A stretch of 64,000 nucleotides of DNA, taken from positions 280 to 64,279 of the forward strand of contig CALWIH010000002.1 of assembly GCA_944380675.1 (NCBI GenBank). The letters run 5' to 3'. The position numbers and the translations under genes are program-made. The DNA is from an uncultured Clostridia bacterium. GTDB taxonomy: Bacteria > Bacillota > Clostridia > Oscillospirales > Acutalibacteraceae. Each line of letters starts with the position of its first letter. Within the stretch, counting starts at the first letter, position 1. Positions 1-64,000 of this stretch are shown here, piece by piece. Below the pieces are notes generated by a model. It was not told the DNA's origin and searched no databases. It worked only from the letters and a program-made list of their open reading frames with translations.

Positions 1-2253
1 GCCGGTCTTCACGAACTCGTAGCGGATGGCCTGCAGGTAATGGCGCATATGCACCTCTTTGCCGTCGCCGTCGGAGGCGGCAAGGAAGGCGGCGTTCAGG
101 ATGCAGTTCTTGATGTTGCCTCCGACGAACTCGAACCGTTCCGCAAGGAAGCGCAGGTCGACGTCGTCGGCCAGAGGGGTGCCCTTCGGGATCGTCGTCT
201 TCCAGAGGATGTAGCGCGTCTCCGGGTCAGGGAACTGGAACTCGACGATGAACTTCATGCGGCGGAAGAACGCCGGGTCGATGTTGTGCTTGTAGTTCGT
301 CGCGAGGACGGACACACCGTCGTACGCCTCGACCTCCTGCAGCAGGAGGGCCGTCTTGTTGTTGTTGCTCGCCTGGTTGCTGCCGCCGTCGTCGCTGCGC
401 TTGGCGAAGAGCGTGTCGCACTCGTCGAAGAACAGAACGACGTTGCACTTTTTCGCCTCGCGGAAGATCATCGAGATGCTCTTTTCCGTCTCGCCGACGT
501 ACTTGTCGATGACCTTCGAGAGGTCAACGCGGTACAGCTCGAGGTTCAGCGCGTTCGCGAGCACCTGCGCGCACATCGATTTGCCGGTGCCGGGCGCGCC
601 GAACAGCAGCACGGAAAGGCCGCGGCCGTACGGGTACTTGCGGTTGTAGTCCCACTGCTCGTACACCTGCTTGCGGTAGCGCATCTGGTCGCACGCGTGC
701 TCGAGCGCTTCGCGCTGATCCTTCGACATGACGATGTCGTCCCAGGTGTAGGTGGCCTTGATCTTCGTGGCCTTCTTCGTCAGCTCGTGGCTCATCTGGT
801 TGTAGCACGCCTGGAAAAGGCACGAGCGCACAATGTTGAGATATTTCGCCATCGCCGAGAGCGACTTCGCCTGGCGCAGGGCGTTCTTGATTTTTCCGGG
901 GGTAAAGAGGAATTTCGTCGCCATCTCCTGCAGGTCGACGTCGTTGCACAGGACGTAGTCCTTCGCGTAATGACGCCACACCTCCTCGCGCTCCTGATTG
1001 CTCGGCGTCGGGATCTCGAGCTGCGTGAACTCGATCTGCGTCATCTCGCGCAGAGGAAGCTTGTCACGGCTGACGGTGAACGTCGTGATGCCGTGCTTCG
1101 AGAGCTTCTCGAAGGCCAGATCCATGTAGCCGAAGAACTTCTCCTTCTCCTCCTCATGGTACTCGAGGCTGTCGAGGCAGCAGCAGGCGTCGAGCAGGAT
1201 GCACTCGCGGCACAATCCCCAGAGCGCCTTCTCCACGAAGGAGAAATCATACGCGAACAGCTTGCTGCCGTTGACGGAGACGCAGGCGAGCCCGCGGTCG
1301 GCGCAGAAATGGCGGATGGTGAATTTGCGCCCCGCGCCCTCGTCGCCGAAAAGCGAGAACAGACGTGTGCCGTCCTCGTAGGAGATGGTGAGCGCGTCGA
1401 GCACCTCGCGGTTCGCGATGAACGGATCGAGCTCCTTGTCGTCCGTCAGAAGGGTGAAGAAGCGATCGTAGGTGTCGTCGATCCGCTCCGGATGCTTGCC
1501 GAACAGGAAGTCGATGAGACGCTTGTCGGGCGAAATCGGCGTCGAGAACGGCATCGACGGATCGATGCGCAGGTCAATGACGGGACGGAGCGTCTCGAGC
1601 GCCAGCGACATCTCGCCGTACGCCGTCGTCATCGAGAAGCCGTCTCTGTAGTAGACGCGGGCGGCGGACTCAACCGTCGGCGTCGGGGAGGAGCCGTTCT
1701 GGTTGACAATCTGAAAAATGGACGCGTAATTCGTCTGCGTCGAGGAGAGAATCGCGCACGCAAAGCAGAACAGCGTGAAGTCGTCCATTTCGAGCTTCTC
1801 GCTGAGCGCGTAGAGCGGCAGCGGTGTGACGGCGGGGTCGGTGTGCGCGGCGCGGCTTCGCACATAGCGGAACAGCTCCTCAATGGAGGGAGCCGAAGCC
1901 TCCTGCACGGCGGCGCTCTCCGGCTCAGCCTGCGCGAAGCCGGCGAACAGCTCCATCAGATCGCTGTCCTCCTCGAGCGCGGAGATCCCCTCCGGCGCGG
2001 ACTCCGGCGCTTTCGGCGCGGTGCGGGCGGAGAAGTCGGCCAGATGCTTTTCACAGAGGCTGTAGGCGGAATCGATATCGGGGTACAGAATGTTGCGGAA
2101 GCTCCCGTCCTCCCGGGCAAAGAGATCCATCAGGCTTCGGATATGGGAGGAGAGCTGCAGGTCGACGCAGGAGAACAGATAATCTGTGTATTCGCCGTAG
2201 CTTTCAAACGGCTTCTCCATCGTCTCGGGGGAAAAAACGGCGGTCAAATTCAT
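1..2253 (-). CDS. AAA+ ATPase, eCIS Afp15/Pvc15-like (3' end runs off the window edge)
   Basis: Missing from the ORF track; read by hand from ATG at 2253 (MNLTAVFSPETMEKPF...), open to base 1. C-terminal AAA module has Walker A LFGAPGTGKS, YRVDLSKVIDKYVGETEK, Walker B LFFDECD and ATN..IDPAFFRR. A degenerate first module (GDEGAGRKF) lies upstream. Confidence 0.9.
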   Translation of the reverse strand, partial: MNLTAVFSPETMEKPFESYGEYTDYLFSCVDLQLSSHIRSLMDLFAREDGSFRNILYPDIDSAYSLCEKHLADFSARTAPKAPESAPEGISALEEDSDLMELFAGFAQAEPESAAVQEASAPSIEELFRYVRSRAAHTDPAVTPLPLYALSEKLEMDDFTLFCFACAILSSTQTNYASIFQIVNQNGSSPTPTVESAARVYYRDGFSMTTAYGEMSLALETLRPVIDLRIDPSMPFSTPISPDKRLIDFLFGKHPERIDDTYDRFFTLLTDDKELDPFIANREVLDALTISYEDGTRLFSLFGDEGAGRKFTIRHFCADRGLACVSVNGSKLFAYDFSFVEKALWGLCRECILLDACCCLDSLEYHEEEKEKFFGYMDLAFEKLSKHGITTFTVSRDKLPLREMTQIEFTQLEIPTPSNQEREEVWRHYAKDYVLCNDVDLQEMATKFLFTPGKIKNALRQAKSLSAMAKYLNIVRSCLFQACYNQMSHELTKKATKIKATYTWDDIVMSKDQREALEHACDQMRYRKQVYEQWDYNRKYPYGRGLSVLLFGAPGTGKSMCAQVLANALNLELYRVDLSKVIDKYVGETEKSISMIFREAKKCNVVLFFDECDTLFAKRSDDGGSNQASNNNKTALLLQEVEAYDGVSVLATNYKHNIDPAFFRRMKFIVEFQFPDPETRYILWKTTIPKGTPLADDVDLRFLAERFEFVGGNIKNCILNAAFLAASDGDGKEVHMRHYLQAIRYEFVKTG

Positions 2254-2966
2254 CACGATTCTCCTTCGTCCTGAGAGTAGTGAAACACATAGCCCGCGCC
2301 GCGAACCGTGCGGATGAGGCCGTTGTGCTCCGCTCCGATTTTTCTGCGAAGATTGGAAATATGTACCATCACGGTGCGCGTGTCGCCGCAGCTGTCCGTG
2401 TTCCAGACGTTCTCATACAGCTCGTCGTACAGAAGCAGCGTGTCCGGGTGCCGGATCATGTACATCAGGAGATCAAACTCGATGGCGGACGTCGGGACGA
2501 TCTCGCCGTCTCTGCGCACCTCGCGCAGATCGGTGTCCACCGTCAGGCTTCCGAACTCCAGCCGGTGGGGCTTTTCCTGGCGCTTCAGGCGTTCCTCGTA
2601 GAGCTCCCGCTTGCGCAGGTTCGCCTGAATGCGGGCGATCAGCTCGACGTGCTTGACCGGCTTGACCATATAGTCGTCGCCGCCCTGATCGAGAGCCGAG
2701 ATGATGCTTTCGCTGTCGTCGAGGCAGCTGAGAAAGAGGATGGGGCACAGGCTGTCCTTCTCCCGAATCAGCGGACACAGGGAGTTCCCTCTGCCGTCCG
2801 GCAGGATGGAATCGAGCAGGACAAGCTGATAGCTGACGCGCTCGAGCAGCTCCCGCGCTTCGCCGCAGCTTGCCGCTATGTCGACCGCATATCCGGCGTG
2901 GGTGAGATAGAAGGATGTGATGTTGGCCAGATCACAGTCATCCTCTACCAATAAAATGCGGTTCAC
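2253..2966 (-). CDS. OmpR/PhoB-family response regulator
   Basis: Receiver motifs ILLVEDD, LVLLD, DDYMVKP; winged helix RTVMVHISNLRRKI...TVRGAGY. Its TGA overlaps the ATPase ATG (TGATG). Confidence 0.95.
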   Translation of the reverse strand: MNRILLVEDDCDLANITSFYLTHAGYAVDIAASCGEARELLERVSYQLVLLDSILPDGRGNSLCPLIREKDSLCPILFLSCLDDSESIISALDQGGDDYMVKPVKHVELIARIQANLRKRELYEERLKRQEKPHRLEFGSLTVDTDLREVRRDGEIVPTSAIEFDLLMYMIRHPDTLLLYDELYENVWNTDSCGDTRTVMVHISNLRRKIGAEHNGLIRTVRGAGYVFHYSQDEGES

Positions 2967-3053
2967 AGGCTGAATGCCTCCTTTTGGATGGACCCCCGGT
3001 CTGAACTGTGAGGGTGAGCTGTTCCGCTTCGGCAGAACATAAGAATTATTTTT

Positions 3054-3082
3054 ATTGTATCATGTGCCGTTTTCGCTGTCAA
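3054..3082 (-). promoter_or_regulatory. SigmaA-type promoter for the regulator-ATPase operon
   Basis: Minus strand reads TTGACA-N17-TACAAT with a TGn extended -10, about 90 bp upstream of the regulator start. Confidence 0.75.
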
Positions 3083-3178
3083 ATCCGTAAGGAAAGAGCG
3101 GGAAAGAAAAGCTGTCGTGCTTTCAGAGCGCAGGAAAAGCAGGCATATGCAGAAAAAAGAGGAAAAATCCAGATTGTG

Positions 3179-3202
3179 TGCAAGATTCATTTGCATCTTG
3201 CA
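3179..3202. promoter_or_regulatory. Palindromic operator candidate TGCAAGAT-N8-ATCTTGCA
   Basis: Perfect 8-bp inverted repeat in the divergent intergenic region, overlapping the kinase -35. Confidence 0.45.
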
Positions 3203-3219
3203 GAAATATACGATATAAT
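3191..3219 (+). promoter_or_regulatory. SigmaA-type promoter for the histidine kinase
   Basis: TTGCAT-N17-TATAAT ending 35 bp upstream of the kinase ATG. Confidence 0.65.
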
Positions 3220-3254
3220 GAATCCGTTATTTTAGACAGAATGGTGGGTCTGAA

Positions 3255-4271
3255 ATGGAGGCCACGCGCGTTTTGGTTTTGGCTGCCGCCTCTCTCCTGG
3301 CAGCCGGTCTCGGGGCTCTTCTCCCGGAGCTGCCCTTTCCTGTTCGGCTTCTGCTGATTGCCGCGGCGGCCGGACTGACGGCGCTGCAGCTGTCCTTCTG
3401 TTTGCAGGCCGGAGCGGAGAGGGAGAAAAAGCTTCGCGAGACGCAGCTCCGCCTTGAGGAGGCGGAGCGCCACGGGGAGGAGGCTGCGCAGCGCGTGCGC
3501 GAGGAGGCGCAGAAACGGCAGGCGCAGACAAAGGAAAAGCTCGCCGCGTTTTACAGCAAGGCCTCGCACAGCCTTCGCGTCCCGATTTCCGTCGTGCAGG
3601 GATATGCCGATCTGCTCGGCAGCGGGCTGATTCAGGATGAGAGCGTCAGAAGGGAATACCTCAATAAAATCCGCGAGCGCACGGAGTATATGAGCACCGT
3701 TCTCGGCCAGCTTCTCGCGGAGGCCCGCGTGCAGACCGATCTCAGCATTGCCTTCTGGGACAGGTTTGACCTGGTGGAGCTGCTGCGTCAGATTACCGGC
3801 GATATGCAGGAGGCGGCCCTGAAGCTCGGCACAACCATCCGCCTCGTGTCCGAGGTGCGCCGCCTTCCCTTTGAGGGGGACAGGACCCGGCTGACGCGAG
3901 CCTTCTACAATATCCTGGAGAACAGCCTCAAATATATGAACGCCGCGGGCCGCATCACGGTGACGCTCTCCGTCGTGGAGGGAAAGCAGGTCTTCCTTGT
4001 CTTCAAGGACGACGGCGCCGGGATGGATCGCGAGGAGGCAGAGCACGTCTTCGAGCTGAACTACCAGGGCTCGAACGGAGGGCAGGGCAACGGAATGGGG
4101 CTCTATCTGGTGTATGTCACGGCGCTCGCGCATCACGGAAGCGTCAGCGCGCGCAGCGCGCCGGGAGCCGGTATGACCATCCGGATGCTTCTTCCGCTGG
4201 AGCAGAGGGAGAACGCGGCCCGCAGCCGTGCGCGGGAGGCCGCGCAGCCGGATACGGAAAACGCATCGTGA
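3255..4271 (+). CDS. Sensor histidine kinase (two close N-terminal TM helices, no extracellular domain)
   Basis: H-box SHSLRVPISVVQGY, N-box NILENSLKY, G1 DDGAGM, G2 GNGMGL; 338 aa. Confidence 0.93.
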   Translation: MEATRVLVLAAASLLAAGLGALLPELPFPVRLLLIAAAAGLTALQLSFCLQAGAEREKKLRETQLRLEEAERHGEEAAQRVREEAQKRQAQTKEKLAAFYSKASHSLRVPISVVQGYADLLGSGLIQDESVRREYLNKIRERTEYMSTVLGQLLAEARVQTDLSIAFWDRFDLVELLRQITGDMQEAALKLGTTIRLVSEVRRLPFEGDRTRLTRAFYNILENSLKYMNAAGRITVTLSVVEGKQVFLVFKDDGAGMDREEAEHVFELNYQGSNGGQGNGMGLYLVYVTALAHHGSVSARSAPGAGMTIRMLLPLEQRENAARSRAREAAQPDTENAS

Positions 4272-4323
4272 CGATTGAGGAAATACTTTGTCCAATATGT
4301 CGAAATTCTGCGGAAACACCGTC

Positions 4324-4343
4324 TTTTTAGAAAATCTTTAGAA
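4324..4343 (+). promoter_or_regulatory. Direct-repeat regulator box TTTAGAA-N4-TTTAGAA (copy 1)
   Basis: TTTTTAGAAAATCTTTAGAA, 11-bp period, lying where the -35 of the main operon promoter should be; 19/20 identical to the reverse complement of 42438-42457. Confidence 0.6.
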
Positions 4344-4360
4344 AAGTATGAACGAATTTA

Positions 4361-4369
4361 TGGTATGAT
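4361..4369 (+). promoter_or_regulatory. Extended -10 element of the main eCIS operon
   Basis: TGGTATGAT (TGn-TATGAT) with no recognisable -35 hexamer at 17 bp. Confidence 0.45.
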
Positions 4370-4468
4370 AGGGAGGGTAAAATAGTCCGTTTGAAATGAC
4401 GCGCCGCCGGGCGCTTTTCAGGTTCAGGGAGAGACAGGAACACAAAAATCTGCTGTGAGGTGTATTTC

Positions 4469-6256
4469 ATGGAAAATCGTCAGCTTCTGCCGTTTGAACG
4501 AAACCGCTATTACGTCGGCAAGCTTTTGACCTCTGCTGATTTTCAGGCCGAGCAGAGCTACTTTAACAATAAACGCCGCTTTCTCAATCAGATGATGTTT
4601 GGAGCGGGGATCGTCTGCGGGCTGAGCGTATACAGCCTCGATGATCTCTCCGTCATGGTGGAATCCGGCGCAGCCATCGACGGCCTCGGCCGCGAGATTG
4701 TGGTGGAAAATTCCGTCGTGCGCAAGCTTTCCGCCATCGAGGGCTTCGAATCCCTCACCGGCGAGCACGCCGCCCTCTGCCTGCGCTATCGCGAGGAGGC
4801 CGTGCACCCCGTCTGCACCGTCAACCGGATGGAGCGCGACGAGGAGTATGAGCTCAACCGCCTGCGCGAGGGCTGGGAGCTTTTCCTTACCGACGCGTCG
4901 GAGCTCGGCGGGGAGGAGGCCCCGGAGTCGGAGTTCCTCCTGCAGTCGACGCTCTATGAGGACGCCGATTATTCCGTCACCGTGACGGCGCCCGCCGTCG
5001 CGAGCTGCGGCAGCGCTCTGAAGGTGCTGGTTCGCATTCAGAAGACTTCTGAGGCGGACGGCAGATTTTCCATCGACGGCGTCCTGCAGGCGCCCGCCTT
5101 CCTCACGTCCGACGGCGGCCATGAGGCACGGATTCACGCGGTGGATCTCGCTTTGGAGAAGGACGAGTATTTTGACTGCGTCTGCTGGCTTTCGGCGCAG
5201 CAGCCCGCCGACGAGGCGATTCTGCTGGCAAAGACGGACACGATGCGCATCACGGTCAACGGAGCGGAAAAGCCTGTGCCCGATTCCTTCCTGCTCAAGC
5301 TTTCGGTCTCCTCCGACTCTGTTGAGGACATCCTCTCCCGCGAGGTGGGCCGCGCCAGCCTCGAGACGCGCAGCTTTTCCGCGCCGCCCGAGTACATCCG
5401 GCTCGCCGACATCACCCTGCAGCTGACGAAGAACGCCTACATCATCGACCGCGTCGAGGAGCGCGGCGTGAAGAAATATCTCCATACGACCTCCGGCGAG
5501 GAGACGCGCCGCGCCTACGCGGAATGGTTCTCCGCCGCCGGGACGGACGCGCCCGCCGCAGCCGCGCAGCTGCGCGAGCAGAGAACCGGCGGCCTGACCT
5601 TCCAGGAGCCGCTTTACGCGACCGGCACCTGCGAAATCCCGCTCGGCGACAGAGCGCGCCGCGGCGAGACCTTCTTCTCCGGCGAGATCATGCACGGCCT
5701 CGGCCCCGGCAACGTCTTTGTCCAGGTCGGCTTCGAGTATCTTGCCGAGGACTCCCGCCTCTTCTCGACGGCCCGCAACACGATTTACGGCGACGTCTCC
5801 CTTTTTGAGGCGGAAAAGCTTCCCGTCCCGACGGCGCAGACGGCCGTGAAGGTCATGAACGACCGCGGCAGCTTCGTCGTCGCGGCGCGGCTCGAGAAGG
5901 AGACGTCCTATGTGATGCTCCTCATGCGCTGGGTCGCCGTCAAGATGCCGTCTGAGGACGACCGCGCTCTCCTGCAGAAGATCGCCGACAAGAGCATCAG
6001 CGCCGTGCAGCCCACGATTCTTCTCGGGACGCACGAGAGCTGCTACTTCAACGTCCGCTTCCGCAACATGGAGCCCTGCGGCCTGACGTACGAGCTGACC
6101 GACAGGGATTCCGGCGAAATCACGCCCGACGGCGTATATACGGCGCCGGCGCGCGAGGGCGTGTACGAGATCCGCATCAGCTGTGCCGACGCGCCGCTGA
6201 TCTGCACCTATGCCTATGCGATCGTGAAGAAAAAAGAGCGCGGGGAAGGCGAATGA
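4469..6256 (+). CDS. CIS-associated protein with N-terminal fibre/baseplate-anchor-like domain and C-terminal Ig-like domain
   Basis: ATG 4469 follows GAGGTG (ORF track opens at GTG 4460). I recognise the N-terminus PFERNRYYVGKLLTSADFQAEQSY...RRFLN..FGAGIVCGL from phage-tail/CIS loci. C-terminus GEITPDGVYTAPAREGVYEIRI looks Ig-like. Confidence 0.55.
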   Translation: MENRQLLPFERNRYYVGKLLTSADFQAEQSYFNNKRRFLNQMMFGAGIVCGLSVYSLDDLSVMVESGAAIDGLGREIVVENSVVRKLSAIEGFESLTGEHAALCLRYREEAVHPVCTVNRMERDEEYELNRLREGWELFLTDASELGGEEAPESEFLLQSTLYEDADYSVTVTAPAVASCGSALKVLVRIQKTSEADGRFSIDGVLQAPAFLTSDGGHEARIHAVDLALEKDEYFDCVCWLSAQQPADEAILLAKTDTMRITVNGAEKPVPDSFLLKLSVSSDSVEDILSREVGRASLETRSFSAPPEYIRLADITLQLTKNAYIIDRVEERGVKKYLHTTSGEETRRAYAEWFSAAGTDAPAAAAQLREQRTGGLTFQEPLYATGTCEIPLGDRARRGETFFSGEIMHGLGPGNVFVQVGFEYLAEDSRLFSTARNTIYGDVSLFEAEKLPVPTAQTAVKVMNDRGSFVVAARLEKETSYVMLLMRWVAVKMPSEDDRALLQKIADKSISAVQPTILLGTHESCYFNVRFRNMEPCGLTYELTDRDSGEITPDGVYTAPAREGVYEIRISCADAPLICTYAYAIVKKKERGEGE

Positions 6257-6296
6257 CGCCCGGTATCCTCGCAGCGTGAAAGGGGGGTGAGGCAGG

Positions 6297-7151
6297 TTGG
6301 TTTTTCATGCGGATGATATGCTCCTTTCACCCGTCCGGGAGGTGCTCCGCGGGCCGGTGAACGATATCCTGGTCTGCCGGGATCTGCGCTCCTCTGCGCG
6401 CAGCAGCTACCTCCTGATCGCGATTCGCGACAGAGAGACGGCGAGGCGCGTCCTCGCTGTGCTGCAGAGCTCCCAGCGGGAGACGGGGGGAAAGAGCCCG
6501 TATCTGAAAATGTTCACGGAAAACGAGTATCTCTGCTTCCTGTTCGAATACCGCCCCGAGCGCCGGCTTGACCGCTTTTCCGACGGCCAGCTCACGACGC
6601 CGCAGTCGCGCGAGCGCGTGTGCGTCAACCTTGTGATGGAGTGCCTGTCGAGCGCGCTGCCGTTCCCGCTTCTTTATCTTGCGCTTGAGAAGGAGAACGT
6701 CCACCTGCTGCAGGACGACGGCGTGTATCTCACCTGCTGCTTCGATCTCAGCCGCCTCGACGAGTCGATCGGCGAGGCCGAGTGCGCGGATCGCTGCGTG
6801 CAGATCCTTCTCGACCTTCTGCGCCGCCAGTCGCGGCGTCAGCTCAAGAGCTTTGAGCTTCTGCGGAAAAAATCCGAGCGCGGCGCGTACGGGAGCCTTC
6901 CGGAATTATACCGCGATATCCGCTTCTCCTCGCTCCCCGAGCAGAAGACGCCGTTCCGCAAACGGTTGGCGGCCTTCTGGGAGCGAAACAAGGATCTCTT
7001 TTTCCGCATTCTGCTGCGCGTCTGCGTGATTCTTGCCGCCGCGGCGGTGATTATTCTGATTTGCCAGCTTCTGTTCGGCGGATTCCCGCTGCTTCGCCTG
7101 TTCCAGAACACCTTTGAGGTGATTGGGACGGAAAATCTGACGATGGCCTGA
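6297..7151 (+). CDS. Membrane-anchored protein with probable pseudokinase fold
   Basis: TTG start. LEKENVHLLQDDGVYL resembles the kinase catalytic-loop region without HRD or DFG. Single C-terminal TM (ILLRVCVILAAAAVIILICQLLF). Confidence 0.5.
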   Translation: MVFHADDMLLSPVREVLRGPVNDILVCRDLRSSARSSYLLIAIRDRETARRVLAVLQSSQRETGGKSPYLKMFTENEYLCFLFEYRPERRLDRFSDGQLTTPQSRERVCVNLVMECLSSALPFPLLYLALEKENVHLLQDDGVYLTCCFDLSRLDESIGEAECADRCVQILLDLLRRQSRRQLKSFELLRKKSERGAYGSLPELYRDIRFSSLPEQKTPFRKRLAAFWERNKDLFFRILLRVCVILAAAAVIILICQLLFGGFPLLRLFQNTFEVIGTENLTMA

Positions 7152-7167
7152 AAGGAGGAAGCCCGGA

Positions 7168-9696
7168 ATGAAAAAAGCGATTGCAGCCGTGGTGCTGCTC
7201 GGCGTTCTGCTTGCCGCCGTGCTCGCCGCGACGCCCTCGGGTCTTCCCAATCTGTCCGGCGCGCAGCATACGCTGGCCCTCACGGAGGATCAGACGGCTT
7301 ATGTCGCGGAAAACCGCGAAGCCGTGTCGTGGATCTATGGGCTTGACAGCGCGGGCGCCGTGCAATCCGCTTATATGGACGCGGAGGGCCATCGGATTCT
7401 TCTTCTCACGGCGTTTGAGAACAATGTCTATTTCGTGCGCGCGTCCCGTTCCTCTGAGAATTGGGAGCTTTGTCTGCTGAAGGACGCTGAGGCGGAGACT
7501 GTCTTCTCCTCCTCGAGGGACTATCCCGATCCGCCGTCGTCCGTCAGCGTCTCTGATTCCGGAATTGATTTGACCTTCCTCGACGGGGAGGACGTCAGCG
7601 TCTGCCGCGTCTCCGGCGAGGGCGAGCCCGTCGAGCTTCTTACGGCGGACGCGCAGGGTGCTCCGGTGACGGCCGCCTATGCCGGCGGAAAGCTCTATAC
7701 CCTCATGACGGACGGGACGATCCGCACCTACAGCGCCGGCGGCACGGCGGACGCGGAGGAGCTCGGCGGCTTCTCGCTGCTCTCCGTCTCGCAGGGTTCC
7801 GTCTGGGCTTACCGGCAGGAGACCGGCTCCGCGTGCGCGGGCGCATCGGCTGTCCGCACCGGTTCCGGCGACGAGCTCAGCAGCGGAGATGTTCTCTGCG
7901 GCGCGCATACCGAAAACGGCGGCGCCGTTCTCTCCGCGGAAAACGGGGAGACGGTCCTCGTCCGGTCGGGCGCTCAGGTTGTCCGCCAGAGTCCGTCGGC
8001 GTCCTTCCGTTTCCGCCTTGTTTTCAAGCTGCCGCTTCTGCTCGCTGTGATGGCGGCGTATCTCGTGTGCGCCGTCGTGCTGCTGCTGACCGTTTTCCTC
8101 TGCGGAAGGGCGAAGCGCCTCGCCGCCCGCGTGACGGTCTGCTGCGCCTGCCTCTTCCTGTTTGCCGCCGGTATCGCCGGCATGATCGCCGTTTCCCGCT
8201 CCGCTGCGGCCGAGGAGGCTTCTCTGCTCGCGCAGGCTCAGACCGCCGGCCAGCTGCGCGCCGATTCGATGGAGAACCTCGCGCTGATCGACACGGAGGA
8301 CGCACTGCTTCCGCTGCTTGACGCCGGGCAGAGCGGCGAGGTGCGGTATGACGCCGTTCTTCTGACGCCGGAAGGCGACAGCGTCCTTCTCTCCTGCCTG
8401 TCTCCGGCCGGAACGCCCGCCCGGACGGCCCTCGGCGCCGAAGCCGGCGCGTTCGCCGAAGTTTGCGCAGAGACGGGGACGAACGCGCAGGCCGTGTTCC
8501 GCAGCGGGACGCTTTGTGCCGTCGACGTGCGCTCCGTGTACTGGTACGGCAGCGAGAGCGCCCGGCTTGTCACCCGTGTCTCCCGCGCGGCGGGAGGCGT
8601 CGACTGGCTCGGCTGCTTCCTGGTTCCCCTGCTCGCCGCCCTCGCGGCCATCTTCGCCGTCGCGATGCTTTCCTTCACGATGCTGCGTCCCCTTCGCCAG
8701 ATGACGCGCCGGATGCGCGCCGTCTCCGTGGGAGATTTCGTGATGCCCGCGATGCGTACGGGCTCCGACGAGGTCGGCGAGATGTGGCAGTCTCTGCGGG
8801 AGATGGCCGTCGCCCTGCGGATCAAGGATTATGAAACGAATGCCACGGTGCGCTCTTTTTACCGGTTTGTGCCGCGCGGCCTTGAAAAGCTGCTTGACCG
8901 GGCCTCCGTCATGGAGACGAGCCTCGGCGATATGGCGAACGTCTCCGGTACGGTGGCGGTGCTCTCCATCCAGAACCGGGAGGATATGCGCCAGCGCCTT
9001 GACGACGACGGCTTTATGAGCTTCTTGAACGACAGCTACTCCGTCGTCGACCGCCAGCTCACGGAGCACGAGGGCTTCCTGCTCTCAAGCGGCTTCGACC
9101 TCGAGGGACTTGACCTGCTGTTCCGCGACTCGTCCGATCAGGGGCTGTCCTTCAGCCTCGGCCTGCTCGGCGAGGTCAACGGGATGGCAAGGGAGCAGGC
9201 GCCGGACTTCTTCCTGTTCCTGCACAGCGTGACCTTCCTCTACGGACTCGTCGGCACGGAGCAGCGCAACTTCTCGCTCCTGTCGTCGTCCGAGCTCTCC
9301 TTCCTCAAGACGCTCTCCCCGAAGTTCCGCCGCACCGGCGTGCGCATCGCGGCGACGGAGGCGTGCCTGCGTTCCATGACGCAGCCGTGCGCGTCCCGGT
9401 ACATCGGCTTTGTCTCGTCGGAGGACGGCAAATACACCTATAAGCTTCACCAGATCCTCGAGGGGTGCTCCGATATGGAAAAATCGCTGTGCCTCTCATA
9501 CGACGATAAATTCCAGAAGGCGATCGGCCTGTTCTGCCAGAACGATTTCTATCTCGCGAGAAACCTGTTCTCCGCCGTCCTCAAGCTCAACCCGGCGGAC
9601 GGCATTGCCCGCTGGTATCTCTTTGCCTGCGAGCACTATTTCAATAACAGCGAGCCGGGCGGAGAGGTTTACAGCCTGTTCGGCATTGAAGATTGA
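7168..9696 (+). CDS. Membrane sensor with HAMP, degenerate class III nucleotide cyclase domain and C-terminal TPR-like region
   Basis: Signal/TM, extracellular region and further TMs; HAMP LRPLRQMTRRMRAVSVGDF...DEVGEM; cyclase-type SFYRFVP..LL...LGD...TVAVLSI...FLN; TPR-like tail FQKAIGLF...ARNLFSAVLKLNPADGIARWY. Confidence 0.75.
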   Translation: MKKAIAAVVLLGVLLAAVLAATPSGLPNLSGAQHTLALTEDQTAYVAENREAVSWIYGLDSAGAVQSAYMDAEGHRILLLTAFENNVYFVRASRSSENWELCLLKDAEAETVFSSSRDYPDPPSSVSVSDSGIDLTFLDGEDVSVCRVSGEGEPVELLTADAQGAPVTAAYAGGKLYTLMTDGTIRTYSAGGTADAEELGGFSLLSVSQGSVWAYRQETGSACAGASAVRTGSGDELSSGDVLCGAHTENGGAVLSAENGETVLVRSGAQVVRQSPSASFRFRLVFKLPLLLAVMAAYLVCAVVLLLTVFLCGRAKRLAARVTVCCACLFLFAAGIAGMIAVSRSAAAEEASLLAQAQTAGQLRADSMENLALIDTEDALLPLLDAGQSGEVRYDAVLLTPEGDSVLLSCLSPAGTPARTALGAEAGAFAEVCAETGTNAQAVFRSGTLCAVDVRSVYWYGSESARLVTRVSRAAGGVDWLGCFLVPLLAALAAIFAVAMLSFTMLRPLRQMTRRMRAVSVGDFVMPAMRTGSDEVGEMWQSLREMAVALRIKDYETNATVRSFYRFVPRGLEKLLDRASVMETSLGDMANVSGTVAVLSIQNREDMRQRLDDDGFMSFLNDSYSVVDRQLTEHEGFLLSSGFDLEGLDLLFRDSSDQGLSFSLGLLGEVNGMAREQAPDFFLFLHSVTFLYGLVGTEQRNFSLLSSSELSFLKTLSPKFRRTGVRIAATEACLRSMTQPCASRYIGFVSSEDGKYTYKLHQILEGCSDMEKSLCLSYDDKFQKAIGLFCQNDFYLARNLFSAVLKLNPADGIARWYLFACEHYFNNSEPGGEVYSLFGIED

Positions 9697-9724
9697 CCGG
9701 TATTCGGGGAAAGGCGGGTGACCG

Positions 9725-10984
9725 ATGAACAGAATATTGCAGACGCTGTACGCCTCGATTCAGGCGAAGGTCATGGGTCTGTGGACGAAAATCCGCCTTT
9801 GGACCAGCCGGGCCTATTGGGAATCGAAGGGGATCACCACCCTTCGGCAGTTCTTCTCGAAGCTCCTGAGCATCAAGCCGCGGGACAAGACGGACTATTA
9901 TTCCGTATCCCGATGGCTTGTCAGCAAGCGTCTTGCCTTTGCGCTTGTGGTGCTGGTGGGACTGGCGAGCGTTTTGTACATCCTTGTTTTTTCCCCGGTC
10001 AATTCCCTGTTCCAGAGCGACGGGACGACGCTTCCCACCTATTGGTACAATTCCATCCCGCTCAAATTTGCCGGCGGGAAGGTGCAGATTCTTGCGGCGG
10101 ACGGCCACCTCGCCTATGTCGGCGACGTCGCCGACGGGGAGGCCGCGGGCGCAGGAAGCCTGTACCGCGCGGACGGCAGCCTCGTGTATGAGGGCGCCTT
10201 CGCCGAAAGCCGCTACAACGGGACGGGCAGCCTGTATTTTCCCGACGGCGTGCTCCAATATCAGGGCGAGTTCGCGGACAACCTCTATCAGGGGCAGGGA
10301 AAGCTTTACCGCCAGACCGGCGTGCTGGAGTATGAGGGCGAGTTTCTCAAGGGGATGAAGTCCGGCGCGGGCGTGCTGTACAACAGCGGCGGGACGCCGA
10401 TCTTCACCGGGAATTTCCTCGCGGACCGGCTTCTCTACGCCGAGTTTGTCGGCAAGACGACGGCGGAGGCCTCCCAGATGTACACGGGAAGCATCAGCGT
10501 GTACAGTTCGTCGAACGAGTACTGCGCGTCCATGGACGAGATCCATGCCGTCTACACGACGGCAGACGCCTCCGACACGCTTTCCGAGGAGTGGACGATC
10601 AGCCAGGTGCTCGTGGAGGATTCCGTCTTCCCCACTGCGGAGGGGGAGATTTCCACCATCAACGAGCTGACCGCCTATTTCGGAGAGCCCTCCTACTTCG
10701 GCTACACCTGGCCGACGCTCACGGAGGCCGTCGCGATCCGCAGGCTGAGCGAGGCGGGGAAGGGCCGCTTCGCCGACATCGAGATGGAGACGACGTCGTC
10801 GCTCCGGGATGTCGTCACCGTGAATTCCTACGATTTGGACTATGAGCTTTACATCTATACCTACGAGATGGACGGCCTGACGTACACCTTCTACTGCGAT
10901 TCAAGTACGTCGAGCTTTTCCATGTACGCGATTGAACAGAGCGATTCGGCTTCGGCGGAAGCGCAGCAGGAAGGAGGAGAGTGA
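9725..10984 (+). CDS. MORN-repeat membrane protein
   Basis: One TM (LAFALVVLVGLASVLYILVF) followed by repeats YEGAFAESRYNGTGSLY, YQGEFADNLYQGQGKLY, YEGEFLKGMKSGAGVLY. Confidence 0.85.
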   Translation: MNRILQTLYASIQAKVMGLWTKIRLWTSRAYWESKGITTLRQFFSKLLSIKPRDKTDYYSVSRWLVSKRLAFALVVLVGLASVLYILVFSPVNSLFQSDGTTLPTYWYNSIPLKFAGGKVQILAADGHLAYVGDVADGEAAGAGSLYRADGSLVYEGAFAESRYNGTGSLYFPDGVLQYQGEFADNLYQGQGKLYRQTGVLEYEGEFLKGMKSGAGVLYNSGGTPIFTGNFLADRLLYAEFVGKTTAEASQMYTGSISVYSSSNEYCASMDEIHAVYTTADASDTLSEEWTISQVLVEDSVFPTAEGEISTINELTAYFGEPSYFGYTWPTLTEAVAIRRLSEAGKGRFADIEMETTSSLRDVVTVNSYDLDYELYIYTYEMDGLTYTFYCDSSTSSFSMYAIEQSDSASAEAQQEGGE

Positions 10985-10986
10985 GA

Positions 10987-13029
10987 ATGAAGAGGAGACG
11001 GAGCCTGCGGCAGGCAGTCAGCGTGCTGCTCTGCTTCTGCCTGATTGCGCCCCTGTTTGTCCTGTCGCCCGTCAGCGCGGCGGCTCCGAAAACGCTCCAG
11101 CTTCAGCAGGCCAGACGAATGGTGCTCACGAACAACTCCGAAATCACAAAGACGTACAACGAGATTCTTCTGAAGGAAATCCAGTATACGGAGGCCGTAA
11201 AGGAAATCAAGGCGAAGGTCAAGAACCTCACAAGCTTCCGCTGGACGCCGCTGCTCAGCTTCAAGTTCCCCGAGCAGCTCGACATGAGCGAGGAATATGA
11301 CCTCAACGTCAAGCCTCTCAACCTGCAGACGGAGATTGACGTGCTCCGCCACAAGATGGCGATGATGGAGTACGACGAGCTCGCCCGCATCAACAACGCG
11401 TTTCTTGACGCGTATGTCTGTCAGGAGAAGGTCTCCTTCAACGAGGAGCGGCTTTCCGCCGCGGAGACCGACCTCGCGAGGAACAAGGCGCGGCTGACAA
11501 CCGGCGAGGCAACGCAGGCCGACGTCGACACGATGCAGTCCACCGTCGATTCGCTCACAAGCGACCTCGCGCAGCTCAAGCGAAACCTGCAGACGGCGCT
11601 CGAGGAGGTCAGCGACCTCATCCACCTCGACGTGACCTCCGGCTACACGCTCGCCAGCCCCGTGGTGGACGCGCAGATCCCGCGCGGCGACCTCGAGGAT
11701 ATCATTGAGCACGCGATGGAAAACAGCCAGACGATCTATGAGGCGAAGATGGCCGTCTCCACCGCGCAGGTCAACCTCGATTCCTATGAGTCGCTCATGC
11801 GCAGCCAGTACGGCTCCAAGCTGAATGTCATCAACAACTTCCTGACGCAGGTCAGAAACGGCGAGGACGTCGATTACGCGGCTTTCCAGCTCAAATACAA
11901 CGAGATGCTTGCATCCTTCGATCGGCCGTGGAACGGCTCCGTCCGGATTTTGTTCTTCAAATTCACCAAGGAATGGTTCAAGGGCGAGATCGACGGTACG
12001 CGCTATATCGAAAACGACCTCTATGCTCTGATGACGGCGTGCAAGGAGTATACGACCGCCGTTACAGAGCTGGAAGCCGCGGAAAAGACGCTGCGCAGCG
12101 AGATTACCTCCAGCTACGAGGCGATCGTCACGGCGCGCAACGCCTACCTCGGCCTTGTGGAGTCCACGGAGCAGGCGAGAGAGGACCTCGAGCGCCTCGT
12201 CGCCCTCAACCAGCTCGGCAAGGCGGAGTACAGCGAGGTCAAGACAAAGCAGGACGAGTACCAGTCCAATCAGCTCGACATGATCGACGCGCTCGCCACC
12301 TACGACGAGCTCCTCTTCAATCTTGACGCCACGACGTGCGGCGCGATTACCCCCTATCTCGAGGGGACGAGCGTGAGCACGAGCGCCGGCTCCGGCGGCG
12401 ACAGCATCGTCACCGACGACGCGACCGTGCCGCACTATTACATCTATACCGACATTTCCGACATGGTTTTCGTCTTCGGACTTGAGATTCCCGAGGAGTT
12501 CGAGCCCGCCGTCACCGATTATGAAATCTGGTACAGCGGCACGCAGATCGGCGAGCGCACGCCCGTCGGCGAGCAGCTCCGCCATCTCGCGCTCGACTAC
12601 AAGGGCACCTGCACCCTGACGGTCCGCCTCTACGAGGGCGAGGACTTCGTCACGGAGTGCGAGATCGATACGACGGTCACGCGCGACATTCTTCCGATCG
12701 AGGCCGCGCAGGCGGAAACCGTGCCCGAGGACACGCAGTGCGGCGCCTACTCGGTCGACACCGTCTCCCACGGCTCGCTGAGCACCAGCACGCTGACGCT
12801 CTCGCTCGACGCCTCCACCGGCGCGAAGTACTTTACCCTCGTCAGCGGCAGCGGTTCGAGCGTCTATACGGAGGAGCCCGTCGCGGCGGACGATACCTTC
12901 TCGTACCTGACGCTGCTCATCAGCAGCCTGTCCGACGTGACCATCCGCCTCTACGACGCGGACAAGAACGAGATCGGCACAGCCTATTTCAACGAAGATA
13001 CCCAGACCATCTGGATGACGGCGCAGTGA
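10987..13029 (+). CDS. Secreted TolC/outer-membrane-efflux-protein-like helical protein with C-terminal beta-rich extension
   Basis: ATG 10987 after AGGAGG; signal peptide ending VSA/AA. Two TolC-like repeat starts (TLQLQQARRMVLTNNSEI; DLEDIIEHAMENSQTIYEAKMAV), each followed by long amphipathic helices. Confidence 0.6.
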   Translation: MKRRRSLRQAVSVLLCFCLIAPLFVLSPVSAAAPKTLQLQQARRMVLTNNSEITKTYNEILLKEIQYTEAVKEIKAKVKNLTSFRWTPLLSFKFPEQLDMSEEYDLNVKPLNLQTEIDVLRHKMAMMEYDELARINNAFLDAYVCQEKVSFNEERLSAAETDLARNKARLTTGEATQADVDTMQSTVDSLTSDLAQLKRNLQTALEEVSDLIHLDVTSGYTLASPVVDAQIPRGDLEDIIEHAMENSQTIYEAKMAVSTAQVNLDSYESLMRSQYGSKLNVINNFLTQVRNGEDVDYAAFQLKYNEMLASFDRPWNGSVRILFFKFTKEWFKGEIDGTRYIENDLYALMTACKEYTTAVTELEAAEKTLRSEITSSYEAIVTARNAYLGLVESTEQAREDLERLVALNQLGKAEYSEVKTKQDEYQSNQLDMIDALATYDELLFNLDATTCGAITPYLEGTSVSTSAGSGGDSIVTDDATVPHYYIYTDISDMVFVFGLEIPEEFEPAVTDYEIWYSGTQIGERTPVGEQLRHLALDYKGTCTLTVRLYEGEDFVTECEIDTTVTRDILPIEAAQAETVPEDTQCGAYSVDTVSHGSLSTSTLTLSLDASTGAKYFTLVSGSGSSVYTEEPVAADDTFSYLTLLISSLSDVTIRLYDADKNEIGTAYFNEDTQTIWMTAQ

Positions 13030-13051
13030 CGCCGGGAAAGGAGGGGACGAC

Positions 13052-15733
13052 GTGAAGCGAAGGAGAATTCTGGCGACAGCGCTCGCACTTGCCGCCGTCG
13101 CGGTGATCGGCGTGTTTACCGTCCTGGTACAGGCAGTGTGGAACGAGGACGAGGCCGTTCATATCACGCCCTCCGAAATTGAGAATTCGACCCTCGCCAT
13201 CGGCACCCATCTCATTCACCTCTCCGCATTGACGGACGAGCTGTACGAGATTGCCTCCACCTCGGCGGAGGAGTCGGGGCAGGGCGAGGTTTACTACAAA
13301 TCCGAGCTCGCCGACGGAACATGGTTCAACATCACGACCGCTTCCTCGCTCGAGGATATCACGACGGGCGGCACGCCTGTGCTCGAGTCGGAGATTGCCG
13401 AGCTGTTCTTTACCCATCACACGAAGTCGGACGGCGTCACCTACGACCTGCGCACCGGCGAGGCCGTGAATCCGTACGACATCGTCGACCCGTACGACAT
13501 CGAAACGCTCGACGAGCTTCTTCCGCTCAAGAATCAGTATGAGCTGATCCGCGAGATGCAGGGAGACAGCGCCGCCGGCAAGGAGAAGATTGCGAAAATC
13601 GAGGCGATTCTCCGCACCGAGGTCAGAAACGAGACGACCGATCGGTGCGACGCCAATCTGGAAGCGCTCCGGCGCTATTACAACGTCCTCGCGGAGAACG
13701 ACGCTCCCGCCGATCAGCTGAGCGCCGTCCAGGAGGTCATGACCGCTGTCGACGCGACGCGCCGCGCCGAGGTCTTCTCGACGCTCGAGACGATCCTCAA
13801 CGAGTTCGCGCAGGAGCTGCCCCGCATCGAGGACACCGCCGGCAGCGAGGAGGAGGAGGGCTCCGAGGGCCGCAGCCCGGACACGGAGCTGCAGTCCGCG
13901 GCGAACGACAGCCTCTCGAACGTCCAGTCCTCGCTCATCGAATACCAGGGCAAGATGCTCGACGAGGGCACGACCGTCGCCTCCTCTCTCAAATTCACCT
14001 ACTCCAACGACCTCATCGACCATGCCAACGCCGACAATCACGCCGCGTGCGACGGCGACGTGCAGAACCTGCTGCACCTGTCGAATATTTCCTCCGGCGT
14101 TGTCGCCGATAAGCAGGGCGAGCTCGATCTGCTCGACGCTTCGATTCTCCCCGCGGCGACCCAGGCGTATCAGGACGGCCTCTCAGCGGGCGTCAGTGCG
14201 GACTACGTCGCGGCGGCAGCCTCCAATTCGTCCGCGGCCCTGCTCCAGCAGCTCATCAAAACGAATCAGAGCAACGTCAACACCTCCCGCAACGAGCTTG
14301 AGACGTATATCTCCGCGAAGGTGCTCCGACTCTCGAACGAGGACGGCAAAGCGTTTCTCAACGAGCGGCTCGAGCAGACGCAGGAGTATTACAGTCTTGT
14401 CCCGAACGACGATTTCTCCGCCAGCATGGGGGAGACGATCGACAGTCACATCGAGTTCCTGACCGATCAAATCCGCCAGCTGGAGCTCGACGCCGGCGGC
14501 AATGAGCTCGACCGGCTGATAGCGGAGAAGGCGTCGCTCCAGACGGACTATATGTCCGCGCTCGACGAGAACGATCTCATGGGCGCGAAGGCGATAGAGG
14601 AGCAGATTGCCGATCTTGACGCGAAAATCGAAGCGCTTCAGAATGAGCAGACGGACGCGCTCAACGCCGCGCAGACAGCTCTGTCGGAGCTTCAGGAGCA
14701 GCTGGCGAACGCAGAAGCGGGCAGCGCCGAGGCCGCCGCTCTCGAGAGCGAAATTGCCGCCCTCAAGGCGGAAATCTCCTCCCTTGAGTCCGGGATGAGC
14801 GAAAATTCGCTCGGCGAGCTCGTCGCCCGCCTCAAGGCGGAATGCCTTGACATCATCGGCGAGACCTCCTCGGACGATCCGCTGCGCGATACGCTGCAAA
14901 ACGATATCGACACGCTCGCTTCCCTCCTCGATCAGAACGTGAAGCTCGTCTTCCCGGCGCTGCAGGACATCTATTCGGCCCTGCTCGAGGAGCGCGATCT
15001 CAACGGCGACAGCTCCTACGGAGACGAGATCGCCGCGGTGGAGGAGGCCATCCTCGGCAGCAAGACCGCCTACGACGCCTCGCTGCAGGGAGAGCTCTCC
15101 GCAGATCGAATCCAGGAGATCGCGGACGGCTTCCTCGAGGGAGAGGCTGATTCTCTGCTTAATTCCGGCGCGGGACTGACCCTGGGGTCGGGAAGCGGTT
15201 CCGGAGCGGGATCCGGAACGCCGGACGTCACGTCCCTCTCCGAGTTCGAGAAGAACGCCGTGTACCTGCTGGGCCTGCAGAAATTCTACGACGCGACCCA
15301 CAGCGCCGCGGCTCTCCGGCTCATCGGCTCCAACGCGCAGAAGCAGATGAATCTCGGCAATTCTCTCGTTTTCCGTCAGGTGGAGGATCCGTCCATGGAA
15401 TACGTTCCCGCCTCGAGCGCCGCGCAGGCGGCCGGCCTGCGGTATGTCTGGAATCAGAACAAGAGCCAGGGCACGCTCGCGAAGGGCAGCCTCTACTATA
15501 CCTTCGCCGCCTACTCGGATCTCGTGCAGCGCGGAAGGACGGAGGACAGCTATGAGCAGATGACAAAGGCGGCCAAGCTGACGGGTGAGACGCTCTATCT
15601 GCCGGAGGACTACACCGGCGAAGCGTTCTCCGTTACGGCCTGCTATCTGACCCAGACGGCGTATGCCGTGATAGAGCGCGAGGATCTCACGCTCCTGGCC
15701 GACGAGCTTTGTTCGCTTCTTCTGGCAGCCTGA
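13052..15733 (+). CDS. Large N-terminally anchored coiled-coil protein with C-terminal copper-amine-oxidase-N (stalk)-like domain
   Basis: N-terminal TM/signal; heptad-rich middle (IEEQIADLDAKIEALQNEQ...LESEIAALKAEISSLE); GS linker; C-terminal YVPASSAAQAAGLRYVWNQ...TLYLP. Confidence 0.6.
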   Translation: MKRRRILATALALAAVAVIGVFTVLVQAVWNEDEAVHITPSEIENSTLAIGTHLIHLSALTDELYEIASTSAEESGQGEVYYKSELADGTWFNITTASSLEDITTGGTPVLESEIAELFFTHHTKSDGVTYDLRTGEAVNPYDIVDPYDIETLDELLPLKNQYELIREMQGDSAAGKEKIAKIEAILRTEVRNETTDRCDANLEALRRYYNVLAENDAPADQLSAVQEVMTAVDATRRAEVFSTLETILNEFAQELPRIEDTAGSEEEEGSEGRSPDTELQSAANDSLSNVQSSLIEYQGKMLDEGTTVASSLKFTYSNDLIDHANADNHAACDGDVQNLLHLSNISSGVVADKQGELDLLDASILPAATQAYQDGLSAGVSADYVAAAASNSSAALLQQLIKTNQSNVNTSRNELETYISAKVLRLSNEDGKAFLNERLEQTQEYYSLVPNDDFSASMGETIDSHIEFLTDQIRQLELDAGGNELDRLIAEKASLQTDYMSALDENDLMGAKAIEEQIADLDAKIEALQNEQTDALNAAQTALSELQEQLANAEAGSAEAAALESEIAALKAEISSLESGMSENSLGELVARLKAECLDIIGETSSDDPLRDTLQNDIDTLASLLDQNVKLVFPALQDIYSALLEERDLNGDSSYGDEIAAVEEAILGSKTAYDASLQGELSADRIQEIADGFLEGEADSLLNSGAGLTLGSGSGSGAGSGTPDVTSLSEFEKNAVYLLGLQKFYDATHSAAALRLIGSNAQKQMNLGNSLVFRQVEDPSMEYVPASSAAQAAGLRYVWNQNKSQGTLAKGSLYYTFAAYSDLVQRGRTEDSYEQMTKAAKLTGETLYLPEDYTGEAFSVTACYLTQTAYAVIEREDLTLLADELCSLLLAA

Positions 15734-15751
15734 GAAAGGGAGGACAGCAAA

Positions 15752-16345
15752 TTGGCAGATTACTCCATTATTTCCGACGTCTCGGCGTACCTCGTGAAGC
15801 TGCTCCGCCAGCGAATGTGCCCGGAGCCGATTCCCTCGCCGAACAATATCGAGGTTTCCTCCCCCGCGGAGCAGGACGTCGACTATATCCTGGGCCTCTA
15901 CCTCTACGACATCCGCGAGGAGGGGGAAATATCCGTCCCGCCGCTTGTCGGCGCGGGCAGGACGCGCCTGTCGCGTCCGCCGAAGCCGTACAGCCTCTAC
16001 TATATGCTGTTTATCAACGGCTCGTCTCAGATGGGCCTGAAGGCGCACGATATTCAGAAAATCATCGGACGCGCCGCCCAGGTCATCAACGACGGCAATA
16101 TCGTCTATCCGAACCAGCTGCAGACCTGGCTGGAATCCCCGGAGGCGCCCATCAGCATCACGCCCTCGAAGATTTCCCTCGAGGATAAGGTGCGCGTGTG
16201 GTCGGCCATCAATAAGCCCTACCAGGTCAGCCTGTTTTACAAGGCCGCGCCCGTGCTGCTCTCGAGCGAGATCATCGTTGACGCGCCGCGCGTCACGCAG
16301 GCGGACTTCACGCTCCACCTGACGGGCGAAAGCAGGGAGGGATAG
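15752..16345 (+). CDS. DUF4255 / Pvc16-Afp16-like tail terminator (cap) protein
   Basis: TTG start after GGGAGG. Motifs ISDVSAYLVKLL, LGLYLYDIRE, PYSLYYML, SLEDKVRVWSAINKPYQVSLFY. Confidence 0.85.
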   Translation: MADYSIISDVSAYLVKLLRQRMCPEPIPSPNNIEVSSPAEQDVDYILGLYLYDIREEGEISVPPLVGAGRTRLSRPPKPYSLYYMLFINGSSQMGLKAHDIQKIIGRAAQVINDGNIVYPNQLQTWLESPEAPISITPSKISLEDKVRVWSAINKPYQVSLFYKAAPVLLSSEIIVDAPRVTQADFTLHLTGESREG

Positions 16346-16348
16346 CCG

Positions 16349-25375: not shown

Positions 25376-26203
25376 ATGGCGGTACCGGCAGCTCTCAGCG
25401 CATTGGGCTCGGCTCTGACAACAAATGTGTTGGGCATCACCGAAAAGGCAACCTTGACCATCGTCACAGGAAGCGATTCCGACGCGTCCGGAGCTGCGGG
25501 AAGCGCGGCAGGATCCGTGGCCGGAGCCGCGGCAGGAGCGGCAGGCGCCGCAGCAGGAGCGGCAGGCGCCGCGGCCACGGCTCTGGGAGTCGGCACCGCA
25601 GCGGCTTCCGCGGCGGTGCCGAAAACGTACCGGATGACGGTGCAGTTCAACCCGTCCTCCATCTCGTTTCACGCTTCGACGGTGGATTCCCCGTTCCAAT
25701 ATCTCCAGCAGAAAAGCGATTCGGAGATTCCCCTGCAGGGCTTTCGCCCGCCTTCGATCTCGATGAGCGTCATGCTGATCTTCGACCAGGTGAACGTCAA
25801 GGACTGCTTCATGATGGAGAAGTTTAAGGTATCGACGCAGGATATCGCGCAGCTCGCCGTCAACAAGGGCGTCAACACCACTGTTTACTCGGTGCAGAAG
25901 CAGACGAACGCGTTTGTCGGCATGATGCTGAGCGATGAAACGAGAACCGTAACCTTTCAGTGGGCGGATCTCTGCTTCAAAGGAGAGGTTACGGAGGTGC
26001 GCGCGGACTATACGATGTTTTCCATATCGGGCCGTCCCGTGCGCAGCCAGGTCCGGCTCAATCTCTCACAGCGTTTGGATAAAAAGACGGATTACAACGA
26101 CTGGAACAAGGCCTTCGAGGCCTGCTTCCCGGAGTCGTCCGGAGAATTCGGCGGGAAGTCGGTGACCGAGCAGATCACCAATCTTGTGAATATCAACCTG
26201 TAA
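25376..26203 (+). CDS. CIS tube-initiator-like protein (Afp7/Pvc7-like), copy 2, no LysM
   Basis: MTVQFNPSSI, MLIFD, FQWADLCFKGEVTEVRADYTMFSISGRPVRSQVRL; clear paralogue of the upstream gene. Confidence 0.8.
   Translation: MAVPAALSALGSALTTNVLGITEKATLTIVTGSDSDASGAAGSAAGSVAGAAAGAAGAAAGAAGAAATALGVGTAAASAAVPKTYRMTVQFNPSSISFHASTVDSPFQYLQQKSDSEIPLQGFRPPSISMSVMLIFDQVNVKDCFMMEKFKVSTQDIAQLAVNKGVNTTVYSVQKQTNAFVGMMLSDETRTVTFQWADLCFKGEVTEVRADYTMFSISGRPVRSQVRLNLSQRLDKKTDYNDWNKAFEACFPESSGEFGGKSVTEQITNLVNINL
25532..25572 (+). repeat. 21-bp-period tandem repeat encoding an Ala/Gly linker
   Basis: GCAGGAGCGGCAGGCGCCGC at 25532 and 25553. Confidence 0.8.
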
Positions 26204-26228
26204 AGCAGCTTGGAAAGGAGGAGTCGAG

Positions 26229-27419
26229 GTGGCGCTTCTGTCATCCGCCCTCGGAGCGATTGCCGGCGCAGCAGGCGCGTCCCCTGCGCTGACATACGCC
26301 GGCCTCTCGGAGACCTATCAGGGGTTTTCGTCGCCGGAAGCCTCCGTGTATATCAACGGTTCCGATTTTTACCGGGACGATATGATCGTGACCGATATCA
26401 GCGTTGAGCTGACGAGCGGCTTTGAAGCGTCCGTCGCTTCGCTGCGCGTCTACAACGTCTTCGACAAATATACGGGTAATTTCAAGTACGACGCCATTAA
26501 GAAGCAGGTGGTGCTCGGCGCGTCGCTCGAGATTCGGCTCGGCTATCTCGGGAAGGTGATCCCCGTCTTCATCGGGTTCGTCTCGGACGTCGCCTTCGGC
26601 TTCGACCCAACGGATCTGCCGTATATTGAAATCCGCGCGATGGACGTCAAGGGCGCGATGATGTCCAACTCCTACGCCCAGCAGCTCAAGGCGGACAGCT
26701 ACGGTCAGGCGGTTTCGGAGATTCTCAAGCGTACCTCTTACGAGAAACTGCGCAAGGGAAGCATCATTACCGCTGTCCATGTGACCGATACGCCGGACAA
26801 ATCCGCGGGCGGCAAGCAGGGCGAAACGCCCTATACGGTCGAGATGGTGGAGGAGAGCGATTACGAGTTCATCGTCAAGGCGGCCAAGAAGTTCAATTTT
26901 GAGTTTTTCGTCGATCGCGGCGAGGTTTATTTCCGCAAGGCAAAGAGCGATGCGTCCGTTCTGATGGAGCTCGGCGTCGGCTCCGGTCTTGTGAAATTTG
27001 AAATCGGCTACGGCATCACCGGCCTTGTGGGTCAGGTGGAGGTGCGATCCATGGATCCCGGCACCGGAAAAATGATCTCGGCAAAAAAGAAGCTGAGCAA
27101 TACCATTTCCACCGGCTCCATTGCGTCGGGGATTGTCTCGTCGAGCCAGAAGGTGTACATCGACCCCACCGCCATGACGCAGGAGCAGGCGGACGCCAGA
27201 GCCGCGTATCTCGCGGAGGAGATTTCCTACCGCCTCGGCACGCTGGAATGCACCTGTCCCGGCATTCCCGACCTGTCGCCGGGGCGCTTTGTCAAGGTCA
27301 CGGGGCTCGGCGTTCCGGTGGACAATACGTTTTATGTGACGAACGTGATCCACGACTTCCGCACGGAGAGCGGATACCAGACGAGGCTTCTCGCAAAGGC
27401 CGCGGAGGTGAAGAAGTGA
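26229..27419 (+). CDS. Phage late-control D / gp27-like baseplate hub protein
   Basis: LEIRLGY...FIGFVSDV, IEIRAMD, ESDYEFIVKAAKK..FEFFVD, GIPDLSPGRFVKVTGLG...FYVTNVIH. Confidence 0.88.
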   Translation: MALLSSALGAIAGAAGASPALTYAGLSETYQGFSSPEASVYINGSDFYRDDMIVTDISVELTSGFEASVASLRVYNVFDKYTGNFKYDAIKKQVVLGASLEIRLGYLGKVIPVFIGFVSDVAFGFDPTDLPYIEIRAMDVKGAMMSNSYAQQLKADSYGQAVSEILKRTSYEKLRKGSIITAVHVTDTPDKSAGGKQGETPYTVEMVEESDYEFIVKAAKKFNFEFFVDRGEVYFRKAKSDASVLMELGVGSGLVKFEIGYGITGLVGQVEVRSMDPGTGKMISAKKKLSNTISTGSIASGIVSSSQKVYIDPTAMTQEQADARAAYLAEEISYRLGTLECTCPGIPDLSPGRFVKVTGLGVPVDNTFYVTNVIHDFRTESGYQTRLLAKAAEVKK

Positions 27420-28228
27420 GCTTTTACGATATCATCGGGGAAATCTCCGACAAGCAGGCGACGAAAACGCAGACGGGCGACACGAGGATCTACGGCGTTG
27501 TCATCGGCGTTGTCACCAAGAATTACGATAAGAATATGCCCGGGCGCGTCTGCGTCAATATCCCCACGCGCGACGCGGAGGCCAACGTCCTCAAATGGGC
27601 GCGTCAGGCGCTGCCGGGCAGCGGGTCCGACTGGGGCTATTACTTCCTCCCCGAGGTGGGAGACCAGGTGCTGCTCGCGTTTGAGGGCGGCAGCATCGAA
27701 AAGCCGTATATCATCGGCTGTCTGCCGAAGGACAACTCGAAGCTTCTGAGCAAGACGGTCGACGAGAGCAACCAGTTCAAGCGCATCATGACGAAGAACG
27801 GAAGCGCCGTCATCTTTGAGGACAACAAGGAAGGCGACGGCGAGAAGGATAAAATCACGGTAGAGACGGCGGGTCAGAGCCATCAAATCCTGATGGACAA
27901 CGAGAACAAGGTGATCCGCGTCAGCGATAAGAAGAAGGAAAACATGGTCGAGCTCTCAACCGAGAGCGGTCAGATGGTGATCAAGGCCAAATCGAAGCTG
28001 ACCATTCAGGTCGGCGACAACATCAAGATGATTTTCAACGGGGATTCCGGCGCCGTGCAGATTCAGGCGAAGGATTTCTCCGTTCAGGCCAGCAACAGCC
28101 TCCAGATGAAGACAGACAGTACGCTCAAGCTGCAGGGAGCGCAGATCAACCAGTCCGCTTCCTCCATGTATAAGGCGGAGAGCAGCGGCATGGTGACGAT
28201 CTCCGGCAGTCCCATCAAACTTGGCTGA
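27416..28228 (+). CDS. Baseplate spike protein (gp5/gpV OB-fold, VgrG C-terminal half)
   Basis: GTG 27416 after GGAGGTG, overlapping the gpD stop (GTGA). GVVIGVV, GRVCV, WAR, YFLPEVGDQVLLAFEGG...PYIIG, beta-repeat tail ending ISGSPIKLG. Confidence 0.9.
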   Translation: MSFYDIIGEISDKQATKTQTGDTRIYGVVIGVVTKNYDKNMPGRVCVNIPTRDAEANVLKWARQALPGSGSDWGYYFLPEVGDQVLLAFEGGSIEKPYIIGCLPKDNSKLLSKTVDESNQFKRIMTKNGSAVIFEDNKEGDGEKDKITVETAGQSHQILMDNENKVIRVSDKKKENMVELSTESGQMVIKAKSKLTIQVGDNIKMIFNGDSGAVQIQAKDFSVQASNSLQMKTDSTLKLQGAQINQSASSMYKAESSGMVTISGSPIKLG

Positions 28229-28248
28229 CAGGCGAAAGGAGCGTCCTC

Positions 28249-28674
28249 ATGGAAAATAAGATGTTTTTGGGGACCGGGTTCCATTTTCCCCCGAGCGTGG
28301 ATCCGGGCACCGGGCGGTTTCTGACGTCCTCCGGCGAGCAGAGCGTCAGGGAGTCCGTTTATCTGATCCTCATGACGCAGCAGGGGGAGAGGTGGCTCCT
28401 TCCCGGCTTCGGCAGCAACCTGATGAGCTATACCTTCATGGATCCGTCTGTCACGATGCTCAGCGTGCTTTCCAACAGCCTGCGCGCCACGCTGATGGAG
28501 CAGGAGCCGCGTATCTCCGACGTGCAGGTGGAGGTCGACCCCGAGGTGCAGGACGGCTGCCTGTTCGTCAACATCTCCTACACGGTGGCGGCCACGAACA
28601 GCCGGGACAATCTGGTATTCCCATTCTATCTGAATTCGTCGAGGGAGGAGGGTTCCGATGAGACGCAGCAATAA
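28249..28674 (+). CDS. GPW/gp25 baseplate wedge protein (Afp9-like)
   Basis: FLGTGFHFPP, SVRESVYLILMTQQGERWLLPGFGS, EQEPRI, ISYTVAATNSRDNLVFPFYL. Confidence 0.93.
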   Translation: MENKMFLGTGFHFPPSVDPGTGRFLTSSGEQSVRESVYLILMTQQGERWLLPGFGSNLMSYTFMDPSVTMLSVLSNSLRATLMEQEPRISDVQVEVDPEVQDGCLFVNISYTVAATNSRDNLVFPFYLNSSREEGSDETQQ

Positions 28675-31600
28675 CGAAGCCCTTCTCGACACGCGGGACG
28701 TCGCCGCTCTGCGCCGTGAAATCGCCGGACTCGCGGCCTCGTATACTCCCGAATGGGCGTTTTCCGAGACAAACCCCGATGTCGGCTCCGTTGTCGGCCT
28801 CGTATTCGCCAACCAGATGAGCGAAAATATCCGGAAAATGAACCTCGTGATGGAGAAGTACCACACGGAGTTTGTCAATATGCTCAATCTCTCGCTGCGC
28901 CCGGCCTATCCGGCCTCGGGCGTGGTGGTCATGAATCTGATTGCGGGGACTATCCCCGGCGTTTACGTCCCCTCCGGCACGCGCCTGATTGGCAGAAACG
29001 AGGAGGACGGCCGGCAGATTCCCTTTGAGACGACGTCGGACGTCTATGTCACGAGCGCGCGCCTGACAGACGTCTTTTCCGCCTCGGGCTCGTTCGGCAG
29101 GCTGATTCCGGCTCTCGGTGCGAGAAAGCGCAGGGAGCTGCCCGGGGAGGCCGCGGCGCCCGCCCCGGAGGAGGGAGCCGCCTCGGAGCCCCCGGTTCCC
29201 GAGGAAATCCCGCTGTTCGATTTCTCGGGCGGCGGCGTCGAGCGGTGGGCGCTTGTTTTGACGCACGACACCATTTTCCGCGTGCAGGAAAACGCGGAGC
29301 TTTGTCTGCGCCTGCGCAGCCCTGCGGGCGAGGATCTCTCCGCCGTGTTTGCCGATCCGGAGCGCTTCTCCTGGAGCTACCTCGTCGGGGAGCGGTTTCT
29401 GCCCTTCTCCCGCGCGGAGGCGGCGGACGGAACGCTCCGCCTGTACCGCGATGCGCCGGATGGGCAGGAGACCCTCGACGCGCCGGACTGCACCGTGATC
29501 TGTGTCGAAGCGCTCTCGCCCGTGCTGGAAAACATCACGCTGGGAGAGCTCTCCGTCTCGTCCCGCTGCGGCGGGATTGCCCCCGAAATCGTGTTCGACG
29601 GAACCTCGGAGCTGGATCGGGAGAGCTTCCTGCCCTTCGGGGAGATGGTCTCCCTGTTCGACGAATGCACCATCGGCGCGGACGCTGTTTTCAGCCAGAA
29701 GGACGCGATGGCGGAGCTTTCCTTCCGCCTCTCCGTGCAGGAGCGGCTCGTTCCGCTGAGTCAGGCGCAGGAGCTCGAGGAGCTGCGCATCATCAAGCGC
29801 AAGCCGCGCACCATTCAGTATCAGGCGGCGAGAACCTCTCCGCAGAAGGTGGAGCTCGAATACTTCAACGGCGTCGGCTGGCGCAGGCTTCCCTGCGAGG
29901 ACGACTGGAGCGAGCTCTTTGACGGGACGCGCACGGGGGATTTCACCATTCGTTTCCGCTGCCCGGCCGACTGGATGCCGGCTGTGTCCGGCGGCTACGA
30001 GGGGCGCTCCCTTCGCCTGCGCGTCACGCGGGCGGACGACTGCTATCTGCGTCCCTGTCTGCACACAATGCCGCGCCTTTCCCGGGTGAGGCTTTCCTAC
30101 TCGTATTTTGACGATTGGAAGACGCCCCAGCGCCTTACCTCCCTCAGCGGCACGGAGCTGTTCGATCTCACGGGAAGGATGCGCGCCGGAGAGTCGTTTG
30201 AAGCCTTCCGCGTCCTGCCGTACGCGGGCAACGCGCTGTATCTCGGTTTTGACCGCCCCATGCAGGGCGCGCCGGTCAGCATCCTGTTCGACGTGGCGGA
30301 CAACGCCAATTTTGTCGACGCGCCGCTGCGCTTTGAGTATTCCACGAGAGACGGGTTCGAGCCCCTGCGCGTGGTCGACCACACGCGGAATCTTTCGGAG
30401 TCCGGCACGGTTCTGTTCCTGCCTCCGTCCAATTTTGCGAAGCGCTCCATGGAAGGGCAGGATCGCTGGTGGATCCGCCTGGTCGACGAGAGGGGACGCT
30501 TCGACGACCCGAACGTCTATCACCCCGTCATCCGGCGTATTCTGCTTAACGCGGCGGAGGTGCGCAACCAGGTGACAATGCCCGAGGAGGTGTTCTATAT
30601 CAGCGCCTCCGTTCCGAATATGGAGTTTGCGCTTTCGTCGCGCAATATTCTTTCCGCCGAGGTGTTCGTCAGCGAGATCGGGCGGCTCTCCGTCCCGGCG
30701 ATGCGCGCCATGGCGGAGGAGAGGCCGCAGGACGTCCGCGTCGAATACGATTTTCTCGGGGAAATCACGGAGTTTTTCGTCCGCTGGACGGAGGTTGACA
30801 ATTTTGACGCCTCCCGTCCCGGCGATCGCCACTATACGCTCGACCGCATGAACAGCGTGCTGCGCTTCGGCGACGGCGTCTCCGTCGCCATACCGCCCGC
30901 GCAGAACGGACCCGCCTTCACCGTCCGGGCCGTCTGCTGCGACGGCGGCGCGGGCAATCTGCCCGCCGGCTCCATCCGCGAGCCCTTCTCGCAGCTGCTC
31001 TACGTCGACGAGCTTTCCAACCCGCTGCCGACGTCGTCGGGCAGCGATCTCGAGAGCGTCGAGAGCGCCCGCGCCCGCGGCGCGAATCTCATCTGCTCGA
31101 AGAACCGGCTTGTCAGCGAGCTCGATTTTCTGCGCGAGGTGGAGGCGTTTTCCTCATCGGTGAAAAAGGTGCGCTGCGTCGTCGGGGAGGATTTCGACGG
31201 GACGAAGCGCCCCGACGCCGTCAGTATCGCCGTGCTGACGGAGGATTTTGAGGACAGCGACCGGTCGTTTGCGAATCTGCGCGATCGCCTCTACAGCCAT
31301 CTGATGGGGAAAAGCGAGGCAACGCTTCGCGAGCTGCTGATTGGCGAGCCCTCGTGCGTTGAGATTTCCGTCTCGGTCTGGGCGGAGACGAACGATCTCG
31401 AAAGAACGCTCGAGATTCAGGAAACGCTGCGCCGCCGCATCACGGAGTTTCTCAATCCGATGACAGGCGGCAGCGGCGGCGGCTGGCCGATCGGCGTTCT
31501 GCCGGGGGAGGCTCAGCTGAGCCGGATGCTTCATTCTGTCGACTGCGGCGCCTTTGTGCTGCGGTACTGCGCGACGGCGCGCTATGTCGATCGCAGAGGC

Positions 31601-31693
31601 GTCCACGAGAAGAGCCTCGGCGATATCCGCCCGACGCCGTTCATGCTCGGCGTAAGCGGGACGCATACGATTTTTGTCCGCCAGGCGCCGTAA
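28658..31693 (+). CDS. Baseplate J-like protein (Afp11-like)
   Basis: LLDTRD...LAASYTPEW...PDVG, D.HYTLDRMNSVLRFGDG...IPP, GGAGNLPAGSI, NPLPTSSGSDLE, NRLVSELDF. Confidence 0.85.
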   Translation: MRRSNNEALLDTRDVAALRREIAGLAASYTPEWAFSETNPDVGSVVGLVFANQMSENIRKMNLVMEKYHTEFVNMLNLSLRPAYPASGVVVMNLIAGTIPGVYVPSGTRLIGRNEEDGRQIPFETTSDVYVTSARLTDVFSASGSFGRLIPALGARKRRELPGEAAAPAPEEGAASEPPVPEEIPLFDFSGGGVERWALVLTHDTIFRVQENAELCLRLRSPAGEDLSAVFADPERFSWSYLVGERFLPFSRAEAADGTLRLYRDAPDGQETLDAPDCTVICVEALSPVLENITLGELSVSSRCGGIAPEIVFDGTSELDRESFLPFGEMVSLFDECTIGADAVFSQKDAMAELSFRLSVQERLVPLSQAQELEELRIIKRKPRTIQYQAARTSPQKVELEYFNGVGWRRLPCEDDWSELFDGTRTGDFTIRFRCPADWMPAVSGGYEGRSLRLRVTRADDCYLRPCLHTMPRLSRVRLSYSYFDDWKTPQRLTSLSGTELFDLTGRMRAGESFEAFRVLPYAGNALYLGFDRPMQGAPVSILFDVADNANFVDAPLRFEYSTRDGFEPLRVVDHTRNLSESGTVLFLPPSNFAKRSMEGQDRWWIRLVDERGRFDDPNVYHPVIRRILLNAAEVRNQVTMPEEVFYISASVPNMEFALSSRNILSAEVFVSEIGRLSVPAMRAMAEERPQDVRVEYDFLGEITEFFVRWTEVDNFDASRPGDRHYTLDRMNSVLRFGDGVSVAIPPAQNGPAFTVRAVCCDGGAGNLPAGSIREPFSQLLYVDELSNPLPTSSGSDLESVESARARGANLICSKNRLVSELDFLREVEAFSSSVKKVRCVVGEDFDGTKRPDAVSIAVLTEDFEDSDRSFANLRDRLYSHLMGKSEATLRELLIGEPSCVEISVSVWAETNDLERTLEIQETLRRRITEFLNPMTGGSGGGWPIGVLPGEAQLSRMLHSVDCGAFVLRYCATARYVDRRGVHEKSLGDIRPTPFMLGVSGTHTIFVRQAP

Positions 31694-31753
31694 TCCCCAT
31701 GCGGGCGGCGGTCTGCGGAAGAAAACAATATGGGAACCGGGAGGAAATCGGAA

Positions 31754-33868
31754 ATGCTGAACAGCATCAATTTGGATGATAAGAGCTATGAGGATATTCT
31801 GGCGGAGGCCATTTCCCAGGTTCCTCTTTATTCGGACGAGTGGACAAATTTCAATCATTCCGATCCCGGCGTCACCGTCCTGCAGAATTTTTCCGCGTTT
31901 GCCCTTCTGCAGCAGACGTCCATCAACGAGATCACCGAGCCCATACGGCGGAACCTCCTGCGCCTTCTCGGCTTTGAGGCTGGGCGGGACAAGCCCGCGC
32001 GCGCGTATGTGGCCTGCACGGCGTCCGAGCGGATCTCGCTGCCGGCGCACTGGAAGTGCCGCGTCGGCTCCCTTTGCTTTGAGACGGAAGCGCCCGCGGT
32101 CGTCGAGCCCTGGGCTGTTTCCGCCTGCTATACGAAAAAGCCCGGCGGTGAGTACCGCGACGTCTCCTATCTGCTGGGCCGCGCCATTCCGGTGGACGTC
32201 GCCGTCTTCGGCAGAAGGCCGGATCGCGGCAGAACGGTGTGCTGCGCGCTCAGCGGACGCCCGGAGCCGGGCTCCGAGAGCGTGTTCTGGGTGCAGGCCG
32301 CGAAGACGGCGGGACGCAGCCCGTTCAGCGCCGAGTTTCCCGTGCGCTTCGCCGAGCTTAAATGGCAGTGCTTCACCGCGTCGGGCTGGGTCGATATGGA
32401 GGCTCAGGATGAGACGGGCGGCTTTCTGCAGAGCGGAGCCGTGCGCCTGACCTTCCCCGCCGAGCCGCTTGCGCTGTGCGCGGAGCTTCCCAAGCCCGCG
32501 TACGCCGTCCGCTGCGTCCTCACGCGCGCGGAGTACGACGTTCCGCCTCGCATCAATTCCCTGACGGGGAACCTGCTGCGGCTTGTGCAGCAGGAGACGC
32601 GCGCCGCCGCGTTTTCCTTTTGCGGCGCGCAGGAGGTGATCGTGCGCAGCGCGATGGTTTCCTACGGCAGCCTGTTTGTCTGCTGCCGCGAGGAGGAGGG
32701 CGGCCCCCTCTTCGCTTACACGGCGTGGAACGGGAAGAAAAAGCGCGGCCGCTTTTTCCAGTCCGAGCGTCTCTCCGACGGCTCCCTCGCCATTCGCTTC
32801 GACGCCGCCCGCTTCGGCTTCGGCCCCGCGCGGGACGTCCCGGACGCCGTCCTTGCCCTGTGCTGGGACGAGGAGATGATGTATCACCGCAGCCTCGGTC
32901 CCGTCTGCGGATATGAAAATCAGATGATAGAGCTCGACCAGCTCGAGCACATCGTCGGCGATTCCTTCGCCGTGCTCGCGGAGCTGACCGACCGCGAGGG
33001 AAAGGTAACGTACCGCCTCATCCCTCCCGGCCTGACGGATCCCGACGACCTGTGCTACGAGGTGCTCACCGCGCCCGGGCAGCTGCGGATCCGGGAGCCC
33101 GGCCTCGGCGGCTGCCGCCTCTTTCTCGCGTCGTGCGCCGTCACGGCGGGGAAAAACGGCAACATCCGCGAGCAGAACGCTTTTGTCCCCGTCCTTCCCG
33201 ATTCGGTTCCGGCGGGCACAACGCTCCGCAATCCTGCCGCCGGACAGGGCGGAGAGACGTACGAGACGCTGGAGGAGCTTCGCCTCCGTTTCGCCGCCGC
33301 CATGCGCAGGCCGACGACGGCGGTCACGGCGAGCGATTACGAGGATATCGTCATGAGGACGCCCGGCCTGTGCATCCACAAGGTGAAGGCCGTCGTCGAC
33401 GAGCAGGCCAACAGCGTGAGCATTGCGGTTCAGCCCCGGTCCGAGGAGCCGGAGCCGCAGATCAGCGCGGTCTATGAGCGTCAGATCCGCCGCTGGCTGG
33501 AAGCGCACCGCCTGCTTTCCGTGCAGATCCATTTGCTGCAGCCGCAGTATGTCCGCGTGAATGTCCGCGCGACGATTTTTGTCAAGAGCTATTACAGCGG
33601 CGCGAGGGAGGAAATCGAAGCCGTCCTGAACCGCCATCTTGATTTCAGCGCCGCCGATCGCGGCTTCGGGGAGATCATCTCATACCACGAGCTCGTCCGC
33701 GATCTCGAGCAGCTTCCGTGCGTCGAATCTGTTTACGAACTGTTCTTGATTCCTCTCGCAAAGAGTGATATGATGTATACAGGCCATGACGTGAAGCTCG
33801 GGAACCACAGCATCTGCCGCCCCGGTTCCTATTCGCTCGAGCTGAGCACGCGCACCGGAAGCTATTGA
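31754..33868 (+). CDS. Baseplate J-like protein 2 (Afp11/12-like)
   Basis: ATG 31754 after GGAGG. INLDDKSYEDIL...PLYSDEWTNFNHSDPGVTVLQ, AGQGGETYETL, TTAVTASDYE. Confidence 0.85.
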   Translation: MLNSINLDDKSYEDILAEAISQVPLYSDEWTNFNHSDPGVTVLQNFSAFALLQQTSINEITEPIRRNLLRLLGFEAGRDKPARAYVACTASERISLPAHWKCRVGSLCFETEAPAVVEPWAVSACYTKKPGGEYRDVSYLLGRAIPVDVAVFGRRPDRGRTVCCALSGRPEPGSESVFWVQAAKTAGRSPFSAEFPVRFAELKWQCFTASGWVDMEAQDETGGFLQSGAVRLTFPAEPLALCAELPKPAYAVRCVLTRAEYDVPPRINSLTGNLLRLVQQETRAAAFSFCGAQEVIVRSAMVSYGSLFVCCREEEGGPLFAYTAWNGKKKRGRFFQSERLSDGSLAIRFDAARFGFGPARDVPDAVLALCWDEEMMYHRSLGPVCGYENQMIELDQLEHIVGDSFAVLAELTDREGKVTYRLIPPGLTDPDDLCYEVLTAPGQLRIREPGLGGCRLFLASCAVTAGKNGNIREQNAFVPVLPDSVPAGTTLRNPAAGQGGETYETLEELRLRFAAAMRRPTTAVTASDYEDIVMRTPGLCIHKVKAVVDEQANSVSIAVQPRSEEPEPQISAVYERQIRRWLEAHRLLSVQIHLLQPQYVRVNVRATIFVKSYYSGAREEIEAVLNRHLDFSAADRGFGEIISYHELVRDLEQLPCVESVYELFLIPLAKSDMMYTGHDVKLGNHSICRPGSYSLELSTRTGSY

Positions 33869-33891
33869 TCGTGTGAAAAGGAGAGAGAGCC

Positions 33892-34953
33892 ATGGCCGCA
33901 CTCGTTAGAAAATATGTCATCGGGAAAAATCGCCTGGCGCAGGGGCTGTATCGCGGCTTTACGCTCGACGGCGGTGAGCTGCGCACCTCCGGCGAGGGCG
34001 TGCGCAGCGTTCTGTACCTGGCCGCCCTGGACAGCGCGGAGCGCGACTGCGAATGGGGCCGCCTTGCCTTTGACGCGAAGCTTGACGCCGATATGACGCT
34101 GGGCGTGCGCGCCTTTGCCTCCAACGAGCCGAAATTTGTCCGCAAAGGGCGCGTGACGGATACCGACAGCTTCCTGCTGGACGATTCCGCGGAGGATGAC
34201 GCGAAGAACGTCCTGTTTGAAAAATCGGGCGGTATCGGCGCGGCGGGCGTGACGGATCTGCTTCTGACCGGCCTTTCCGGGCGCTATCTCTGGATCAGCG
34301 TCGAGGTGCTCGGCGCGGGCAGCGCCTCGCTCGGCAATTTCCGCGTATATTCTCCCGAGGATAATTTCTTCAACAGCTTCCCGGAGGTGTACCGCACCAA
34401 CGGCGAGTTTTTCCGGCGTTATATGGCGGTGTTCAACGTCATGTACGCCGACTTTCAGGAGAAGATCGACTCGCTCGATCGCTGTCTGGACATTGATACG
34501 GCGCCCGCCTCCCTTCTTCCCGTATTTGCCCGCTGGCTCGGCCTTGAGCTGGACGGCAATTTTCTGGAGGAGGACCAGCTCCGCCGGCTGCTCAAAAACG
34601 CGTTTTCCCTCATCTCCGCGAAGGGGACGCGCCGCGCTGTGGAGGGCGTCGTGCGGATTCTGACGGACGCGCCCGTCTATGTGCTCGAGCGGCAGTCGTC
34701 CCGCGGAGGCGAAAGTCCGTATGATTTTACGGTGCTTCTCCAGTGCGCTCCCGATGAGCGCCTGTATTCGCAGCTTCAATTTCTGCTTCGGCAGTTCAAG
34801 CCCGTGCGAGGAGAGGTCAGCCTTGTCTTTCTCGGGAAAAGCGGCCGCCTCGATTCGTATGCGTGCCTTGACATCAACGCCTGCGTGACGGAGCCGCAGC
34901 CCGGCCGGGCGGACAGGGGAGCCGTTTTGAACGGTCTGACCTGTTTGCAGTAA
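33892..34953 (+). CDS. Phage tail protein I-like (P2 gpI) baseplate protein
   Basis: FPEVY, FFRRYMAVF, LDIDTAPASLLPVFARWLGL, KGTRRAVE, QFKPV. Confidence 0.8.
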   Translation: MAALVRKYVIGKNRLAQGLYRGFTLDGGELRTSGEGVRSVLYLAALDSAERDCEWGRLAFDAKLDADMTLGVRAFASNEPKFVRKGRVTDTDSFLLDDSAEDDAKNVLFEKSGGIGAAGVTDLLLTGLSGRYLWISVEVLGAGSASLGNFRVYSPEDNFFNSFPEVYRTNGEFFRRYMAVFNVMYADFQEKIDSLDRCLDIDTAPASLLPVFARWLGLELDGNFLEEDQLRRLLKNAFSLISAKGTRRAVEGVVRILTDAPVYVLERQSSRGGESPYDFTVLLQCAPDERLYSQLQFLLRQFKPVRGEVSLVFLGKSGRLDSYACLDINACVTEPQPGRADRGAVLNGLTCLQ

Positions 34954-34978
34954 GCATTTCAAAGGAGGAAACGACCTT

Positions 34979-35278
34979 ATGACGATTTCATCCAGCATCA
35001 AAGACAATCAGGCGGTGCTTCTGGTGGATGGGCGCGTGGATACGAACACGAGTCCGCAGCTTCAGAGCGCCATTCTCGGCGCCTTTCAGCGGTCGGCTCA
35101 CGTTGTGGTCGACTTTGAGAAGGTTCCCTACATCAGCAGCGCCGGTCTTCGCGCGCTCCTGATTGGCCAGAAGACAGCGAACTCGAAGCGGGCCGTGATG
35201 GAGCTTGTCCATGTCTGTCCCGCCGTGATGTCGATTCTGCAGTCCGTCGGCTTCAGCGATATTCTGACGATCCGCTGA
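34979..35278 (+). CDS. STAS anti-anti-sigma factor (RsbV/SpoIIAA-like)
   Basis: VDGRVDTNTSPQL, VVVDFEKVPYISSAGLRALL (phosphoacceptor Ser motif); AAGGAGG RBS, 25 bp after the tail-I stop. Confidence 0.93.
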   Translation: MTISSSIKDNQAVLLVDGRVDTNTSPQLQSAILGAFQRSAHVVVDFEKVPYISSAGLRALLIGQKTANSKRAVMELVHVCPAVMSILQSVGFSDILTIR

Positions 35279-35325
35279 ATCCGGATCGCTTCCCTTCCTT
35301 TTGCATACTGTGAAATGCGTAAGGT

Positions 35326-35365
35326 TGTCCGCGGACGCGAGGTGCGTCCGCCGGACAGCTTTTTT
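35326..35365 (+). terminator. Rho-independent terminator closing the eCIS-STAS operon
   Basis: Stem GCGGACGC/GCGTCCGC with outer TGTCC/GGACA, followed by TTTTTT. Confidence 0.65.
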
Positions 35366-35433
35366 GAGGTTAAGGCCCTTTTGCCGCGTCTGAGGGGCCT
35401 GTTTTCCGGGAAACACCATTTGCCCGCTGATCG

Positions 35434-35480
35434 AAAAAAGCTCCTGCGAAGGCGTCTGAGCAGCCTTCGCAGGAGCTTTT
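35434..35480 (-). terminator. Rho-independent terminator for the NRPS-phosphatase operon (possibly bidirectional)
   Basis: 18-bp perfect inverted repeat AAAAGCTCCTGCGAAGGC-N9-GCCTTCGCAGGAGCTTTT with T tracts on both strands. Confidence 0.75.
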
Positions 35481-35499
35481 GGCATTCCGGAGGAAACGG

Positions 35500-36936
35500 T
35501 CAGGTCACGTCGAGGGCAAGCATCGTGATGTCGTCAAACTGCTCCGCGCCCGCTGTGAAGGCGTCCATGGAAGCCTTGACGCCGGAGAGCAGCTGGTCGA
35601 GCGGAAGGTTGGAGGCCTGGTTGAGCGCCTGAATGAGGCGATCGTCGCCGTAGAGCTCGGTCGACGCGTTGATGGCCTCCGTCACGCCGTCCGTGTACAG
35701 GAACAGGCGGTCTCCCTTGCTGAGCTGAATCGAATCCTCGCGGTACGCCATGCCCTCGAGGCCGGCGAGGACGAAGCCGGGCTTTGTCCGGAGGAACTGG
35801 AAGCCCTCGCCGCTGCGGCGGAGCAGAGGCGGGTTGTGGCCGGCGTTGACGAACGTCAGCAGCTTCGTGTCGAGGTCGAGCACCGCCATGAACGAGGTGA
35901 CGAACATCCCCTCGCCGTTGTTCTCACAGAGCTGGTCGTTGACGCGGGTGAACACCTCGCCGAGCGGGATGCCGGGCTGTGTCTGATTCTTGATGAGCGT
36001 CTTCGTGATGACCATGAACAGAGCGGCAGGCACGCCCTTGCCGGAGACGTCGGAGATGACGATGGCGAGGTGGCGGTCGTCGACGAGGAAGAAGTCGTAG
36101 AAGTCTCCGCCGACCTCCTTCGCGGGCTCCATGGAGGCGTAGACGTCGAACTCGTCGCGCTCCGGGAAGGCCGGGAAGATGCAGGGCAGCATATCGCGCT
36201 GGATGTTCCGGGCGACGTTGAGCTCCGCCTGCGTCTTCATCGCGCGGGAGGACCACAGGGCGTTCGAGAAGATGAGCCAGTACATCACGCCGAAGACCAC
36301 GCAGATGATGAGGTAGAACAGCACAAACAGCATCCCCGTCTGCGGCAGCAGGCCGACGGCCTGCACAATCTGCACGATACAGAAGAAGCCGAAGGACGCG
36401 ATAAACGGGATCGGCACATACCGCCCCATCTTGTGGGAGAGGATGTTGAAGACCTCGATCACCGTCTTGCGGACGAACACGATCAGAATCGCGCCGATGA
36501 TGACGGCGATCAGCGCCTTCATCAGGGTAAACGGAATCAGGAACTGATAGCCCACCTCGCCGTACGGATCGATGGTGCTGATCATGGCTGTCGTCGTCAG
36601 GCCGGTGAGGAACGAGCCGACGTTCGAGATAAAGATGACGGTGACGACGGTAAAGAGCTTGGTGCTGATCGGCTCCTTGTAGAGGAAGAAGCAGGGAAGC
36701 GGCAGAAAGATCATCCATCCGAAGAAGATGAAGTAATCCCACCACTGCGGTCCGGTGACGGTGCAGCCGATCCAGGCAAACAGGAAATAGCACAGGAGCG
36801 CCGCCCCCCAGCTGAGCCAGGGCACGACAGGCTTTCGCTTGCATTCCAGCGTCATGTGCGTCAGTACGACCGCGAGACAGGCGGAGACAAGCCCCGCCGC
36901 AGCGTACCAGAAGGCGTTGGACAGTAAAATGTTCAT
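35500..36936 (-). CDS. Membrane-bound PP2C/SpoIIE (RsbU-like) Ser phosphatase
   Basis: Multi-TM N-terminus; PAKEVGGDFYDF, VISDVSGKGVPAALFM, NAGHNPP, LFLYTDGVTEA, QFDDITML, with metal-binding Asp residues intact. Confidence 0.93.
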   Translation of the reverse strand: MNILLSNAFWYAAAGLVSACLAVVLTHMTLECKRKPVVPWLSWGAALLCYFLFAWIGCTVTGPQWWDYFIFFGWMIFLPLPCFFLYKEPISTKLFTVVTVIFISNVGSFLTGLTTTAMISTIDPYGEVGYQFLIPFTLMKALIAVIIGAILIVFVRKTVIEVFNILSHKMGRYVPIPFIASFGFFCIVQIVQAVGLLPQTGMLFVLFYLIICVVFGVMYWLIFSNALWSSRAMKTQAELNVARNIQRDMLPCIFPAFPERDEFDVYASMEPAKEVGGDFYDFFLVDDRHLAIVISDVSGKGVPAALFMVITKTLIKNQTQPGIPLGEVFTRVNDQLCENNGEGMFVTSFMAVLDLDTKLLTFVNAGHNPPLLRRSGEGFQFLRTKPGFVLAGLEGMAYREDSIQLSKGDRLFLYTDGVTEAINASTELYGDDRLIQALNQASNLPLDQLLSGVKASMDAFTAGAEQFDDITMLALDVT

Positions 36937-36962
36937 TGGTTTTTCTACCTCCCCTTGGAAAA

Positions 36963-39900
36963 TTATATGCCGAACGCGCCGAGCATATCGAGGTTCGTCA
37001 GACAGGTGACAAGGTATTCGCGCGTGATTTCCGGCCAGCGGAAGCCGCTCCGATCGAGAATGCCGGAGGTCAGGCGGCAGACGCAGCCGATCTCGTAATG
37101 ACCCTCGGCTTCTCCCTGCAGCTCGGAAGCGACGTCGACCAGCAGGTCGCGCTTCTCCGGCTGAGCGAGAATGTCCGCAATTCGCTTCTCATACTCCGCG
37201 TCGCTCACGCGCTCGATCTCGTAGCCGATGTCGCCCAGGCTCTCAAAGATCGTCTGATACGAGGTGCGCTTGTCGTTGAAGATATGATAGATCGGCTGCT
37301 TCGAGGAAGCGCCCGCAAACTTGACGATGAGCTGCGCCGTGCAGTCGACGGGGGAATAGTCAACGTCCCCCGCCCAGACGGATTCCGGCGCGAAGCCGAG
37401 ACGGATGTACGTCTTGAGCCGTGAGGTGAAGGCGTTCGCCATGTGGTTGATCTGGAACTCGCCGTCCGAGAAGCGGCCCTGCAGGTTGCCGACGCGGAGA
37501 ATTTGCGCGTCCAGACCCTTCTCGATGGCGGCGAGCACCTCGCGCTCGCCGAGAAATTTGCTCGCGGCGTAATCGTTGCTCAGATCCTGCCTGAAGTAGA
37601 AGTCCTCCTCCGTCAGGAAGGGAATGCGCTCGGTGCGGTTTTCCAGGGCGAACTGGCCGATGGTCGGCGTGGAGATGTGGATGAAGCGCGCGCCGCGCTC
37701 CATGCACAGCGCGGCGAGCCGCCGCACGCCGCCGACGTTGATCTGATACATTGCGTCGCCATAGGTAAAGTGGGAAACGTCCGCCGCACAGTTGATGGCT
37801 ATGTCGAATTCCGCGGCCGTCCCGTTCAGAATATCGTCCTTTGTCAAATCGCCCTCCACGACGGAGAGGCGGCTCTCAAACGCCTCGTCGAAGCTGTCGC
37901 CGAAGTAGTAGAACAGCATCGTCTTGATTCTCTGCTCGGCGGCGAGCTTGCCCTTCGGACGCGCCATGCACAGCACGGTGCTGTCCGTCGTCTCGATCAG
38001 CTCCCGCAGAACGTGCAGGCCGAGGTAGCCCGTGGAGCCCGCGAGGAGGACACGCTTCGGCACGGGGCCGAAGGAGACGTCCCGCTTCCATTTGAGCAGA
38101 GGAGCGAGGGAGGCGTAGTCGAAGTCCGCGATCTCCGGACGCTCGGAGACGACGGGCTCCTGCCTGAGTCCGGCGCACATGAGGCGGACGGTCGGATTTG
38201 AGAAGACGGTTGAATATTTCAGCGGGATGCCTGCGGCCTCCGCCTCAATCGCGAGGTGCGCCGCGAGCAGCGAGTCGCCGCCGATCTCGAAGAAGTTGTC
38301 GTCGATGCCGATGCGCTCCTTCTCGAGCAGCTTCCCCACGATGGCGCACAGCGTTTCCTCCTGCGGCGTCTCCGGCGCGCGGTATTCGACATGGACGGAA
38401 ACCTTCAGCGCCGCGAGTGCCTTCTTGTCCGTTTTGCCGCTCGACGTGACGGGCATTTCCGGGATCTGCAGGAACGCGGAGGGCACCATATAGTACGGCA
38501 GCGTCTCCGAGAGGCGGCCGCGGAGCTCCTCGGCCGGGATCTGGCGCGGGGAGGTGAAGTAACCGCAGAGGAACTGCACCTTGCCGTCGTTTTTCAGCAG
38601 GACGCAGCAGCTCGTCACATCCGGGACGGTGCTGAAGACGGATTCGATCTCGCCGAGCTCAATGCGGAAGCCGCGCAGCTTGACCTGATCGTCCATTCGT
38701 CCGAGGTAGACGAGCTCTCCGCCCCGGCTCCAGCGGACGAGGTCGCCCGTGCGGTACATCCGCTTTCCGTCCGTTTCGATGAAGCGGGCCGCCGTTTCCT
38801 TCGGAAGATTCCGGTAGCCGCGCGCCAGCCCGACGCCGCCGACGCAGAGCTCGCCGGGGCAGCCCGCCGGGAGCAGCTGGCCGCGCTTGCCGAGAACGTA
38901 CACGGAAAGACCCTTGACCGGGACGCCGAGGTTCGCGTTCGGACTGAATACCTCCTGCGCGGAGGTTACGATAGTCACCTCGGTCGGGCCGTACGCGTTG
39001 AAGATGCGCAGCCGCGGCGCGAGAGCGCGGAGCTTTTCCCAGAGCGCCGGCTGGAAGGCTTCGCCGCCGCTCATCAGGACGTCGAGCCCCCTGACCGCCT
39101 CGCGGAAGTCCTCATAGCCGAGGTAGGAGAGGAGGCGGGAGGGCGTCGCGAAGAGAACGTTCGATTTCTCCTCCTGCATCCGCCTGCCCAGCAGGGCCGG
39201 GTTGTCAATTTCCTCCTGCGAGGCGAAGCAGACGGAGACGCCGTTGAGAACCGGCGTGAAAATCTCAAGCACGGAGATGTCGAACGAGAGCGAGCCGATG
39301 GCGTGCGCCGTGCGGCCGCACTTTGCCGTCGCCGAGATGAGCGAGCAGCTGTCCGGCCGCGCCAGGTTGACGAGGCCGCGGTGCTCAATCAGGACGCCCT
39401 TGGGTCTGCCCGTCGTGCCGGAGGTGTAGATGCAGTAGCAGAGCCCGTCCGGCCGGACATCCGCCTTTGGCGGCTCGTCGGAGAACGCGAGAGCGTCCTC
39501 GTAAAGCAGCGGGGAGATTTCCCCGGGCAGCTGCGCAAGGAATTTCTCCTGCGTGATGACGCACGAGACGCCCGCGTCGTGCAGGATGAACTCAATGCGA
39601 TCCTTCGGATACGTCGGCTCGAGGAAGAGGAAGCCCTGCCCCGCCTTGAGGATGCCGAGCACCGAGACAAAAACCGCCGGCCCTCTCGGCAGCATGACGG
39701 CCGTCAGGCGTTCTCCGCCGCCGCAGCGGGAGAGCAGCGCGTTCGCCACGGCGTTCGCGCGAAGCGACGTCTCGCGGTATGTCAGCGACTCCCCGGCGCC
39801 GCGCACGGCGCAGCGCTCCGGCGTTTTCGCCGCCTGCCGCTCAAAGAGATCGACGACGGTGTCGTTCGACGGCGCGGGCGTCAGGCTGCACTGGCCGAGG

Positions 39901-41222
39901 CGGTCGAGCAGCTCCCTTTCCTCGGCGGCGACGACGGAGAAGGCGCGCAGGGGCGCGGCGGGATTGGCCGCCGCCGTCTCGAGGATCTGCATCAGTCCCT
40001 CGTGCAGGCGGCGGATCTCCTGCTCGTCAAAGAGCACCTTGCGGTGGTCGTAAAACACGGTGTAGCTGTCGTCAAAGAGGTCGAGGACGTGCAGAATCAA
40101 TCCGCCCATCATCGTCGACGGATCGCCGAACCATACGTCGATCGGGAAGTGATAGTCCCCGACGTCGATCTTCGTCTTCTGGTAGGAGACGGACGCGTCG
40201 ATGAGGTCGCGGGCGCTGTCCTGCCCGGCGGCGGCGTCCTCGACGATCCGCATCAGCGGATATTTCTTATGCTTTGCCGCCCGCGCCGACCGCGCGGCGA
40301 CGTCCCGGCAGAAATCGAGGAACGACGCGTCCGGATCCGGCGTGCAGCGCAGCGGAAGCTCCATGACGAACATCCCCACGCAGCCGCGCTCCGCCTCGGT
40401 GTCGCGGTTCAGGCGCGGCAGGCCCATCACGACGTCCCTGCAGTCCGCGCGCTGGAAGAAGTACAGGCACAGCGCGGCCGTGAACAGGATGTACGGCTGC
40501 AGCCCGCAGTCGCGGGAAAATTCCTTGATGCGCCGCGAGACCTCCGCGGAGAGCCGGAACACGCGCCGCGAGGCCGAGCGGTCGCCCGTCGCCTCCGGGC
40601 TGAGATAGGATTCGCTCAGGGAGAGGTTCCCGAGGGCTTCCTTCCAGAACGCGCGGTCCGCCTCGGCTCCCTCTCCCCGCAGGTACGCCTCCTCCTGCGG
40701 GAGAAAGTCGACGGGGGAGGGATGACGGTGCGAGGGCGTCTGCCCGTCTCGGATCATGAGATAGTTGGAGAATATCTCAGACCAGAGCAGGCCGGTCGCC
40801 CAGCCGTCGCACCAGATATGATGGAATTTACAGAACATCCCGCTGCACCGGTCGCTGAGCCGGACGAGCCGGAACTCCACGAGAGGGGCGTTGAGGAACG
40901 CGAAGGGCCGGTGCCCCCAGCGCCGGAACGTATCCTCCTGCTCCTGCTGGGACAGCGCGCGCAGATCCTCCTCGGGAAGGGACGTATGCATATACGGCGC
41001 GATGTACTGCACGATGGTTCCCTCGGGAGAGGCAATCTGCGTGCGCGCGCCGGGATTCTCGCGGAGAAAGAGATTGACAGCCTCCTCCATGCAGTCGTGC
41101 CGCAGCGGTTCGCGCGCTTTCAGCACAAAATACAGGACGTTCACGTCCGTGCCGGAGGCGACAATTTCCTGGGAATAAATATTTTGCTGAGCCAGGGAAA
41201 GCGGGTAATAAGTTGATTCCAT
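36963..41222 (-). CDS. Single-module NRPS, C-A-T-R (thioester reductase)
   Basis: C: SLAQQ, HHIWCDG. A: YTSGTTGRPKG, NAYGPTE, YRTGD, GRMDDQVKLRGFRIELGEIE, SGK. T: FFEIGGDSL. R: LAGSTGYLG, YAASK, RVGNL. Confidence 0.95.
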   Translation of the reverse strand: MESTYYPLSLAQQNIYSQEIVASGTDVNVLYFVLKAREPLRHDCMEEAVNLFLRENPGARTQIASPEGTIVQYIAPYMHTSLPEEDLRALSQQEQEDTFRRWGHRPFAFLNAPLVEFRLVRLSDRCSGMFCKFHHIWCDGWATGLLWSEIFSNYLMIRDGQTPSHRHPSPVDFLPQEEAYLRGEGAEADRAFWKEALGNLSLSESYLSPEATGDRSASRRVFRLSAEVSRRIKEFSRDCGLQPYILFTAALCLYFFQRADCRDVVMGLPRLNRDTEAERGCVGMFVMELPLRCTPDPDASFLDFCRDVAARSARAAKHKKYPLMRIVEDAAAGQDSARDLIDASVSYQKTKIDVGDYHFPIDVWFGDPSTMMGGLILHVLDLFDDSYTVFYDHRKVLFDEQEIRRLHEGLMQILETAAANPAAPLRAFSVVAAEERELLDRLGQCSLTPAPSNDTVVDLFERQAAKTPERCAVRGAGESLTYRETSLRANAVANALLSRCGGGERLTAVMLPRGPAVFVSVLGILKAGQGFLFLEPTYPKDRIEFILHDAGVSCVITQEKFLAQLPGEISPLLYEDALAFSDEPPKADVRPDGLCYCIYTSGTTGRPKGVLIEHRGLVNLARPDSCSLISATAKCGRTAHAIGSLSFDISVLEIFTPVLNGVSVCFASQEEIDNPALLGRRMQEEKSNVLFATPSRLLSYLGYEDFREAVRGLDVLMSGGEAFQPALWEKLRALAPRLRIFNAYGPTEVTIVTSAQEVFSPNANLGVPVKGLSVYVLGKRGQLLPAGCPGELCVGGVGLARGYRNLPKETAARFIETDGKRMYRTGDLVRWSRGGELVYLGRMDDQVKLRGFRIELGEIESVFSTVPDVTSCCVLLKNDGKVQFLCGYFTSPRQIPAEELRGRLSETLPYYMVPSAFLQIPEMPVTSSGKTDKKALAALKVSVHVEYRAPETPQEETLCAIVGKLLEKERIGIDDNFFEIGGDSLLAAHLAIEAEAAGIPLKYSTVFSNPTVRLMCAGLRQEPVVSERPEIADFDYASLAPLLKWKRDVSFGPVPKRVLLAGSTGYLGLHVLRELIETTDSTVLCMARPKGKLAAEQRIKTMLFYYFGDSFDEAFESRLSVVEGDLTKDDILNGTAAEFDIAINCAADVSHFTYGDAMYQINVGGVRRLAALCMERGARFIHISTPTIGQFALENRTERIPFLTEEDFYFRQDLSNDYAASKFLGEREVLAAIEKGLDAQILRVGNLQGRFSDGEFQINHMANAFTSRLKTYIRLGFAPESVWAGDVDYSPVDCTAQLIVKFAGASSKQPIYHIFNDKRTSYQTIFESLGDIGYEIERVSDAEYEKRIADILAQPEKRDLLVDVASELQGEAEGHYEIGCVCRLTSGILDRSGFRWPEITREYLVTCLTNLDMLGAFGI

Positions 41223-41250
41223 AGGAAACGGTTCCTTTCTGTATTCAGAG

Positions 41251-41270
41251 GGGCGAAGCGCGCTTCGCCC
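41251..41270. repeat. Perfect 20-bp palindrome between the RsbW-like and NRPS genes
   Basis: GGGCGAAGCGCGCTTCGCCC; no downstream U-tract on the coding (minus) strand. Confidence 0.6.
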
Positions 41271-41351
41271 GAAAAAGCATGGGAACGCCTGAAAAAGCCG
41301 CTGCTTCCCGCCGGACAGGCGAGAAGGTCAAGGGCGGACGCGCCGTCCGCC

Positions 41352-41804
41352 TTACTTGTCTGCCGCCGCGAGCAGCTTTTTCATCATGAAGCAGTTTTGA
41401 CCGTCGCGATATTCGTAAGCGACCTCGTCCATACTCCTGCGTACCATATAAATGCCCAGGCCGCCGATTTGCCGGTCTTCGGCGCTCAGCGTGACGTCGG
41501 GATCCTCTCTGGCAAGCGGATCATACGGCGTGCCGCGATCCATGAAGTCAATCCGAATGCTCAAGGGCTCGTCCTCCAGCGTCCAGGACAGCGTCACGGG
41601 GCCGCGTCCGGGCTCGTAGGCGTAAAGAGCGATATTGACGTAGATCTCCTCTACGGCGATGTCGATCACGATCTTTTCCTCCTCCGGAACGCCGAGCGCG
41701 TCCAGCGGGGAGTTGATAAATTCGAGGACACCGTCGAGCTGCTGGGTTTCTGCCGAGATGGTGATCGTTTTCGATTTCGGAATTCCGGGACGCAGGTAGT
41801 TCAC
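41352..41804 (-). CDS. RsbW/SpoIIAB-like anti-sigma factor Ser kinase (HATPase_c)
   Basis: IAVEEIYVNIALYAY, DRGTPYDP, RQIGGLGIYMVRRSMD; GTG start. Confidence 0.92.
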   Translation of the reverse strand: MNYLRPGIPKSKTITISAETQQLDGVLEFINSPLDALGVPEEEKIVIDIAVEEIYVNIALYAYEPGRGPVTLSWTLEDEPLSIRIDFMDRGTPYDPLAREDPDVTLSAEDRQIGGLGIYMVRRSMDEVAYEYRDGQNCFMMKKLLAAADK

Positions 41805-41890
41805 AGCATCACACCCCTGTTTTCATTGCGCGCCCGCCGGTCCGTACACTTCTGTGAAGGACCGGCTCGGGCCTTCATCTTCCTATCTGT

Positions 41891-41920
41891 ATTATAAGTC
41901 CCCCGCCTTCCTTTTGTAAA
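41891..41920 (-). promoter_or_regulatory. SigmaA-type promoter for the RsbW-NRPS-PP2C operon
   Basis: Minus strand TTTACA-N18-TATAAT. Confidence 0.55.
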
Positions 41921-41946
41921 GCAAGACGAAGCGTTCGGAAAAAAGA

Positions 41947-41964
41947 TTTAGAAAAATTTTAGAA
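41947..41964 (+). promoter_or_regulatory. Direct-repeat regulator box TTTAGAA-N4-TTTAGAA (copy 2)
   Basis: TTTAGAA AAAT TTTAGAA, 11-bp period, about 27 bp upstream of the -35 of the RsbW-NRPS promoter. Confidence 0.55.
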
Positions 41965-42011
41965 ATAAAACGCGCGCCCCGGATTTGCAGCGGAGCAAAT
42001 CCGGGGCGCGC
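41962..42011 (-). terminator. Rho-independent terminator of the DUF6514-like gene
   Basis: 17-bp stem GCGCGCCCCGGATTTGC / GCAAATCCGGGGCGCGC followed on the minus strand by GTTTTATTTC. Confidence 0.7.
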
Positions 42012-42055
42012 ATTGCGGGGAATCGCCTGTGGGACGGCTTGAGCGGAAGCGGCTT

Positions 42056-42307
42056 TCAGGCCGTTTCCGTTCGGAAATCCTCCGCCAGCTCGGGAAGGTT
42101 ATCCGCAAAAACCAGTCCCTCGGCCAGGAGCTTTGCAAAGTCTGTCGCCTTGCGAAGATTTTCGGGAGTGGAGGGAAGCAGCGTTTCCGAGACGCTGCGC
42201 TCCGCAATTTCCCGGATCTCAATGCCGATTCCCTTCTCGTCCTCCCGGACGACGTACTCCATGGTCAGATGATTCCATTTTGCTTGTCCTACTACCGTAC
42301 TTGTCAT
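42056..42307 (-). CDS. Small protein resembling DUF6514
   Basis: ATG 42307 after GGAGG; pattern GIGIEI...ATDFAKLLAEGLVFADNLPELAEDF; has its own promoter and terminator. Confidence 0.65.
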   Translation of the reverse strand: MTSTVVGQAKWNHLTMEYVVREDEKGIGIEIREIAERSVSETLLPSTPENLRKATDFAKLLAEGLVFADNLPELAEDFRTETA

Positions 42308-42368
42308 GCCTCCACACCTCAATCAAAGATGATAATACAGACTTACCAATCTGCCTTTGGCAATTCTT

Positions 42369-42397
42369 ATCTTACACAATGAAGAGAGGTCGGTCAA
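42369..42397 (-). promoter_or_regulatory. SigmaA-type promoter of the DUF6514-like gene
   Basis: Minus strand TTGACC-N17-TAAGAT. Confidence 0.6.
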
Positions 42398-42420
42398 TGG
42401 GTAAAAAGACGGAAGTTTGA

Positions 42421-42560
42421 TGTGAATAAACGCCACATTCTAAAGATCTTCTAAAAATCGCACATTTTGACTCTCAAAAAACAAAAATGCCTATATAATG
42501 CGAGATTTTATTTTCTGATTTTCCGATGCATGGAAGTTATTTCCAAAGATTTGTGGATAA
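42421..42560 (-). promoter_or_regulatory. Two consensus DnaA-box matches in an AT-rich spacer
   Basis: Minus-strand TTATTCACA (42421-42429) and TTATCCACA (42552-42560), both fitting TTWTNCACA. Confidence 0.4.
42438..42457 (-). promoter_or_regulatory. Direct-repeat regulator box TTTAGAA-N4-TTTAGAA (copy 3)
   Basis: Minus strand TTTTTAGAAGATCTTTAGAA, one mismatch to 4324-4343. Confidence 0.6.
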
Positions 42561-42602
42561 AAATTACTTGAAAATAAAACTTTAGTGTCAATTTACACCA
42601 CA

Positions 42603-43349
42603 TCAGGCGAGAGGGGAATTTTCCGCTCTCCCTTCGTCGGAGAGCGTCCATCCGCAGTCGTTGTGATAGATCATGAGACGCGTCATGCCGCCGTCGATGC
42701 AGACGTTTTCGCCCGTGATAAAGCCCGCCCTGTCGGAGCAGAGATAGAGAACCATGCTGGCGATGTCCAGCGGGTTCCCGACCCTGCCCGCCGGCTGCTG
42801 AAAGGCGTCCGGACCCTCGTAGCGGCGGAACGAGGTGTCGATCCATCCGGGCGAGATGGAGTTGACGCGCGCTTTTCCGGCGAGACTGACGGCGAGCGCG
42901 TGCGTCAGCGCGGAGATCCCGCCCTTCGCGGCGGTGTAGCTCTCTGTCTGCGGCTGACTCATCCTGTCGCGCGAGGAGGAGATGTTGACGACGGACGCGC
43001 CCGGCGCGAAAAGCGGCAGCAGGAGCTTCGTCAGGTAGAACGGCGCGGCGACCCCGACGCGCAGCGCGTAGTCGAATTCCTCGTACGAGCACGCGTCGAT
43101 CCCCTTCATGACGGGCAGCGCGTTGTTGACGAGAAAGTCGACCCGCCCGTATGCGCCGGCGATTTTTTCCGCGAAGCCCTCGAGCGCCGTTTTGTCTCCC
43201 ACATCCCCGACGAAGAAGTCGTTCGGCAGCAGGTCAATCACGCAGACCGACGCGCCCGCCTTGCGGAACTCGTCCGCGACGGTTTTTCCGATACCCCTTG
43301 CGCCTCCCGTCACGACGGCGACGCGCCCCTCAAACATTCCTTCAAACAT
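42603..43349 (-). CDS. Short-chain dehydrogenase/reductase (SDR)
   Basis: VVTGGARGIG, LVNNA, VNISS, YTAAKGG, VNSISPGWI, ITGENVCIDGG. Confidence 0.95.
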   Translation of the reverse strand: MFEGMFEGRVAVVTGGARGIGKTVADEFRKAGASVCVIDLLPNDFFVGDVGDKTALEGFAEKIAGAYGRVDFLVNNALPVMKGIDACSYEEFDYALRVGVAAPFYLTKLLLPLFAPGASVVNISSSRDRMSQPQTESYTAAKGGISALTHALAVSLAGKARVNSISPGWIDTSFRRYEGPDAFQQPAGRVGNPLDIASMVLYLCSDRAGFITGENVCIDGGMTRLMIYHNDCGWTLSDEGRAENSPLA

Positions 43350-43394
43350 GGCAGTTCCCTCCCGATATTTTTCAGTGTAGTCTGCTCTGCCTCT

Positions 43395-43423
43395 ATCGTA
43401 CCCCGGCGGAAGGCAGGAGTCAA
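43395..43423 (-). promoter_or_regulatory. SigmaA-type promoter of the SDR gene
   Basis: Minus strand TTGACT-N17-TACGAT. Confidence 0.6.
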
Positions 43424-43548
43424 CCGTTTTGCCTGCCGGAGAGGGCGTTAAAAAAACCGACGGAAAATCTTCTGTATACTTTTAGACAACGGAAGCGGTA
43501 TCGCTGTGCGGAGCGCACGGCGGATGCGGGAGGGGAGGGCTTCGCCGT

Positions 43549-45186
43549 ATGGGATCCATCATCGTCTTTCTTCTGGTCGTCCTCGCGATCTATGTGCTCG
43601 TCGTCTTTATCCTTCCGCTGCTCGCCGCGTTCGGCGGAGCGGCGGCTCTGGCGATTGCCGCTGCCGCGGCGGCCGCAGGACTGGTCTTCGCGGTGAAGAA
43701 CTACCTTGCGGCAATCCGAAGCTGTGTCAGCTTCACGCACTGGGAGTGGACGCGGGACGACGAGCCCGCCAGGCGCAGCTACTTCTTCGGCCCCGGCTTT
43801 GCCCAGCTGACCGGGGCCGTCCGCACCGCCTTTCGCCTCAATGCCGCGTCCGCCGGGAAGCTCCGCGCGGCGGGCAGGCGCATCAGGGGAACGAACGGCG
43901 GCGTCCTCGGCGCGGTGCGCGCGGCGGGCGGCGCGATCTTCACGACGGTTGCCTCCGCCTGTGTCTACTGCGCCGGGGCGATCCTCTGCGCCGCGTTCGC
44001 CGCCGTACACGGAGCCGTGACCTCGCTCGTCATGGCGGCGGCCGCCGCCGTCTTCTCAGTGGTGTGGCTCGCGGACAGGCTCTATCTTCTGTGGCGGAAA
44101 ATCCGTTCCGACTGCCCGCACTGCAAGACGAGGTTTCTGATTCCGGCCTTCCGCTGCCCCGCGTGCAGCGCCGTCCACAGGAAGCTCACCCCCGGGCCGT
44201 ACGGAATCTGGACGCACCGCTGCTCCTGCGGGGAGAAGCTCCCCGCCACCTTCCTGAACGGCAGATCCCGGCTCGAGGCGTTCTGCCCGCAGTGCGGCGC
44301 GCCGATGGAGGCCTCGGACGCCCGTCCCGTCGTGTTCCAGCTCGTCGGCGGCAGCAAGGCGGGGAAGACGGTCTATCTCTCCGCGTTTTTCCATGAGTAT
44401 CTGCGCCGTCTCGCCGGAAGGAGCGTGTCCGTCACCATTCCCGAGCGGTACAGGCCGTATTTCGACGAGCTCGAAGCCTGGTACGCGGGCGCGGACTGCC
44501 CCGCCACGGCGCAGCGGAACGCGCAGATGTACCCGCTCCTGATCGACGGCCCGCTCGGCGTCCGCCGTCAGTTTTCCATCTACGACGTCGCCGGGGAGCT
44601 GTTCGACGGCCATTCCGCGGACGCGGAGCTCGTGCAGCGCCAGTTCCACTACTGCGACGGACTTCTCTTTCTCCTCGACCCGTTCAGCGGCGGTTTGCTC
44701 CGCTCCGCGAGGCTTCGCGCCGGTGAAAGCCTCTCCGACTTCAGCGAGATGCCGCCGGAGGAGGCGGCGGAGCATTTCGTCAACTACCTGATCCGTACCG
44801 GCCACGCCAGATCCGGCGCACGCTGCCGGATCCCGCTCGCGGTTCTCATCGCGAAGGCCGACGAGCGGGAGGTGAAGCGCCGGATCGGCCCCGCCAGAAT
44901 CGGCAGCGTGTTCCGCAGCGCGCCGGAGCAGTACGGGACGTACGAAAACGCCCGCGACGCCGTCTGCCGCCAATTTCTGCTGGACGCCGGCCTCGCGGCT
45001 GCCGTAAACTGCCTCGAAACCTCGTTTGTCACGGTCCGCTATTTTCCCGTCAGCGCGATGGGACACGCGCCGGACGGCACGCCGTACGAGCCCTGGGGTA
45101 TCTCCGAGGCTGTCGAGTGGATGCTCCCCCTCGCGGACAGGGAGCTTGCCGCTCTCGTCGCGCTTCCCGCGCGCGGAACCATTTGA
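43549..45186 (+). CDS. Membrane-anchored Zn-ribbon TRAFAC-type GTPase (double-GTPase system type)
   Basis: N-terminal TM helices; CPHC, CPAC, CSC, CPQC; G1 GGSKAGKT, G3 YDVAGE, G4 IAKAD, G5 VSAMG. Confidence 0.8.
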   Translation: MGSIIVFLLVVLAIYVLVVFILPLLAAFGGAAALAIAAAAAAAGLVFAVKNYLAAIRSCVSFTHWEWTRDDEPARRSYFFGPGFAQLTGAVRTAFRLNAASAGKLRAAGRRIRGTNGGVLGAVRAAGGAIFTTVASACVYCAGAILCAAFAAVHGAVTSLVMAAAAAVFSVVWLADRLYLLWRKIRSDCPHCKTRFLIPAFRCPACSAVHRKLTPGPYGIWTHRCSCGEKLPATFLNGRSRLEAFCPQCGAPMEASDARPVVFQLVGGSKAGKTVYLSAFFHEYLRRLAGRSVSVTIPERYRPYFDELEAWYAGADCPATAQRNAQMYPLLIDGPLGVRRQFSIYDVAGELFDGHSADAELVQRQFHYCDGLLFLLDPFSGGLLRSARLRAGESLSDFSEMPPEEAAEHFVNYLIRTGHARSGARCRIPLAVLIAKADEREVKRRIGPARIGSVFRSAPEQYGTYENARDAVCRQFLLDAGLAAAVNCLETSFVTVRYFPVSAMGHAPDGTPYEPWGISEAVEWMLPLADRELAALVALPARGTI

Positions 45187-45202
45187 AGGAGGCGAATCAT
45201 CC

Positions 45203-45973
45203 ATGCCGTTAAGCGAACCGTTCACATCAGACACGACCTCGATCCCTGCCGATCCTCTGCCGGAGGACGCGCTTCCCCTTCCCGGGGAGGACGCTCCGCC
45301 CGGAGACGGCGCCCCGCCGCCCGCGCGGGAGGAGCCTCCGCGCTCGGCGGAGGAGCGGCTTTCCCGGTATCACGACGCCGTCCTCGAGGCGCTGTCCCGC
45401 GGGGACGCCGCGCGGGACGAGCTGCTTTCCCGCCTGGATCGCGTCCTCGAGGCGCAGGAGAGGAGCGAGCGCCGGCTCGCTCAGGCGCTCCGCGAGAACG
45501 CCGATTTTCAGATTCAGGTGCGCCGCGGGATGCAGCAGGAGCTCGACGCGCTCCGGAAGCAGCAGGAGGGCGAGCAGTTTACCCCGCTGCTGCGCGAGCT
45601 CGCGTCCATCTATGTGGAATACGGGGCGCTTCTCGACTGCGGGGAGCTGCCGGAGCGCCCCCGGAGCAATCTTCGCGCCCTGTTTGACCAGCTCGAGGAT
45701 CTGCTCGCCGAGTACGGCGCGCAGATCTGCCGCACCGAAACAGGCGCGGAGCGCCCGGCAAGGACGTGCAGAATTGCCGCCAAGCTTCCGACGGGCGACA
45801 GGGACAAGCACAACACGGTTGCCGCGAGCAGAAAGCCCGGTGTGCTCCGCGGGCGTACCGTGCTGTACCCGGAGCTCGCCGACGTCTTCGTCTTCGATCC
45901 GTCCCTCGCGGAGGAGGCGGCGCAGACAGCTGATTCAGAAACTGACCATGCAGAAGGAGGAAACGGAAAATGA
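45203..45973 (+). CDS. GrpE-like nucleotide exchange factor
   Basis: ATG 45203 after AAGGAGG; coiled coil, then LEDLLAEYGAQ...TGDRDKHNTVAASRKPGVLRGRTVLYPELADV (GrpE beta domain pattern). Its stop overlaps the Hsp70 start. Confidence 0.7.
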   Translation: MPLSEPFTSDTTSIPADPLPEDALPLPGEDAPPGDGAPPPAREEPPRSAEERLSRYHDAVLEALSRGDAARDELLSRLDRVLEAQERSERRLAQALRENADFQIQVRRGMQQELDALRKQQEGEQFTPLLRELASIYVEYGALLDCGELPERPRSNLRALFDQLEDLLAEYGAQICRTETGAERPARTCRIAAKLPTGDRDKHNTVAASRKPGVLRGRTVLYPELADVFVFDPSLAEEAAQTADSETDHAEGGNGK

Positions 45974-47604
45974 GTACCTACGGCATCGATCTGGGGACGA
46001 CCTATTCCTGCATCGCGGCGCTTGACCGCAACGGCAACCCCGAGGTGATCCGCAATCAGATGGATCAGAGCGACACGCTCGCCTCCGCCGTCTTCTTTGA
46101 GAGCGCCGACAACGTGGTCGTCGGCAGCAGCGCGAAGGAGAGGGTCGAGACGGACGGCGACCGCGTCGTCCAGTTCGTCAAGCGCGAGATCGGCAAGCCC
46201 GACGCGCACGTCTGGGAGTTCGACGGAAAGACGTACACGCCCGTTGAGATCAGCGCCCTGATTCTCAGGCGTCTCAAGCAGATGGTCGAGGAGCAGGGCG
46301 GCACGGTGGACAACGTGGTCATCACCTGCCCGGCGTATTTCGGCCTCGAGGAGCGCAGCGCGACGAAGCAGGCCGGCGAGCTGGCGGGCATGAACGTCCT
46401 GAATCTTATCAATGAGCCGACGGCCGCCGCGCTGAGCTACTGCGCGCGCCAGTTCCAGGAGGAGAGGACGATTCTCGTCTACGACCTCGGCGGCGGCACC
46501 TTCGACGTCACCATCGTCAAAATGTCGCTGGACACAAATCCCGACGGCAGCGAGGTGCAGCGGGTGACGGTCGTCGCCACGGGCGGCAACGACCGCCTCG
46601 GCGGCAAGGACTGGGACGACATCCTCTTTGACCACATCCTCCGCGCGTGCTGCGACGAGAACGGCCTCAGGCCCGAGGACATCGACGCCGAGACGCGCCA
46701 GCTCATCCGCAGCAAGGTGGAGCTCACGAAGACGAAGCTCAGCACCGCCGAATCCGCCAAGGTGAGAATCAGCGTGGAGGGAGCCATGACGAGCCTCGTC
46801 ATCACCCGGGAGGAGTTTGAGCGCATGACCTCCGACAAGGTGGCGCAGACGATGACCTATGTGGAGTCCGTGCTGCATGAGGCGGGGGATATTCCGATCG
46901 ACATGGTGCTGCTGGTCGGCGGCTCGACCTATATGCCGATGATCCGCAGCGCGGTGGAGGCGAGATTCCCCGGAAAGGTGCAGCTCCACGAGCCGAACCG
47001 CGCCGTCGCGATGGGAGCCGCTCTCTACGCGAATATGCTGGTCGACGAGGTGATGGGAGGCGGCGCGGCCTCCGCCGGCGAAACGGGGAAGAGCGAGACG
47101 CCCCAGCCGTCTCAGACGGGCGGCGGCAGCGGCATCACTGTCTCCGTCGTCGACCAGACGCCCCGCTCGTTCGGCCCCGGCGTTCTGAACGAGGCGAAGG
47201 AGTACATCGTCGACAACCTCATCAAGAGGGGAGAGGTCATGCCCGCCGCCTGCGTCAAGACGTACTATACCGCGGCGGACAACATGGAAAAGATTGTCCT
47301 GCGCGCCTTCGAGAGTATGTGCGTCGAGGACACTCTGACGCCCTGCGTCGACAACTTCGGCGAGCCGCAGCCCACGAATCCCGCGTACGGCGTGAAGCTC
47401 CTCGGCGAGCTGGAGCTGCTGCTCCCGCCGAATACGCCGAAGGGCGCTCCGATCGAGGTGACCTTCCAGGTGGACGCGGTCGGCGTGTACGTCAAGGCCG
47501 TCAATCTCTCGACCGGCGAGCAGGTCGACACGACGCTGCGCATGGACTCCGACGTCGACACGGCAGCCAGCGCCGCCAATCAGCTCACCGTCTCCGCGGA
47601 GTAA
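45970..47604 (+). CDS. Hsp70-family protein (non-housekeeping, no C-terminal lid)
   Basis: GIDLGTTYS, VITCPAYF, INEPTAAA, YDLGGGTFDV, LGGKDWD, LLVGGST; ends at 544 aa after the beta-sandwich. Confidence 0.93.
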   Translation: MSTYGIDLGTTYSCIAALDRNGNPEVIRNQMDQSDTLASAVFFESADNVVVGSSAKERVETDGDRVVQFVKREIGKPDAHVWEFDGKTYTPVEISALILRRLKQMVEEQGGTVDNVVITCPAYFGLEERSATKQAGELAGMNVLNLINEPTAAALSYCARQFQEERTILVYDLGGGTFDVTIVKMSLDTNPDGSEVQRVTVVATGGNDRLGGKDWDDILFDHILRACCDENGLRPEDIDAETRQLIRSKVELTKTKLSTAESAKVRISVEGAMTSLVITREEFERMTSDKVAQTMTYVESVLHEAGDIPIDMVLLVGGSTYMPMIRSAVEARFPGKVQLHEPNRAVAMGAALYANMLVDEVMGGGAASAGETGKSETPQPSQTGGGSGITVSVVDQTPRSFGPGVLNEAKEYIVDNLIKRGEVMPAACVKTYYTAADNMEKIVLRAFESMCVEDTLTPCVDNFGEPQPTNPAYGVKLLGELELLLPPNTPKGAPIEVTFQVDAVGVYVKAVNLSTGEQVDTTLRMDSDVDTAASAANQLTVSAE

Positions 47605-47614
47605 CGCTCCGGAG

Positions 47615-47658
47615 GAAAAGAAGCGCGTCCTGCCCGACCGCAGGACGCGCTTCTTTTC
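47615..47658 (+). terminator. Rho-independent terminator after the first Hsp70
   Basis: 19-bp perfect inverted repeat GAAAAGAAGCGCGTCCTGC-N6-GCAGGACGCGCTTCTTTTC. Confidence 0.75.
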
Positions 47659-47761
47659 GTCCTCCCGCTAAAAAAACGCCCGGGAGGAATGCGATACAAT
47701 AGGTTCACAGAAAAAATGAGACGCTGCGCCGCCCCGACGCGGGCGGCAGGGAGGGACTGCC

Positions 47762-50011
47762 ATGGGAATCAGAGTAGGAATCGATCTCGGGACGACATAC
47801 TCCGCCGTCGCCGTCATGGACGAGAGCCGGGGGAGGCCTCAGATTGTCCCCAACACGCTCGGCGAGCGGATCACCCCCTCCTTCCTTCAGTTTACGGAAG
47901 ACGGCGGAGTCGTCGTCGGGACGGAGGCGAAGGAGGCCTTCGAGGCCGGAGAGCCCGGCTGCGCCTCCGTCTTCAAGCGAAGCATGGGCAGCGGGGAGGC
48001 GTACTGCTCCTTTTACGGAAAGACGTATACGGCGGAGGATTTGTCCGCGATCCTTCTGCGCCATCTCAGGGAGGAGGCGGAGCGCGTCACCCGCCGGACG
48101 ATCGACGAGGCGGTCGTCACGGTGCCCGCGTACTTTTACCACAGGGAGCGCCAGGCAACGCTCAGCGCCGCGAAAAAGGCCGGTCTGCGCGTCCGCCAGC
48201 TGATCAACGAGCCGACGGCCGCAGCCATGAACTACGGCGCAGACCATTGGCGTGAAAACGCGCGCGTCCTCGTGTACGACCTCGGCGGCGGGACGTTCGA
48301 CGTCACGCTCGTCGAGATGCGCGCGGGAAACCGCATGGAGACGCTGCAGACCACCGGGGATCACACCCTCGGCGGCAAGGATTGGGACGCGCGCGCCGCC
48401 GCTCTGCTCGAGGCCCGGATCGAGGAGGAGACCGGCCTCTCCGCGAAGGACAGCCCCGCCCTGCGCCAGCTCGTGAGCAGAAGCGCGGAGAGCGTCAAAC
48501 GGCAGCTGACCTCCTGCAGCACGGCCTCCGTACGGCTTGACCTGCCGGGCTGCGGAAAGTACGACGCCCTGGTGACGCTCGAGGAGTTCGAGCGCTGCAC
48601 CGGCGACCTTCTCGAGCGGACGGGCGCTCTGTGCGAAAGCCTCCTGCGCGGCCTCGCGATTACCTGGCGGGACGTCACCGACGTCCTCCTCGTGGGCGGC
48701 TCGACCAGGATGCGCCAGGTGCCGTCGTACCTCAAGCGGATCAGCGGACATACGCCGCTTTCTCAGGTGAATCCCGACGAGGCGGTCGCCCTCGGCGCCG
48801 CCATACAGGCGTGCCTGCCGCTGCCGGAGTACAGCGTGATTGCTCTGCAGCCGCCCGGCGGGAAGGGAGAGCCGTCTGCCTCTCCCGCGTTCCCCTTCCC
48901 GAGGCCCGCGGCAAAGCCCGCCGGAGAGAAGCGTTTTCTCCCCGGCCCCGTGGGACGGGAGACGCCCCTCGCGAACGCCCTTGCCATGCGCCACGCAGAC
49001 GTTGTCGCTCACGCGATGGGCGTCATCGCGGTCAACGCGGCGGGGACGGCCTACATCAACAAGACCATCGTCCCCGCCAACCAGAGGATCCCCGTCAAAT
49101 GCGCCGAGGCGTTTCATTTTTACACCGCCTCCCATGGGGACAACGAGCTGGAGATCTATGTCCTGCAGGGGACGAAGCCCCCGCTCGAGTGCCATATTAT
49201 CGGCAAATACGTCGTCTCGGGGATCCGGCACGACCGCAGGGCGAATCCGACGATCATCCGGATTCAGTACAGCTACGATGCGAGCGGCATGGTGCACGTC
49301 CAGGCGCGTCAGGGGGACGGCGAGGCGGATCTCCCGATCCGCGAGGAGCCCGTCCCCCGGGACATGAGCCGCTTCGGCAGGCCGATTGACCCCGCCGAAA
49401 GGACGCCCGCCGCGGAGCCGCTCTCCCTCGTGCTGGCGGTCGACGTCTCCGGCAGTATGCGGGGCGGGCCGATCCGCGACGCGCTGCGCGCCATGTGCCG
49501 TTTCACGGACAGCTTCGACGACTACCCCGGCGACGTCCGCATCGGCGTGATTGCGGTCTCCGACAAATCGCTGATTGTGCAGCCGCTGACGGACGACCTC
49601 GATCGGTGCAGGGAATCCATCCGCTCCATCACCTGCGGCATGACGGGCACAAGCAATTTCGCGCATCCGTTCGACGACCTCCGGTCGATGCTTGAGGACA
49701 GGCCGGGCAGGCGGATGGGCATCGTCCTCGCGGACGGCGTCTGGGCGTATCAGGACGAGGCCGTCCGCGCCGCGAAGGCGTGCCACCGCAGGCGGATCGA
49801 CATCGCCGGCGTCGGCTTCGGCTCCGCGGACGAATCGTTTCTCAGAAAAATCAGCTCCGGCGACGTGCGCTCCATGCTGGTGAAGCAGAGCGAGCTCGAG
49901 AGGAGCTTCGGCAGAATCGCGCAGGAGATCGGCGCGGGAAGAAAGGGAAAGACGGGCCGCGCCGGGGGCGAGACCGGCACGGAGACGTGGGCGGCCGTCA
50001 GCGAGCGCTGA
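47762..50011 (+). CDS. Hsp70-vWA fusion protein
   Basis: Hsp70 motifs GIDLGTTYS, TVPAYF, YDLGGGTFDV, LLVGGST; C-terminal vWA with MIDAS LAVDVSGSM, VLADG and IAGVGFG. Confidence 0.92.
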   Translation: MGIRVGIDLGTTYSAVAVMDESRGRPQIVPNTLGERITPSFLQFTEDGGVVVGTEAKEAFEAGEPGCASVFKRSMGSGEAYCSFYGKTYTAEDLSAILLRHLREEAERVTRRTIDEAVVTVPAYFYHRERQATLSAAKKAGLRVRQLINEPTAAAMNYGADHWRENARVLVYDLGGGTFDVTLVEMRAGNRMETLQTTGDHTLGGKDWDARAAALLEARIEEETGLSAKDSPALRQLVSRSAESVKRQLTSCSTASVRLDLPGCGKYDALVTLEEFERCTGDLLERTGALCESLLRGLAITWRDVTDVLLVGGSTRMRQVPSYLKRISGHTPLSQVNPDEAVALGAAIQACLPLPEYSVIALQPPGGKGEPSASPAFPFPRPAAKPAGEKRFLPGPVGRETPLANALAMRHADVVAHAMGVIAVNAAGTAYINKTIVPANQRIPVKCAEAFHFYTASHGDNELEIYVLQGTKPPLECHIIGKYVVSGIRHDRRANPTIIRIQYSYDASGMVHVQARQGDGEADLPIREEPVPRDMSRFGRPIDPAERTPAAEPLSLVLAVDVSGSMRGGPIRDALRAMCRFTDSFDDYPGDVRIGVIAVSDKSLIVQPLTDDLDRCRESIRSITCGMTGTSNFAHPFDDLRSMLEDRPGRRMGIVLADGVWAYQDEAVRAAKACHRRRIDIAGVGFGSADESFLRKISSGDVRSMLVKQSELERSFGRIAQEIGAGRKGKTGRAGGETGTETWAAVSER

Positions 50012-50038
50012 GCACGGCGCAGGAAACAGGAAAGGGGG

Positions 50039-53000
50039 ATGGCCTTGGAGAGGCGGAACTATTTTGAAATCCTCGGGCTGGAGTTCGACCCTCCCGAGCG
50101 CAGCCCGAGAAAGATCGAGCAGGCTGTCGGGGACTGGAAAAAGAGGACGCAGGAAATGCTCGCGAACGAGTCCGACAGCGCCCGCCGCGCGGCTCTCTCC
50201 GAGGAGCTGGCCCTTCACGCGCAGATGACGGCTGCGCTGAGCGACGGCAAGTCGAGAGCCGCCGAGGCGCGCGCGCTCAAGGAGCGGAGAGTCGCCGAGC
50301 TCGAGCGCCTCCTCGACATCCTGCTGACGGGCCGGACCGGCACGCCGGAGGTGACGAACGCCCAGATCCGCGGCGTCCGCGCCAAGCTCGGGCTTTCCGC
50401 CGGGACGATCGAGGAGACCTACCGGAAAAAGGGCTTTACGGTTCGCCCGCGCGGCAGCGGCGCCGATCTGAAGGAGGCGTTCCTCTCCCCGGTGGTTGCG
50501 GAGAGCGTCAGCGGAAAGCTCGCCTGTCTCCGCACGATGACGAACCCCGGCTTTTCCTGGGCGCCGAAGGTATCCGATCTGTTCGATCTGGCCTGCTATT
50601 TCAGCGGGGGCTCGGAGCGGGACGCGGCGGCGTTCCGCAGGAGAAGGACGGCGGAGCTGCGCGGCGTCATGGAATCCGGCTCCGCGCAGTACGCGAGCGA
50701 TATGAGCGAGCAGGGGCATCTGATGGCAGACCTGTTTACCGCCGGGGCGACGCAGGTGTTCGACTGCGAGGAAAGCAGGCGGCGGTATGAGCAGACGCTC
50801 GAGCGGGAAAAGCTGAGCGGCTTGTTTGCCCAAATCAAGTCCGCTCCCGAGGTCTTCAAGCGGGATCCCTATTTCGCGGAGAGCTGCCTGCAGATGATTC
50901 AGAAAAGCTTCCCAGACTATGATCTGGCGCTTGCGCTTTACAACCATGAGGCCGGCCTGCAGCTCGACCCCTACGAGCCCGCCGAGGCGCTGATCCATGT
51001 GACCTGCGCCTCCTGCAGGACGCCGGCGGCCTTCCGTACGCGCGAGGAGGCGGAGCGCGGGCAGTGCTCCGTCTGCGGCGCGCCGCTGTACCTTGTCTGC
51101 CCGCGCTGCGGGAAGAAGGTGCCCGCCTCCGCCATCCGCTGCGCGTGCGGCTTTTCCATCGGCGAGCTGCCGTTTTTTGAGGAATACTGCGAGGCGGCGC
51201 GGTCGGCGCTCCGGGAGATGAACCTCCCGGAGGCGAGAAGGCAGCTTTCCGGCGCGGAGAACGCCCATCCCGGCCATCCGAAGCTCGCCGCGCTCAGGCG
51301 GGAGCTCGAGGCCGCGGAGGAGAAATACCGCAGGCCGCTTCGTGAGCTGCAGGCGCAGATCGGGGCGGGGAGGCTGTACACGGCGCAGAAGACGATCGCC
51401 TCCCTCGCCGCCGCGCTGCCGCAGCTCAACCTCGAAGCGCAGAGCAGGCTTGTCCGCGAGGGGCTCGCCGGGGCGAAGAGGCGAATGCCTTCCGCCGGCC
51501 TTTCTCCGCGCGAGAAGGGGAACCGCTGCGCCGAGATCCTCGAGACTGTTTCCGACTATCCGCCCGCCCTCGCGCTCCTCGCCCAGTGCCGCCCGTCCGC
51601 GCCGCGCTCGCTCTGCGCGGCCTTCTCCGCCGGGGAGCCGCCGGTCTGCACGCTGACGTGGAGCGCCGCCGGCGATCGCGGCGTGACGTACTGTGTGGCG
51701 CGCGCGAAAAACGGTGTCCCGCGCCGCAGCACCGAGGGGGAGCTGCTTGCCTCCGGCCTGACCGCGCTCGAATATCGGGACAAGACGGTCGAGCCGGGCG
51801 TGCGCTACGGCTACGCCGTGTTCGCCCAGCGGGCCGGCGTCACGTCCGATCCCGCTGTCTGCGAGGCGGAGCGCCTCAGCGAGCTCGACCCCGCCTATGT
51901 CAAGGCGTCGGCGGAGGACGGCGCGTGCCGCTTCAGCTGGGTGCTGCCGAAAAACTGCGCGGGCGTACGGATTCTCCGCCGCTGCGGCGCGATTCCCGGC
52001 GACCGCCCCTCGGCGGAGTGCACGCTTCTCACGGAGTCTGTTCAGGCAAATTTCATCGATTCCTCCGCGGTGAACGGCACGACGTACGGCTACCGCCTCC
52101 AGTGCGCGTACCCCGGAGCCGGGGGCCTTCGCTTCAGCGAGGGACGCACCTTCCTGCTCCGTCCGGAGCGTCCGCCCGCCGCCCTCCGGAATCTCGCCGT
52201 GACGGCGGAAGGGCGGACGGTCACGGTACGCTGGACGCCCTCGGGAGAGGGGGACGCTGTTCTGGTGCGGGAGAGCGCCTCCCCGCCCGGCGCTTCCTGC
52301 TCCGGGAGGCTTGTCTCCGCGTCGGAGCTCAACGCCGTCCTCGGCGGCAGAACGCTCGCGCAGGCGAAAAGCTCCGCGGGACAGTGCCGCTTTGAGATAC
52401 CGCCCGACTCGGCGATCTCGCTGGCGGTGGCCGTCCTTTCCGGCTCCCGGGCGATGGTGTGCGGATTTTTCCGCGCCGCGAGCGTCGGCAGGCTTGAGCT
52501 CAGCCGGACGGGCACGCGCATGGAGGGCGCGCGCCTGCAGATCACGCTGCGCAGACTGCCCGCCCGTCTTGAGCGGATTCATTACCTCGTTTCCGGACCG
52601 GCGGGGCGGCGGTGGGCGGGGGCGGACGACGCGCGCCGCGGCGCTCTCCCGTCCGTCGCCGTGGGAGAGTACAAACGGGACGGCATGATCCTTGTCGAGA
52701 ATCCCCCGAAGGGCGAGCTGTGCCTCTCCGTCATCGGGCAGTACCGGATGCCGGACGGGAGCGCCGTCTTTTCCGACGCCGCGAAGCTGCAGGTCAGCAA
52801 CCGGCCGAAGGAGAAAATCTCCTATTCGCTCAGCTGGGAAAGCGGTCTGTTTTCCGCGCGGGCGAGGTCGAAGCGGTGCAGGCTCTGCGTCTCCTGCGAG
52901 GCGGCGCGCACGCCTGTGCTCAGGCTGGCGTACCGCACCGACGGGCATATCCCGATGCAGCTTTCGGATCCGAGAACGGTGGTGCTCCACACGATTCGGG

Positions 53001-53164
53001 AATCCGACAGAGGCTTCCCCGCCGGAACGTACGTCCACGTTATTCCGGACTCTGTCTGGAAGCAGATCCGTCCGGGGACGGAGCTGCGCCTGATGCTGAG
53101 CGAGGAGGATATGGCCGCCTATGAGCTTGTTCCCGGAAGTCTCAGCCAGCTCAGAGTACCGTAA
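50039..53164 (+). CDS. Multidomain protein: J-domain-like N-terminus, Zn ribbons, TPR-like helices, fibronectin-III repeats
   Basis: RNYFEILGL start (no HPD); CASC, CSVC, CPRC, CAC; FN3-type LTWSA...YRDKTVEPGVRYGYAVF, FSW...FIDSSAVNGTTYGYRL, NLAVTAEGRTVTVRW. Confidence 0.7.
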   Translation: MALERRNYFEILGLEFDPPERSPRKIEQAVGDWKKRTQEMLANESDSARRAALSEELALHAQMTAALSDGKSRAAEARALKERRVAELERLLDILLTGRTGTPEVTNAQIRGVRAKLGLSAGTIEETYRKKGFTVRPRGSGADLKEAFLSPVVAESVSGKLACLRTMTNPGFSWAPKVSDLFDLACYFSGGSERDAAAFRRRRTAELRGVMESGSAQYASDMSEQGHLMADLFTAGATQVFDCEESRRRYEQTLEREKLSGLFAQIKSAPEVFKRDPYFAESCLQMIQKSFPDYDLALALYNHEAGLQLDPYEPAEALIHVTCASCRTPAAFRTREEAERGQCSVCGAPLYLVCPRCGKKVPASAIRCACGFSIGELPFFEEYCEAARSALREMNLPEARRQLSGAENAHPGHPKLAALRRELEAAEEKYRRPLRELQAQIGAGRLYTAQKTIASLAAALPQLNLEAQSRLVREGLAGAKRRMPSAGLSPREKGNRCAEILETVSDYPPALALLAQCRPSAPRSLCAAFSAGEPPVCTLTWSAAGDRGVTYCVARAKNGVPRRSTEGELLASGLTALEYRDKTVEPGVRYGYAVFAQRAGVTSDPAVCEAERLSELDPAYVKASAEDGACRFSWVLPKNCAGVRILRRCGAIPGDRPSAECTLLTESVQANFIDSSAVNGTTYGYRLQCAYPGAGGLRFSEGRTFLLRPERPPAALRNLAVTAEGRTVTVRWTPSGEGDAVLVRESASPPGASCSGRLVSASELNAVLGGRTLAQAKSSAGQCRFEIPPDSAISLAVAVLSGSRAMVCGFFRAASVGRLELSRTGTRMEGARLQITLRRLPARLERIHYLVSGPAGRRWAGADDARRGALPSVAVGEYKRDGMILVENPPKGELCLSVIGQYRMPDGSAVFSDAAKLQVSNRPKEKISYSLSWESGLFSARARSKRCRLCVSCEAARTPVLRLAYRTDGHIPMQLSDPRTVVLHTIRESDRGFPAGTYVHVIPDSVWKQIRPGTELRLMLSEEDMAAYELVPGSLSQLRVP

Positions 53165-53178
53165 AAGGAGGATGAAAA

Positions 53179-54288
53179 ATGGGCTTTCGTGAATCTCATG
53201 TCCTGTGTCCGAGCTGCCTGCACGAGCTGCGCAGCGGCGACATGGTGATGGCCTGCCCGATCTGCGGGACGCACGCCGAGCCGACGGCAATGGATCTGCT
53301 TCGGCACAGGCCGCCCAGGTGCGGAAAAAAGGGCTGCGGCGGAATTGCCAGCGTGCGGCTGTGCCGCTTCTGCAAATCGCCGCTCCCCGCCGATTTCCTC
53401 GGCTGCGGCAGACATCTGCGCTTCAGTCTGCTGGGCGTCACGGGGGCGGGCAAAACCAATTTCCTGACGACCATGCTTCACGAGCTGCGCAGTGCTGCCG
53501 GATCCCCGTGGGTCGCTTCGCCGATGGATTCGCAGACGGCGGATCTCTTCCGGGAGAACGATCGCGCCGTCTATGAGCGGGGAGAGCCCGCGGCGGCCTC
53601 TCCCGCCGGCGTCGCCCCGCCGCCGCAGATTTGGCGGATCAGGGATCGGACGATGATGACCTCCTCGTTTATCCCGTCCTACTCCATGACGATCTTTGAC
53701 GGCGCGGGGGAGGACTGCGAGCGCATCAACCCCGCCATCAGCCGGTATATCGACGGCTCGAAGGCGCTTGTCATCCTGATCGACCCGCTGTCTCTGCCCG
53801 GCGTCGCGCGAACCATCTCGTCCGACGTTCTGAGCTGGTCCACGACGGCTTCCCACGGCGCGGACGTTTCCGCCGACATGGTGGACGGCCTCGCCAACTA
53901 TGTCCGCCAGGGCTGCGGACTCGTTCCCGGAAAGCTGATCAACCGGGACGTCGCCGTCGTCTTCACGAAAATTGACGCCGTGCGGGAAAGCTTCGGCACC
54001 GCGACGGTCATGCAGTCGAGCCCCCATCTCGCCGCGGGAGGCTTCGTGAAGGCGGACGCCGACGCCGTGGACGCCGAGATCCGCGACTGGCTGGAAAGCC
54101 GCGGGGAGAGCGCCTTCCTCAACGCGATTGAGACGAATTTCCGCGCGGACAAAATCCGTTTCTTCGGCGTCTCGAGCTTCGGTCATCCCCCCACCGGAAG
54201 CTCCCGTCTCGGGCGTGTCGTGCCGCATCGCGTACTCGATCCGCTGGTCTGGATGCTCTCAAAGGAGCATATCGTCCGCACTGTCTGA
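53179..54288 (+). CDS. Soluble Zn-ribbon TRAFAC-type GTPase (second GTPase)
   Basis: CPSC, CPIC, CGKKGC, CRFC; G1 GVTGAGKT, G3 FDGAGED, G4 FTKID, G5 VSSFG. Confidence 0.85.
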   Translation: MGFRESHVLCPSCLHELRSGDMVMACPICGTHAEPTAMDLLRHRPPRCGKKGCGGIASVRLCRFCKSPLPADFLGCGRHLRFSLLGVTGAGKTNFLTTMLHELRSAAGSPWVASPMDSQTADLFRENDRAVYERGEPAAASPAGVAPPPQIWRIRDRTMMTSSFIPSYSMTIFDGAGEDCERINPAISRYIDGSKALVILIDPLSLPGVARTISSDVLSWSTTASHGADVSADMVDGLANYVRQGCGLVPGKLINRDVAVVFTKIDAVRESFGTATVMQSSPHLAAGGFVKADADAVDAEIRDWLESRGESAFLNAIETNFRADKIRFFGVSSFGHPPTGSSRLGRVVPHRVLDPLVWMLSKEHIVRTV

Positions 54289-54330
54289 GAAACGCCGCGC
54301 GGTACCGGCGCAGGAAAGGATGGTTGTCTC

Positions 54331-56895
54331 ATGCTCGATCAGTTGATCTATACGCGCTGCTTCCCTCACCGCGACCTGAAGCTTCGCGGTCAGGTGGTGC
54401 GCAGCGACGGGTTCGGCGTCTTCTCCGTGAGCGCCGGGCTGCTTTCCGATGACTGCGCCGTCGACCTCGGCTTTCTGCAGGCGCGGCTGGCCGTCCCGAA
54501 CGGGGCGAAAGAGTCGTCGGAGCCGGGGCTGTTTTCGTCCTACGAGTATGTGCAGGCCGGACCCGACACGTACGCCCTCACTCTCGAGACAGCCCGCCCG
54601 CGCTGCACCGTCCCGCGCGCGGACGGGAAAAGCCACCGCTCCGGCACCTATCTCAAGCAGTGCCTCATCGGCAAGCCGGAGGGCCGCCCCGCCGACTGGT
54701 TCGGCGCGTCCGTCTGGGACGCCCACAGCCTCCCGGAGAACGACTACTATCTCGCTGGGGAAGCCGCGCCGCCGCTGCTGCCGCAGGTTTCCGCCGCGCC
54801 GCAGGGCGGGACGGCGACGCCGGAGCGCGTGCGGGCGTTCGTCCGCGGCGGCCGCGGGGAGGCCGTGCGCGCGTGCCTGTGGTTTCTCCTCTCCGAATTC
54901 GAGAAGCCCGAGGAGGAGCGCAGGGTTCTCCTCATCCGGGATTTGCCGCAGAACGTGGAGCTGTGGATCGCCGCCGTCTCCTGCGGGCTCTCCGCGCCGA
55001 TGGCGAGGCGGCTCACCTTCTCGACCAACCGCTCGCGGCTCGGCGCGCAGGCGGAAAGCGCCCTGTTCTGCGGCGCGGACGCCGGGGGGAGCGCCTCGCC
55101 GGTGACGCGCCGCCCGATCTGCATGATCGCCGGCTTTCACCCGCGCGACCCCTTCTGCGCCGGCGTCAGGGCGTTCCCGTCGGGGCGCTTCGTCCTCCTC
55201 GACGGGGAGACGAAGACGGTGAGCTGGGAGACGGACGCTTCCGTCCGCCGCCCGTATTACGACGCCGTCCTGCGAAACGACGCGGAGCTCAGCGACTTCT
55301 GCGGCGCGGTGCTGCCCGCGCTGCCGATCCGCGAGCCGACGAGCCGCCTGCCCGACCTCTTTGACGCCAGCCGGTATCTGCTCGACGCCCGCCATCCGCC
55401 GGAGAGCTGGGCATACGGAGAGACGGTTCGCTCCCTCGACGCGCTGCTGCGCTTCGGAGCGCCGGAGAGCGAGGCGCTGAGCGCCTGGCTGCTCCGCGGG
55501 ACTCTCACGGGTTACCCCGACCGCTTCGCCGCGCAGGACGAGGCGCGCGGCTTTCCGCTGCTCTCGCATATCAGAACGCTCGCCGGAGCCGCCCGTTCCG
55601 CCCTTCCCGGGCTGTTTTGCGGCGATGCCCTGGACGCGTATGCGCGGCAGATTGAGGAGTGCTCCGCTGCGTACGCCGGGACGCTTCTCGAGCTGTATTT
55701 TCTCCTGCTTTCCGGGACGAAGGGCGGGCTCGCTTCCATCCGGGAGAGCGGCGAAAAGCGCCGCTTCGTCTCCGTCTGCCTCGCAGCCCTTCTCGACGAC
55801 CGCGGCCGCCTGTCCGCCGCGCTGCAGGCGCTCGGCGCTGTCCCCGGCCTCGCGGAGGACGCCGTCCTTTCCGCGGCGCAGCATCTCGAGGAGCGCAGCC
55901 CTTCGAGATGCGGAGACTGGTGGGAGGCCGTCCTCTCGCTCGGCGGCGGCGCGGCGGAGGTCTGCCGCGCCTTGTGCCGGTCAGGCTCCGCCGATCTCGC
56001 GACGGTGGAGCGCCTTCTCGCCGGACGGGCGGAGCGGGCCGGCTCCTTTGACCGGGAGCTCGCGGACGCGTTCCGGAAGTCTGCCGCCGCGCTCGGCAGA
56101 AAACCCGAATCGGGGCGGCTTCTGTTTGCCGCATTGCTGCGGGCATCCGCTCCCGGGGAGCTGCCGCTCGCCGTCTCCTCCATCCGCGAGAGCGGCCTGA
56201 GCCCTGACACGGAGAGAGCGCTGTTCGCCGCGGCGGACGCGAAGCTCCCGCCCGGCGGCTTCGATCCGGACGGCCCGGTCTGCCGGGCGCTGGCCGGGTG
56301 GGCGGACGCGCTCGGCCTCCCCTCGAGGACGGTCTCGCTCTGCGGGCTGAGGAAAACCCTCTCCCGGGAGCGCAGGCCGGAGCGGGCCGCGGCGGCGGCG
56401 CGCGCCTTCTGCGCGAAGGGCTTTTCGGCGGACGGCGTGCCGCTCTCCGGCGGCTGCTTCGGCAGCCTCACCGCCGCGGCGGCGTCGCTTCGCAGCGCAG
56501 AGCTTCATCTCGCGCTGCTCTGCCTGTTTTCCGACACGGGGGACGCGCTCTGCCGGTATGCGGACGCCTACGCGGCGCAGGTGCTCGCCGCCACGAAAAA
56601 GCGCGAGCTTGCCGGGCAGCTTGCCGCCCTGTGCGGAGCGATGCTGCTCCCCGCGAAGCTCCCGGGCCGCTCCGCCGCCTTCGTTTCACAGGCGCAGGAA
56701 TGCCTTGAGCGCGCGGCGGTGCGGCGGCTTGCGCCGTACGTCAGGCCCGCGCTCACGGAGCAGGCCGAAAAGCTCGATACCTGTGCCCCGGCGGTGCGGG
56801 AAAAGCTGCTCGCTCTCCTGCGGGAGGCGGGCGCGAAATCTGCTTCGGAAAAGGGCGTCGGCGCGTTCCTGCGGAGGCTGTTCGGGAAGGCGTAA
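54331..56895 (+). CDS. GTPase-associated protein (GAP1-N2/M-like) with helical C-terminus
   Basis: Starts MLDQLIYTRC...GFGVFS, as I recall for GAP1-N2 domains; RRLTFST motif; directly follows the second GTPase. Confidence 0.6.
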   Translation: MLDQLIYTRCFPHRDLKLRGQVVRSDGFGVFSVSAGLLSDDCAVDLGFLQARLAVPNGAKESSEPGLFSSYEYVQAGPDTYALTLETARPRCTVPRADGKSHRSGTYLKQCLIGKPEGRPADWFGASVWDAHSLPENDYYLAGEAAPPLLPQVSAAPQGGTATPERVRAFVRGGRGEAVRACLWFLLSEFEKPEEERRVLLIRDLPQNVELWIAAVSCGLSAPMARRLTFSTNRSRLGAQAESALFCGADAGGSASPVTRRPICMIAGFHPRDPFCAGVRAFPSGRFVLLDGETKTVSWETDASVRRPYYDAVLRNDAELSDFCGAVLPALPIREPTSRLPDLFDASRYLLDARHPPESWAYGETVRSLDALLRFGAPESEALSAWLLRGTLTGYPDRFAAQDEARGFPLLSHIRTLAGAARSALPGLFCGDALDAYARQIEECSAAYAGTLLELYFLLLSGTKGGLASIRESGEKRRFVSVCLAALLDDRGRLSAALQALGAVPGLAEDAVLSAAQHLEERSPSRCGDWWEAVLSLGGGAAEVCRALCRSGSADLATVERLLAGRAERAGSFDRELADAFRKSAAALGRKPESGRLLFAALLRASAPGELPLAVSSIRESGLSPDTERALFAAADAKLPPGGFDPDGPVCRALAGWADALGLPSRTVSLCGLRKTLSRERRPERAAAAARAFCAKGFSADGVPLSGGCFGSLTAAAASLRSAELHLALLCLFSDTGDALCRYADAYAAQVLAATKKRELAGQLAALCGAMLLPAKLPGRSAAFVSQAQECLERAAVRRLAPYVRPALTEQAEKLDTCAPAVREKLLALLREAGAKSASEKGVGAFLRRLFGKA

Positions 56896-56936
56896 TAAGG
56901 AGAGCGTCCATAGACGCACAGAGAGGAGGAACATCA

Positions 56937-57191
56937 ATGGCCGGCCCCAGAAAGGTCACCCGGGAGGAGTACGACGAGTTCCGCTCCCGGATGGAGGAGA
57001 AATACGGATACGAGGGAATGTCCGACGAGGAGAAAAAGGACTTCGACGAGAAGATTGACAAGGTCGCCGTCGTCGGGGAGAAGACCGAGAACGCCGACGA
57101 CACCGGCGACAATGAGGACGACGAGCTCGAAAAGGGCGAGTTTGACGACGGTCATCCTCGCGGCGGCGACGACGATGAGGAAATCCGCTGA
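56937..57191 (+). CDS. Small highly acidic protein
   Basis: 84 aa, GAGGAGG RBS, D/E-rich; codon pattern and position fit a real gene. Confidence 0.6.
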   Translation: MAGPRKVTREEYDEFRSRMEEKYGYEGMSDEEKKDFDEKIDKVAVVGEKTENADDTGDNEDDELEKGEFDDGHPRGGDDDEEIR

Positions 57192-57232
57192 CGCAGAACA
57201 GCGCGGCGAACCACGGAAGGGAGGAGTCAACA

Positions 57233-60200
57233 TTGCCGGCCGGCACCAATTCCACCCCCTCGCCGAGAGCGGCGAGACGGCCCGTTCGGAGCCCGCGGGA
57301 CAGCGCCTTGCCCGTCCCTGCGGAGCATCCCGGCGGGAAGGCGCAGCGGAAGGCCCGCTCGATGCTGATGGACAGGGCGCAGCTCGAGCTTCTGGAAAAC
57401 AATCTGCGCCTCATCGGCCTGTATGTGAACTGCAGGCATCTGGAAATGCTGGCTCCCCCGCGCGGAGACGCCCTCTACGAGAGCCGGGTCGTCCCGATCG
57501 CGCCCGCACAGCGCAGCCGCAGCGGAATTGCCGTGTACCAGCTCACGAGGCTGATGTACAATCGCGACGAGAACAGCTATGAAAAGCTCGTGAGCGTGTA
57601 CTCGGCGATGAACGCCTTCGGCGGCCTTGTGGCGCTGATTCTGCAGAGCGACGGGGAGAGCGTCCGCCTGTACCTCGCGTCCAACACGAGCGGCGGCAGC
57701 GCGATCGCCGCCGGGCTGCTCGAGGGAAACCTGCGCGGCCAGTTTCCCGGCTGCGAGCTCAGACGCCTTCCCGACAGCGAGCGGGACGCCCTGCTCGACT
57801 CCTGGGGCGGGGCGGACGCTCTCTCCGCGGGCAGAACCGTCCGCTCCCTGAGCATGATTCCGAGCCGCCGCGAGGATGAGCGCCGCCGCGACCGGGAGTT
57901 CAGCGCGCAGGGGTATGAGAAATTCATCGACGCGATGCACGGCCGCCGCTTCACGCTCGTCGTTCTCTCCCAGCGGGTTCCGCCCGACGCGGCGGAGGAA
58001 TGCCTCGAGGGATTGGAAACCCTCTACACCGGCCTTTCCCCATGCGCGAAGGAGACGGCGTCCTACGGCGAGAATGACGCCGACTCCGTCGGCTATGCGG
58101 TGTCGAGCAGCATCGGCAGCGCGCTGAGCCGCTCCATCTCCCGTTCTTTCGGCACCTCGCACACGAGCAGCGTGTCGCGCGGGGGCAGTTCGAGCTTCGG
58201 CAGAGGATATGAGCTGTTCGGCATCCATTTCAATTCCGGCTCCGGCGCTTCCTTTTCCTCCTCCGCGGCGGACGGCAGCGTCTCGGGCGAAGCCAGCAGC
58301 GACGGCACGTCGGAGAGCTTCGGCAGCGGCGACAGCCAGAGCGCCTCCTCCTCGCGCGGGACGAACCGCTCCCTGACGGTGAGCAGGGACAACAAGGCGG
58401 TGCAGAACCTGCTCGCGAAGCTGGAGGACCACATGAAGCGCATTTCGGGAAGCCAGACCTTCGGGATGTGGAACAGCGCGTGCTATCTTGTCGCCGGCGA
58501 CGCGGCCACCGCCGCGATGGGGACGAGCACGCTGGCCGCCCTCTTTTCCGGCGACTCGCAGGCCGCGCCCCGCGCGTACTGCAGCCAGTGGGACGCCGCC
58601 TGTCCCCGGGAGCGCGACGCCGTCCTCGACTACCTCGGCAGCCTGCAGCATCCCGTCGTCAGCCTCACTGTTTTCCGGGAGACGGCGGAGCCGGACGGCG
58701 CGAAAACCCGCTCCGTCCTCCAGACGGAGCGGCTGACGCCCGCCATGATGATCAGCGGCAAGGAGATTCCGACGTTGATGGGTCTGCCGCGGAAGTCCGT
58801 CCCCGGCGTCGCGGCGGAGAGCATGGCGGAGTTCGGCCGCGGCCTCCCCGAGCCGTGGAAACGGAGCGTGAAGCGGCCGATCCGCCTCGGAACCATTTAC
58901 CACATGGGCCGGGAGGAGGCCGCGCCCGTCCTCCTGAATCTCGATACCCTCGCGTCCCACACCTTTCTCTGCGGCTCCTCCGGCTCCGGCAAGAGCAGCA
59001 CGACCTGTCATATGCTGCAGAGACTGGCGGAGAACCGGGTCCCGTTCCTCGTGGTGGAGCCCGCGAAGGGGGAGTACAAGCGGGAGTTTGCCGGCTTTCC
59101 CGGAATCAATATCTTCACCGCGGAGGAATCGCCGTACCGCCTGCTGCGCATCAACCCGTTTGAATTCTGCCCCGGCATCCATATCAGGGAGCATCTCGAC
59201 AGCGTGCTGCAGGCGGTGAGCGCGTGCTGGCCGCTGTACGGCGCGATGCCCGGCCTGCTCAAAAAGGCGTTTGAGCAGGTCTACCTCGACCACGGCTGGG
59301 ATTTGGAGCACTCCGAGCGGATTGTCCGGCGGGGGAGCAAATTTCCCGTCTTCCGCGATCTCGCCGCCGCGCTCGAGCGCATCATCGACGAGTCCCCCTA
59401 TTCCGCGCAGACGAAGGGAGACTACAAAGGCGCGCTGCTCAACCGGGTTTCCTCCCTCTGCAACGGCTTCGAGGGGCAGATCTTCGGGCGCAGCATGGGT
59501 GTTCCCGACCGCCGCCTGTTCGGCGAAAACACGATCATCGACCTGAGCAGCATCGGCTCGGAGGAGACGCGCTCCCTGATCATGGGAATTCTCATCATCA
59601 AGCTCAAAAATTACCGGAAGGCGTCTGGCGGCGCGCCGGACGGCAGCCTTGTGCACGTCACCGTCCTCGAGGAGGCGCACACCATCCTCAAGCGCTGCTC
59701 GCAGGAGACGGGCGTCGAGACGGCGAACGTGCAGGGCGCGGCTGTCGGCAGCCTCTGCCGCTGCATCGCCGAGATGCGCAGCGCGGGCGAGGGCTTCGTC
59801 GTCATCGACCAGTCGCCCGGCGCGGTCGACGAGGCTGCGATCAAGAACACGGCGATCAAGATCGTCATGCGCCTCCCGTCAAAAAAGGACTGCGAGGAGA
59901 TCGGCGCGGCGCTGAGCCTGACGGAGCAGCAGATCCGCGAGCTCAGCCGCCTCGACGTCGGCGTCGCCGCCGTGTCCCATGTCGGCTGGACGGATACCGT
60001 CCTCGCGCGGATGGGAAACGCCTGGGATCACCGGTACCGCGCGAAGACGCCGCCCGTCCTCGACAAGGGAGTCTGCACCCGCGTGCAGGGAGCCCTCGTG
60101 CAGCTCTTGTACCGGGAGCTGCGGGATGGGGAGCTCGATACCGCGTCCGGCGACGCGCAGGAGCTGCTCCGTCTGCTCTGCGACGGGCCCGCCGCGCTGC

Positions 60201-60676
60201 GGCCCGCCCTTCCGCCGGCAAAGCGGCAGGAGCTGCTCGAGGAGGTGCAGCTTTTCCTCGAGGAAAACGAACAGCTGCTCCGCGCCCGGCGCGCCGCCGA
60301 TCTCGAGCGCGTCTTCTTCGACTTCGTCTTCTCCTTTTTGCGTCTCGACAGCGTCCTGCGCATCTTTCCGCCGGTCGGGGTGAGCGCGAAATGCTCCCCC
60401 GATCCGCTGACGCCGAAGGAGGTCCGCGCCGCCGTCAGGTGGGAGGGGGAGCTGCGTCCCGCGATTGCCCGGTATCTCCATATGCCCGCGGAATGCGATC
60501 CCGACGGCGCGTACCGGTGGCCGCTCTCTCCGGAGGACGCGCAGTATTTCGGCGAGATCCTCGGCGGCCTGCTGTTCCGGTACGCCCAGCGCCGCCGGGA
60601 CGACGACCGCTGGATGAACGCCGTCTCCTATCTGCGCTCGGCAGGCTTCTTTGCGGGGCCGAGGGGAAGGCGGTGA
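57233..60676 (+). CDS. HerA/FtsK/VirB4-superfamily ATPase (DUF87-like)
   Basis: HTFLCGSSGSGKS (Walker A), FLVVEPAKGEY, LRINPF, VTVLEEAH (Walker B), EMRSAGEG, IDQSP, IKNT..KIVMRL; internal Ser/Gly-rich tract. Confidence 0.85.
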   Translation: MPAGTNSTPSPRAARRPVRSPRDSALPVPAEHPGGKAQRKARSMLMDRAQLELLENNLRLIGLYVNCRHLEMLAPPRGDALYESRVVPIAPAQRSRSGIAVYQLTRLMYNRDENSYEKLVSVYSAMNAFGGLVALILQSDGESVRLYLASNTSGGSAIAAGLLEGNLRGQFPGCELRRLPDSERDALLDSWGGADALSAGRTVRSLSMIPSRREDERRRDREFSAQGYEKFIDAMHGRRFTLVVLSQRVPPDAAEECLEGLETLYTGLSPCAKETASYGENDADSVGYAVSSSIGSALSRSISRSFGTSHTSSVSRGGSSSFGRGYELFGIHFNSGSGASFSSSAADGSVSGEASSDGTSESFGSGDSQSASSSRGTNRSLTVSRDNKAVQNLLAKLEDHMKRISGSQTFGMWNSACYLVAGDAATAAMGTSTLAALFSGDSQAAPRAYCSQWDAACPRERDAVLDYLGSLQHPVVSLTVFRETAEPDGAKTRSVLQTERLTPAMMISGKEIPTLMGLPRKSVPGVAAESMAEFGRGLPEPWKRSVKRPIRLGTIYHMGREEAAPVLLNLDTLASHTFLCGSSGSGKSSTTCHMLQRLAENRVPFLVVEPAKGEYKREFAGFPGINIFTAEESPYRLLRINPFEFCPGIHIREHLDSVLQAVSACWPLYGAMPGLLKKAFEQVYLDHGWDLEHSERIVRRGSKFPVFRDLAAALERIIDESPYSAQTKGDYKGALLNRVSSLCNGFEGQIFGRSMGVPDRRLFGENTIIDLSSIGSEETRSLIMGILIIKLKNYRKASGGAPDGSLVHVTVLEEAHTILKRCSQETGVETANVQGAAVGSLCRCIAEMRSAGEGFVVIDQSPGAVDEAAIKNTAIKIVMRLPSKKDCEEIGAALSLTEQQIRELSRLDVGVAAVSHVGWTDTVLARMGNAWDHRYRAKTPPVLDKGVCTRVQGALVQLLYRELRDGELDTASGDAQELLRLLCDGPAALRPALPPAKRQELLEEVQLFLEENEQLLRARRAADLERVFFDFVFSFLRLDSVLRIFPPVGVSAKCSPDPLTPKEVRAAVRWEGELRPAIARYLHMPAECDPDGAYRWPLSPEDAQYFGEILGGLLFRYAQRRRDDDRWMNAVSYLRSAGFFAGPRGRR

Positions 60677-60687
60677 GAGGCGGTGAG
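60668..60687 (+). repeat. 10-bp perfect tandem duplication at the ATPase/nuclease junction
   Basis: AGGCGGTGAG AGGCGGTGAG spans the ATPase stop and the nuclease GTG. Confidence 0.9.
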
Positions 60688-61267
60688 GCGTTTCGGCGGC
60701 GAGGTCCCGGAGGAGGCCGGGGCGGACGAGCATCGCGGCGAGCTGCTTGAGCAGGACGCGCCCGAGACAAAGGACGCGCGCGAGGACGATTCTCACTTCG
60801 CGTCGACGTACCGTCTGAAGCCGAACGAATCGTACGAGGCCAACGGCTACCGCTACGAGACGGATCGCTTCGGGCGCATCACCCTCTGCGAGGGAACCCT
60901 CCGCCTCGAGGAGGGGAAGCGGAACACGATGCACCAGACCGTGGCCGGCGGCGAGTACCGCCTCGAAACGGACGAGGGAGGCCATCTGATCGCGCGGCGC
61001 TTCGGCGGCTCGGAGAAGATCGACAACCTCCTTCCCATGGACGCCCATGTCAACCGTGTGGAGTACGCCGGGCTTGAAAAGGAGTGGGCGGATGAGCTGG
61101 AACGGGGCGGCCGCGTCGAGGTCAGGGTGCGGTGCGTCTATGAGAGCGATTCCGGGAGGCCGGACGCTTTTCTTATCAAGTACAAGGTGACGGACGCGGA
61201 GGGCTTCGAGCGCTTCGGCATCCGCAGAATTTCCAACATGAAACGGGGAGGCGGCGCCTGTGCATGA
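60683..61267 (+). CDS. DNA/RNA non-specific (His-Me finger) endonuclease toxin, EsaD/YeeF C-terminal-like
   Basis: YRYETDRFGRI, DEGGHLIARRFGGS, NLLPMDAHVN...YAGLEKEW, RPDAF; short acidic leader only. Confidence 0.88.
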   Translation: MRRFGGEVPEEAGADEHRGELLEQDAPETKDAREDDSHFASTYRLKPNESYEANGYRYETDRFGRITLCEGTLRLEEGKRNTMHQTVAGGEYRLETDEGGHLIARRFGGSEKIDNLLPMDAHVNRVEYAGLEKEWADELERGGRVEVRVRCVYESDSGRPDAFLIKYKVTDAEGFERFGIRRISNMKRGGGACA

Positions 61268-61697
61268 CATTCGGGAAAACAAGGAGGAGCTTTCGCGGCT
61301 TCTCGGGGCGCTCGGGAACGCGCTCGCGTCCCTCCTTCCGGGGGGATGGCGCGAGGCTGTGGCGGGATGCTTCTTCGTCGGGGAGGAGCAGGCTCCGCAG
61401 CTTCAGCTCCACGTCTTTCCCGCGGACGGGGAGGAGCCCGTCGACCTGATGGAGCTGTCCTGGGACAGCGGCGCGTTCGACGACGCCATCCTCGAGGTGC
61501 AGCGCCTCTGCGGCGGGATGAGAAGCCTCTGCGTCGGCGCGCACGACGCGTGGAGCTCGATGACCTTCCGCCTTTCCGCGGACGGCGCGTTCCGGATCGC
61601 GTACGGCTATGAGCCTATCGCCGCGTACGACGCGCGGTATGTTCTCCGGTGGCAGAGCCGATATCTGACGGAAGGAGGGGGAGCATGGGATTCCTGA
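61260..61697 (+). CDS. Immunity protein, DUF600 / YezG / EsaG-like
   Basis: Overlaps the nuclease stop; LLPGGW, AWSSMTFRLSADGAFRIAYGY, W..RYL pattern. Confidence 0.7.
   Translation: MHDIRENKEELSRLLGALGNALASLLPGGWREAVAGCFFVGEEQAPQLQLHVFPADGEEPVDLMELSWDSGAFDDAILEVQRLCGGMRSLCVGAHDAWSSMTFRLSADGAFRIAYGYEPIAAYDARYVLRWQSRYLTEGGGAWDS

Positions 61698-64000: not shown

Follow-up and report, generated by a model that had tools for sequence, protein, structure and literature searches.

The structural genes of a headless contractile injection system (CIS) from an uncultured Clostridia bacterium have, as we conclude with high confidence, been inherited together with a six-gene envelope module, an OmpR-type two-component system and a STAS/PP2C/RsbW-like partner switch. 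This co-inheritance with an envelope module and two signalling switches suggests that the CIS may fire from the cell envelope rather than as a free particle. The locus was identified by Pfam, NCBIfam and PHROG scans at positions 1-35278 of the window, i.e. the stretch of 64,000 nucleotides that was analysed (Table 1). The CIS family occurs in about 1-2% of the species in the Clostridia, across many families, and since cultured carriers exist, the question of its mode of action is testable.

Table 1. Genes and sites of the CIS locus and its surroundings, with positions in the window.
Feature	Position	Strand	Evidence
Cis15/Afp15-like AAA+ ATPase, about 769 aa	1..2256	-	PF00004 E 7.6e-27, residues 549-674
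OmpR-type response regulator	2253..2966	-	Response_reg + Trans_reg_C
Divergent promoter region	2967..3254	.	sigma-70-like sites, consensus matches only
Histidine kinase	3255..4271	+	HisKA + HATPase_c; TM 6-24, 28-46
Direct repeat TTTAGAA-N4-TTTAGAA ahead of long + operon	4326..4343	+	
Cis13-like protein (u598): N-terminal baseplate-attachment domain, then string of Ig-like beta-sandwich domains	4469..6256	+	
u284: cytoplasmic domain (about 237 aa) and C-terminal TM anchor (238-256)	6297..7151	+	
Polytopic HAMP receptor (HAMP842)	7168..9696	+	HAMP E 1.5e-6; four TM segments
Bitopic MORN-repeat protein (MORN419)	9725..10984	+	MORN E 6.6e-12; TM 70-88; 25 orthologues
Secreted TolC-like coiled-coil protein (OEP682)	10981..13029	+	PF02321 E 2.2e-7; TIGR01844 E 1.5e-9
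Wall-type protein (CuAO893): N-terminal anchor, extracytoplasmic, coiled coil, C-terminal Cu_amine_oxidN1-type domain	13052..15733	+	
Cis16/Afp16-like cap (DUF4255)	15752..16345	+	Pvc16_N E 1.1e-29
Conserved 267-aa protein between cap and tip genes	16349..17152	+	orthologues at same position in 8 loci
PAAR-like spike tip (DUF4280)	17153..17536	+	DUF4280 E 1.1e-24
Sheath (Cis2), sole sheath gene	17639..19339	+	Phage_sheath_1 and 1C
Inner tube protein (gp19/TIGR02241)	19378..19875	+	Phage_T4_gp19 E 3.7e-35; TIGR02241 above cut-off
Tail assembly chaperone-like protein (u120)	19949..20311	+	phrog_508 E 1.8e-6
Slippery heptamer A_AAT_TTT, phase correct for -1 frameshift	20290..20296	+	
DUF6760 segment, -1 frame	20296..20523	+	DUF6760 E 2.9e-15
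Divergent tube-like N-domain (about 165 aa) with acidic, repeat-bearing disordered tail	20547..21662	+	
Tape-measure candidate, 915 aa, rich in Glu, Arg, Gln	21692..24439	+	composition and position
CIS_tube protein A (baseplate-proximal tube, Cis7-like)	24548..25363	+	PF19266 E 1.1e-16
CIS_tube protein B	25376..26203	+	PF19266 E 2.1e-15
gpD/VgrG-related spike half	26229..27419	+	VgrG_rel E 1.6e-15; YQBQ-like
gp5/gpV OB-fold spike half	27416..28228	+	Phage_base_V E 1.2e-19
gp25 baseplate wedge	28249..28674	+	GPW_gp25 E 1.5e-17
Cis11-like baseplate protein a, 1011 aa	28658..31693	+	TIGR02243 E 5e-35; Streptomyces 9gtp_1K E 1.6e-17
Cis11-like baseplate-J protein b, 712 aa	31730..33868	+	Baseplate_J; 9gtp_1K E 3.9e-18
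Tail_P2_I baseplate protein (Cis12-like position)	33892..34953	+	PF09684 E 6.8e-11
STAS protein, last gene of structural array	34979..35278	+	STAS E 3.6e-14
SpoIIE-type PP2C phosphatase	35500..36936	-	PF07228 E 2.3e-52
RsbW-like serine kinase (HATPase_c_2)	41352..41804	-	PF13581 E 2e-21
TTTAGAA-N4-TTTAGAA box	41947..41964	+	
TTTAGAA-N4-TTTAGAA box	42438..42455	-	

An intact CIS in a Clostridial genome

The locus is very probably an intact, chromosomal, headless CIS of the non-Afp/PVC kind ('type II') in a gut-type Oscillospirales MAG. It encodes one sheath, one gp19 tube, a second, divergent tube-like protein, two CIS_tube proteins, the AAA+ ATPase, the DUF4255 cap, a DUF4280 PAAR-like tip, a spike split into gpD-like and gp5-like halves, and a baseplate set of gp25, two baseplate-J paralogues and a P2_I protein; from 3255 to 35278, the genes are co-directional and tightly spaced. 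No core gene is broken, as all gene lengths agree with those of the orthologues in close relatives. The ATPase, a Cdc48/p97-type AAA protein according to the PDB search, has its final 17 codons and stop left of the window, and the full ORF was taken from the genome contig. This contig begins 279 bp left of the window, so that the left flank of the locus is out of view.

The sheath has its best solved matches in 9ezm (E 2e-109) and 8bky (E 2e-94), followed at a distance by Afp and PVC (about 1e-43), and it is single-copy in the genomes of 8 relatives except for a weak second match (E 5e-5) in Bengtsoniella. The tip resembles IglG weakly, and the 267-aa protein preceding it gave no match in family searches. 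The GTG start of the gp5/gpV gene overlaps the gpD stop, and its 270-aa product is as long as in the relatives. Both Cis11-like genes are TIGR02243/baseplate-J paralogues. For two genes conservation in the relatives is confined to one part of the protein: the N-domain of the divergent tube-like protein, which is weakly similar to the tube (BLASTP E 0.011) and to the second Halogeometricum tube gene (6e-5), and the C-terminal part of the tape-measure candidate, which matched no family in the profile scans.

The host is a 62% GC MAG near Anaeromassilibacillus and Ca. Caccousia, MAGs of which carry ATPase orthologues with 88-90% identity; those of Oscillibacter, Pseudoflavonifractor, Agathobaculum, Bengtsoniella and Lachnospiraceae are 62-70% identical. 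LpxC was not found in the host genome while control searches gave matches, and the flanks of relatives hold YpeB sporulation and SLH genes; the host is thus likely to be monoderm. These results bear out the preliminary description of a complete CIS without broken core genes, with a single sheath gene and a split spike, in a probably monoderm Clostridia genome. Two of its details need to be modified: the gene placed upstream of the sheath is at the position given but encodes a PAAR-like DUF4280 protein rather than a PAAR protein, and of the two tube genes, the gp19 tube is confirmed but the second is only weakly tube-like.

A predicted frameshift between tail chaperone and DUF6760

A conserved -1 frameshift site is predicted to join the tail chaperone to DUF6760 in a product of about 191 aa. 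The slippery heptamer is found at the identical position in nine Clostridial loci and is replaced by T_TTT_TTG in a tenth. In most loci the DUF6760 domain lacks a canonical start codon, and gene callers report only a 59-aa piece of it or nothing. No significant RNA structure was found 3' of the heptamer (z -0.8). The arrangement resembles lambda gpG/gpGT and P2 gpE/gpE+E', with overlapping frames between the tube and tape-measure genes and an in-phase -1 heptamer. In contrast to these phages, the Clostridial system is headless, the extension belongs to the DUF6760 family, and the fusion is a predicted one.

A six-gene envelope module

Synteny of the six genes between 4469 and 15733 with the CIS is retained in each relative examined: many MAGs as well as Oscillibacter valericigenes, Bengtsoniella and Lachnospiraceae AB2028 have them beside it, in three different arrangements. 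With 27-53% identity, they have diverged about as much as the baseplate proteins, for which the values are 30-51%. The preliminary description had not singled out these genes.

The Cis13-like protein matches NCBIfam CIS13_fam below the cut-off (E 1e-27, residues 12-158), and all Foldseek matches of its AlphaFold2 model (pLDDT 76) are Ig-like. It is conserved over its full length, including the last residues, in 27 orthologues; judging from the sequences, this end-to-end conservation is unlike that of a diversifying receptor binder. The u284 protein, with a mean column identity of 53% over 24 orthologues, gave nothing significant in Pfam and PDB searches. The HAMP receptor consists of an outer beta-propeller-like domain, an outer PAS/Cache-like domain, HAMP, a class III cyclase fold with degenerate motifs and a TPR-like tail. 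Its profile matches are to chemoreceptors and, weakly, to cyclases, its model (AlphaFold2 pLDDT 84) matches Cya2, CyaB and Rv1625c in Foldseek (TM about 0.7), and conservation falls on residues 500-830, in the sister lineage as well. The TolC-like protein starts with a signal-like segment and has a single-copy orthologue in 40 of the 42 ATPase-carrying genomes. When the seven sheath-positive genomes of a class-wide sample were searched for it, only these being covered, it was found in two, and these are the two with a sheath identity of at least 66%. In the wall-type protein (TM 6-24), Cu_amine_oxidN1 was detected in five of seven orthologues (best E 3e-5).

Signalling genes and repeat boxes

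The response regulator gene, whose stop overlaps the ATPase start, is the immediate upstream neighbour of the ATPase gene in almost all related loci. The histidine kinase, which has two N-terminal TM helices and hardly any outer loop, is probably of the intramembrane-sensing type. The divergent promoter region contains the sigma-70-like sites TTGACA-17-TACAAT ((-)3082-3054; 11/12 consensus matches) and TTTGCA-18-TATAAT ((+)3190-3219; 10/12). TTTAGAA-N4-TTTAGAA, a candidate response-regulator box, occurs in three perfect copies in the window (0.06 expected). The repeat is also present 5' of the orthologue of the Cis13-like gene: in equal orientation in L001, L003 and L004, in opposite orientation in L072, and with one mismatch in L032. 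The other two copies in the window flank an 87-aa ORF (41959-42222, - strand; no Pfam match) that heads the RsbW-NRPS-PP2C strand. A STAS gene directly after the P2_I gene is also seen in Oscillibacter, Bengtsoniella and Lachnospiraceae, and PP2C and RsbW-like genes recur near the locus in relatives. The recurrence of both the two-component system and the STAS/PP2C/RsbW-like set with the CIS makes it plausible that the locus is regulated, as had been proposed.

Does the CIS act at the envelope of its producer?

We propose that the CIS is not released by lysis but does its work at the envelope of the cell that produces it, or through this envelope. The response regulator would turn on the long operon via the TTTAGAA direct repeats, and a fixed-length particle would be assembled in the cytoplasm on the 915-aa tape measure, aided by the AAA+ ATPase and the chaperone pair generated by -1 frameshifting. 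The baseplate would then dock via the Cis13-like protein onto cytoplasmic parts of the membrane module, and the HAMP receptor and the phospho-switch would gate assembly or firing in response to signals that they sense at the envelope. Taken as a whole, this series of steps is a tentative proposal, to which we assign a little less than an even chance.

The linkage, topology and folds of the module, the conservation of the Cis13-like protein to its end, the threefold TTTAGAA repeat and the lack of lysis domains among the Pfam matches of the locus favour this idea. In its support, too, neither of the two closest relatives that have been studied is a free particle. The haloarchaeal CIS of Halogeometricum borinquense ('archaeal T6SS', clade IIa; PDB 9ezm) is membrane-bound (PMC11566945). 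Its Cis2 is the best solved sheath match, although the identity of 37% is about equal to that with many other CISs and with phage BCD7. Both loci have a split spike (VgrG/Pvc8-like and gpV), two Cis11 paralogues, a cap, an ATPase (33% identity), a Cis13-like N-domain, and a pair of chaperone and DUF6760 (50% and 41% identity, the chaperone-like counterpart being a 178-aa gene preceding DUF6760). In Halogeometricum, however, DUF6760 has a gene of its own with an ATGA overlap instead of a frameshift, there is no tape-measure gene, a true PAAR lies between spike and gp25, and DUF4157 toxin pairs are found inside the cluster; the Clostridial locus has no homologue of the putative six-TM anchor, and the archaeal envelope is an S-layer as opposed to a thick wall. 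Since homologues of u284, the HAMP receptor and the MORN-repeat, TolC-like and wall-type proteins are missing from the Halogeometricum cluster, the two systems can be compared only by analogy. The second relative, the CIS of Streptomyces coelicolor and S. venezuelae (PDB 8bky, 8bl4, 9gtp), is cytoplasmic, belongs to a monoderm host, as the Clostridial CIS probably does, and depends in its function on a cluster-encoded membrane protein or adaptor (PMC12237407).

Several observations speak against action at the envelope. Outward firing would have to overcome a thick Gram-positive wall, which is a serious barrier, and searches revealed neither a wall hydrolase in the module nor a hydrolase domain in the wall-type protein. 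A CIS tube would not fit through a helical barrel of the TolC type. Moreover, the receptor, kinase and switch might do no more than regulate a particle that is released, the terminal Ig-like domains of the Cis13-like protein are typical of fibres and adhesins, and a tape measure and a cap suit a free, fixed-length particle equally well.

An alternative, in line with the preliminary description, is a classical extracellular CIS (eCIS) that would be made in a fraction of the cells, released by lysis and bound to its target via the Ig-like domains of the Cis13-like protein, with the module, the two-component system and the partner switch deciding only on the timing of production or release. All parts of the Afp type are present, among them the cap, the ATPase, the candidate tape measure and a protein in the fibre position, and DUF4157/eCIS_core proteins, the usual eCIS toxin marker, are found in the flanks of relatives and in the Halogeometricum cluster. 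No Pfam lysis domain was detected among the genes of the locus, but many known eCIS loci lack lysis genes of their own. We nevertheless consider this scenario rather unlikely: five membrane or secreted proteins, which no studied eCIS is known to need, are inherited along with the structural genes, and in the same orientation, in all lineages that were checked, the fibre-position protein has no variable tip, and neither a toxin-like gene nor DUF4157 was found in the locus or genome, in a search that was not validated. Afp, PVC and AlgoCIS share the headless core list (Cis1, 2, 5/7, 8, 9, 11, 12, 14-16) but differ in their far more distant sheaths, encoded by two or three genes instead of one, in a fused spike, in a PAAR gene in the baseplate block, in fibres with variable tips and in having no membrane module. 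The term 'extracellular' in the preliminary description was an assumption, set against membrane-bound or cytoplasmic nearest relatives and a conserved envelope module.

Still less probable, in our view, is an intracellular CIS of the Streptomyces kind, in which stress would cause cytoplasmic particles to fire into the producer's own membrane, resulting in regulated death or an effect on differentiation such as sporulation, with the module in the role of CisA. The second-best solved sheath match (E 1.6e-94), the lack of any solved match other than Cis11 for the two baseplate paralogues and the membrane adaptor required in Streptomyces (PMC12237407) agree with such a function, as do the stress-type regulators (STAS/PP2C/RsbW-like, intramembrane-type kinase) and the spore-forming lineages of the hosts (YpeB in flanks). 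However, CisA is a single bitopic protein whereas the module has six genes, and its large extracytoplasmic parts (propeller, MORN repeats, TolC-like, wall-type) are not obviously needed for inward action; moreover, the hosts are unicellular gut anaerobes without the mycelial life cycle of Streptomyces.

A remnant prophage tail or an R-type bacteriocin (tailocin) such as diffocin is highly improbable, even though the BCD7 phage sheath (36.6%) is as similar as other CIS sheaths, the gpG/GT-like frameshift and the tape measure are phage traits and the left flank of this genome is out of view: both DUF4255 and the dedicated AAA+ ATPase are characteristic of CISs, a single copy of the locus with conserved synteny is found in different families, and the flanking regions vary from genome to genome. 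Among the 25 most frequent of the 106 Pfam families detected in 14 flanks from 11 related genomes, all housekeeping, sporulation and surface genes, there was no capsid, portal, terminase or lysis family; in BCD7, the nearest real phage, terminase and portal genes lie about 7 kb from the sheath gene. Clostridial sheaths form their own clade (94/99) with a module-bearing subclade (100/100), in a tree with deep branches that are not resolved, and the sampled phage sheaths are placed outside this clade. The earlier distinction from a prophage is thus upheld.

Related Clostridial loci

The preliminary description knew of no functionally characterised example from Clostridia. Indeed, our literature search revealed no study on the function or structure of such a Clostridial CIS, and neither the envelope module nor the frameshift was found described; the claim needs to be narrowed, however, as loci have been catalogued and one toxin tested, and diffocins are characterised contractile particles from this class (PMC10996793). 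An eCIS locus of Ruminiclostridium cellulolyticum H10 has been catalogued and an eCIS toxin of this species tested (PMC8213781), and eCIS loci of subtype IIb in MAGs of Acutalibacteraceae symbionts have been described in silico (bioRxiv 10.1101/2025.07.29.667580). These loci come from the same class, are of type II and were identified through homology only; the reports describe neither an envelope module nor the signalling genes nor the frameshift. By their description, the loci of the Acutalibacteraceae symbionts possibly belong to the same family as the one studied here, and they reside in small, low-GC genomes.

An intact contractile injection system of a Clostridial family

The locus at 1-35278 is another member of a widespread and unstudied family of Clostridial contractile injection systems (CISs). 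Family scans place genes for a sheath, an inner tube, gp25, a spike and baseplate-J/gp6-like proteins together in this one locus, along with a Cis16 cap protein (Pvc16_N, DUF4255, E 1e-29) and a dedicated Cis15 AAA+ ATPase (AAA, E 8e-27), a set of parts that fits the eCIS (Afp/PVC-related) superfamily. Every structural gene listed in the preliminary description was found in the Pfam, NCBIfam and PHROG scans, and its claim of an intact locus holds, as the genes are as long as their counterparts in close relatives. There are a single sheath, one gp19 tube, two CIS_tube proteins, gp25, two baseplate-J/TIGR02243 paralogues, one Tail_P2_I protein, and a DUF4280 PAAR-like tip. The split spike described before is also borne out: one half is a gpD/VgrG-related protein and the other a gp5/gpV protein with a gene of its own, the GTG start of which overlaps the gpD stop. 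The second tube gene is present as well, but the N-terminal ~165 residues of its product are weakly tube-like at most. A 915-aa protein rich in Glu, Arg and Gln is, by position and composition, a candidate for the tape measure (Cis14); searches gave no family or PDB match for it.

The product of the second tube-like gene ends in an acidic, disordered tail of ~200 aa with the tandem repeat EEPDIGPPSPVDPSELP. Since the N-domain alone is conserved in relatives, the tail and the region downstream form a variable spot, which might possibly provide cargo. The source MAG (2.7 Mb in 188 contigs, 92.9% complete, GC ~62%; the window spans 280-64279 of contig C2) contained no 16S rRNA gene in our search. 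The ATPase ORF extends 17 codons beyond the edge of the window and ends ~230 bp from the end of the contig; thus, the left flank is not visible in this genome.

Coordinates of the features of the injection system locus and its surroundings
Feature	Position	Strand	Remarks
Response regulator and AAA+ ATPase genes	1-2966	divergent from the + array	family scans
Long co-directional array	3255-35278	+	family scans
TTTAGAA-N4-TTTAGAA copy	4326-4343		in front of the structural operon; the Cis13-like gene follows after ~125 bp
Envelope module, six genes	4469-15733		between the kinase and cap genes
Tail-chaperone-like gene and DUF6760 frame	19949-20523		overlapping, with DUF6760 in the -1 frame
A_AAT_TTT heptamer	20290-20296		in phase, 19 nt before the chaperone stop
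Second tube-like gene	20547-21662		tube-like N-domain, variable tail
Single-module NRPS (C-A-T-reductase)	36963-41222	-	between the PP2C and RsbW-like kinase genes
TTTAGAA-N4-TTTAGAA copies	41947-41964, 42438-42455		either side of the 87-aa ORF
GTPase-centred block	43549-56895		conflict-system-like
HerA/FtsK-type ATPase and following genes	57233-62785		outside the CIS locus

Relation to studied systems

Much is known of the CISs of Gram-negative bacteria, of cyanobacteria and Streptomyces, and of that of one archaeon. In a search of the PDB with the sheath, the best match was Cis2 of Halogeometricum borinquense (9ezm, E 2e-109), followed by those of the Streptomyces CISs (E ~1e-92 to 1e-94); the matches to the Anabaena system, Afp, PVC and AlgoCIS stood at only ~1e-43, and those to pyocin and T4 at ~1e-10. 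For both baseplate paralogues, Streptomyces Cis11 was the sole solved match. The Halogeometricum cluster has in common with the window the split spike, two Cis11 paralogues, the pair of chaperone and DUF6760, the cap, the ATPase and the N-domain of the Cis13-like protein. The Halogeometricum system is the closest studied relative, though not a close one: its sheath is 37% identical to that of the window, and CIS sheaths encoded on plasmids of Burkholderia, Rhizobium, Kitasatospora and Deinococcus are no lower. The haloarchaeal CIS, of the membrane-anchored clade IIa, is attached to the cytoplasmic membrane and acts in contact-dependent killing (PMC11566945).

Six envelope genes inherited with the injection system

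The preliminary description had not singled out six genes that lie between the kinase and the cap gene and that we refer to as the envelope module: (i) The Cis13-like protein has 598 aa and is soluble; its first ~150 residues match NCBIfam CIS13_fam at E 1e-27, below the cut-off, and the remainder is a string of Ig-like sandwiches (AF2 pLDDT 76), for which Foldseek returned generic Ig-like matches alone, with low TM. In 27 orthologues the protein is conserved to its last residues and has no variable tip, and as read from these sequences this is unlike a diversifying target-binding fibre. (ii) A 284-aa protein has a C-terminal TM anchor and no recognisable fold; it was considered as a dead kinase, with matches to kinase domains at E ~2 at best and no Pfam match. 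(iii) An 842-aa receptor with four TM segments (AF2 pLDDT 84) is predicted to carry two outer domains, the first beta-propeller-like and the second PAS/Cache-like, followed by HAMP, a class III cyclase fold and, at the end, a TPR-like tail. The cyclase fold matches Cya2, CyaB and Rv1625c in Foldseek (TM ~0.7, rmsd 3-4 A over ~195 residues). At the places where the F-x-D-I and V-N..R motifs of class III cyclases, with their metal-binding Asp pair and transition-state Asn/Arg, would be expected, the family consensus (alignment A2) reads S..N and L-S-S. Because the consensus appears to lack these motifs, the receptor is probably a pseudo-enzyme. (iv) The fourth gene encodes a bitopic MORN-repeat protein. 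(v) A protein with a signal peptide has TolC-like helical hairpins (PF02321, E 2e-7; TIGR01844, E 1.5e-9). (vi) An 893-aa protein has an N-terminal anchor, a coiled coil and, in five of seven orthologues, a Cu_amine_oxidN1-type domain; a role in wall hydrolysis or lysis was dropped for it, as no such domain was found.

The six genes stand in the same order beside the CIS in Oscillibacter valericigenes, Bengtsoniella and Lachnospiraceae AB2028, and also in two further Clostridia genomes and many MAGs, and the ATPase and the regulators occupy three different positions relative to the module across these loci. The module proteins are 27-53% identical to those of the window, and the baseplate proteins 30-51%. 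The TolC-like gene is present in one copy in 40 of the 42 genomes with an ATPase orthologue. Seven species besides the window's own had the sheath (E <= 1e-60) in an even sample of 400 Clostridia species, and the TolC-like gene occurred in two of the seven, exactly those with a sheath identity of at least 66%. As judged from these gene neighbourhoods, the envelope module belongs to the CIS.

A sister lineage (loci L086-L089, genomes G367 and G051) has a sheath that is ~51% identical and the canonical gene order. Its Cis13-like gene is in the canonical place after the P2_I gene, and MORN-like and HAMP-receptor-like genes are present; the TolC-like gene was not found in these loci. The presence of the receptor-like gene implies that the receptor has long accompanied this clade. 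We also considered, and rejected, that the Clostridial module is homologous to genes of the archaeal cluster, as the Halogeometricum cluster has no homologues of the five membrane or secreted module proteins. Upstream of that cluster, a 388-aa protein with six TM segments is, by position and topology, probably Hbor_38620, of the putative anchor family conserved beside clade IIa clusters; BLASTP gave it no match in the window (best E 3.8).

Regulation

The gene for the response regulator overlaps the start of the ATPase gene, the kinase gene is divergent, and the three are found together in nearly all related loci. Three residues separate the two TM helices of the kinase, a layout that suggests the intramembrane-sensing type. 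Promoter-like sites face both directions in the 288-bp gap. Three copies of the perfect direct repeat TTTAGAA-N4-TTTAGAA lie in the window, where 0.06 would be expected, and the copy upstream of the Cis13-like gene is retained in the closest relatives; the repeat is likely a binding site of the OmpR-type regulator. The 87-aa ORF between the other two copies heads a strand with the RsbW-like kinase, the NRPS and the PP2C phosphatase genes. A STAS gene closes the structural array in every lineage checked, with PP2C and RsbW-like genes nearby. The NRPS had no match in the Bengtsoniella or Lachnospiraceae loci, where the PP2C and RsbW-like genes are closer together.

Possible modes of action

Sequence analysis shows the list of parts, that module and regulators are inherited together, and which topologies and folds are predicted; our view of the mechanism is drawn from this. 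We tentatively favour, at a little under an even chance, a machine that is coupled to the envelope: the response regulator would switch on the operon, a particle of fixed length would be built in the cytoplasm and would dock, with the Cis13-like protein as the link, to the module on its cytoplasmic side, and signals from the envelope would gate firing or assembly. This reading has its weaknesses. The searches found no wall hydrolase, a barrel of the TolC type is narrower than needed for the passage of a CIS tube, and the Ig-like domains of the Cis13-like protein suit a fibre equally well. The last point would agree with a released extracellular particle that uses the module as a sensor, which we regard as possible but doubtful. 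The preliminary description was confirmed in its observations, and its interpretation is partly supported: the intact Clostridia CIS stands, and the extracellular designation is an assumption. Among 99 ORFs from 14 flanks in 11 related genomes, two carried the toxin-marker domain eCIS_core/DUF4157 (alignment A1) and four were further AAA+ ATPases. A search for a DUF4157 effector gave no match in the genome of the window, and the control set likewise gave none. A device that acts inward, as in Streptomyces, seems improbable to us; the Streptomyces CIS is cytoplasmic and requires the membrane protein CisA (PMC12237407).

If the envelope-coupled machine is taken further, it is tempting to speculate that these gut Clostridia possess a Gram-positive, type VI-like weapon, i. 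e. a fixed-length injector docked to a six-protein envelope complex that would fire through the cell's own thick wall into neighbours when the receptor senses contact or envelope damage. We consider this extended picture rather unlikely.

Phage, tailocin and type VI alternatives

A phage remnant is highly improbable. In the flanks of the relatives, neither capsid, portal nor terminase was among the 25 most frequent of 106 Pfam families; the commonest were acetyltransferases, further AAA+ ATPases, sporulation proteins (YpeB), transporters and methyltransferases. These flanks consist of housekeeping genes and vary between close relatives. In a maximum likelihood tree, ten Clostridial sheaths form one clade (support 94/99), and the sheaths of the eight loci that carry the envelope module make up a subclade of it (100/100). 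The sampled phage sheaths lie outside the Clostridial clade on long branches. The Clostridial, haloarchaeal, actinobacterial, Deinococcus and proteobacterial CIS groups are not ordered at the deep nodes. The best phage match to the sheath was that of Bacillus phage BCD7 (36.6% identity), a phage with terminase and portal genes ~7 kb upstream of its sheath gene. This real myophage has the same gene order, tube-tube-tape-measure-gp25-baseplate-J, and in similarity to the sheath of the window, its own is roughly on a par with other type II CIS sheaths. The likeness in sheath and gene order hints at a phage stock behind this branch of CISs.

An R-type bacteriocin or defective prophage tail would combine tail genes with a lysis cassette and phage regulators and would lack Cis15 and Cis16; here, Cis15 and Cis16 are present and the family scans found no holin or endolysin family in the locus. 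A canonical type VI secretion system can be dismissed, as there is one phage-type sheath gene rather than a two-part TssB/TssC, the sole ATPase is Cdc48-like with one AAA domain and not ClpV, and no family scan reported Tss families, including those of the TssJLM complex.

A candidate programmed frameshift

The 120-aa gene after the tube gene matches a phage tail assembly chaperone family and overlaps the DUF6760 frame. The slippery heptamer A_AAT_TTT is identical and at the same place in nine Clostridial loci of different families, and its AT-rich codons are kept in GC-rich genomes, which would favour AAC and TTC; a tenth locus has another canonical heptamer, T_TTT_TTG, instead. Stops lie a short way upstream in the -1 frame of most loci, and most lack a canonical start where the domain begins; Lachnospiraceae AB2028, an exception, has a TTGA start-stop overlap as well. 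Gene callers report DUF6760 as a 59-aa fragment or not at all, and the predicted fusion would have ~191 aa (~21 kDa), with ...VPINF|YARGI... across the join. A stimulatory RNA structure downstream of the slippery site was no better than in shuffled sequences (z -0.8). The pair thus has the sequence features of a programmed -1 frameshift of the gpG/GT type, for which it is a candidate. In Halogeometricum, by contrast, chaperone and DUF6760 are separate genes with an ATGA overlap. Termination-reinitiation at an ATAA/TTGA overlap would suit Halogeometricum and the one Lachnospiraceae locus, but was rejected since it leaves the conservation of the heptamer at the nucleotide level and the swap to another canonical heptamer unexplained. 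Our literature search found no paper on DUF6760 or on frameshifting in a CIS, and a conserved frameshift would assign a role to this uncharacterised family.

Hosts and significance

Orthologues of the ATPase are 88-90% identical in MAGs named Anaeromassilibacillus and Candidatus Caccousia, and 62-70% identical in Oscillibacter valericigenes An890, Pseudoflavonifractor phocaeensis An507, Agathobaculum, Flavonifractor, Bengtsoniella intestinalis BP47G (a closed genome), Lachnospiraceae, and termite-gut MAGs of Family XIII and Gracilibacteraceae. Metagenomes contain more than 8000 close relatives of the sheath; among the named ones, that of a Hydrogeniiclostridium MAG is nearest (89%). LpxC was not found in the genome, whereas four diderm controls gave matches, and the flanks of relatives hold YpeB sporulation genes and one SLH surface protein. 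Because of these findings and the hosts of the ATPase orthologues, the earlier assignment to monoderm Clostridia is well supported, if by inference.

Type II eCIS loci in Clostridia have been catalogued, and a toxin adjoining the locus of Ruminiclostridium cellulolyticum H10 has been validated (PMC8213781). Complete subtype IIb loci are known from Acutalibacteraceae symbiont MAGs (bioRxiv 10.1101/2025.07.29.667580), and diffocins are characterised contractile bacteriocins of the class Clostridia (PMC10996793). Diffocins aside, our literature search turned up no Clostridial CIS with a functional or structural study, cryo-ET included, nor any paper that describes the envelope module. Clostridia dominate animal guts, and the family is present in cultured commensals: O. 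valericigenes An890, P. phocaeensis An507, B. intestinalis BP47G, an Agathobaculum sp. and Lachnospiraceae AB2028. Since cultured carriers exist, the use that a thick-walled monoderm makes of such a machine is directly testable. Should the module serve for docking and gating, it would represent a new way to anchor and trigger a CIS, and it would add a new kind of antagonism or signalling between cells in the gut.

Neighbouring loci

Two further gene groups lie in the window beyond the CIS. The GTPase-centred block encodes a Double-GTPase, two Hsp70 paralogues, one of them with VWA, a 1041-aa zinc-ribbon protein, a RING/GTPase-like protein and a GAP1-M protein. In the second group, the gene for the HerA/FtsK-type ATPase (1147 aa) is followed by Endonuclease_NS_2 toxin-like, YezG-like immunity and transglutaminase-like genes, and by its gene content this group looks like a polymorphic-toxin style cassette.

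Follow-up and report, generated by a model that had tools for sequence, protein, structure and literature searches.

Within the 64,000-nucleotide stretch of DNA analysed here (the window), a direct-repeat box, TTTAGAA-N4-TTTAGAA, occurs three times and is real, its recurrence lying far from what chance would give. The box is in all likelihood the operator of an OmpR/PhoB-family response regulator encoded at 2253-2966, serving both the operon of an eCIS injection machine, in a class II arrangement, and an operon coding for an rsbW-like kinase, an NRPS and a PP2C phosphatase.

The motif scan of the window placed exact copies at 4326-4343 (plus strand), 41947-41964 (plus strand) and 42438-42455 (minus strand), just where the earlier note had reported them, and 100 dinucleotide shuffles gave no match at all. 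These are the only three exact boxes in the whole 2,702,152-bp assembly (63% G+C), all of them inside the window over a span of 38 kb; the half-site TTTAGAA itself is found 47 times genome-wide, counting both strands. The note had cautioned that the motif is AT-rich and had proposed a genome-wide count against a matched background. With base frequencies taken from local 60-200-bp windows, 0.004-0.008 exact boxes are expected in the genome vs the 3 observed, so that this caveat can be dropped. A PWM scan of the genome ranks box 1 first (36.7 bits) and box 2 second (35.1 bits), with box 3 scoring 22.2 bits, and returns only about 5 sites in total. Direct comparison of boxes 1 and 3 (TTTTTAGAAAATCTTTAGAA and TTTTTAGAAGATCTTTAGAA) gives the 19/20 identity noted previously, spacer included. 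The half-sites form a direct repeat with a period of 11 bp, in line with the 10-11 bp of one helical turn, and the core TTTAG-N6-TTTAG is retained in 37 related loci.

The proposed box-binding protein is encoded on the minus strand at 2253-2966 and consists of a receiver (Pfam Response_reg, 1e-19) and a winged helix (Trans_reg_C, 1.7e-20), as expected of a cognate regulator. No NCBIfam equivalog scores above its cut-off, the PhoB model TIGR02154 giving 147.7 bits vs a cut-off of 296.2, and among solved relatives MtrA, RegX3 and PhoP come closest. Nearly all orthologues (44-83% overall identity) share an unchanged recognition helix, RTVMVHISNLRKK, which differs in paralogues. Domain scans of the window found no other transcription factor or DNA-binding protein. 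Divergently oriented to the regulator is a histidine kinase (3255-4271, plus strand) with HisKA and HATPase_c domains and two N-terminal hydrophobic helices; as read from the sequence these are joined by an apparent loop of ∼5 residues with no sensor domain, and the kinase is assigned on that basis to the intramembrane-sensing type. There is no box in the divergent promoter between regulator and kinase genes and hence no signature of autoregulation. Because the gene of an Afp15/Pvc15-like eCIS AAA+ ATPase (1-2256, minus strand; Pfam AAA, 7.6e-27) overlaps the regulator stop by 4 nt, the two are probably co-transcribed, and their adjacency is conserved both within the genus and at distant loci.

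Box 1 (4326-4347, plus strand) is made up of two 11-bp units, TTTAGAAAATC and TTTAGAAAAGT, of which the 18-bp core occupies 4326-4343, and precedes the eCIS operon (4460-34953, plus strand). Pfam and NCBIfam matches mark this operon, together with the neighbouring AAA+ ATPase gene, as an Afp/PVC-like cluster coding for sheath, tube, a spike tipped by a PAAR-like protein, wedge and a Pvc16-like protein (Pfam Phage_sheath_1, T4_gp19, CIS_tube, Phage_base_V, the PAAR-like DUF4280, GPW_gp25, Baseplate_J, Tail_P2_I and Pvc16_N). Its first gene, annotated from 4460, is CIS13-like, its N-terminus matching below the NCBIfam cut-off, and likely begins in truth at ATG 4469 behind a GAGGTG ribosome-binding site. 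Exactly 20 nt separate the box core from the TATGAT hexamer of an extended -10 element, TG-G-TATGAT (TGGTATGAT, 4361-4369, plus strand), and a consensus scan detected no -35/-10 pair at this promoter; the contention that the first copy replaces the -35 thus holds at the sequence level. The predicted start site lies near 4376, placing the centre of the box at ∼ -41.5. Across seven species of the genus 17/18 positions of the box core are invariant, as compared with only 6/20 in the spacer, and the -10 hexamer is invariant (6/6) and always 20 nt away (19-21 nt at distant loci). Box and -10 are invariant islands in intergenic DNA that is otherwise unalignable among the seven species.

Box 2 (TTTAGAAAAATTTTAGAA, 41947-41964) lies on the plus strand upstream of the minus-strand operon 35500-41804, for which Pfam and NCBIfam searches identify an rsbW-like kinase (HATPase_c_2, 41352-41804), an NRPS of C-A-T-R architecture (36963-41222) and a SpoIIE/PP2C phosphatase (35500-36936), all on the minus strand. 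The position given in the earlier note is correct; the orientation must be amended, as the box is inverted relative to the operon that it precedes. It is located 26 nt upstream of the -35 of a near-consensus sigma-A promoter (41891-41920, minus strand; TTTACA-N18-TATAAT, 11/12 matches) that is conserved in the seven species, with the centre of the box at ∼ -71.5. The box is kept in 7/7 species at a spacing of 26-27 nt from the -35, including those with no terminator before it, and in two distant genomes. As the promoter behind box 2 looks self-sufficient, the effect of the box on this operon could be nil or even negative. The RsbW-like kinase and PP2C phosphatase accompany the eCIS lineage in distant genomes too and the NRPS between them is an insertion specific to the genus; it is the kinase/phosphatase pair, and not the NRPS, that is the conserved partner of the eCIS lineage. 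The note had described an NRPS/partner-switch module, of which the kinase and phosphatase are indeed present. The other components of partner switching, a STAS antagonist and usually a target sigma factor, were not detected among the scanned proteins of the window, and could be encoded elsewhere in the genome.

The co-occurrence of box and regulator was scored at 80 loci where the first gene of the eCIS operon has a homologue, using the layout distal half-site, N4, TTTA[GA]nn, 19-21 nt and TAnnnT, and counting as regulator orthologues only proteins with E≤1e-63 and at least 47% identity. The layout precedes the first eCIS gene in 37/38 more distant genomes with an orthologue vs 0/41 without, the best paralogue in the latter being at most 42% identical; a reversed-core control gave 1/18 and 5/43. 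In 20 of the 37 box-bearing genomes the regulator is more than 6 kb away, sometimes tens of kb or on another contig, and plain adjacency therefore cannot explain the link. Mapped on the gene tree, the presence of the regulator switches 4 times, and in 4/4 cases the box switches with it. Because the regulator-less loci fall mostly in one Lachnospiraceae clade, these four are the only independent contrasts, too few for significance (sign test, p=0.125), and incompleteness of the MAGs could conceal some regulators. Position 5 is a conserved G in both half-sites across families, and the set of operator, promoter geometry, regulator and intramembrane-type kinase is common to Oscillospiraceae, Butyricicoccaceae (Agathobaculum) and related genera. 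The same geometry of box, 20 nt and extended -10 recurs at other promoters, on contig C71 of this genome, in G002 and in the distant genomes G065, G062 and G089, and two boxes 48 bp apart are found in each of G003 and G004. The regulon appears to reach further, taking in GNAT-like genes on two contigs other than that of the window.

From these sequence features, their conservation and spacing, and the co-occurrence of box and regulator, we infer where transcription starts, that the regulator binds and activates, and that its binding depends on phosphorylation, as follows. The regulator, paired with the intramembrane-type kinase and probably transcribed together with the eCIS AAA+ ATPase, would bind in its phosphorylated form as a head-to-tail dimer on two 11-bp units with the core TTTAG-N6-TTTAG. 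In front of the eCIS operon, the box at ∼ -41.5 would stand in for the missing -35, with the regulator recruiting RNA polymerase to the extended -10 and so activating it in the class II manner of a pho box. The inverted box of the rsbW-like/NRPS/PP2C operon, at ∼ -71.5 and upstream of a complete promoter, would modulate transcription from a class-I-like position, and the promoters of the GNAT-like genes on two other contigs would be added to the regulon. The proposal of a single regulon run by the local regulator is, in this form, supported for the eCIS and rsbW-like/NRPS/PP2C operons, for which the 7/7 footprints, the 37/38 vs 0/41 co-occurrence, the recognition helix and the spacing speak for a shared operator; its extension to a third, small gene does not stand up equally well.

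That gene (42056-42307, minus strand) encodes 83 amino acids, and has its own conserved promoter, TTGACC-N17-TAAGAT (42369-42397), and an intrinsic terminator (41969-42014, minus strand; a 20-pair stem with 13 G-C pairs) whose T-tail runs into box 2. The label 'DUF6514-like' previously given to it finds no support, as no Pfam family, DUF6514 included, matches at E≤0.001 or even at E≤1; there is no NCBIfam match either. Box 3 (TTTAGAAGATCTTTAGAA, 42438-42455, minus strand) is centred at ∼ -84.5 of this promoter. The gene may be a recent addition to the regulon; that the box is recent and perhaps non-functional, and the gene not a true member, has only somewhat less than an even chance. Among the seven species of the genus the box is complete in this genome only: the sister species has TTTATCAAATATTTAGAA, with one half-site kept and 4-5 differences in the distal unit between near-identical flanks, and the five others carry the small gene at another place without a box. 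It lies, moreover, at ∼ -76 to -93, far upstream of a conserved and self-sufficient promoter, and overlaps a conserved palindrome, the probable site of another factor. Against this, a third exact box is very unlikely to arise by chance, and so near-perfect a match to box 1 extends through the spacer. The claimed third link is thus not conserved across the genus and would be lineage-specific at best.

A regulator bound over the -35 position could also act as a repressor, given that extended -10 promoters can function with no -35 at all; the eCIS would then be silent until the regulator is dephosphorylated. The conserved TG-extended -10 would fit such an arrangement, and eCIS particle production is costly and, in studied systems, tied to lysis, making tight repression plausible. 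Fixed spacing is, however, typical of activators that touch RNA polymerase, occluding repressors accepting variable positions, and here the distance from box to -10 is fixed at 20 nt (19-21 nt in distant taxa) in a single orientation across families. The geometry resembles that of the pho-box and BqsR activators, and box 2 is outside the core promoter. We consider repression unlikely.

Still less probable is that some other transcription factor whose gene lies elsewhere (a global AT-box regulator, say CodY) binds the box and that the local association reflects only linkage. The 15-bp palindromic CodY consensus AATTTTCWGAAAATT is matched at 11/15 positions by box 1 and 10/15 by box 2, and the concentration of regulator-less loci in one clade is in keeping with linkage. 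Yet the CodY domain (PF06018) is absent from the genome and was found in the B. subtilis and L. lactis controls, and the positions conserved across genera make up two directly repeated TTTAG pentamers at 11 bp and no palindrome; a CodY box is rejected. The rarity of sites in the genome, the lack of a second DNA-binding protein in the window and the tracking of the regulator by the box across tens of kb or between contigs argue more generally against an outside factor and for the local regulator. The notion of an AT-rich UP-element-like feature or a chance occurrence in AT-rich spacers, to which the A/T-rich composition and the T-tract adjoining box 2 lend some colour, is largely refuted and scarcely credible given the excess over local composition, the conserved position-5 G, the missing box at each of the 41 homologous loci that have no regulator, AT-rich in many cases, the reversed-core control and the retention of box 2 where no terminator precedes it.

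To our knowledge the on-switch is not known for nearly all eCIS machines, and we know of none for gut Firmicutes. Provided here are a candidate operator, TTTAG-N6-TTTAG, a promoter geometry, a regulator with a signature helix and an intramembrane-type kinase, which together amount to a candidate, testable on-switch for the eCIS of uncultured gut Clostridia and the adjoining kinase/NRPS/phosphatase operon. They also supply a rule, applicable to sequence alone, for finding co-regulated accessory or cargo genes such as the RsbW-like/PP2C pair, the NRPS and the GNAT-like family. It is conceivable, if rather doubtful, that the kinase senses envelope injury by a rival bacteriocin or injection machine and triggers a counter-attack via one operator. 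Were this so, the response would combine the eCIS, a kinase/phosphatase checkpoint on its assembly or release, the products of the GNAT-like accessory or cargo genes and, in this genus, a peptide aldehyde made by the NRPS, and would amount to a dedicated, signal-inducible 'retaliation regulon' common to many gut Oscillospirales.

Taken as a whole, the element looks like an ordinary pho-box-like putative operator, useful as a target, for which the mechanism of control proposed is conventional and the sequence and regulator subfamily appear to be new. Like the pho box of E. coli PhoB it consists of two directly repeated units of 11 bp in which a conserved core is joined to an A/T-rich tail; in both systems the box replaces the -35 with a constant spacing to the -10, the regulator combines receiver and winged helix, and several boxes are present at some promoters (here in G003 and G004). 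The core is, however, TTTAG(A)A rather than CTGTCAT, the gap to the -10 is 20 nt from the 18-bp core, unlike that of the pho box, the kinase is of intramembrane type without PAS or periplasmic sensing, and an injection machine and a kinase/phosphatase operon take the place of phosphate genes as targets. The Pho regulon proper is rejected, both by the TIGR02154 score and by a core that is TTTAGAA and not CTGTCAT-N4-CTGTCAT. A similar OmpR-family format, pentamer-N6-pentamer at the -35 region, is seen in the BqsR (CarR) box of Pseudomonas aeruginosa, TTAAG(N)6TTAAG, which overlaps the -35 and is necessary and sufficient for binding of the OmpR-like regulator in gel shifts (PMC4358008). BqsR controls an autoregulated, proteobacterial Fe(II)/cation-stress regulon; the present system belongs to a Firmicute, lacks a box at the promoter of the regulator gene itself and has an eCIS as its target. 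The RsbW-like HATPase_c_2 kinase and SpoIIE/PP2C phosphatase recall RsbW/RsbV/RsbU and SpoIIAB/SpoIIAA/SpoIIE, from which the present operon differs in that no STAS antagonist or sigma factor was found in the window and that, in this genus only, the two genes are separated by an NRPS insertion.

Among eCIS a known regulator is the RfaH-like AnfA1 of Serratia Afp, and the present locus shares with known eCIS regulators a dedicated regulator gene beside the cluster. Regulators of GerE/LuxR, BTAD/SARP and RfaH type near eCIS are described in the part of the survey of Geller et al. 2021 drawn on here, with a histidine kinase beside some GerE genes and two-component control proposed, and that part of the survey makes no mention that we found of an OmpR-type (Trans_reg_C) regulator or of an operator (PMC8213781). 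Compared with the regulators in that portion of the survey, the system described here would be distinguished by an OmpR-type pair with a defined candidate operator, a promoter geometry and a multi-operon regulon in gut Oscillospirales.

The sequence TTTAGAA-N4-TTTAGAA, referred to here as the box, occurs at 4326-4343 (+), 41947-41964 (+) and 42438-42455 (-), numbered boxes 1 to 3, exactly where the earlier note had placed it, and the 19/20 identity over 20 bp claimed there for boxes 1 and 3 is correct. A genome-wide count over the 2.70 Mb assembly (188 contigs, 63% G+C) establishes that these three are its only exact boxes; the heptamer alone is found 47 times on both strands. Using composition from local 60-200-bp windows, which takes account of the AT-rich spacers, 0.004-0.008 exact boxes are expected genome-wide, and none was obtained in 100 dinucleotide-preserving shuffles. 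Shuffles, genome count and expectation together rule out chance or AT-richness as the origin of the box. Taken across all taxa, the operator has the consensus TTTAG(A/C/G)(A/C)-N4-TTTAG(A/G)(A/C).

Genes were mapped from the GC3 profile together with Pfam and NCBIfam. An AAA+ ATPase (1-2256, -) is overlapped by 4 nt at its start by the OmpR/PhoB-type response regulator (2253-2966, -), the sole DNA-binding protein detected in the window, and is followed by a histidine kinase (3255-4271, +), ATPase and kinase both being Pfam/NCBIfam assignments. The kinase begins with two hydrophobic helices separated by about five residues and has no sensor domain. The eCIS operon (4460/4469-34953, +) opens with a CIS13-like gene and also encodes Pvc16_N, DUF4280, sheath, tube, spike, gp25, baseplate J and Tail_P2_I proteins. 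On the opposite strand lie a SpoIIE/PP2C phosphatase (35500-36936, -), a one-module NRPS of C-A-T-R architecture (36963-41222, -) and an RsbW-like kinase (41352-41804, -), the rsbW operon. The NRPS, with its terminal reductase, sits between the kinase and PP2C genes in this genus only; judged from its architecture, its product would be an N-acyl amino aldehyde or alcohol. Next come a terminator (41969-42014, -), a small gene of 83 aa (42056-42307, -) and an SDR gene (42603-43349, -). The small gene matches no Pfam or NCBIfam family, and the DUF6514-like label given to it previously is not supported. Downstream of the SDR gene is an unrelated, conflict-system-like GTPase/Hsp70/VWA block (43549-62785, +) that is free of boxes, comprising Double-GTPase, two Hsp70-like proteins (one VWA-fused), GAP1-M and a HerA/FtsK-like ATPase, and then a DNA/RNA non-specific endonuclease, a YezG-like immunity gene and a transglutaminase-like protein. 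Rfam families have no match anywhere in the window.

The order AAA-regulator-kinase-eCIS is shared with six other species of the genus, whose records carry the name Candidatus Caccousia or 'Anaeromassilibacillus'. When the kinase-to-eCIS spacers of the seven species were aligned by MAFFT nearly all of the DNA proved unalignable, the exceptions being box 1, the -10 element, the 20-nt distance between them and the ribosome-binding site. Box 1 is invariant at 17/18 positions (one species has TTTAAAA) and the -10 at 6/6, with only 6/20 positions invariant in the intervening DNA at a constant length of 20 nt. In the window a TATGAT preceded by TG (4361-4369) lies exactly 20 nt 3' of box 1, and a consensus scan of 4250-4480 found no -35/-10 pair, bearing out, at the sequence level, the proposal that box 1 replaces the -35 of an extended -10 promoter. 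By the measure of this alignment, strong constraint acts on box 1 as a promoter element; for a start site ∼7 nt past the -10 it is predicted to span -50 to -33, centered at -41.5. The predicted eCIS 5' leader contains a short G+C hairpin with a T-run behind it (4396-4422, GCGCCGCCGGGCGCTTTT), which failed a terminator scan; a similar hairpin is present in some species and absent in others. In one species (locus L028, G001:C3, 7575-13026), whose kinase aligns over 269/338 residues, a ∼4.6-kb insertion carrying a GNAT paralogue lies between the kinase gene and the eCIS promoter, and the box is kept with one substitution (TTTAAAA).

Conservation in 7/7 species also holds for box 2, which is always inverted and is followed after 26-27 nt by the rsbW -35 element CTTTACAAAAG and then by N17-18 and TATAAT (7/7), placing its center near -71.5 of the predicted rsbW operon start site; the DNA between box 2 and the promoter varies among species. 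In the window genome box 2 directly adjoins the T-tail of the terminator that serves the small gene. Its conservation extends to species lacking a terminator in front of it, so box 2 is not a terminator by-product. The RsbW-like/PP2C pair flanks the eCIS in distant genomes as well (G065, G062, G089), where the NRPS is absent, and the pair is therefore the conserved partner of this eCIS lineage and the NRPS a genus-level insertion. Two of these distant genomes have an inverted box 26 nt before the TTTACA of rsbW.

Box 3 behaves differently from boxes 1 and 2. Its conservation was sought in the seven species and the full box was found in the window genome only, the sister species having TTTATCAAATATTTAGAA at this position. 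The small gene adjoins the NRPS operon only in these two genomes and lies elsewhere in the other five, and its own promoter, TTGACC-N17-TGTGTAAGAT, is kept in 7/7. Just 5' of that promoter a palindrome, ATGTGAATAAACGCCACAT (ATGTG-N9-CACAT, 42420-42438), extends into the proximal half of box 3; it is conserved in 7/7 species wherever the small gene sits and is probably the site of another dimeric regulator. Pure chance would be too unlikely an origin for a third exact box, and box 3 is therefore a recent recruitment or a decaying site. The observation of the earlier note is confirmed and its interpretation, a regulator-driven regulon joining the eCIS and NRPS/partner-switch blocks, is partly supported: boxes 1 and 2 are conserved in 7/7 species, but the link to the small gene through box 3 is not.

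In order to relate the box to the regulator, 336 loci retrieved by alignment of the first eCIS gene were ranked and the best 80, mostly from MAGs, were studied. The AAA-regulator-kinase block lies ≤6 kb upstream of this gene in 18 of the 80. In 21 others, whole-genome searches placed a regulator orthologue (E 1e-63 to 1e-77, 47-57% identity) outside this interval, in many cases at the opposite end of the eCIS cluster or on a separate contig, and the remaining 41 have paralogues only (≤42% identity, E≥1e-41). The 300 nt preceding the first eCIS gene were scored for a distal half-site, N4, TTTA[GA]nn, 19-21 nt and TAnnnT. This pattern is present in 37/38 scorable regulator-positive loci, the exception having a box with different spacing, and in 0/41 regulator-negative loci, two of which match weakly, at the cost of three distal mismatches. 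With the core reversed as a control, 1/18 and 5/43 loci matched. Mean best -35 scores are 8.76 vs 8.76 for loci with and without the regulator. A tree built for the first eCIS gene shows four changes of regulator state, one for a large Lachnospiraceae clade and three as isolated losses, including one within Agathobaculum, and the box follows in 4/4, which with so few contrasts falls short of significance (p=0.125). The recognition helix RTVMVHISNLRKK is almost invariant among orthologues of 44-83% overall identity, and two regulator paralogues of the window genome differ there. A regulator-less locus in the otherwise regulator-positive Agathobaculum (L088, Agathobaculum sp. SUG777) retains a TG-extended TATGAT and, in the 300-nt region before its first eCIS gene, only a degenerate sequence at the box position, CTTCAAAAGTTTTTGGTG, which looks like operator decay after loss of the regulator.

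When the genome was scored with a PWM derived from 29 distinct boxes, the two top matches were box 1 (36.7 bits) and box 2 (35.1). The third match (31.8; C71:2653-2674, -), common to the window genome and the sister species, has the same geometry, with 20 nt between box and TATACT, and lies 5' of a gene for a GNAT-like protein and, after it, one for a 500-aa protein without family match. A further box (C66:10955-10976, -) precedes a paralogous GNAT-like gene, with TTTAGGAAACCTTTAGGC 31 nt 5' of TGGTATAAT. The two putative acetyltransferases are ∼285 aa long, and paralogues lie inside or beside the eCIS cluster in genomes G001 and G002. In G002 the eCIS promoter and the divergent promoter of the GNAT paralogue each have a box at standard spacing; in G003 and G004 the eCIS operon is preceded by two boxes at a distance of 48 bp from each other. 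In these last two genomes (L017, G003:C73; L066, G004:C138) a conserved box, TTTAGAAAATCTTTAGAA / TTTAGGAAATCTTTAGAA, is found near locus position 1501, ∼100 nt 5' of an XRE-type HTH + TPR protein gene, and has no counterpart in the window genome. Additional boxes with the 20-nt geometry occur near the cluster in the distant G065, G062 and G089.

Most likely, on the sequence evidence, the phosphorylated regulator would activate the eCIS promoter in a pho-box-like class II manner and would occupy a second site, farther upstream, at the rsbW operon. Activation is favored over occlusion because spacing and orientation are fixed over large evolutionary distances; repression by the regulator at the eCIS promoter is a possible alternative since the -10 there is extended. 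There is no sign of autoregulation in the divergent regulator/kinase promoter region, which is free of boxes in five species; each gene has an ordinary sigma-A promoter. An UP element is inconsistent with the conserved G positions and with absence of the box from regulator-less homologues. A Spo0A box (TGTCGAA) was discounted from the sequence, as it has two mismatches in the core and should not be confined to this locus. The CodY consensus is matched at 11/15 (box 1) and 10/15 (box 2) positions, and is dismissed as CodY is absent from the genome and what is conserved is a direct repeat.

The regulator is an equivalog of no named NCBIfam family, its nearest solved structures being MtrA, RegX3 and PhoP. 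The passages retrieved from Geller et al. 2021 (PMC8213781) describe GerE/LuxR, BTAD and RfaH-type regulators adjoining eCIS loci, suggest that some GerE genes work within a two-component system, and mention neither an operator nor an OmpR-type regulator. Our search, of partial coverage, retrieved no description of an OmpR-type regulator or operator for Clostridia eCIS, or of the regulator-box-eCIS circuit. The candidate operator offers a concrete, testable switch for the injection machines of gut commensals. As an element it is of an ordinary kind. Validated OmpR-family operators have the same format as this TTTAG-type box; the nearest of them by sequence is the BqsR box, TTAAG(N)6TTAAG. That site lies across the -35, and gel shifts showed it to be necessary and sufficient (PMC4358008).

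Follow-up and report, generated by a model that had tools for sequence, protein, structure and literature searches.

How a CIS acts from, or through, a thick-walled cell with a single membrane is an open question to which few answers are known: particles released by lysis, the cytoplasmic suicide system of Streptomyces with CisA, and a minimal membrane-bound system in haloarchaea. In the monoderm Streptomyces coelicolor, firing requires the membrane protein CisA (SCO4242), whose gene occupies the fibre position and whose cytoplasmic N-terminus is predicted to bind the baseplate (PMC12237407). The haloarchaeal CIS fires while membrane-bound, a mode that correlates with a gene for a conserved membrane protein (PMC11566945). 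In Halogeometricum borinquense, whose T6SS-like CIS has its nearest Cis11 relatives in Bacillota, the putative anchor Hbor_38620 is a single protein with six TM segments and a 150-residue cytoplasmic domain, and no complex is visible outside the membrane (PMC11566945).

Like the H. borinquense system, the clostridial locus described here combines an eCIS-type gene cluster with a cell that lacks an outer membrane (PMC11566945). It differs in encoding five proteins, termed M1-M5, whose extracellular parts are large and whose cytoplasmic domains resemble dead enzymes, the comparison with Hbor_38620 being by description only. M3 shares the bitopic layout of CisA (PMC12237407). CisA, however, is a single protein whose ectodomain is substrate-binding-like, from a locus without a fibre gene, whereas the clostridial module has a MORN ectodomain and four further partners; this comparison is by layout only. 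The docking of TssK/TssG on TssJ-TssL-TssM in the T6SS follows the same idea, in that the genes of the contractile machine are accompanied by those of an envelope complex of several proteins, but the clostridial cell has no outer membrane and M1-M5 have no match to the TssJ, TssL (DotU) or TssM (IcmF) families (Pfam and NCBIfam, E<=0.1).

Afp and PVC share with the locus the sheath, tube, spike, gp25, Baseplate_J, DUF4255 cap, AAA+ ATPase and a CIS13-family gene. Their fibres are hypervariable, and to our knowledge neither has such a membrane module. TolC-like proteins of monoderm Firmicutes are known as parts of RND pumps (PMC8809574). Those of tripartite pumps share the fold of M4, and the hosts of both lack BamA (PMC8809574), but M4 has no pump partners and is distinguished by tip insertions, Ig-like domains and a strict link to the CIS. 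No paper describing the five-gene module was found in the literature. What is new here is a conserved five-protein envelope module, linked to a CIS in at least 80 species-level genomes.

A CIS operon with five envelope genes

The window, that is the whole stretch of 64,000 nucleotides analysed, is nearly the whole contig and contains a complete CIS operon (Table 1). The eCIS core features (sheath, tube, VgrG-like spike, gp25 and Baseplate_J) were detected with Pfam, and both hallmarks that set eCIS-type loci apart from the canonical T6SS, the Pvc16_N cap and the AAA+ ATPase, are present; no ClpV-type recycling ATPase was identified. The Tail_P2_I protein resembles TssG, and eBAP3 fibres resemble TssK (PMC12923769). 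The true start of the CIS13-family gene is probably the ATG at 4469, and the 915-aa protein is a tape-measure candidate, judged only by its position and size. The AAA+ ATPase stays beside the locus in many relatives, and the OmpR-type response regulator is missing from some related loci (L019, for example). A two-component system and a PP2C/anti-sigma kinase set flank the locus.

Table 1. Genes of the CIS locus, in window coordinates
Feature	Coordinates	Strand	Evidence
AAA+ ATPase, Cis15-like by position, divergent, runs past window start	1..2256	-	Pfam AAA 7.6e-27
OmpR-type response regulator	2253..2966	-	Response_reg + Trans_reg_C
Histidine kinase, 2 N-terminal TM segments	3255..4271	+	HisKA + HATPase_c
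CIS13-family fibre-like (TssK-like) baseplate protein	4460..6256	+	NCBIfam CIS13_fam, N-terminus, 9.8e-28
M1, cytoplasmic pseudokinase with C-terminal TM	6297..7151	+	kinase fold, TM 238-256
M2, 4-TM HAMP receptor, putative degenerate class III cyclase domain, TPR-like tail	7168..9696	+	
M3, TM + extracellular MORN repeats + C-terminal domain	9725..10984	+	
M4, secreted TolC-fold protein, two C-terminal Ig/FN3-like domains	10981..13029	+	
M5, TM-anchored coiled coil, Cu_amine_oxidN1-like domain	13052..15733	+	
Cap / tail terminator, Pvc16_N (DUF4255)	15752..16345	+	Pfam 1.1e-29
Conserved 267-aa protein without family match	16349..17152	+	syntenic in most relatives
DUF4280, PAAR-like spike tip	17153..17536	+	Pfam 1.1e-24; NCBIfam IglG-like match
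Contractile sheath	17609..19339	+	Phage_sheath_1 + Phage_sheath_1C
Inner tube, gp19 family	19378..19875	+	Pfam 3.7e-35
Tail assembly chaperone-like protein, 120 aa	19949..20311	+	phrog_508 1.8e-6
Two genes, 371 aa (acidic tail) and 915 aa	20547..24439	+	no family matches; syntenic
Two CIS_tube-family tube-initiator genes	24548..26203	+	PF19266, 1.1e-16 and 2.1e-15
phrog_52 tail protein, VgrG-like spike (Phage_base_V), gp25 wedge protein	26229..28674	+	
Baseplate genes: 1011 aa (no family match), 712 aa Baseplate_J-like, 353 aa Tail_P2_I	28658..34953	+	

Positions 6297-15733 hold five co-oriented, tightly spaced ORFs, all on the + strand, with a GC3 of 0.80-0.87, similar to that of the adjoining CIS genes. 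The gaps are 16 nt (M1/M2), 28 nt (M2/M3), -4 nt (M3/M4) and 22 nt (M4/M5), the distances to the flanking CIS13-family (TssK-like) and DUF4255 cap genes are 40 and 18 nt, respectively, and a Shine-Dalgarno-like motif precedes each of the five genes. An earlier note on this DNA had described five tightly spaced genes, each with a TM segment or signal peptide, between a fibre-like gene and DUF4255; the ORF coordinates and hydrophobic segments confirm this, and the fibre-like gene belongs to the CIS13 family. The note's domain calls for M1-M5 likewise stand on fold, profile and Pfam evidence, that of a cyclase-like domain in M2 less firmly and on profile matches, and its failure to find a terminator is borne out in the intergenic gaps, where none of the terminator-like sites (19 observed against 13.4 +/- 4.8 expected) is found. 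It was also right that the host looks monoderm: BamA is missing from the genome, and diderm controls were positive.

All five products are predicted to carry a signal peptide or TM segment; among the CIS structural proteins only two have a hydrophobic segment, one marginal segment each (sheath, 313-331; a 396-aa protein, 107-125). This bears on the idea that M1-M5 are themselves parts of a free particle, forming a fibre network or decoration. Their genes adjoin the fibre-like gene, and phage fibres often contain coiled coils and Ig-like domains, but a signal peptide or TM anchor on every one of them implies insertion into, or movement across, the membrane rather than joining a particle built in the cytoplasm, and none matches a PHROG tail family. 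It is thus very unlikely that they belong to the particle.

The earlier note had reported no holin or endolysin, and family searches of the window found none, nor did any small multi-TM ORF in a coding-like frame turn up there; in relatives, no lysis cassette lies beside the operon. Lysis genes could sit on another contig of the draft genome, so their absence is weak evidence. The operon shows no obvious gene for a toxin cargo.

Domain make-up of M1-M5

The AF2 model of M1 (pLDDT 91) has the bilobal fold of a protein kinase (Foldseek E 5e-7), with more than 1100 PDB matches at E<=0.001 and nearly all protein kinases among the 50 matches listed. In the alignment columns of 42 orthologues, M1 lacks the VAIK Lys, HRD, catalytic Asn and Gly-rich loop, has a partial xDL in place of DFG, and contains four conserved Cys. 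M1 is a pseudokinase. Its single, C-terminal TM segment is followed by a conserved 24-residue tail on the outside.

M2 has four hydrophobic segments (4-22, 291-309, 324-342 and 483-501). HAMP (Pfam 1.5e-6) is detected in 20 of 39 orthologues, and the TM-HAMP region is spanned by PDB matches to chemoreceptors and kinases. The C-terminal domain has profile matches to class III cyclases of the PDB (bPAC, CyaB, AC5/8/9 and sGC), the best of which (bPAC, E 1.2e-4) covers the whole domain; Pfam PF00211 does not detect it. In a single alignment with bPAC, both metal-binding Asp residues are replaced, by a Ser-type column and a non-conserved column. The protein ends in a TPR-like tail. Its two ectodomains are only 9-17% identical across orthologues, compared with 34-51% for the cytoplasmic part.

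M3 consists of a conserved 69-residue cytoplasmic N-terminus, a TM segment (70-88), tandem MORN repeats (Pfam 6.6e-12; PDB profile 7.7e-21) and a C-terminal domain. Its homologue in a sister CIS lineage has a MORN score of 2.4e-23.

The start of M4 overlaps the M3 stop by 4 nt, and the protein has an N-terminal signal (13-31). It scores 31.3 bits against Pfam OEP, above the cut-off of 22, and 37.4 bits against the NCBIfam TolC subfamily TIGR01844, below the curated cut-off of 225. The TolC fold extends over ~480 columns (Foldseek E 2.7e-11); the top 44 matches are all OMFs, two TolC-repeat matches point to a duplicated helical tunnel fold, and M4 is homologous to a TolC-like protein encoded in an RND operon (hhalign, 96% probability). 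M4 also carries a pair of extra Ig-like domains and two tip insertions that are conserved: identity in the tip segments is 81% and 65%, whereas the remaining protein reaches ~45%. In the monomer model the barrel strands are vestigial, being only 2-4 residues long within segments of 17 and 31 residues. M4 is probably not a canonical OMF, in which each protomer contributes four membrane-spanning strands to a 12-strand barrel in an outer membrane, a candidate rejected moderately firmly on account of these short strands and the lack of BamA in the host.

M5 has an N-terminal anchor (6-24), a juxtamembrane domain (30-165) that is 63% identical, a long coiled coil and, C-terminally, a Cu_amine_oxidN1-like domain, which is recognised in 18 of the 41 orthologues, at E 2e-8 in the best case. 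In the neighbouring CIS13-like protein, the C-terminal third averages 56% conserved/identical across orders.

Distribution and linkage to the CIS

Relatives of M4 were found in 80 species-level genomes, labelled Oscillospiraceae, Lachnospiraceae and Gracilibacteraceae and including termite-gut 'Family XIII' MAGs. Pseudoflavonifractor phocaeensis An507 (locus L035) and Oscillibacter valericigenes An890 (locus L040) are examples of carriers in culture. A sheath gene lies <=10 kb from M4 in 59 of the 62 loci with enough contig; in the remaining three it is elsewhere in the same genome and a giant RHS gene is inserted at the locus. The CIS13-like gene, M1 and M3 stand upstream of M4 wherever there is room (62/62), M5 and M3 are adjacent to it in 68/68 and 76/76 cases, and M2 is missing from 3/62 loci. 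An unbiased sample of the class, 400 evenly drawn Clostridia genomes, contains the M4 family in three genomes and full-length M1 in four, all sheath-positive. M2-type receptors occur in 15 genomes of this sample, nine of which have no sheath; M2 belongs to a wider receptor family. Co-occurrence with the sheath, set beforehand as a test in the earlier note, is seen both at the loci and, for M4 and full-length M1, in the class sample. The opposite case that it had named, homologues mostly without CIS genes, is refuted for M4, M5, M3, full-length M1 and the fibre-like gene.

The order CIS13-like-M1-M2-M3-M4-M5-cap-...-sheath-tube is kept within the genus and in distant relatives (~50% identity), and the most distant M1 relatives found also lie within CIS loci. 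The outer flanks vary between loci. The cap gene has shifted upstream in one sublineage, and in the sister CIS lineage the block is placed after the baseplate genes; through such rearrangements with the CIS genes the module stays linked to the CIS. As the sister lineage has only M1-, M2- and M3-like genes, M4 and M5 are a later addition.

The five genes could be imagined as an unrelated efflux or signalling operon that merely abuts the CIS, since M4 bears a TolC-family annotation and Clostridia do have RND-TolC-like operons. Pump-type TolC-like proteins do occur without a CIS, with pump partner genes. The module, by contrast, has no transporter or adaptor gene (RND, ABC, MFS and HlyD families, Pfam), and this explanation, to which we give next to no credence, is already contradicted by a strict linkage that holds across 80 species as well as the unbiased sample and survives rearrangements. 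M1-M5 are almost certainly a dedicated accessory module of one CIS lineage in monoderm Clostridia, a lineage with eCIS-type core genes that is called subtype IIb in a related family.

Candidate role in docking and firing

Co-inheritance of the module with the CIS across at least two orders suggests a machine that is docked to, and triggered from, the envelope. The most likely function that we infer for M1-M5, with evenly balanced confidence, is that of a docking and firing platform. Their products would assemble into an envelope complex whose cytoplasmic face offers three platforms: the M1 pseudokinase, the HAMP, dead-cyclase and TPR domains of M2, and the conserved N-terminal peptide of M3. 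The CIS13-like protein, with its conserved C-terminal domain, would dock the baseplate on these, and the fast-evolving M2 ectodomains may respond to a cue from outside and control docking or firing by way of HAMP. An extracellular, wall-crossing part, perhaps added later in the Oscillospirales/Lachnospirales branch, would consist of M4, a TolC-fold tube whose tip insertions are conserved, and of M5, an anchored coiled coil with a surface-protein domain. The CIS would then work attached to the membrane, in the fashion of the T6SS or CisA, and not as a free particle, dead signalling enzymes and a TolC fold having been recruited for a new role.

The earlier note had proposed a trans-envelope apparatus that might dock, sense for or export the particle. 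The genes are indeed dedicated, conserved companions of the CIS, but export of whole particles is physically unlikely, and docking and triggering are better supported. The bore of a trimeric TolC-like protein is far narrower than the CIS tube; thus M4 is not simply a conduit.

Several observations count against a docking platform. The core resembles that of an eCIS (cap, tape-measure-sized gene, AAA+ ATPase and fibre-like gene), M2-type receptors are also found without a CIS and M2 itself is absent from three loci, the fibre type is catalogued as receptor-binding, which fits a released particle (PMC12923769), and in monoderm Clostridia the usual place of TolC-like proteins is in RND pumps (PMC8809574).

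An ordinary released eCIS would exit by lysis and reach distant targets, with the module never touching the particle and serving instead for expression control, the timing of release, or shielding of the producer surface from its own or sister particles. The eCIS-type gene set and the receptor-binding fibre class (PMC12923769) are what would be expected of it, and the regulatory genes beside the locus (two-component system, PP2C/anti-sigma kinase set) and the derivation of M2 from a general receptor family also speak for it. We nevertheless hold it to be rather improbable: five conserved, structural, non-enzymatic folds are kept within a structural operon through rearrangements, a lysis cassette is absent from the window and from the operon surroundings in relatives, and the C-terminus of the fibre stays conserved from order to order, which receptor-binding tips typically do not.

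A trigger for suicide, as with CisA, is about equally improbable. Here the CIS would be cytoplasmic, the module would sense envelope damage or phage attack and draw the particle to the membrane, and the particle would be fired into the cell's own membrane. The outcome, as in Streptomyces, would be regulated cell death or a part in development, without delivery to other cells. CisA provides a precedent in a monoderm, as a bitopic protein that firing requires and whose gene lies at the fibre position (PMC12237407), and M3 is built alike, with a cytoplasmic N-terminus, a TM segment and an ectodomain; in the sister lineage its gene directly follows the baseplate genes. The sensor-type architecture of M2 and the lack of an obvious toxin cargo gene in the operon fit as well. 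However, the extracellular machinery (the M4 tube, the ~900 aa coiled coil of M5 and the MORN ectodomain) seems to exceed the needs of a stress sensor, and the PAAR-like spike tip and fibre-like gene are retained.

Within the docking and firing reading, a more far-reaching version is possible but doubtful, namely that the system is a Gram-positive counterpart of the T6SS: a cell-anchored, signal-gated secretion apparatus of monoderm gut Clostridia with TssK-like docking and with firing guided or permitted through the peptidoglycan wall. Its trans-envelope parts, unrelated to TssJLM, would be repurposed ones: pseudokinase, pseudo-cyclase receptor, MORN protein, TolC-fold tube without a barrel, and coiled-coil stalk. 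If it were contact-dependent, gut bacteria would have a so far unrecognised way of competing with one another or of interacting with the host. M1-M5 offer specific candidates for the envelope link that has been missing, and tomography and genetics can put them to the test. M4 relatives are encoded in 178 genomes, and among the carriers are abundant gut taxa of humans and animals as well as some cultured isolates.

Layout of the locus

Almost all of the 64.6-kb contig, part of a draft genome of 2.7 Mb with a G+C content of 63%, is covered by the window. A complete contractile injection system (CIS) locus is encoded at ~4460-34953, an interval in which all real genes lie on the + strand and have GC3 values of 0.71-0.87. 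The earlier note had described five tightly packed genes for proteins with a transmembrane (TM) segment or signal peptide, here termed M1-M5, between the fibre-like gene and the DUF4255 gene, and this arrangement is confirmed by the open reading frames, gaps and hydrophobic segments. The spacings from the fibre-like gene through M1-M5 to the cap gene are 40, 16, 28, -4, 22 and 18 nt, and each of M1-M5 is preceded by a Shine-Dalgarno-like motif. All five proteins contain at least one strong hydrophobic segment; among the CIS structural proteins there is one marginal segment in only two. The module also appears free of terminators, as had been noted, since terminator-like matches are no more numerous than chance expects and none falls in the M1-M5 gaps.

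Genes of the CIS locus and its surroundings in the window
Feature	Position	Strand	Remark
AAA+ ATPase and response regulator	upstream of CIS locus	divergent	
Histidine kinase	just upstream of CIS locus	+	
CIS13-family fibre-like gene	directly upstream of M1	+	CIS locus member
M1	6297-7151	+	ORF between fibre-like and cap genes
M2	7168-9696	+	ORF between fibre-like and cap genes
M3	9725-10984	+	ORF between fibre-like and cap genes
M4	10981-13029	+	ORF between fibre-like and cap genes
M5	13052-15733	+	ORF between fibre-like and cap genes
Cap gene (Pvc16_N/DUF4255)	directly downstream of M5	+	CIS locus member
PAAR-like DUF4280, sheath, tube, assembly-chaperone-like gene		+	CIS locus members
Two CIS_tube genes, VgrG-like spike, gp25		+	CIS locus members
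1011-aa baseplate gene, Baseplate_J protein, Tail_P2_I		+	CIS locus members
Phosphatase group	35500-41804	-	SpoIIE-type PP2C phosphatase (~8 TM), NRPS-like C-A-T-reductase (1419 aa), HATPase_c_2 anti-sigma-kinase-like gene
GTPase gene run	43549-56895	+	Double-GTPase (DO-GTPase1/2) protein, two Hsp70-like proteins (one VWA-fused), large family-less proteins, GAP1-M protein
Nuclease cassette	57233-62785		1147-aa HerA/FtsK-like ATPase, then Endonuclea_NS_2 nuclease, YezG-like immunity protein, transglutaminase-like protein

The phosphatase group adjoins the end of the CIS operon, and three congeneric species have the phosphatase at the corresponding place (79-87% identity). Further along, the GTPase gene run resembles a conflict or defence system built around a GTPase, and the nuclease cassette is a candidate polymorphic toxin-immunity cassette. 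In a sister species (G001, locus L009, 2575-6626), two - strand insertions, encoding a GNAT acetyltransferase and a 914-aa calpain-like protease, separate the histidine kinase gene from the CIS13-like gene.

Linkage of the five genes to the injection system

M4 was found in 8 of 8 species of its own genus and in 0 of 33 further genera sampled across the family and order. Database-wide its orthologues number in the hundreds, mostly unnamed, with a few annotated as 'TolC family protein'. Three M4 contexts at ~50% identity keep the window's gene order, and in one of these the upstream flanks are entirely different. A pattern scan of species-representative genomes yielded 178 species with an M4 relative; the best 80 of these 178, which were inspected, span Oscillospiraceae, Lachnospiraceae, Gracilibacteraceae and termite-gut MAGs, with identity down to 35%. 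Cultured carriers include Pseudoflavonifractor phocaeensis An507 and Oscillibacter valericigenes An890 (loci L035 and L040). All window genes were mapped onto the 80 loci, taking as denominators the contigs with room. The sheath gene lies within 10 kb of M4 in 59/62, the CIS13-like gene, M1 and M3 are upstream in 62/62, and M4 is adjoined by M5 in 68/68 and by M3 in 76/76. Each of the three loci with no sheath within 10 kb belongs to a genome that carries a 68%-identical sheath elsewhere. At one of them, L069, a giant RHS-repeat gene (14937-21932; >2332 aa) is inserted between M5 and the remaining CIS, and the same contig bears the sheath 29 kb downstream; L070 and L074, also from Lachnospiraceae, show the same gap after M5. 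The giant RHS protein of these loci was considered as CIS cargo and set aside on account of its Sec signal peptide (L069).

An unbiased sample of 400 evenly drawn Clostridia genomes gave a similar picture. The sheath occurs in 12 of the 400 and the M4 family in three, all three being sheath-positive with M4 adjoining the CIS, while full-length M1 occurs in four, all sheath-positive. The most distant M1 relatives belong to a four-gene variant with the order AAA-cap-CIS13-like-M1-M3-M4-M5-DUF4280-sheath. These data show that M1-M5 are an accessory set that is dedicated to the CIS and located in the membrane, and the linkage, both at the 80 loci and in the 400 genomes, rejects the alternative that the module is an independent efflux or signalling operon. 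The earlier note had named, as an outcome that would refute its proposal, homologues occurring mostly without CIS genes. By the linkage counts this does not hold for M1, M3, M4 or M5. The family of the M2 cytoplasmic domain is present in 15 of the 400 genomes, 9 of them without a sheath. In these sheath-less genomes the M2-type gene stands among housekeeping genes, in one case with the same four-TM layout. As M2 is also missing from 3/62 loci, it has been recruited from a receptor family of wider distribution.

A literature search found no earlier description of the M1-M5 module. In a preprint one extracellular CIS (eCIS) of Acutalibacteraceae is put in subtype IIb, and 'toxin secretion systems' beside it are mentioned only in passing. 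The CIS described here carries an envelope module of a new type.

Several individual loci deserve mention. In one Clostridia lineage (G191, locus L107, 15005-18424) a sixth gene, encoding 1139 aa with no family match, stands between M5 and the cap gene. Dead-cyclase M2-type receptors are found among housekeeping genes of CIS-less Clostridia at L114-L116 (G338, G196 and G121), and six such genomes are only 0.8-1.0 Mb.

Architecture of the five proteins

All five domain assignments made from the sequence at first reading stand. M1 (284 aa) is a tail-anchored pseudokinase. Its AF2 monomer model (pLDDT 91) has a protein-kinase fold, and the PDB matches listed by Foldseek are nearly all protein kinases, PknB among them; a PDB sequence-profile search was uninformative, its sole match being NEK1 at E=1. 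Across 42 orthologues there is no conservation of the beta3 Lys, HRD, catalytic Asn or Gly-rich loop. Cysteines 27, 116, 163 and 167, each kept in 38-41 of the 42, may form a metal or redox site, and a conserved 24-residue tail extends beyond the C-terminal TM segment.

In M2 (842 aa) there are four TM segments, two ectodomains with an identity of only 9-17% across orthologues, a HAMP domain and a conserved 290-residue cytoplasmic domain. The profile of this last domain matches class III cyclases in the PDB over the whole catalytic domain (bPAC, E 1.2e-4; CyaB, AC5/8/9, Ma1120, sGC), a relation visible only with the domain-only profile, as the full-length one matched HAMP alone. Neither of the two metal-binding Asp is retained, and the domain is followed by a TPR-like tail. 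The C-terminal domain is probably a pseudo-cyclase, a call that is only moderately supported because the Pfam model Guanylate_cyc goes undetected in M2 orthologues. A six-frame search found this model neither in the own genome nor in 25 relatives, so that there is no local cyclase for comparison.

In M3 (419 aa) a conserved 69-residue cytoplasmic N-terminus is followed by one TM segment and, outside, by MORN repeats and a further domain. M5 (893 aa) has an N-terminal anchor, a conserved juxtamembrane domain at residues 30-165 with 63% identity, and then a long coiled coil; it ends in a Cu_amine_oxidN1-like domain, detected in 18/41 orthologues. PDB sequence-profile searches with M5 and with the CIS13-like protein gave nothing useful.

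M4 (682 aa) has a signal peptide, the full TolC/OMF helical architecture and two Ig/FN3-like domains. Pfam OEP scores above its cut-off, there are two TolC-repeat matches, and the top 44 Foldseek matches of the AF2 model (pLDDT 82) are all OMFs, with E down to 2.7e-11. At the sites of TolC's membrane strands the monomer model has just two segments of 17 and 31 residues, with strands of 2-4 residues, and nowhere is M4 better conserved than in these two segments (mean identities of 81% and 65%, versus ~45% elsewhere). The model thus suggests a TolC fold without a barrel. BamA/Omp85 is absent from the own genome (93% complete), with 7/7 diderm controls positive. TolC-like proteins have already been described in monoderm Firmicutes (PMC8809574). 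Weak M4 matches occur in 13 other genomes, and both informative contexts are TolC-like genes inside RND-pump operons. One such TolC-like protein is homologous to M4 (hhalign 96%), but the pump type lacks the tip insertions that M4 carries. A simple version in which M4 is a conduit for the CIS tube was rejected on size, a TolC-like bore being far narrower than the tube.

Possible role and history of the module

The module had been proposed to dock, sense for or export the particle. Whole-particle export seems unlikely; that M1-M5 form a docking and firing platform is the reading we favour, at roughly an even chance. On the cytoplasmic face, the pseudokinase M1, the HAMP/dead-cyclase/TPR unit of M2 and the conserved peptide of M3 would all act as non-catalytic binding platforms. 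The fibre class of the CIS13-like gene has been reported to be TssK-like, TssK being the baseplate-to-membrane connector of the T6SS, and Tail_P2_I resembles TssG (PMC12923769). Since the C-terminal third of the CIS13-like protein is conserved across orders (56% mean identity), a constant, self-encoded partner would fit better than diverse target receptors. The M2 ectodomains are the sole fast-evolving parts, as one would expect if they sense a cue as the input. The extracellular part would be made up of M4 and M5, whose best-conserved patches, the tips in M4 and the juxtamembrane domain in M5, are candidate contacts with the membrane or with M1's conserved outside tail.

A membrane-bound mode for this CIS is plausible by analogy with two precedents. 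A haloarchaeal CIS, whose closest Cis11 relatives are from Bacillota, fires membrane-bound, a mode correlated with a linked gene for a membrane protein (PMC11566945); in Streptomyces, the membrane protein CisA is needed for firing (PMC12237407). The latter case brings in a CisA-like suicide trigger, which we consider improbable here. An equally doubtful alternative is that the particle is a released eCIS and M1-M5 a regulatory or protective module. Searches of the window bear out the earlier statement that it holds no holin or endolysin, and found no small multi-TM ORF either; no lysis-type gene abuts the operon in relatives. As the genome is a draft, missing lysis genes are weak evidence.

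Whatever the role of the proposed platform, a sister CIS lineage (sheath 51% identical; two genomes) has neither M4 nor M5. One of its genomes carries M1-like (profile E 1e-16), MORN and M2-like genes in a block with cap and PAAR-like genes, and this block stands behind the baseplate genes and the CIS13-like gene. In the second genome only M2-like and MORN-like genes are near the CIS, and the CIS13-like gene comes after the baseplate genes. This gene content and order indicate that the M1/M2/M3 set is the older, that M4/M5 were added later, and that the whole block moved to the operon front in the window's lineage.

Two further observations concern altered loci. In a complete 4.8-Mb Clostridia genome (G163:C1, 3550273-3572681) an in-frame TAA separates the halves of the sheath gene, with an M2-like gene ~20 kb off, and the locus may be a decaying CIS. 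In a 329-aa predicted protein from a 1.4-kb metagenome contig (P0209), residues 1-160 of an M1 orthologue are fused in frame to the middle of a Tail_P2_I protein; this is either a deletion variant that has lost the entire CIS core or a chimera of the assembly.

What the first reader, a model, noticed from the sequence alone, without database searches (positions are those of the whole stretch)
10987..13029. TolC-like protein in an organism that appears to lack an outer membrane
Seen: a signal peptide, two TolC-type helical repeats and an extra ~250-aa beta-rich C-terminus; no ABC, RND or MFP partner genes are nearby. Inference: a helical barrel crossing peptidoglycan as a conduit or collar for the needle, or for secretion of the NRPS product.
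Basis: partly seen in the sequence, partly recalled or inferred. Interest (0 to 1): 0.62.

Follow-up and report, generated by a model that had tools for sequence, protein, structure and literature searches.

The report
TolC-shaped protein of Gram-positive injection machine
A single-membrane gut Clostridia bacterium encodes a secreted protein with the fold of the Gram-negative exit duct TolC, and this gene always travels with a phage-tail-like injection machine rather than with an efflux pump, so it is probably part of how that machine is docked or controlled at the Gram-positive cell wall.

Summary
ORF 10987-13029 is a real 680-aa gene. It has a Sec-type signal peptide, two TolC/OEP repeats and a ~230-aa C-terminus of two FN3/Ig-like beta-sandwiches. 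Pfam OEP scores above its cut-off, and the top 44 Foldseek PDB hits are all TolC-family channels.

The host is an Acutalibacteraceae/Oscillospiraceae-type Clostridia MAG. I found no BamA, LpxC or SLH, and this ORF is its only OEP protein.

TolC-like proteins in monoderm Firmicutes are already published (PMC8809574). About 13% of sampled Clostridia carry plain ~380-450-aa versions, and one I checked sits in an MFP-RND-OEP operon.

What differs here is the context. This 680-aa subfamily sits between a MORN membrane protein and a ~900-aa anchored coiled-coil protein in all 21 related loci fetched, down to 20% identity. Twenty of those loci also show contractile-injection-system (CIS) genes. Sister CIS clusters in the same family lack the whole five-gene module.

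The family's most conserved parts are two amphipathic hairpins at the "barrel" end. One lies in a ~68-aa insertion absent from the three plain Clostridial TolC-likes compared.

My reading is that it is an extracytoplasmic strut or portal of a CIS envelope module, not an efflux duct. A canonical trimer would be too narrow to sleeve the tube. The link to the NRPS is not conserved.

The parts
10987..13029 (+). TolC-like gene, 680 aa (whole ORF with stop)
10987..11085 (+). Sec-type signal peptide (aa 1-33); no lipobox
   Evidence: sequence; conserved in alignment A2
11086..11727 (+). TolC repeat 1 with equatorial segment (aa 34-247); long helix 100-172, return helix 177-212, tip glycine G173
11233..11283 (+). 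Hairpin 1 at the 'barrel' end (aa 83-99, SFRWTPLLSFKFPEQLD); amphipathic and aromatic; one of the two most conserved blocks of the family
11728..12336 (+). TolC repeat 2 (aa 248-450); long helix 337-409, return helix 415-449, tip glycine G411
11806..12009 (+). About 68-aa insertion (roughly aa 274-341) absent from the three plain Clostridial TolC-likes compared. It holds hairpin 2 (PWNGSVRILFFKFTKEWFKGEIDGTRY), the most conserved block of the family
   Evidence: boundaries approximate, MAFFT alignment
12337..12432 (+). Flexible Gly/Ser/Thr-rich linker (aa 451-482; pLDDT below 50 for 462-478)
12433..13026 (+). Two tandem FN3/Ig/C2-like beta-sandwiches (aa 483-570 and 582-680)
6297..7151 (+). 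Module gene g05: 284 aa, cytoplasmic domain plus one C-terminal TM helix
7168..9696 (+). Module gene g06: 842 aa, four TM helices, two predicted outside loops, HAMP domain and cytoplasmic C-terminal part
9725..10984 (+). Module gene g07: bitopic MORN-repeat protein (TM 70-88, basic N-terminus inside). It ends 2 nt before the TolC-like start
13052..15733 (+). Module gene g09: 893 aa, N-terminal anchor or signal, long helical/coiled-coil exported part, weak Cu_amine_oxidN1-like C-terminus
4460..6256 (+). g04: 598-aa cytoplasmic protein in the tail-fibre gene position. It is core CIS, because module-less sister clusters also have it
15752..19875 (+). CIS genes directly downstream in the same gene string: Pvc16_N cap, 267-aa protein, DUF4280 (PAAR-like), sheath, gp19-type tube

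Best explanation
The ORF encodes a Sec-exported, non-lipidated protein with a TolC fold. It has two OEP repeats and 73-residue helices, about 11 nm long. A flexible linker joins this body to two FN3/Ig-like beta-sandwiches.

It is one of five envelope genes: a tail-anchored protein, a 4-TM HAMP receptor, a bitopic MORN protein, the TolC-like protein, and a bitopic ~900-aa coiled-coil protein. These five sit between the fibre-position gene and the cap gene of a Clostridial contractile injection system and are inherited with it.

Most likely (inferred) it trimerises like TolC and forms the extracytoplasmic, wall-zone strut or portal of a complex that docks, gates or triggers the CIS at the Gram-positive envelope.

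It has no lipid, sortase or SLH anchor. It must therefore be held at the surface by its membrane-anchored neighbours, by its conserved amphipathic and basic hairpin cap lying on or in the cytoplasmic membrane, or by both.

It was probably recruited from the pump-linked TolC-like proteins of Clostridia. In the process it gained a hairpin insertion and the C-terminal domains, and changed the helical-tip motif that binds the pump adaptor in diderm TolC.

Shown here: the fold, export signal, host envelope type, module composition, co-inheritance and family-specific features. Inferred: the trimer, the location, the partners and the role in docking or firing.
For: Fold:
- Pfam OEP above its cut-off.
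- A family profile finds only TolC-family chains in the PDB.
- Foldseek ranks 1-44 are all TolC-type channels.

Host:
- No BamA, LpxC or SLH, and this is the only OEP protein in the genome.

Operon:
- Gaps between neighbouring genes are 2-40 nt.
- Terminator-like sites occur at chance level, 17 against 13.1 +/- 3.8 expected.

Context:
- MORN upstream and a ~900-aa protein downstream in 21 of 21 fetched loci, at 96% down to 20% identity.
- CIS genes are visible in 20 of them. The exception is a contig that ends just after the gene.
- A 22nd genome, from the same genus, has the same TolC-to-sheath spacing.

Co-inheritance:
- Identity of the TolC-like protein tracks sheath identity, Spearman 0.85, n = 12.

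Discrete module:
- 15 genomes of the same family have a ~52%-identical sheath but no TolC-like protein, even with a profile search.
- In the one sister cluster I opened, g04 is followed by two small ORFs with no detectable homologue of g05-g09.

Topology of the partners:
- TM scan and positive-inside reading.

Origin:
- 51 of 399 sampled Clostridia genomes carry plain TolC-likes of 370-450 aa.
- In G407 one sits in an MFP-RND-OEP operon.

Family-specific features:
- A ~68-aa insertion is absent from the three plain proteins compared.
- The two hairpin blocks carry 2.8-2.9 bits per column, against a family mean of 1.93.
- The tip glycines are kept (31/32 and 32/32), but the residue after them is mostly K, Q or E, where TolC has VGL/VGT.

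Precedents for membrane accessory proteins that set the CIS mode:
- Haloarchaeal T6SS anchor, whose closest relatives are in Bacillota (PMC11566945).
- Streptomyces CisA (PMC12237407).
Against: - All evidence is genomic or predicted.
- The oligomeric state could not be predicted.
- The hairpins are the least confident part of the model, with pLDDT around 46-53. Foldseek rmsd values are high, 10-15 Å.
- Gene linkage cannot separate structural docking from sensing, particle release or regulation.
- The cluster keeps a fibre-position gene (g04). It may therefore still be a released eCIS.
- In E. coli, TolC is encoded away from its pumps, so missing neighbours alone do not exclude pump work. The genome does encode one MFP-MacB pair.
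- The genome is a 93%-complete MAG.
Confidence: 0.5

Rival explanations
1. Needle sleeve. The helical barrel is the channel through the peptidoglycan along which the CIS tube or spike travels.
For: Strict linkage to the CIS. The body is hollow-barrel type and about 11-13 nm long. There is no lysis cassette in the window.
Against: By established dimensions, a TolC trimer lumen is about 3.5 nm, while Hcp/gp19-type tubes are about 8-9 nm across. A trimer cannot admit the tube. No TolC-family member is known with more than three protomers. About 12 nm is shorter than most Gram-positive walls. The oligomer was not testable here.
Confidence: 0.08
2. Envelope sensor or trigger. The TolC-like, MORN and coiled-coil proteins report wall or membrane damage or cell contact to the HAMP receptor. 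The receptor then fires the CIS, either outward or into the producer's own membrane as in Streptomyces cell death. In this reading the TolC-like protein is a mechanical probe, not a portal.
For: A HAMP receptor with two outside loops lies in the same module. CisA is needed for firing in Streptomyces. A conflict/defence system and a partner-switch operon sit beside the locus according to earlier notes (not tested here).
Against: Nothing in the TolC-like sequence indicates signalling. This reading overlaps with the best explanation and cannot be separated from it by sequence alone.
Confidence: 0.2
3. Ordinary exit duct. The protein works in trans with the MFP-MacB pump on contig C3, or with another exporter, as TolC does in E. 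coli. This could include export of the NRPS product.
For: OEP family membership. One MFP-MacB pair exists in the genome. Pump-linked TolC-likes exist in other Clostridia.
Against: The gene is never seen outside the CIS module in the 21 loci fetched. It is absent from 198 of 201 genomes of the family. The tip motif is altered. That MFP has only about 35 residues between its lipoyl halves, which I read as a very short hairpin (my reading of the sequence). The NRPS is missing or unlinked in 3 of 4 other module-bearing genomes.
Confidence: 0.07
4. Release factor. The module opens the wall or membrane to let assembled eCIS particles out, acting like a spanin or lysis device for a monoderm.
For: No holin or endolysin was recognised near the cluster. 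A fibre-position gene is kept, which suggests particles might act outside the cell.
Against: No peptidoglycan-hydrolase domain was found in any module protein. Sister CIS clusters manage without the module.
Confidence: 0.08
5. Sporulation-specific role. The protein works in the two-membrane space around the forespore, where a TolC-type barrel would have a second membrane available.
For: The host has SpoIVA. A SpoIIE-type phosphatase operon is adjacent. Streptomyces CIS are tied to development.
Against: G350 is 100% complete, carries the full module and has no SpoIVA. Module-less sister genomes do sporulate by the same marker.
Confidence: 0.04

Closest known systems
TolC / outer membrane factor family of diderm bacteria (E. 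coli TolC 1EK9, OprM, CusC, VceC)
   Same: Signal peptide, two tandem repeats, long antiparallel helices with glycine at both tips, an equatorial segment, and the typical N-terminal motif. These are the best structural matches.
   Different: No outer membrane or BAM in the host. The hairpins are short: 17 and 21 residues lie between helices in the model. Tip motifs are altered. There are extra FN3/Ig-like domains. There is no pump operon. The protein falls far below the NCBIfam TolC cut-off, 37 against 225 bits.
TolC-like proteins of monoderm Firmicutes (Stubenrauch et al. 2022, PMC8809574; C. difficile example)
   Same: An OEP-fold protein in a single-membrane Firmicute without BAM, with a reduced barrel domain. 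This is the nearest sequence neighbourhood outside the family.
   Different: Those proteins are about 380-450 aa and many lie in pump operons. I confirmed an MFP-RND-OEP operon in G407. The protein here is 680 aa, carries a conserved ~68-aa hairpin insertion and two C-terminal beta-sandwiches, and is tied to a CIS. The S-layer home proposed in that paper gets no support from SLH domains in this genome. Other S-layer anchor types were not tested.
Putative membrane anchor Hbor_38620 of the haloarchaeal T6SS-like CIS (PMC11566945)
   Same: An accessory membrane gene found in one sub-lineage of a CIS clade and missing in the sister lineage. It correlates with a cell-anchored mode in a cell without an outer membrane. 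That CIS is closest to Bacillota systems.
   Different: It is a single 6-TM protein with no TolC fold. Here there are five genes, three of them with large exported parts.
CisA of the Streptomyces coelicolor CIS (PMC12237407)
   Same: A bitopic accessory membrane protein in a monoderm CIS cluster, needed for firing and function.
   Different: Its fold is unrelated (a substrate-binding-like C-terminal domain), and it is a single protein. Streptomyces CIS are free in the cytoplasm.
T6SS membrane complex TssJ-TssL-TssM of diderm bacteria
   Same: A possible functional analogy: an envelope-spanning complex that docks the baseplate.
   Different: I saw no homology. The analogy is inferred and was not tested.

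Membership tests
TolC / OMF (Pfam OEP, PF02321) | Two tandem OEP repeats detected by the family model | tested here: met
   31.3 bits against a cut-off of 22, in two stretches. In the whole-genome scan both repeats are above the cut-off, 27.9 and 24.5 bits.
TolC / OMF | TolC protomer fold: long helical hairpins, equatorial segment, hairpins between helices | tested here: met
   AF2 model with pLDDT 78. Foldseek ranks 1-44 are all OMF channels, E 9e-10 to 5e-5, TM (target-normalised) 0.47-0.64. The profile-to-PDB alignment is collinear for both repeats.
TolC / OMF | Homotrimer forming a 12-helix and 12-strand barrel | not testable with these tools
   Only single chains can be predicted here.
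TolC / OMF | Membrane-spanning beta-barrel inserted into an outer membrane by BAM/TAM | tested here: not met
   No Omp85 and no LpxC in the genome. Only 17 and 21 residues lie between helices in the model, and these are predicted with low confidence.
TolC / OMF | Works with a membrane-fusion protein and an inner-membrane transporter | tested here: not met
   None at the locus, nor in 21 related loci. The single MFP-MacB pair is on another contig. The tip VGL/VGT-type motif is not kept.
TolC subfamily TIGR01844 (type I secretion TolC) | Score above NCBIfam's curated cut-off | tested here: not met
   37.4 bits against 225.15.
Pump-linked TolC-like proteins of monoderm Firmicutes (PMC8809574) | About 380-450 aa, in an operon with an adaptor and a transporter | tested here: not met
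   This protein is 680 aa with an insertion and extra domains, and its context is CIS. The comparison operon is in G407.
Contractile injection system cluster (Afp/PVC-type eCIS in the wide sense) | Sheath, tube, spike, gp25, baseplate J, cap and AAA ATPase genes in one locus | tested here: met
   Pfam hits for Phage_sheath_1, Phage_T4_gp19, CIS_tube, Phage_base_V, GPW_gp25, Baseplate_J, Tail_P2_I, Pvc16_N, DUF4280 and AAA.
CIS-associated envelope module (this family; not found in the papers searched) | The HAMP - MORN - TolC-like - ~900-aa exported protein order kept next to cap and PAAR-like genes | tested here: met
   MORN, TolC-like and the ~900-aa protein keep this order in 21 of 21 fetched loci, except that the contig of L017 ends before the position of the ~900-aa gene. 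The HAMP-type protein is seen wherever the contig reaches that far.

The most novel reading that the evidence does not exclude
Monoderm Clostridia operate a cell-anchored, type-VI-like contractile injection system. Its trans-wall complex would include a repurposed TolC-fold trimer. The trimer's conserved amphipathic hairpin cap would sit in the cytoplasmic membrane and its helical barrel would project into the peptidoglycan. This would mark or keep open the site where the machine fires through a Gram-positive wall.
Probability: 0.22. Interest if true: 0.85.

Novelty: new variant of a known kind. Interest (0 to 1): 0.6.

Why it matters
Nobody has shown how a contractile injection system can act from, or get out of, a cell with a thick Gram-positive wall. 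Streptomyces systems stay in the cytoplasm, and no mode of action has been shown for those of Firmicutes.

This module gives concrete candidates to test. It is conserved and discrete, it can be gained or lost, and three of its proteins have large exported parts, one of them with a TolC fold.

It also shows a second use of the TolC fold outside efflux in cells that have no outer membrane. That bears on the open question raised in 2022: where such proteins sit and how they assemble without BAM.

Tried and rejected
- A single-sequence search of the PDB gave no TolC hit. Only the family profile did.
- The C-terminal domains matched only generic tandem FN3/Ig/C2 pairs in PDB and BFVD, and a profile search of the PDB found nothing. 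No function can be read from them.
- S-layer home: no SLH domain in the genome. Other anchor types were not tested.
- Sporulation-only role: weakened by G350, which has the module but no SpoIVA.
- NRPS export: rejected, because the link is not conserved.
- Literature searches combining contractile injection/eCIS with TolC, outer membrane efflux, MORN, monoderm or Bacillota found no description of this module. One broad search was uninformative.
- A look-up of earlier scan notes by sequence found nothing. A look-up by words found AI notes on the same kind of module in other genomes. I treat these as leads only.
- Cluster look-up of ten distant members gave almost no names or taxa.
Full report
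**The gene.** The window is about 62% G+C. ORF 10987-13029 on the + strand encodes 680 aa. Its ATG lies 9 nt after a GGAGG box, and the upstream MORN gene ends 2 nt before it. An identical 680-aa protein and 439 relatives with E <= 0.001 are in the public protein collection. Where NCBI names them, it calls them "TolC family protein" from Oscillospiraceae, Oscillibacter or Agathobaculum. An exhaustive search of 50%-identity representatives finds 266 clusters. Many are full length, about 660-720 aa, down to about 20% identity. The gene is real.

**The fold.**
- The N-terminus is a Sec-type signal: five basic residues, a 20-residue hydrophobic core, then SAAAP. It has no lipobox and no sortase motif.
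- Pfam OEP is above its gathering score, 31.3 against 22 bits, in two stretches. NCBIfam's TolC model is far below its cut-off, 37 against 225 bits.
- A profile of 26 relatives hits only TolC-family chains in the PDB, with E about 0.01-0.1. Repeat 1 (109-212) aligns to TolC 82-186 and repeat 2 (353-444) to TolC 307-396.
- The AF2 model (pLDDT 78) has helices at 100-172, 177-212, 248-315, 337-409 and 415-449. Two short, low-confidence hairpin regions lie at 83-99 and 316-336. A disordered linker follows, and then beta structure to the end.
- Foldseek ranks 1-44 against the PDB are all TolC, OprM, OprN, OprJ, CusC, SilC, VceC, MtrE or CmeC, with E from 9e-10 to 5e-5.
- The C-terminal 200 residues, modelled alone (pLDDT 84), form two beta-sandwiches. 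They resemble only generic tandem C2/FN3/Ig pairs.

**The host.**
- The assembly is 2.70 Mb and 92.9% complete. I found no Omp85/BamA, no LpxC and no SLH domain, while the same searches hit the diderm controls.
- This ORF is its only OEP protein.
- The closest loci come from MAGs named Oscillospiraceae, Anaeromassilibacillus and Caccousia, which belong to Bacillota, Clostridia, Acutalibacteraceae.
- SpoIVA is present, so the organism probably forms endospores.
- The host is a monoderm as far as a MAG can show.
- Its single membrane-fusion protein lies beside a MacB-type permease on another contig.

**What is already known.** TolC-like proteins in single-membrane Firmicutes were described in 2022. 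That paper reported twelve examples, many in operons with pump parts. It noted a reduced barrel domain, proposed an S-layer location, and left open how they assemble without BAM (PMC8809574).

My sampling agrees. Of 399 Clostridia genomes, 54 match the family profile. Fifty-one of these have plain proteins of about 370-450 aa that match only the TolC part. In G407 such a protein (384 aa) ends a classic MFP-RND-OEP operon. A TolC-like protein in an organism without an outer membrane is therefore not new in itself.

**What is different here.** The neighbours are not pump genes. The gene string on the + strand is:
- g04, 598 aa, cytoplasmic;
- g05, 284 aa, with a C-terminal TM helix;
- g06, 842 aa, with four TM helices and a HAMP domain;
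- g07, 419 aa, with one TM helix and MORN repeats;
- the TolC-like gene;
- g09, 893 aa, with an N-terminal anchor and a long helical exported part.

These are followed by a Pvc16_N cap, a 267-aa protein, DUF4280 (PAAR-like), sheath, tube, further tube-like proteins, the spike, gp25, baseplate J and Tail_P2_I. An AAA ATPase lies upstream on the other strand. Gaps between the genes are 2-40 nt, and terminator-like sites are no more frequent than in shuffled sequence.

The order MORN, TolC-like, ~900-aa protein is kept in all 21 related loci I fetched, from 96% down to 20% identity of the TolC-like protein. In L017 the contig ends before the position of the ~900-aa gene. CIS genes are visible in 20 of the 21, and L017 is the exception. 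A same-genus genome shows the same TolC-to-sheath spacing. In some distant loci the block follows Tail_P2_I and g04 and precedes cap, DUF4280 and ATPase. The operon has been permuted, but the block has stayed together.

Across 12 loci, identity of the TolC-like protein tracks sheath identity (Spearman 0.85). The TolC-like protein diverges about 1.9 times as fast. The loci are related to one another, so this shows co-inheritance and is not an independent statistic.

**A natural control.** In the host's family, 18 of 201 sampled genomes have a sheath homologue but only 3 have the TolC-like protein. The other 15 have a sheath about 52% identical and no TolC-like protein, even with a family profile at E <= 0.01.

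In one of them (G139) the cluster runs from sheath through Tail_P2_I to a g04 homologue and then two small ORFs. No homologue of g05-g09 was detected in the 52 kb fetched. So g04 belongs to the core machine, in the fibre position. The envelope module is five genes, g05-g09, that one CIS sub-lineage has and its sister lacks. The haloarchaeal T6SS-like systems show the same pattern: a membrane-protein gene marks the cell-anchored clade (PMC11566945).

**Family-specific features of the protein.**
- Compared with three plain Clostridial TolC-likes, this protein has an insertion of about 68 residues in repeat 2, roughly aa 274-341. It lengthens the helix that leads to the "barrel" end and adds the hairpin PWNGSVRILFFKFTKEWFKGEIDGTRY.
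- In a 32-sequence alignment spanning 18-76% identity, the two hairpin blocks are the most conserved 20-residue stretches. Residues 81-100 carry 2.80 bits per column and 321-340 carry 2.93, against a mean of 1.93.
- Hairpin 1 alternates hydrophobic or aromatic residues (F84, W86, L90, F92, F94) with polar or basic ones (R85, T87, S91, K93). Hairpin 2 is rich in F, W and K. I read this pattern as suiting a membrane interface or a hydrophobic socket in a partner.
- At the opposite end, both helical-tip glycines are kept (31/32 and 32/32). The next residue is mostly K, Q or E, whereas the aligned TolC tips read VGL and VGT. From published work on AcrA/MacA-TolC docking, which I did not test here, those TolC tips contact the adaptor hairpins.
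- Together with the missing MFP, this suggests the pump-docking surface has been given up.

**How it most likely works.** These steps are inferred.
- The protein is exported and has no lipid, sortase or SLH anchor. It must therefore be retained by its membrane-anchored neighbours, by its hairpin cap, or by both.
- Three module proteins have large outside parts: MORN about 330 aa, TolC-like about 650 aa, and g09 about 870 aa. The receptor has two outside loops and a HAMP domain leading to a cytoplasmic part. g05 and the N-terminus of g07 face the cytoplasm.
- This is the layout of a complex that reaches from the cytoplasm, where the CIS assembles, into the wall.
- I therefore take the TolC-like protein to be the wall-zone strut or portal of a module that docks, gates or triggers the machine.
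- Its helices of 73 residues give a body of about 11 nm. That is enough to reach well into a Gram-positive wall, but probably not across it.

**Why not a sleeve for the needle.** A TolC trimer has an inner width of about 3.5 nm, while gp19/Hcp-type tubes are about 8-9 nm wide. These figures are established, and I did not measure anything here. Only a much larger ring, unknown in this family, could admit the tube. Oligomers could not be predicted with the tools at hand.

**Why not the NRPS.** The NRPS is next to the locus only in the same-genus genome G104. G172 has no homologue. G350 and G506 have only a ~510-aa adenylation-type protein on other contigs.

**Other readings kept open.**
- A sensor or trigger role overlaps with the main reading.
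- The protein could work in trans with the MFP-MacB pump. This is unlikely, given the strict CIS linkage and the family's rarity (3 of 201 genomes).
- The module could help release particles. No hydrolase domain was found, and sister clusters lack the module.
- The module could act in the forespore intermembrane space. This is weakened by G350, which is 100% complete, carries the module and lacks SpoIVA.

**Literature.** Searches combining contractile injection or eCIS with TolC, outer membrane efflux, MORN, monoderm or Bacillota found no description of this module. [quoted passage not shown]

Earlier AI notes of this scan describe the same kind of module in Lachnospiraceae and other Clostridia. 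They agree with what I found, but they are not independent evidence.

**Verdict.**
The tie to the CIS is strong. The sleeve and NRPS ideas are not supported, and the headline surprise is already published.
- The protein is a new variant of a known kind: a CIS-dedicated branch of the monoderm TolC-like proteins, with its own insertion and C-terminal domains.
- Its function remains untested.

Noticed in passing
G139:C14 (loci L018, L023) and 14 other genomes of the same family: A sister CIS lineage has a sheath about 52% identical to the window's. It occurs mostly in small genomes (0.9-1.6 Mb; three are 2.2-2.4 Mb) and lacks the whole five-gene envelope module, but keeps the g04 fibre-position gene after Tail_P2_I.
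   Followed up: partly
G130:C14:29509-31248, G006:C72:4673-6394, G191:C5:1188-2909, G106:C36:1379-3193: The sheath genes of four small-genome relatives contain one in-frame stop each: TAG in three, and TAA in one that matches in two pieces. This could be decay, assembly error or recoding.
   Followed up: no
L026 (G407:C19:152001-166000), genes at 6011-7165, 7263-10394 and 10391-11587, all on the - strand: A complete MFP (HlyD_D23), RND (ACR_tran, 1043 aa) and OEP (384 aa) operon in a Clostridia genome that carries the sporulation marker SpoIVA. It is a clear example of the published pump-linked TolC-like type.
   Followed up: partly
L025 (G464:C55), genes at 3312-4592 (+) and 6561-7721 (-): Two different OEP-domain genes (426 and 386 aa) lie within 3 kb of each other in one Clostridia genome. 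The 386-aa one is the closest plain relative of the CIS-linked family (E 5e-25).
   Followed up: no
L017:6262-10155: Some family members are much longer, 1000-1575 aa. The 1297-aa one carries a further 581-aa C-terminal extension with no Pfam match.
   Followed up: partly
window 13052-15733: The ~900-aa exported neighbour has a weak Cu_amine_oxidN1-like C-terminus (E 0.007). The same family is recorded without a weak mark for its homologues in two distant loci (L015, L029).
   Followed up: no
G000:C3:58128-60283: The genome's only membrane-fusion protein has about 35 residues between its lipoyl halves, which I read as a very short hairpin. It sits directly upstream of a MacB_PCD/FtsX permease.
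   Followed up: partly
G350 (L027): A 100%-complete Clostridia genome carries the full module and CIS cap genes but has no SpoIVA. The module is therefore not restricted to spore formers.
   Followed up: partly
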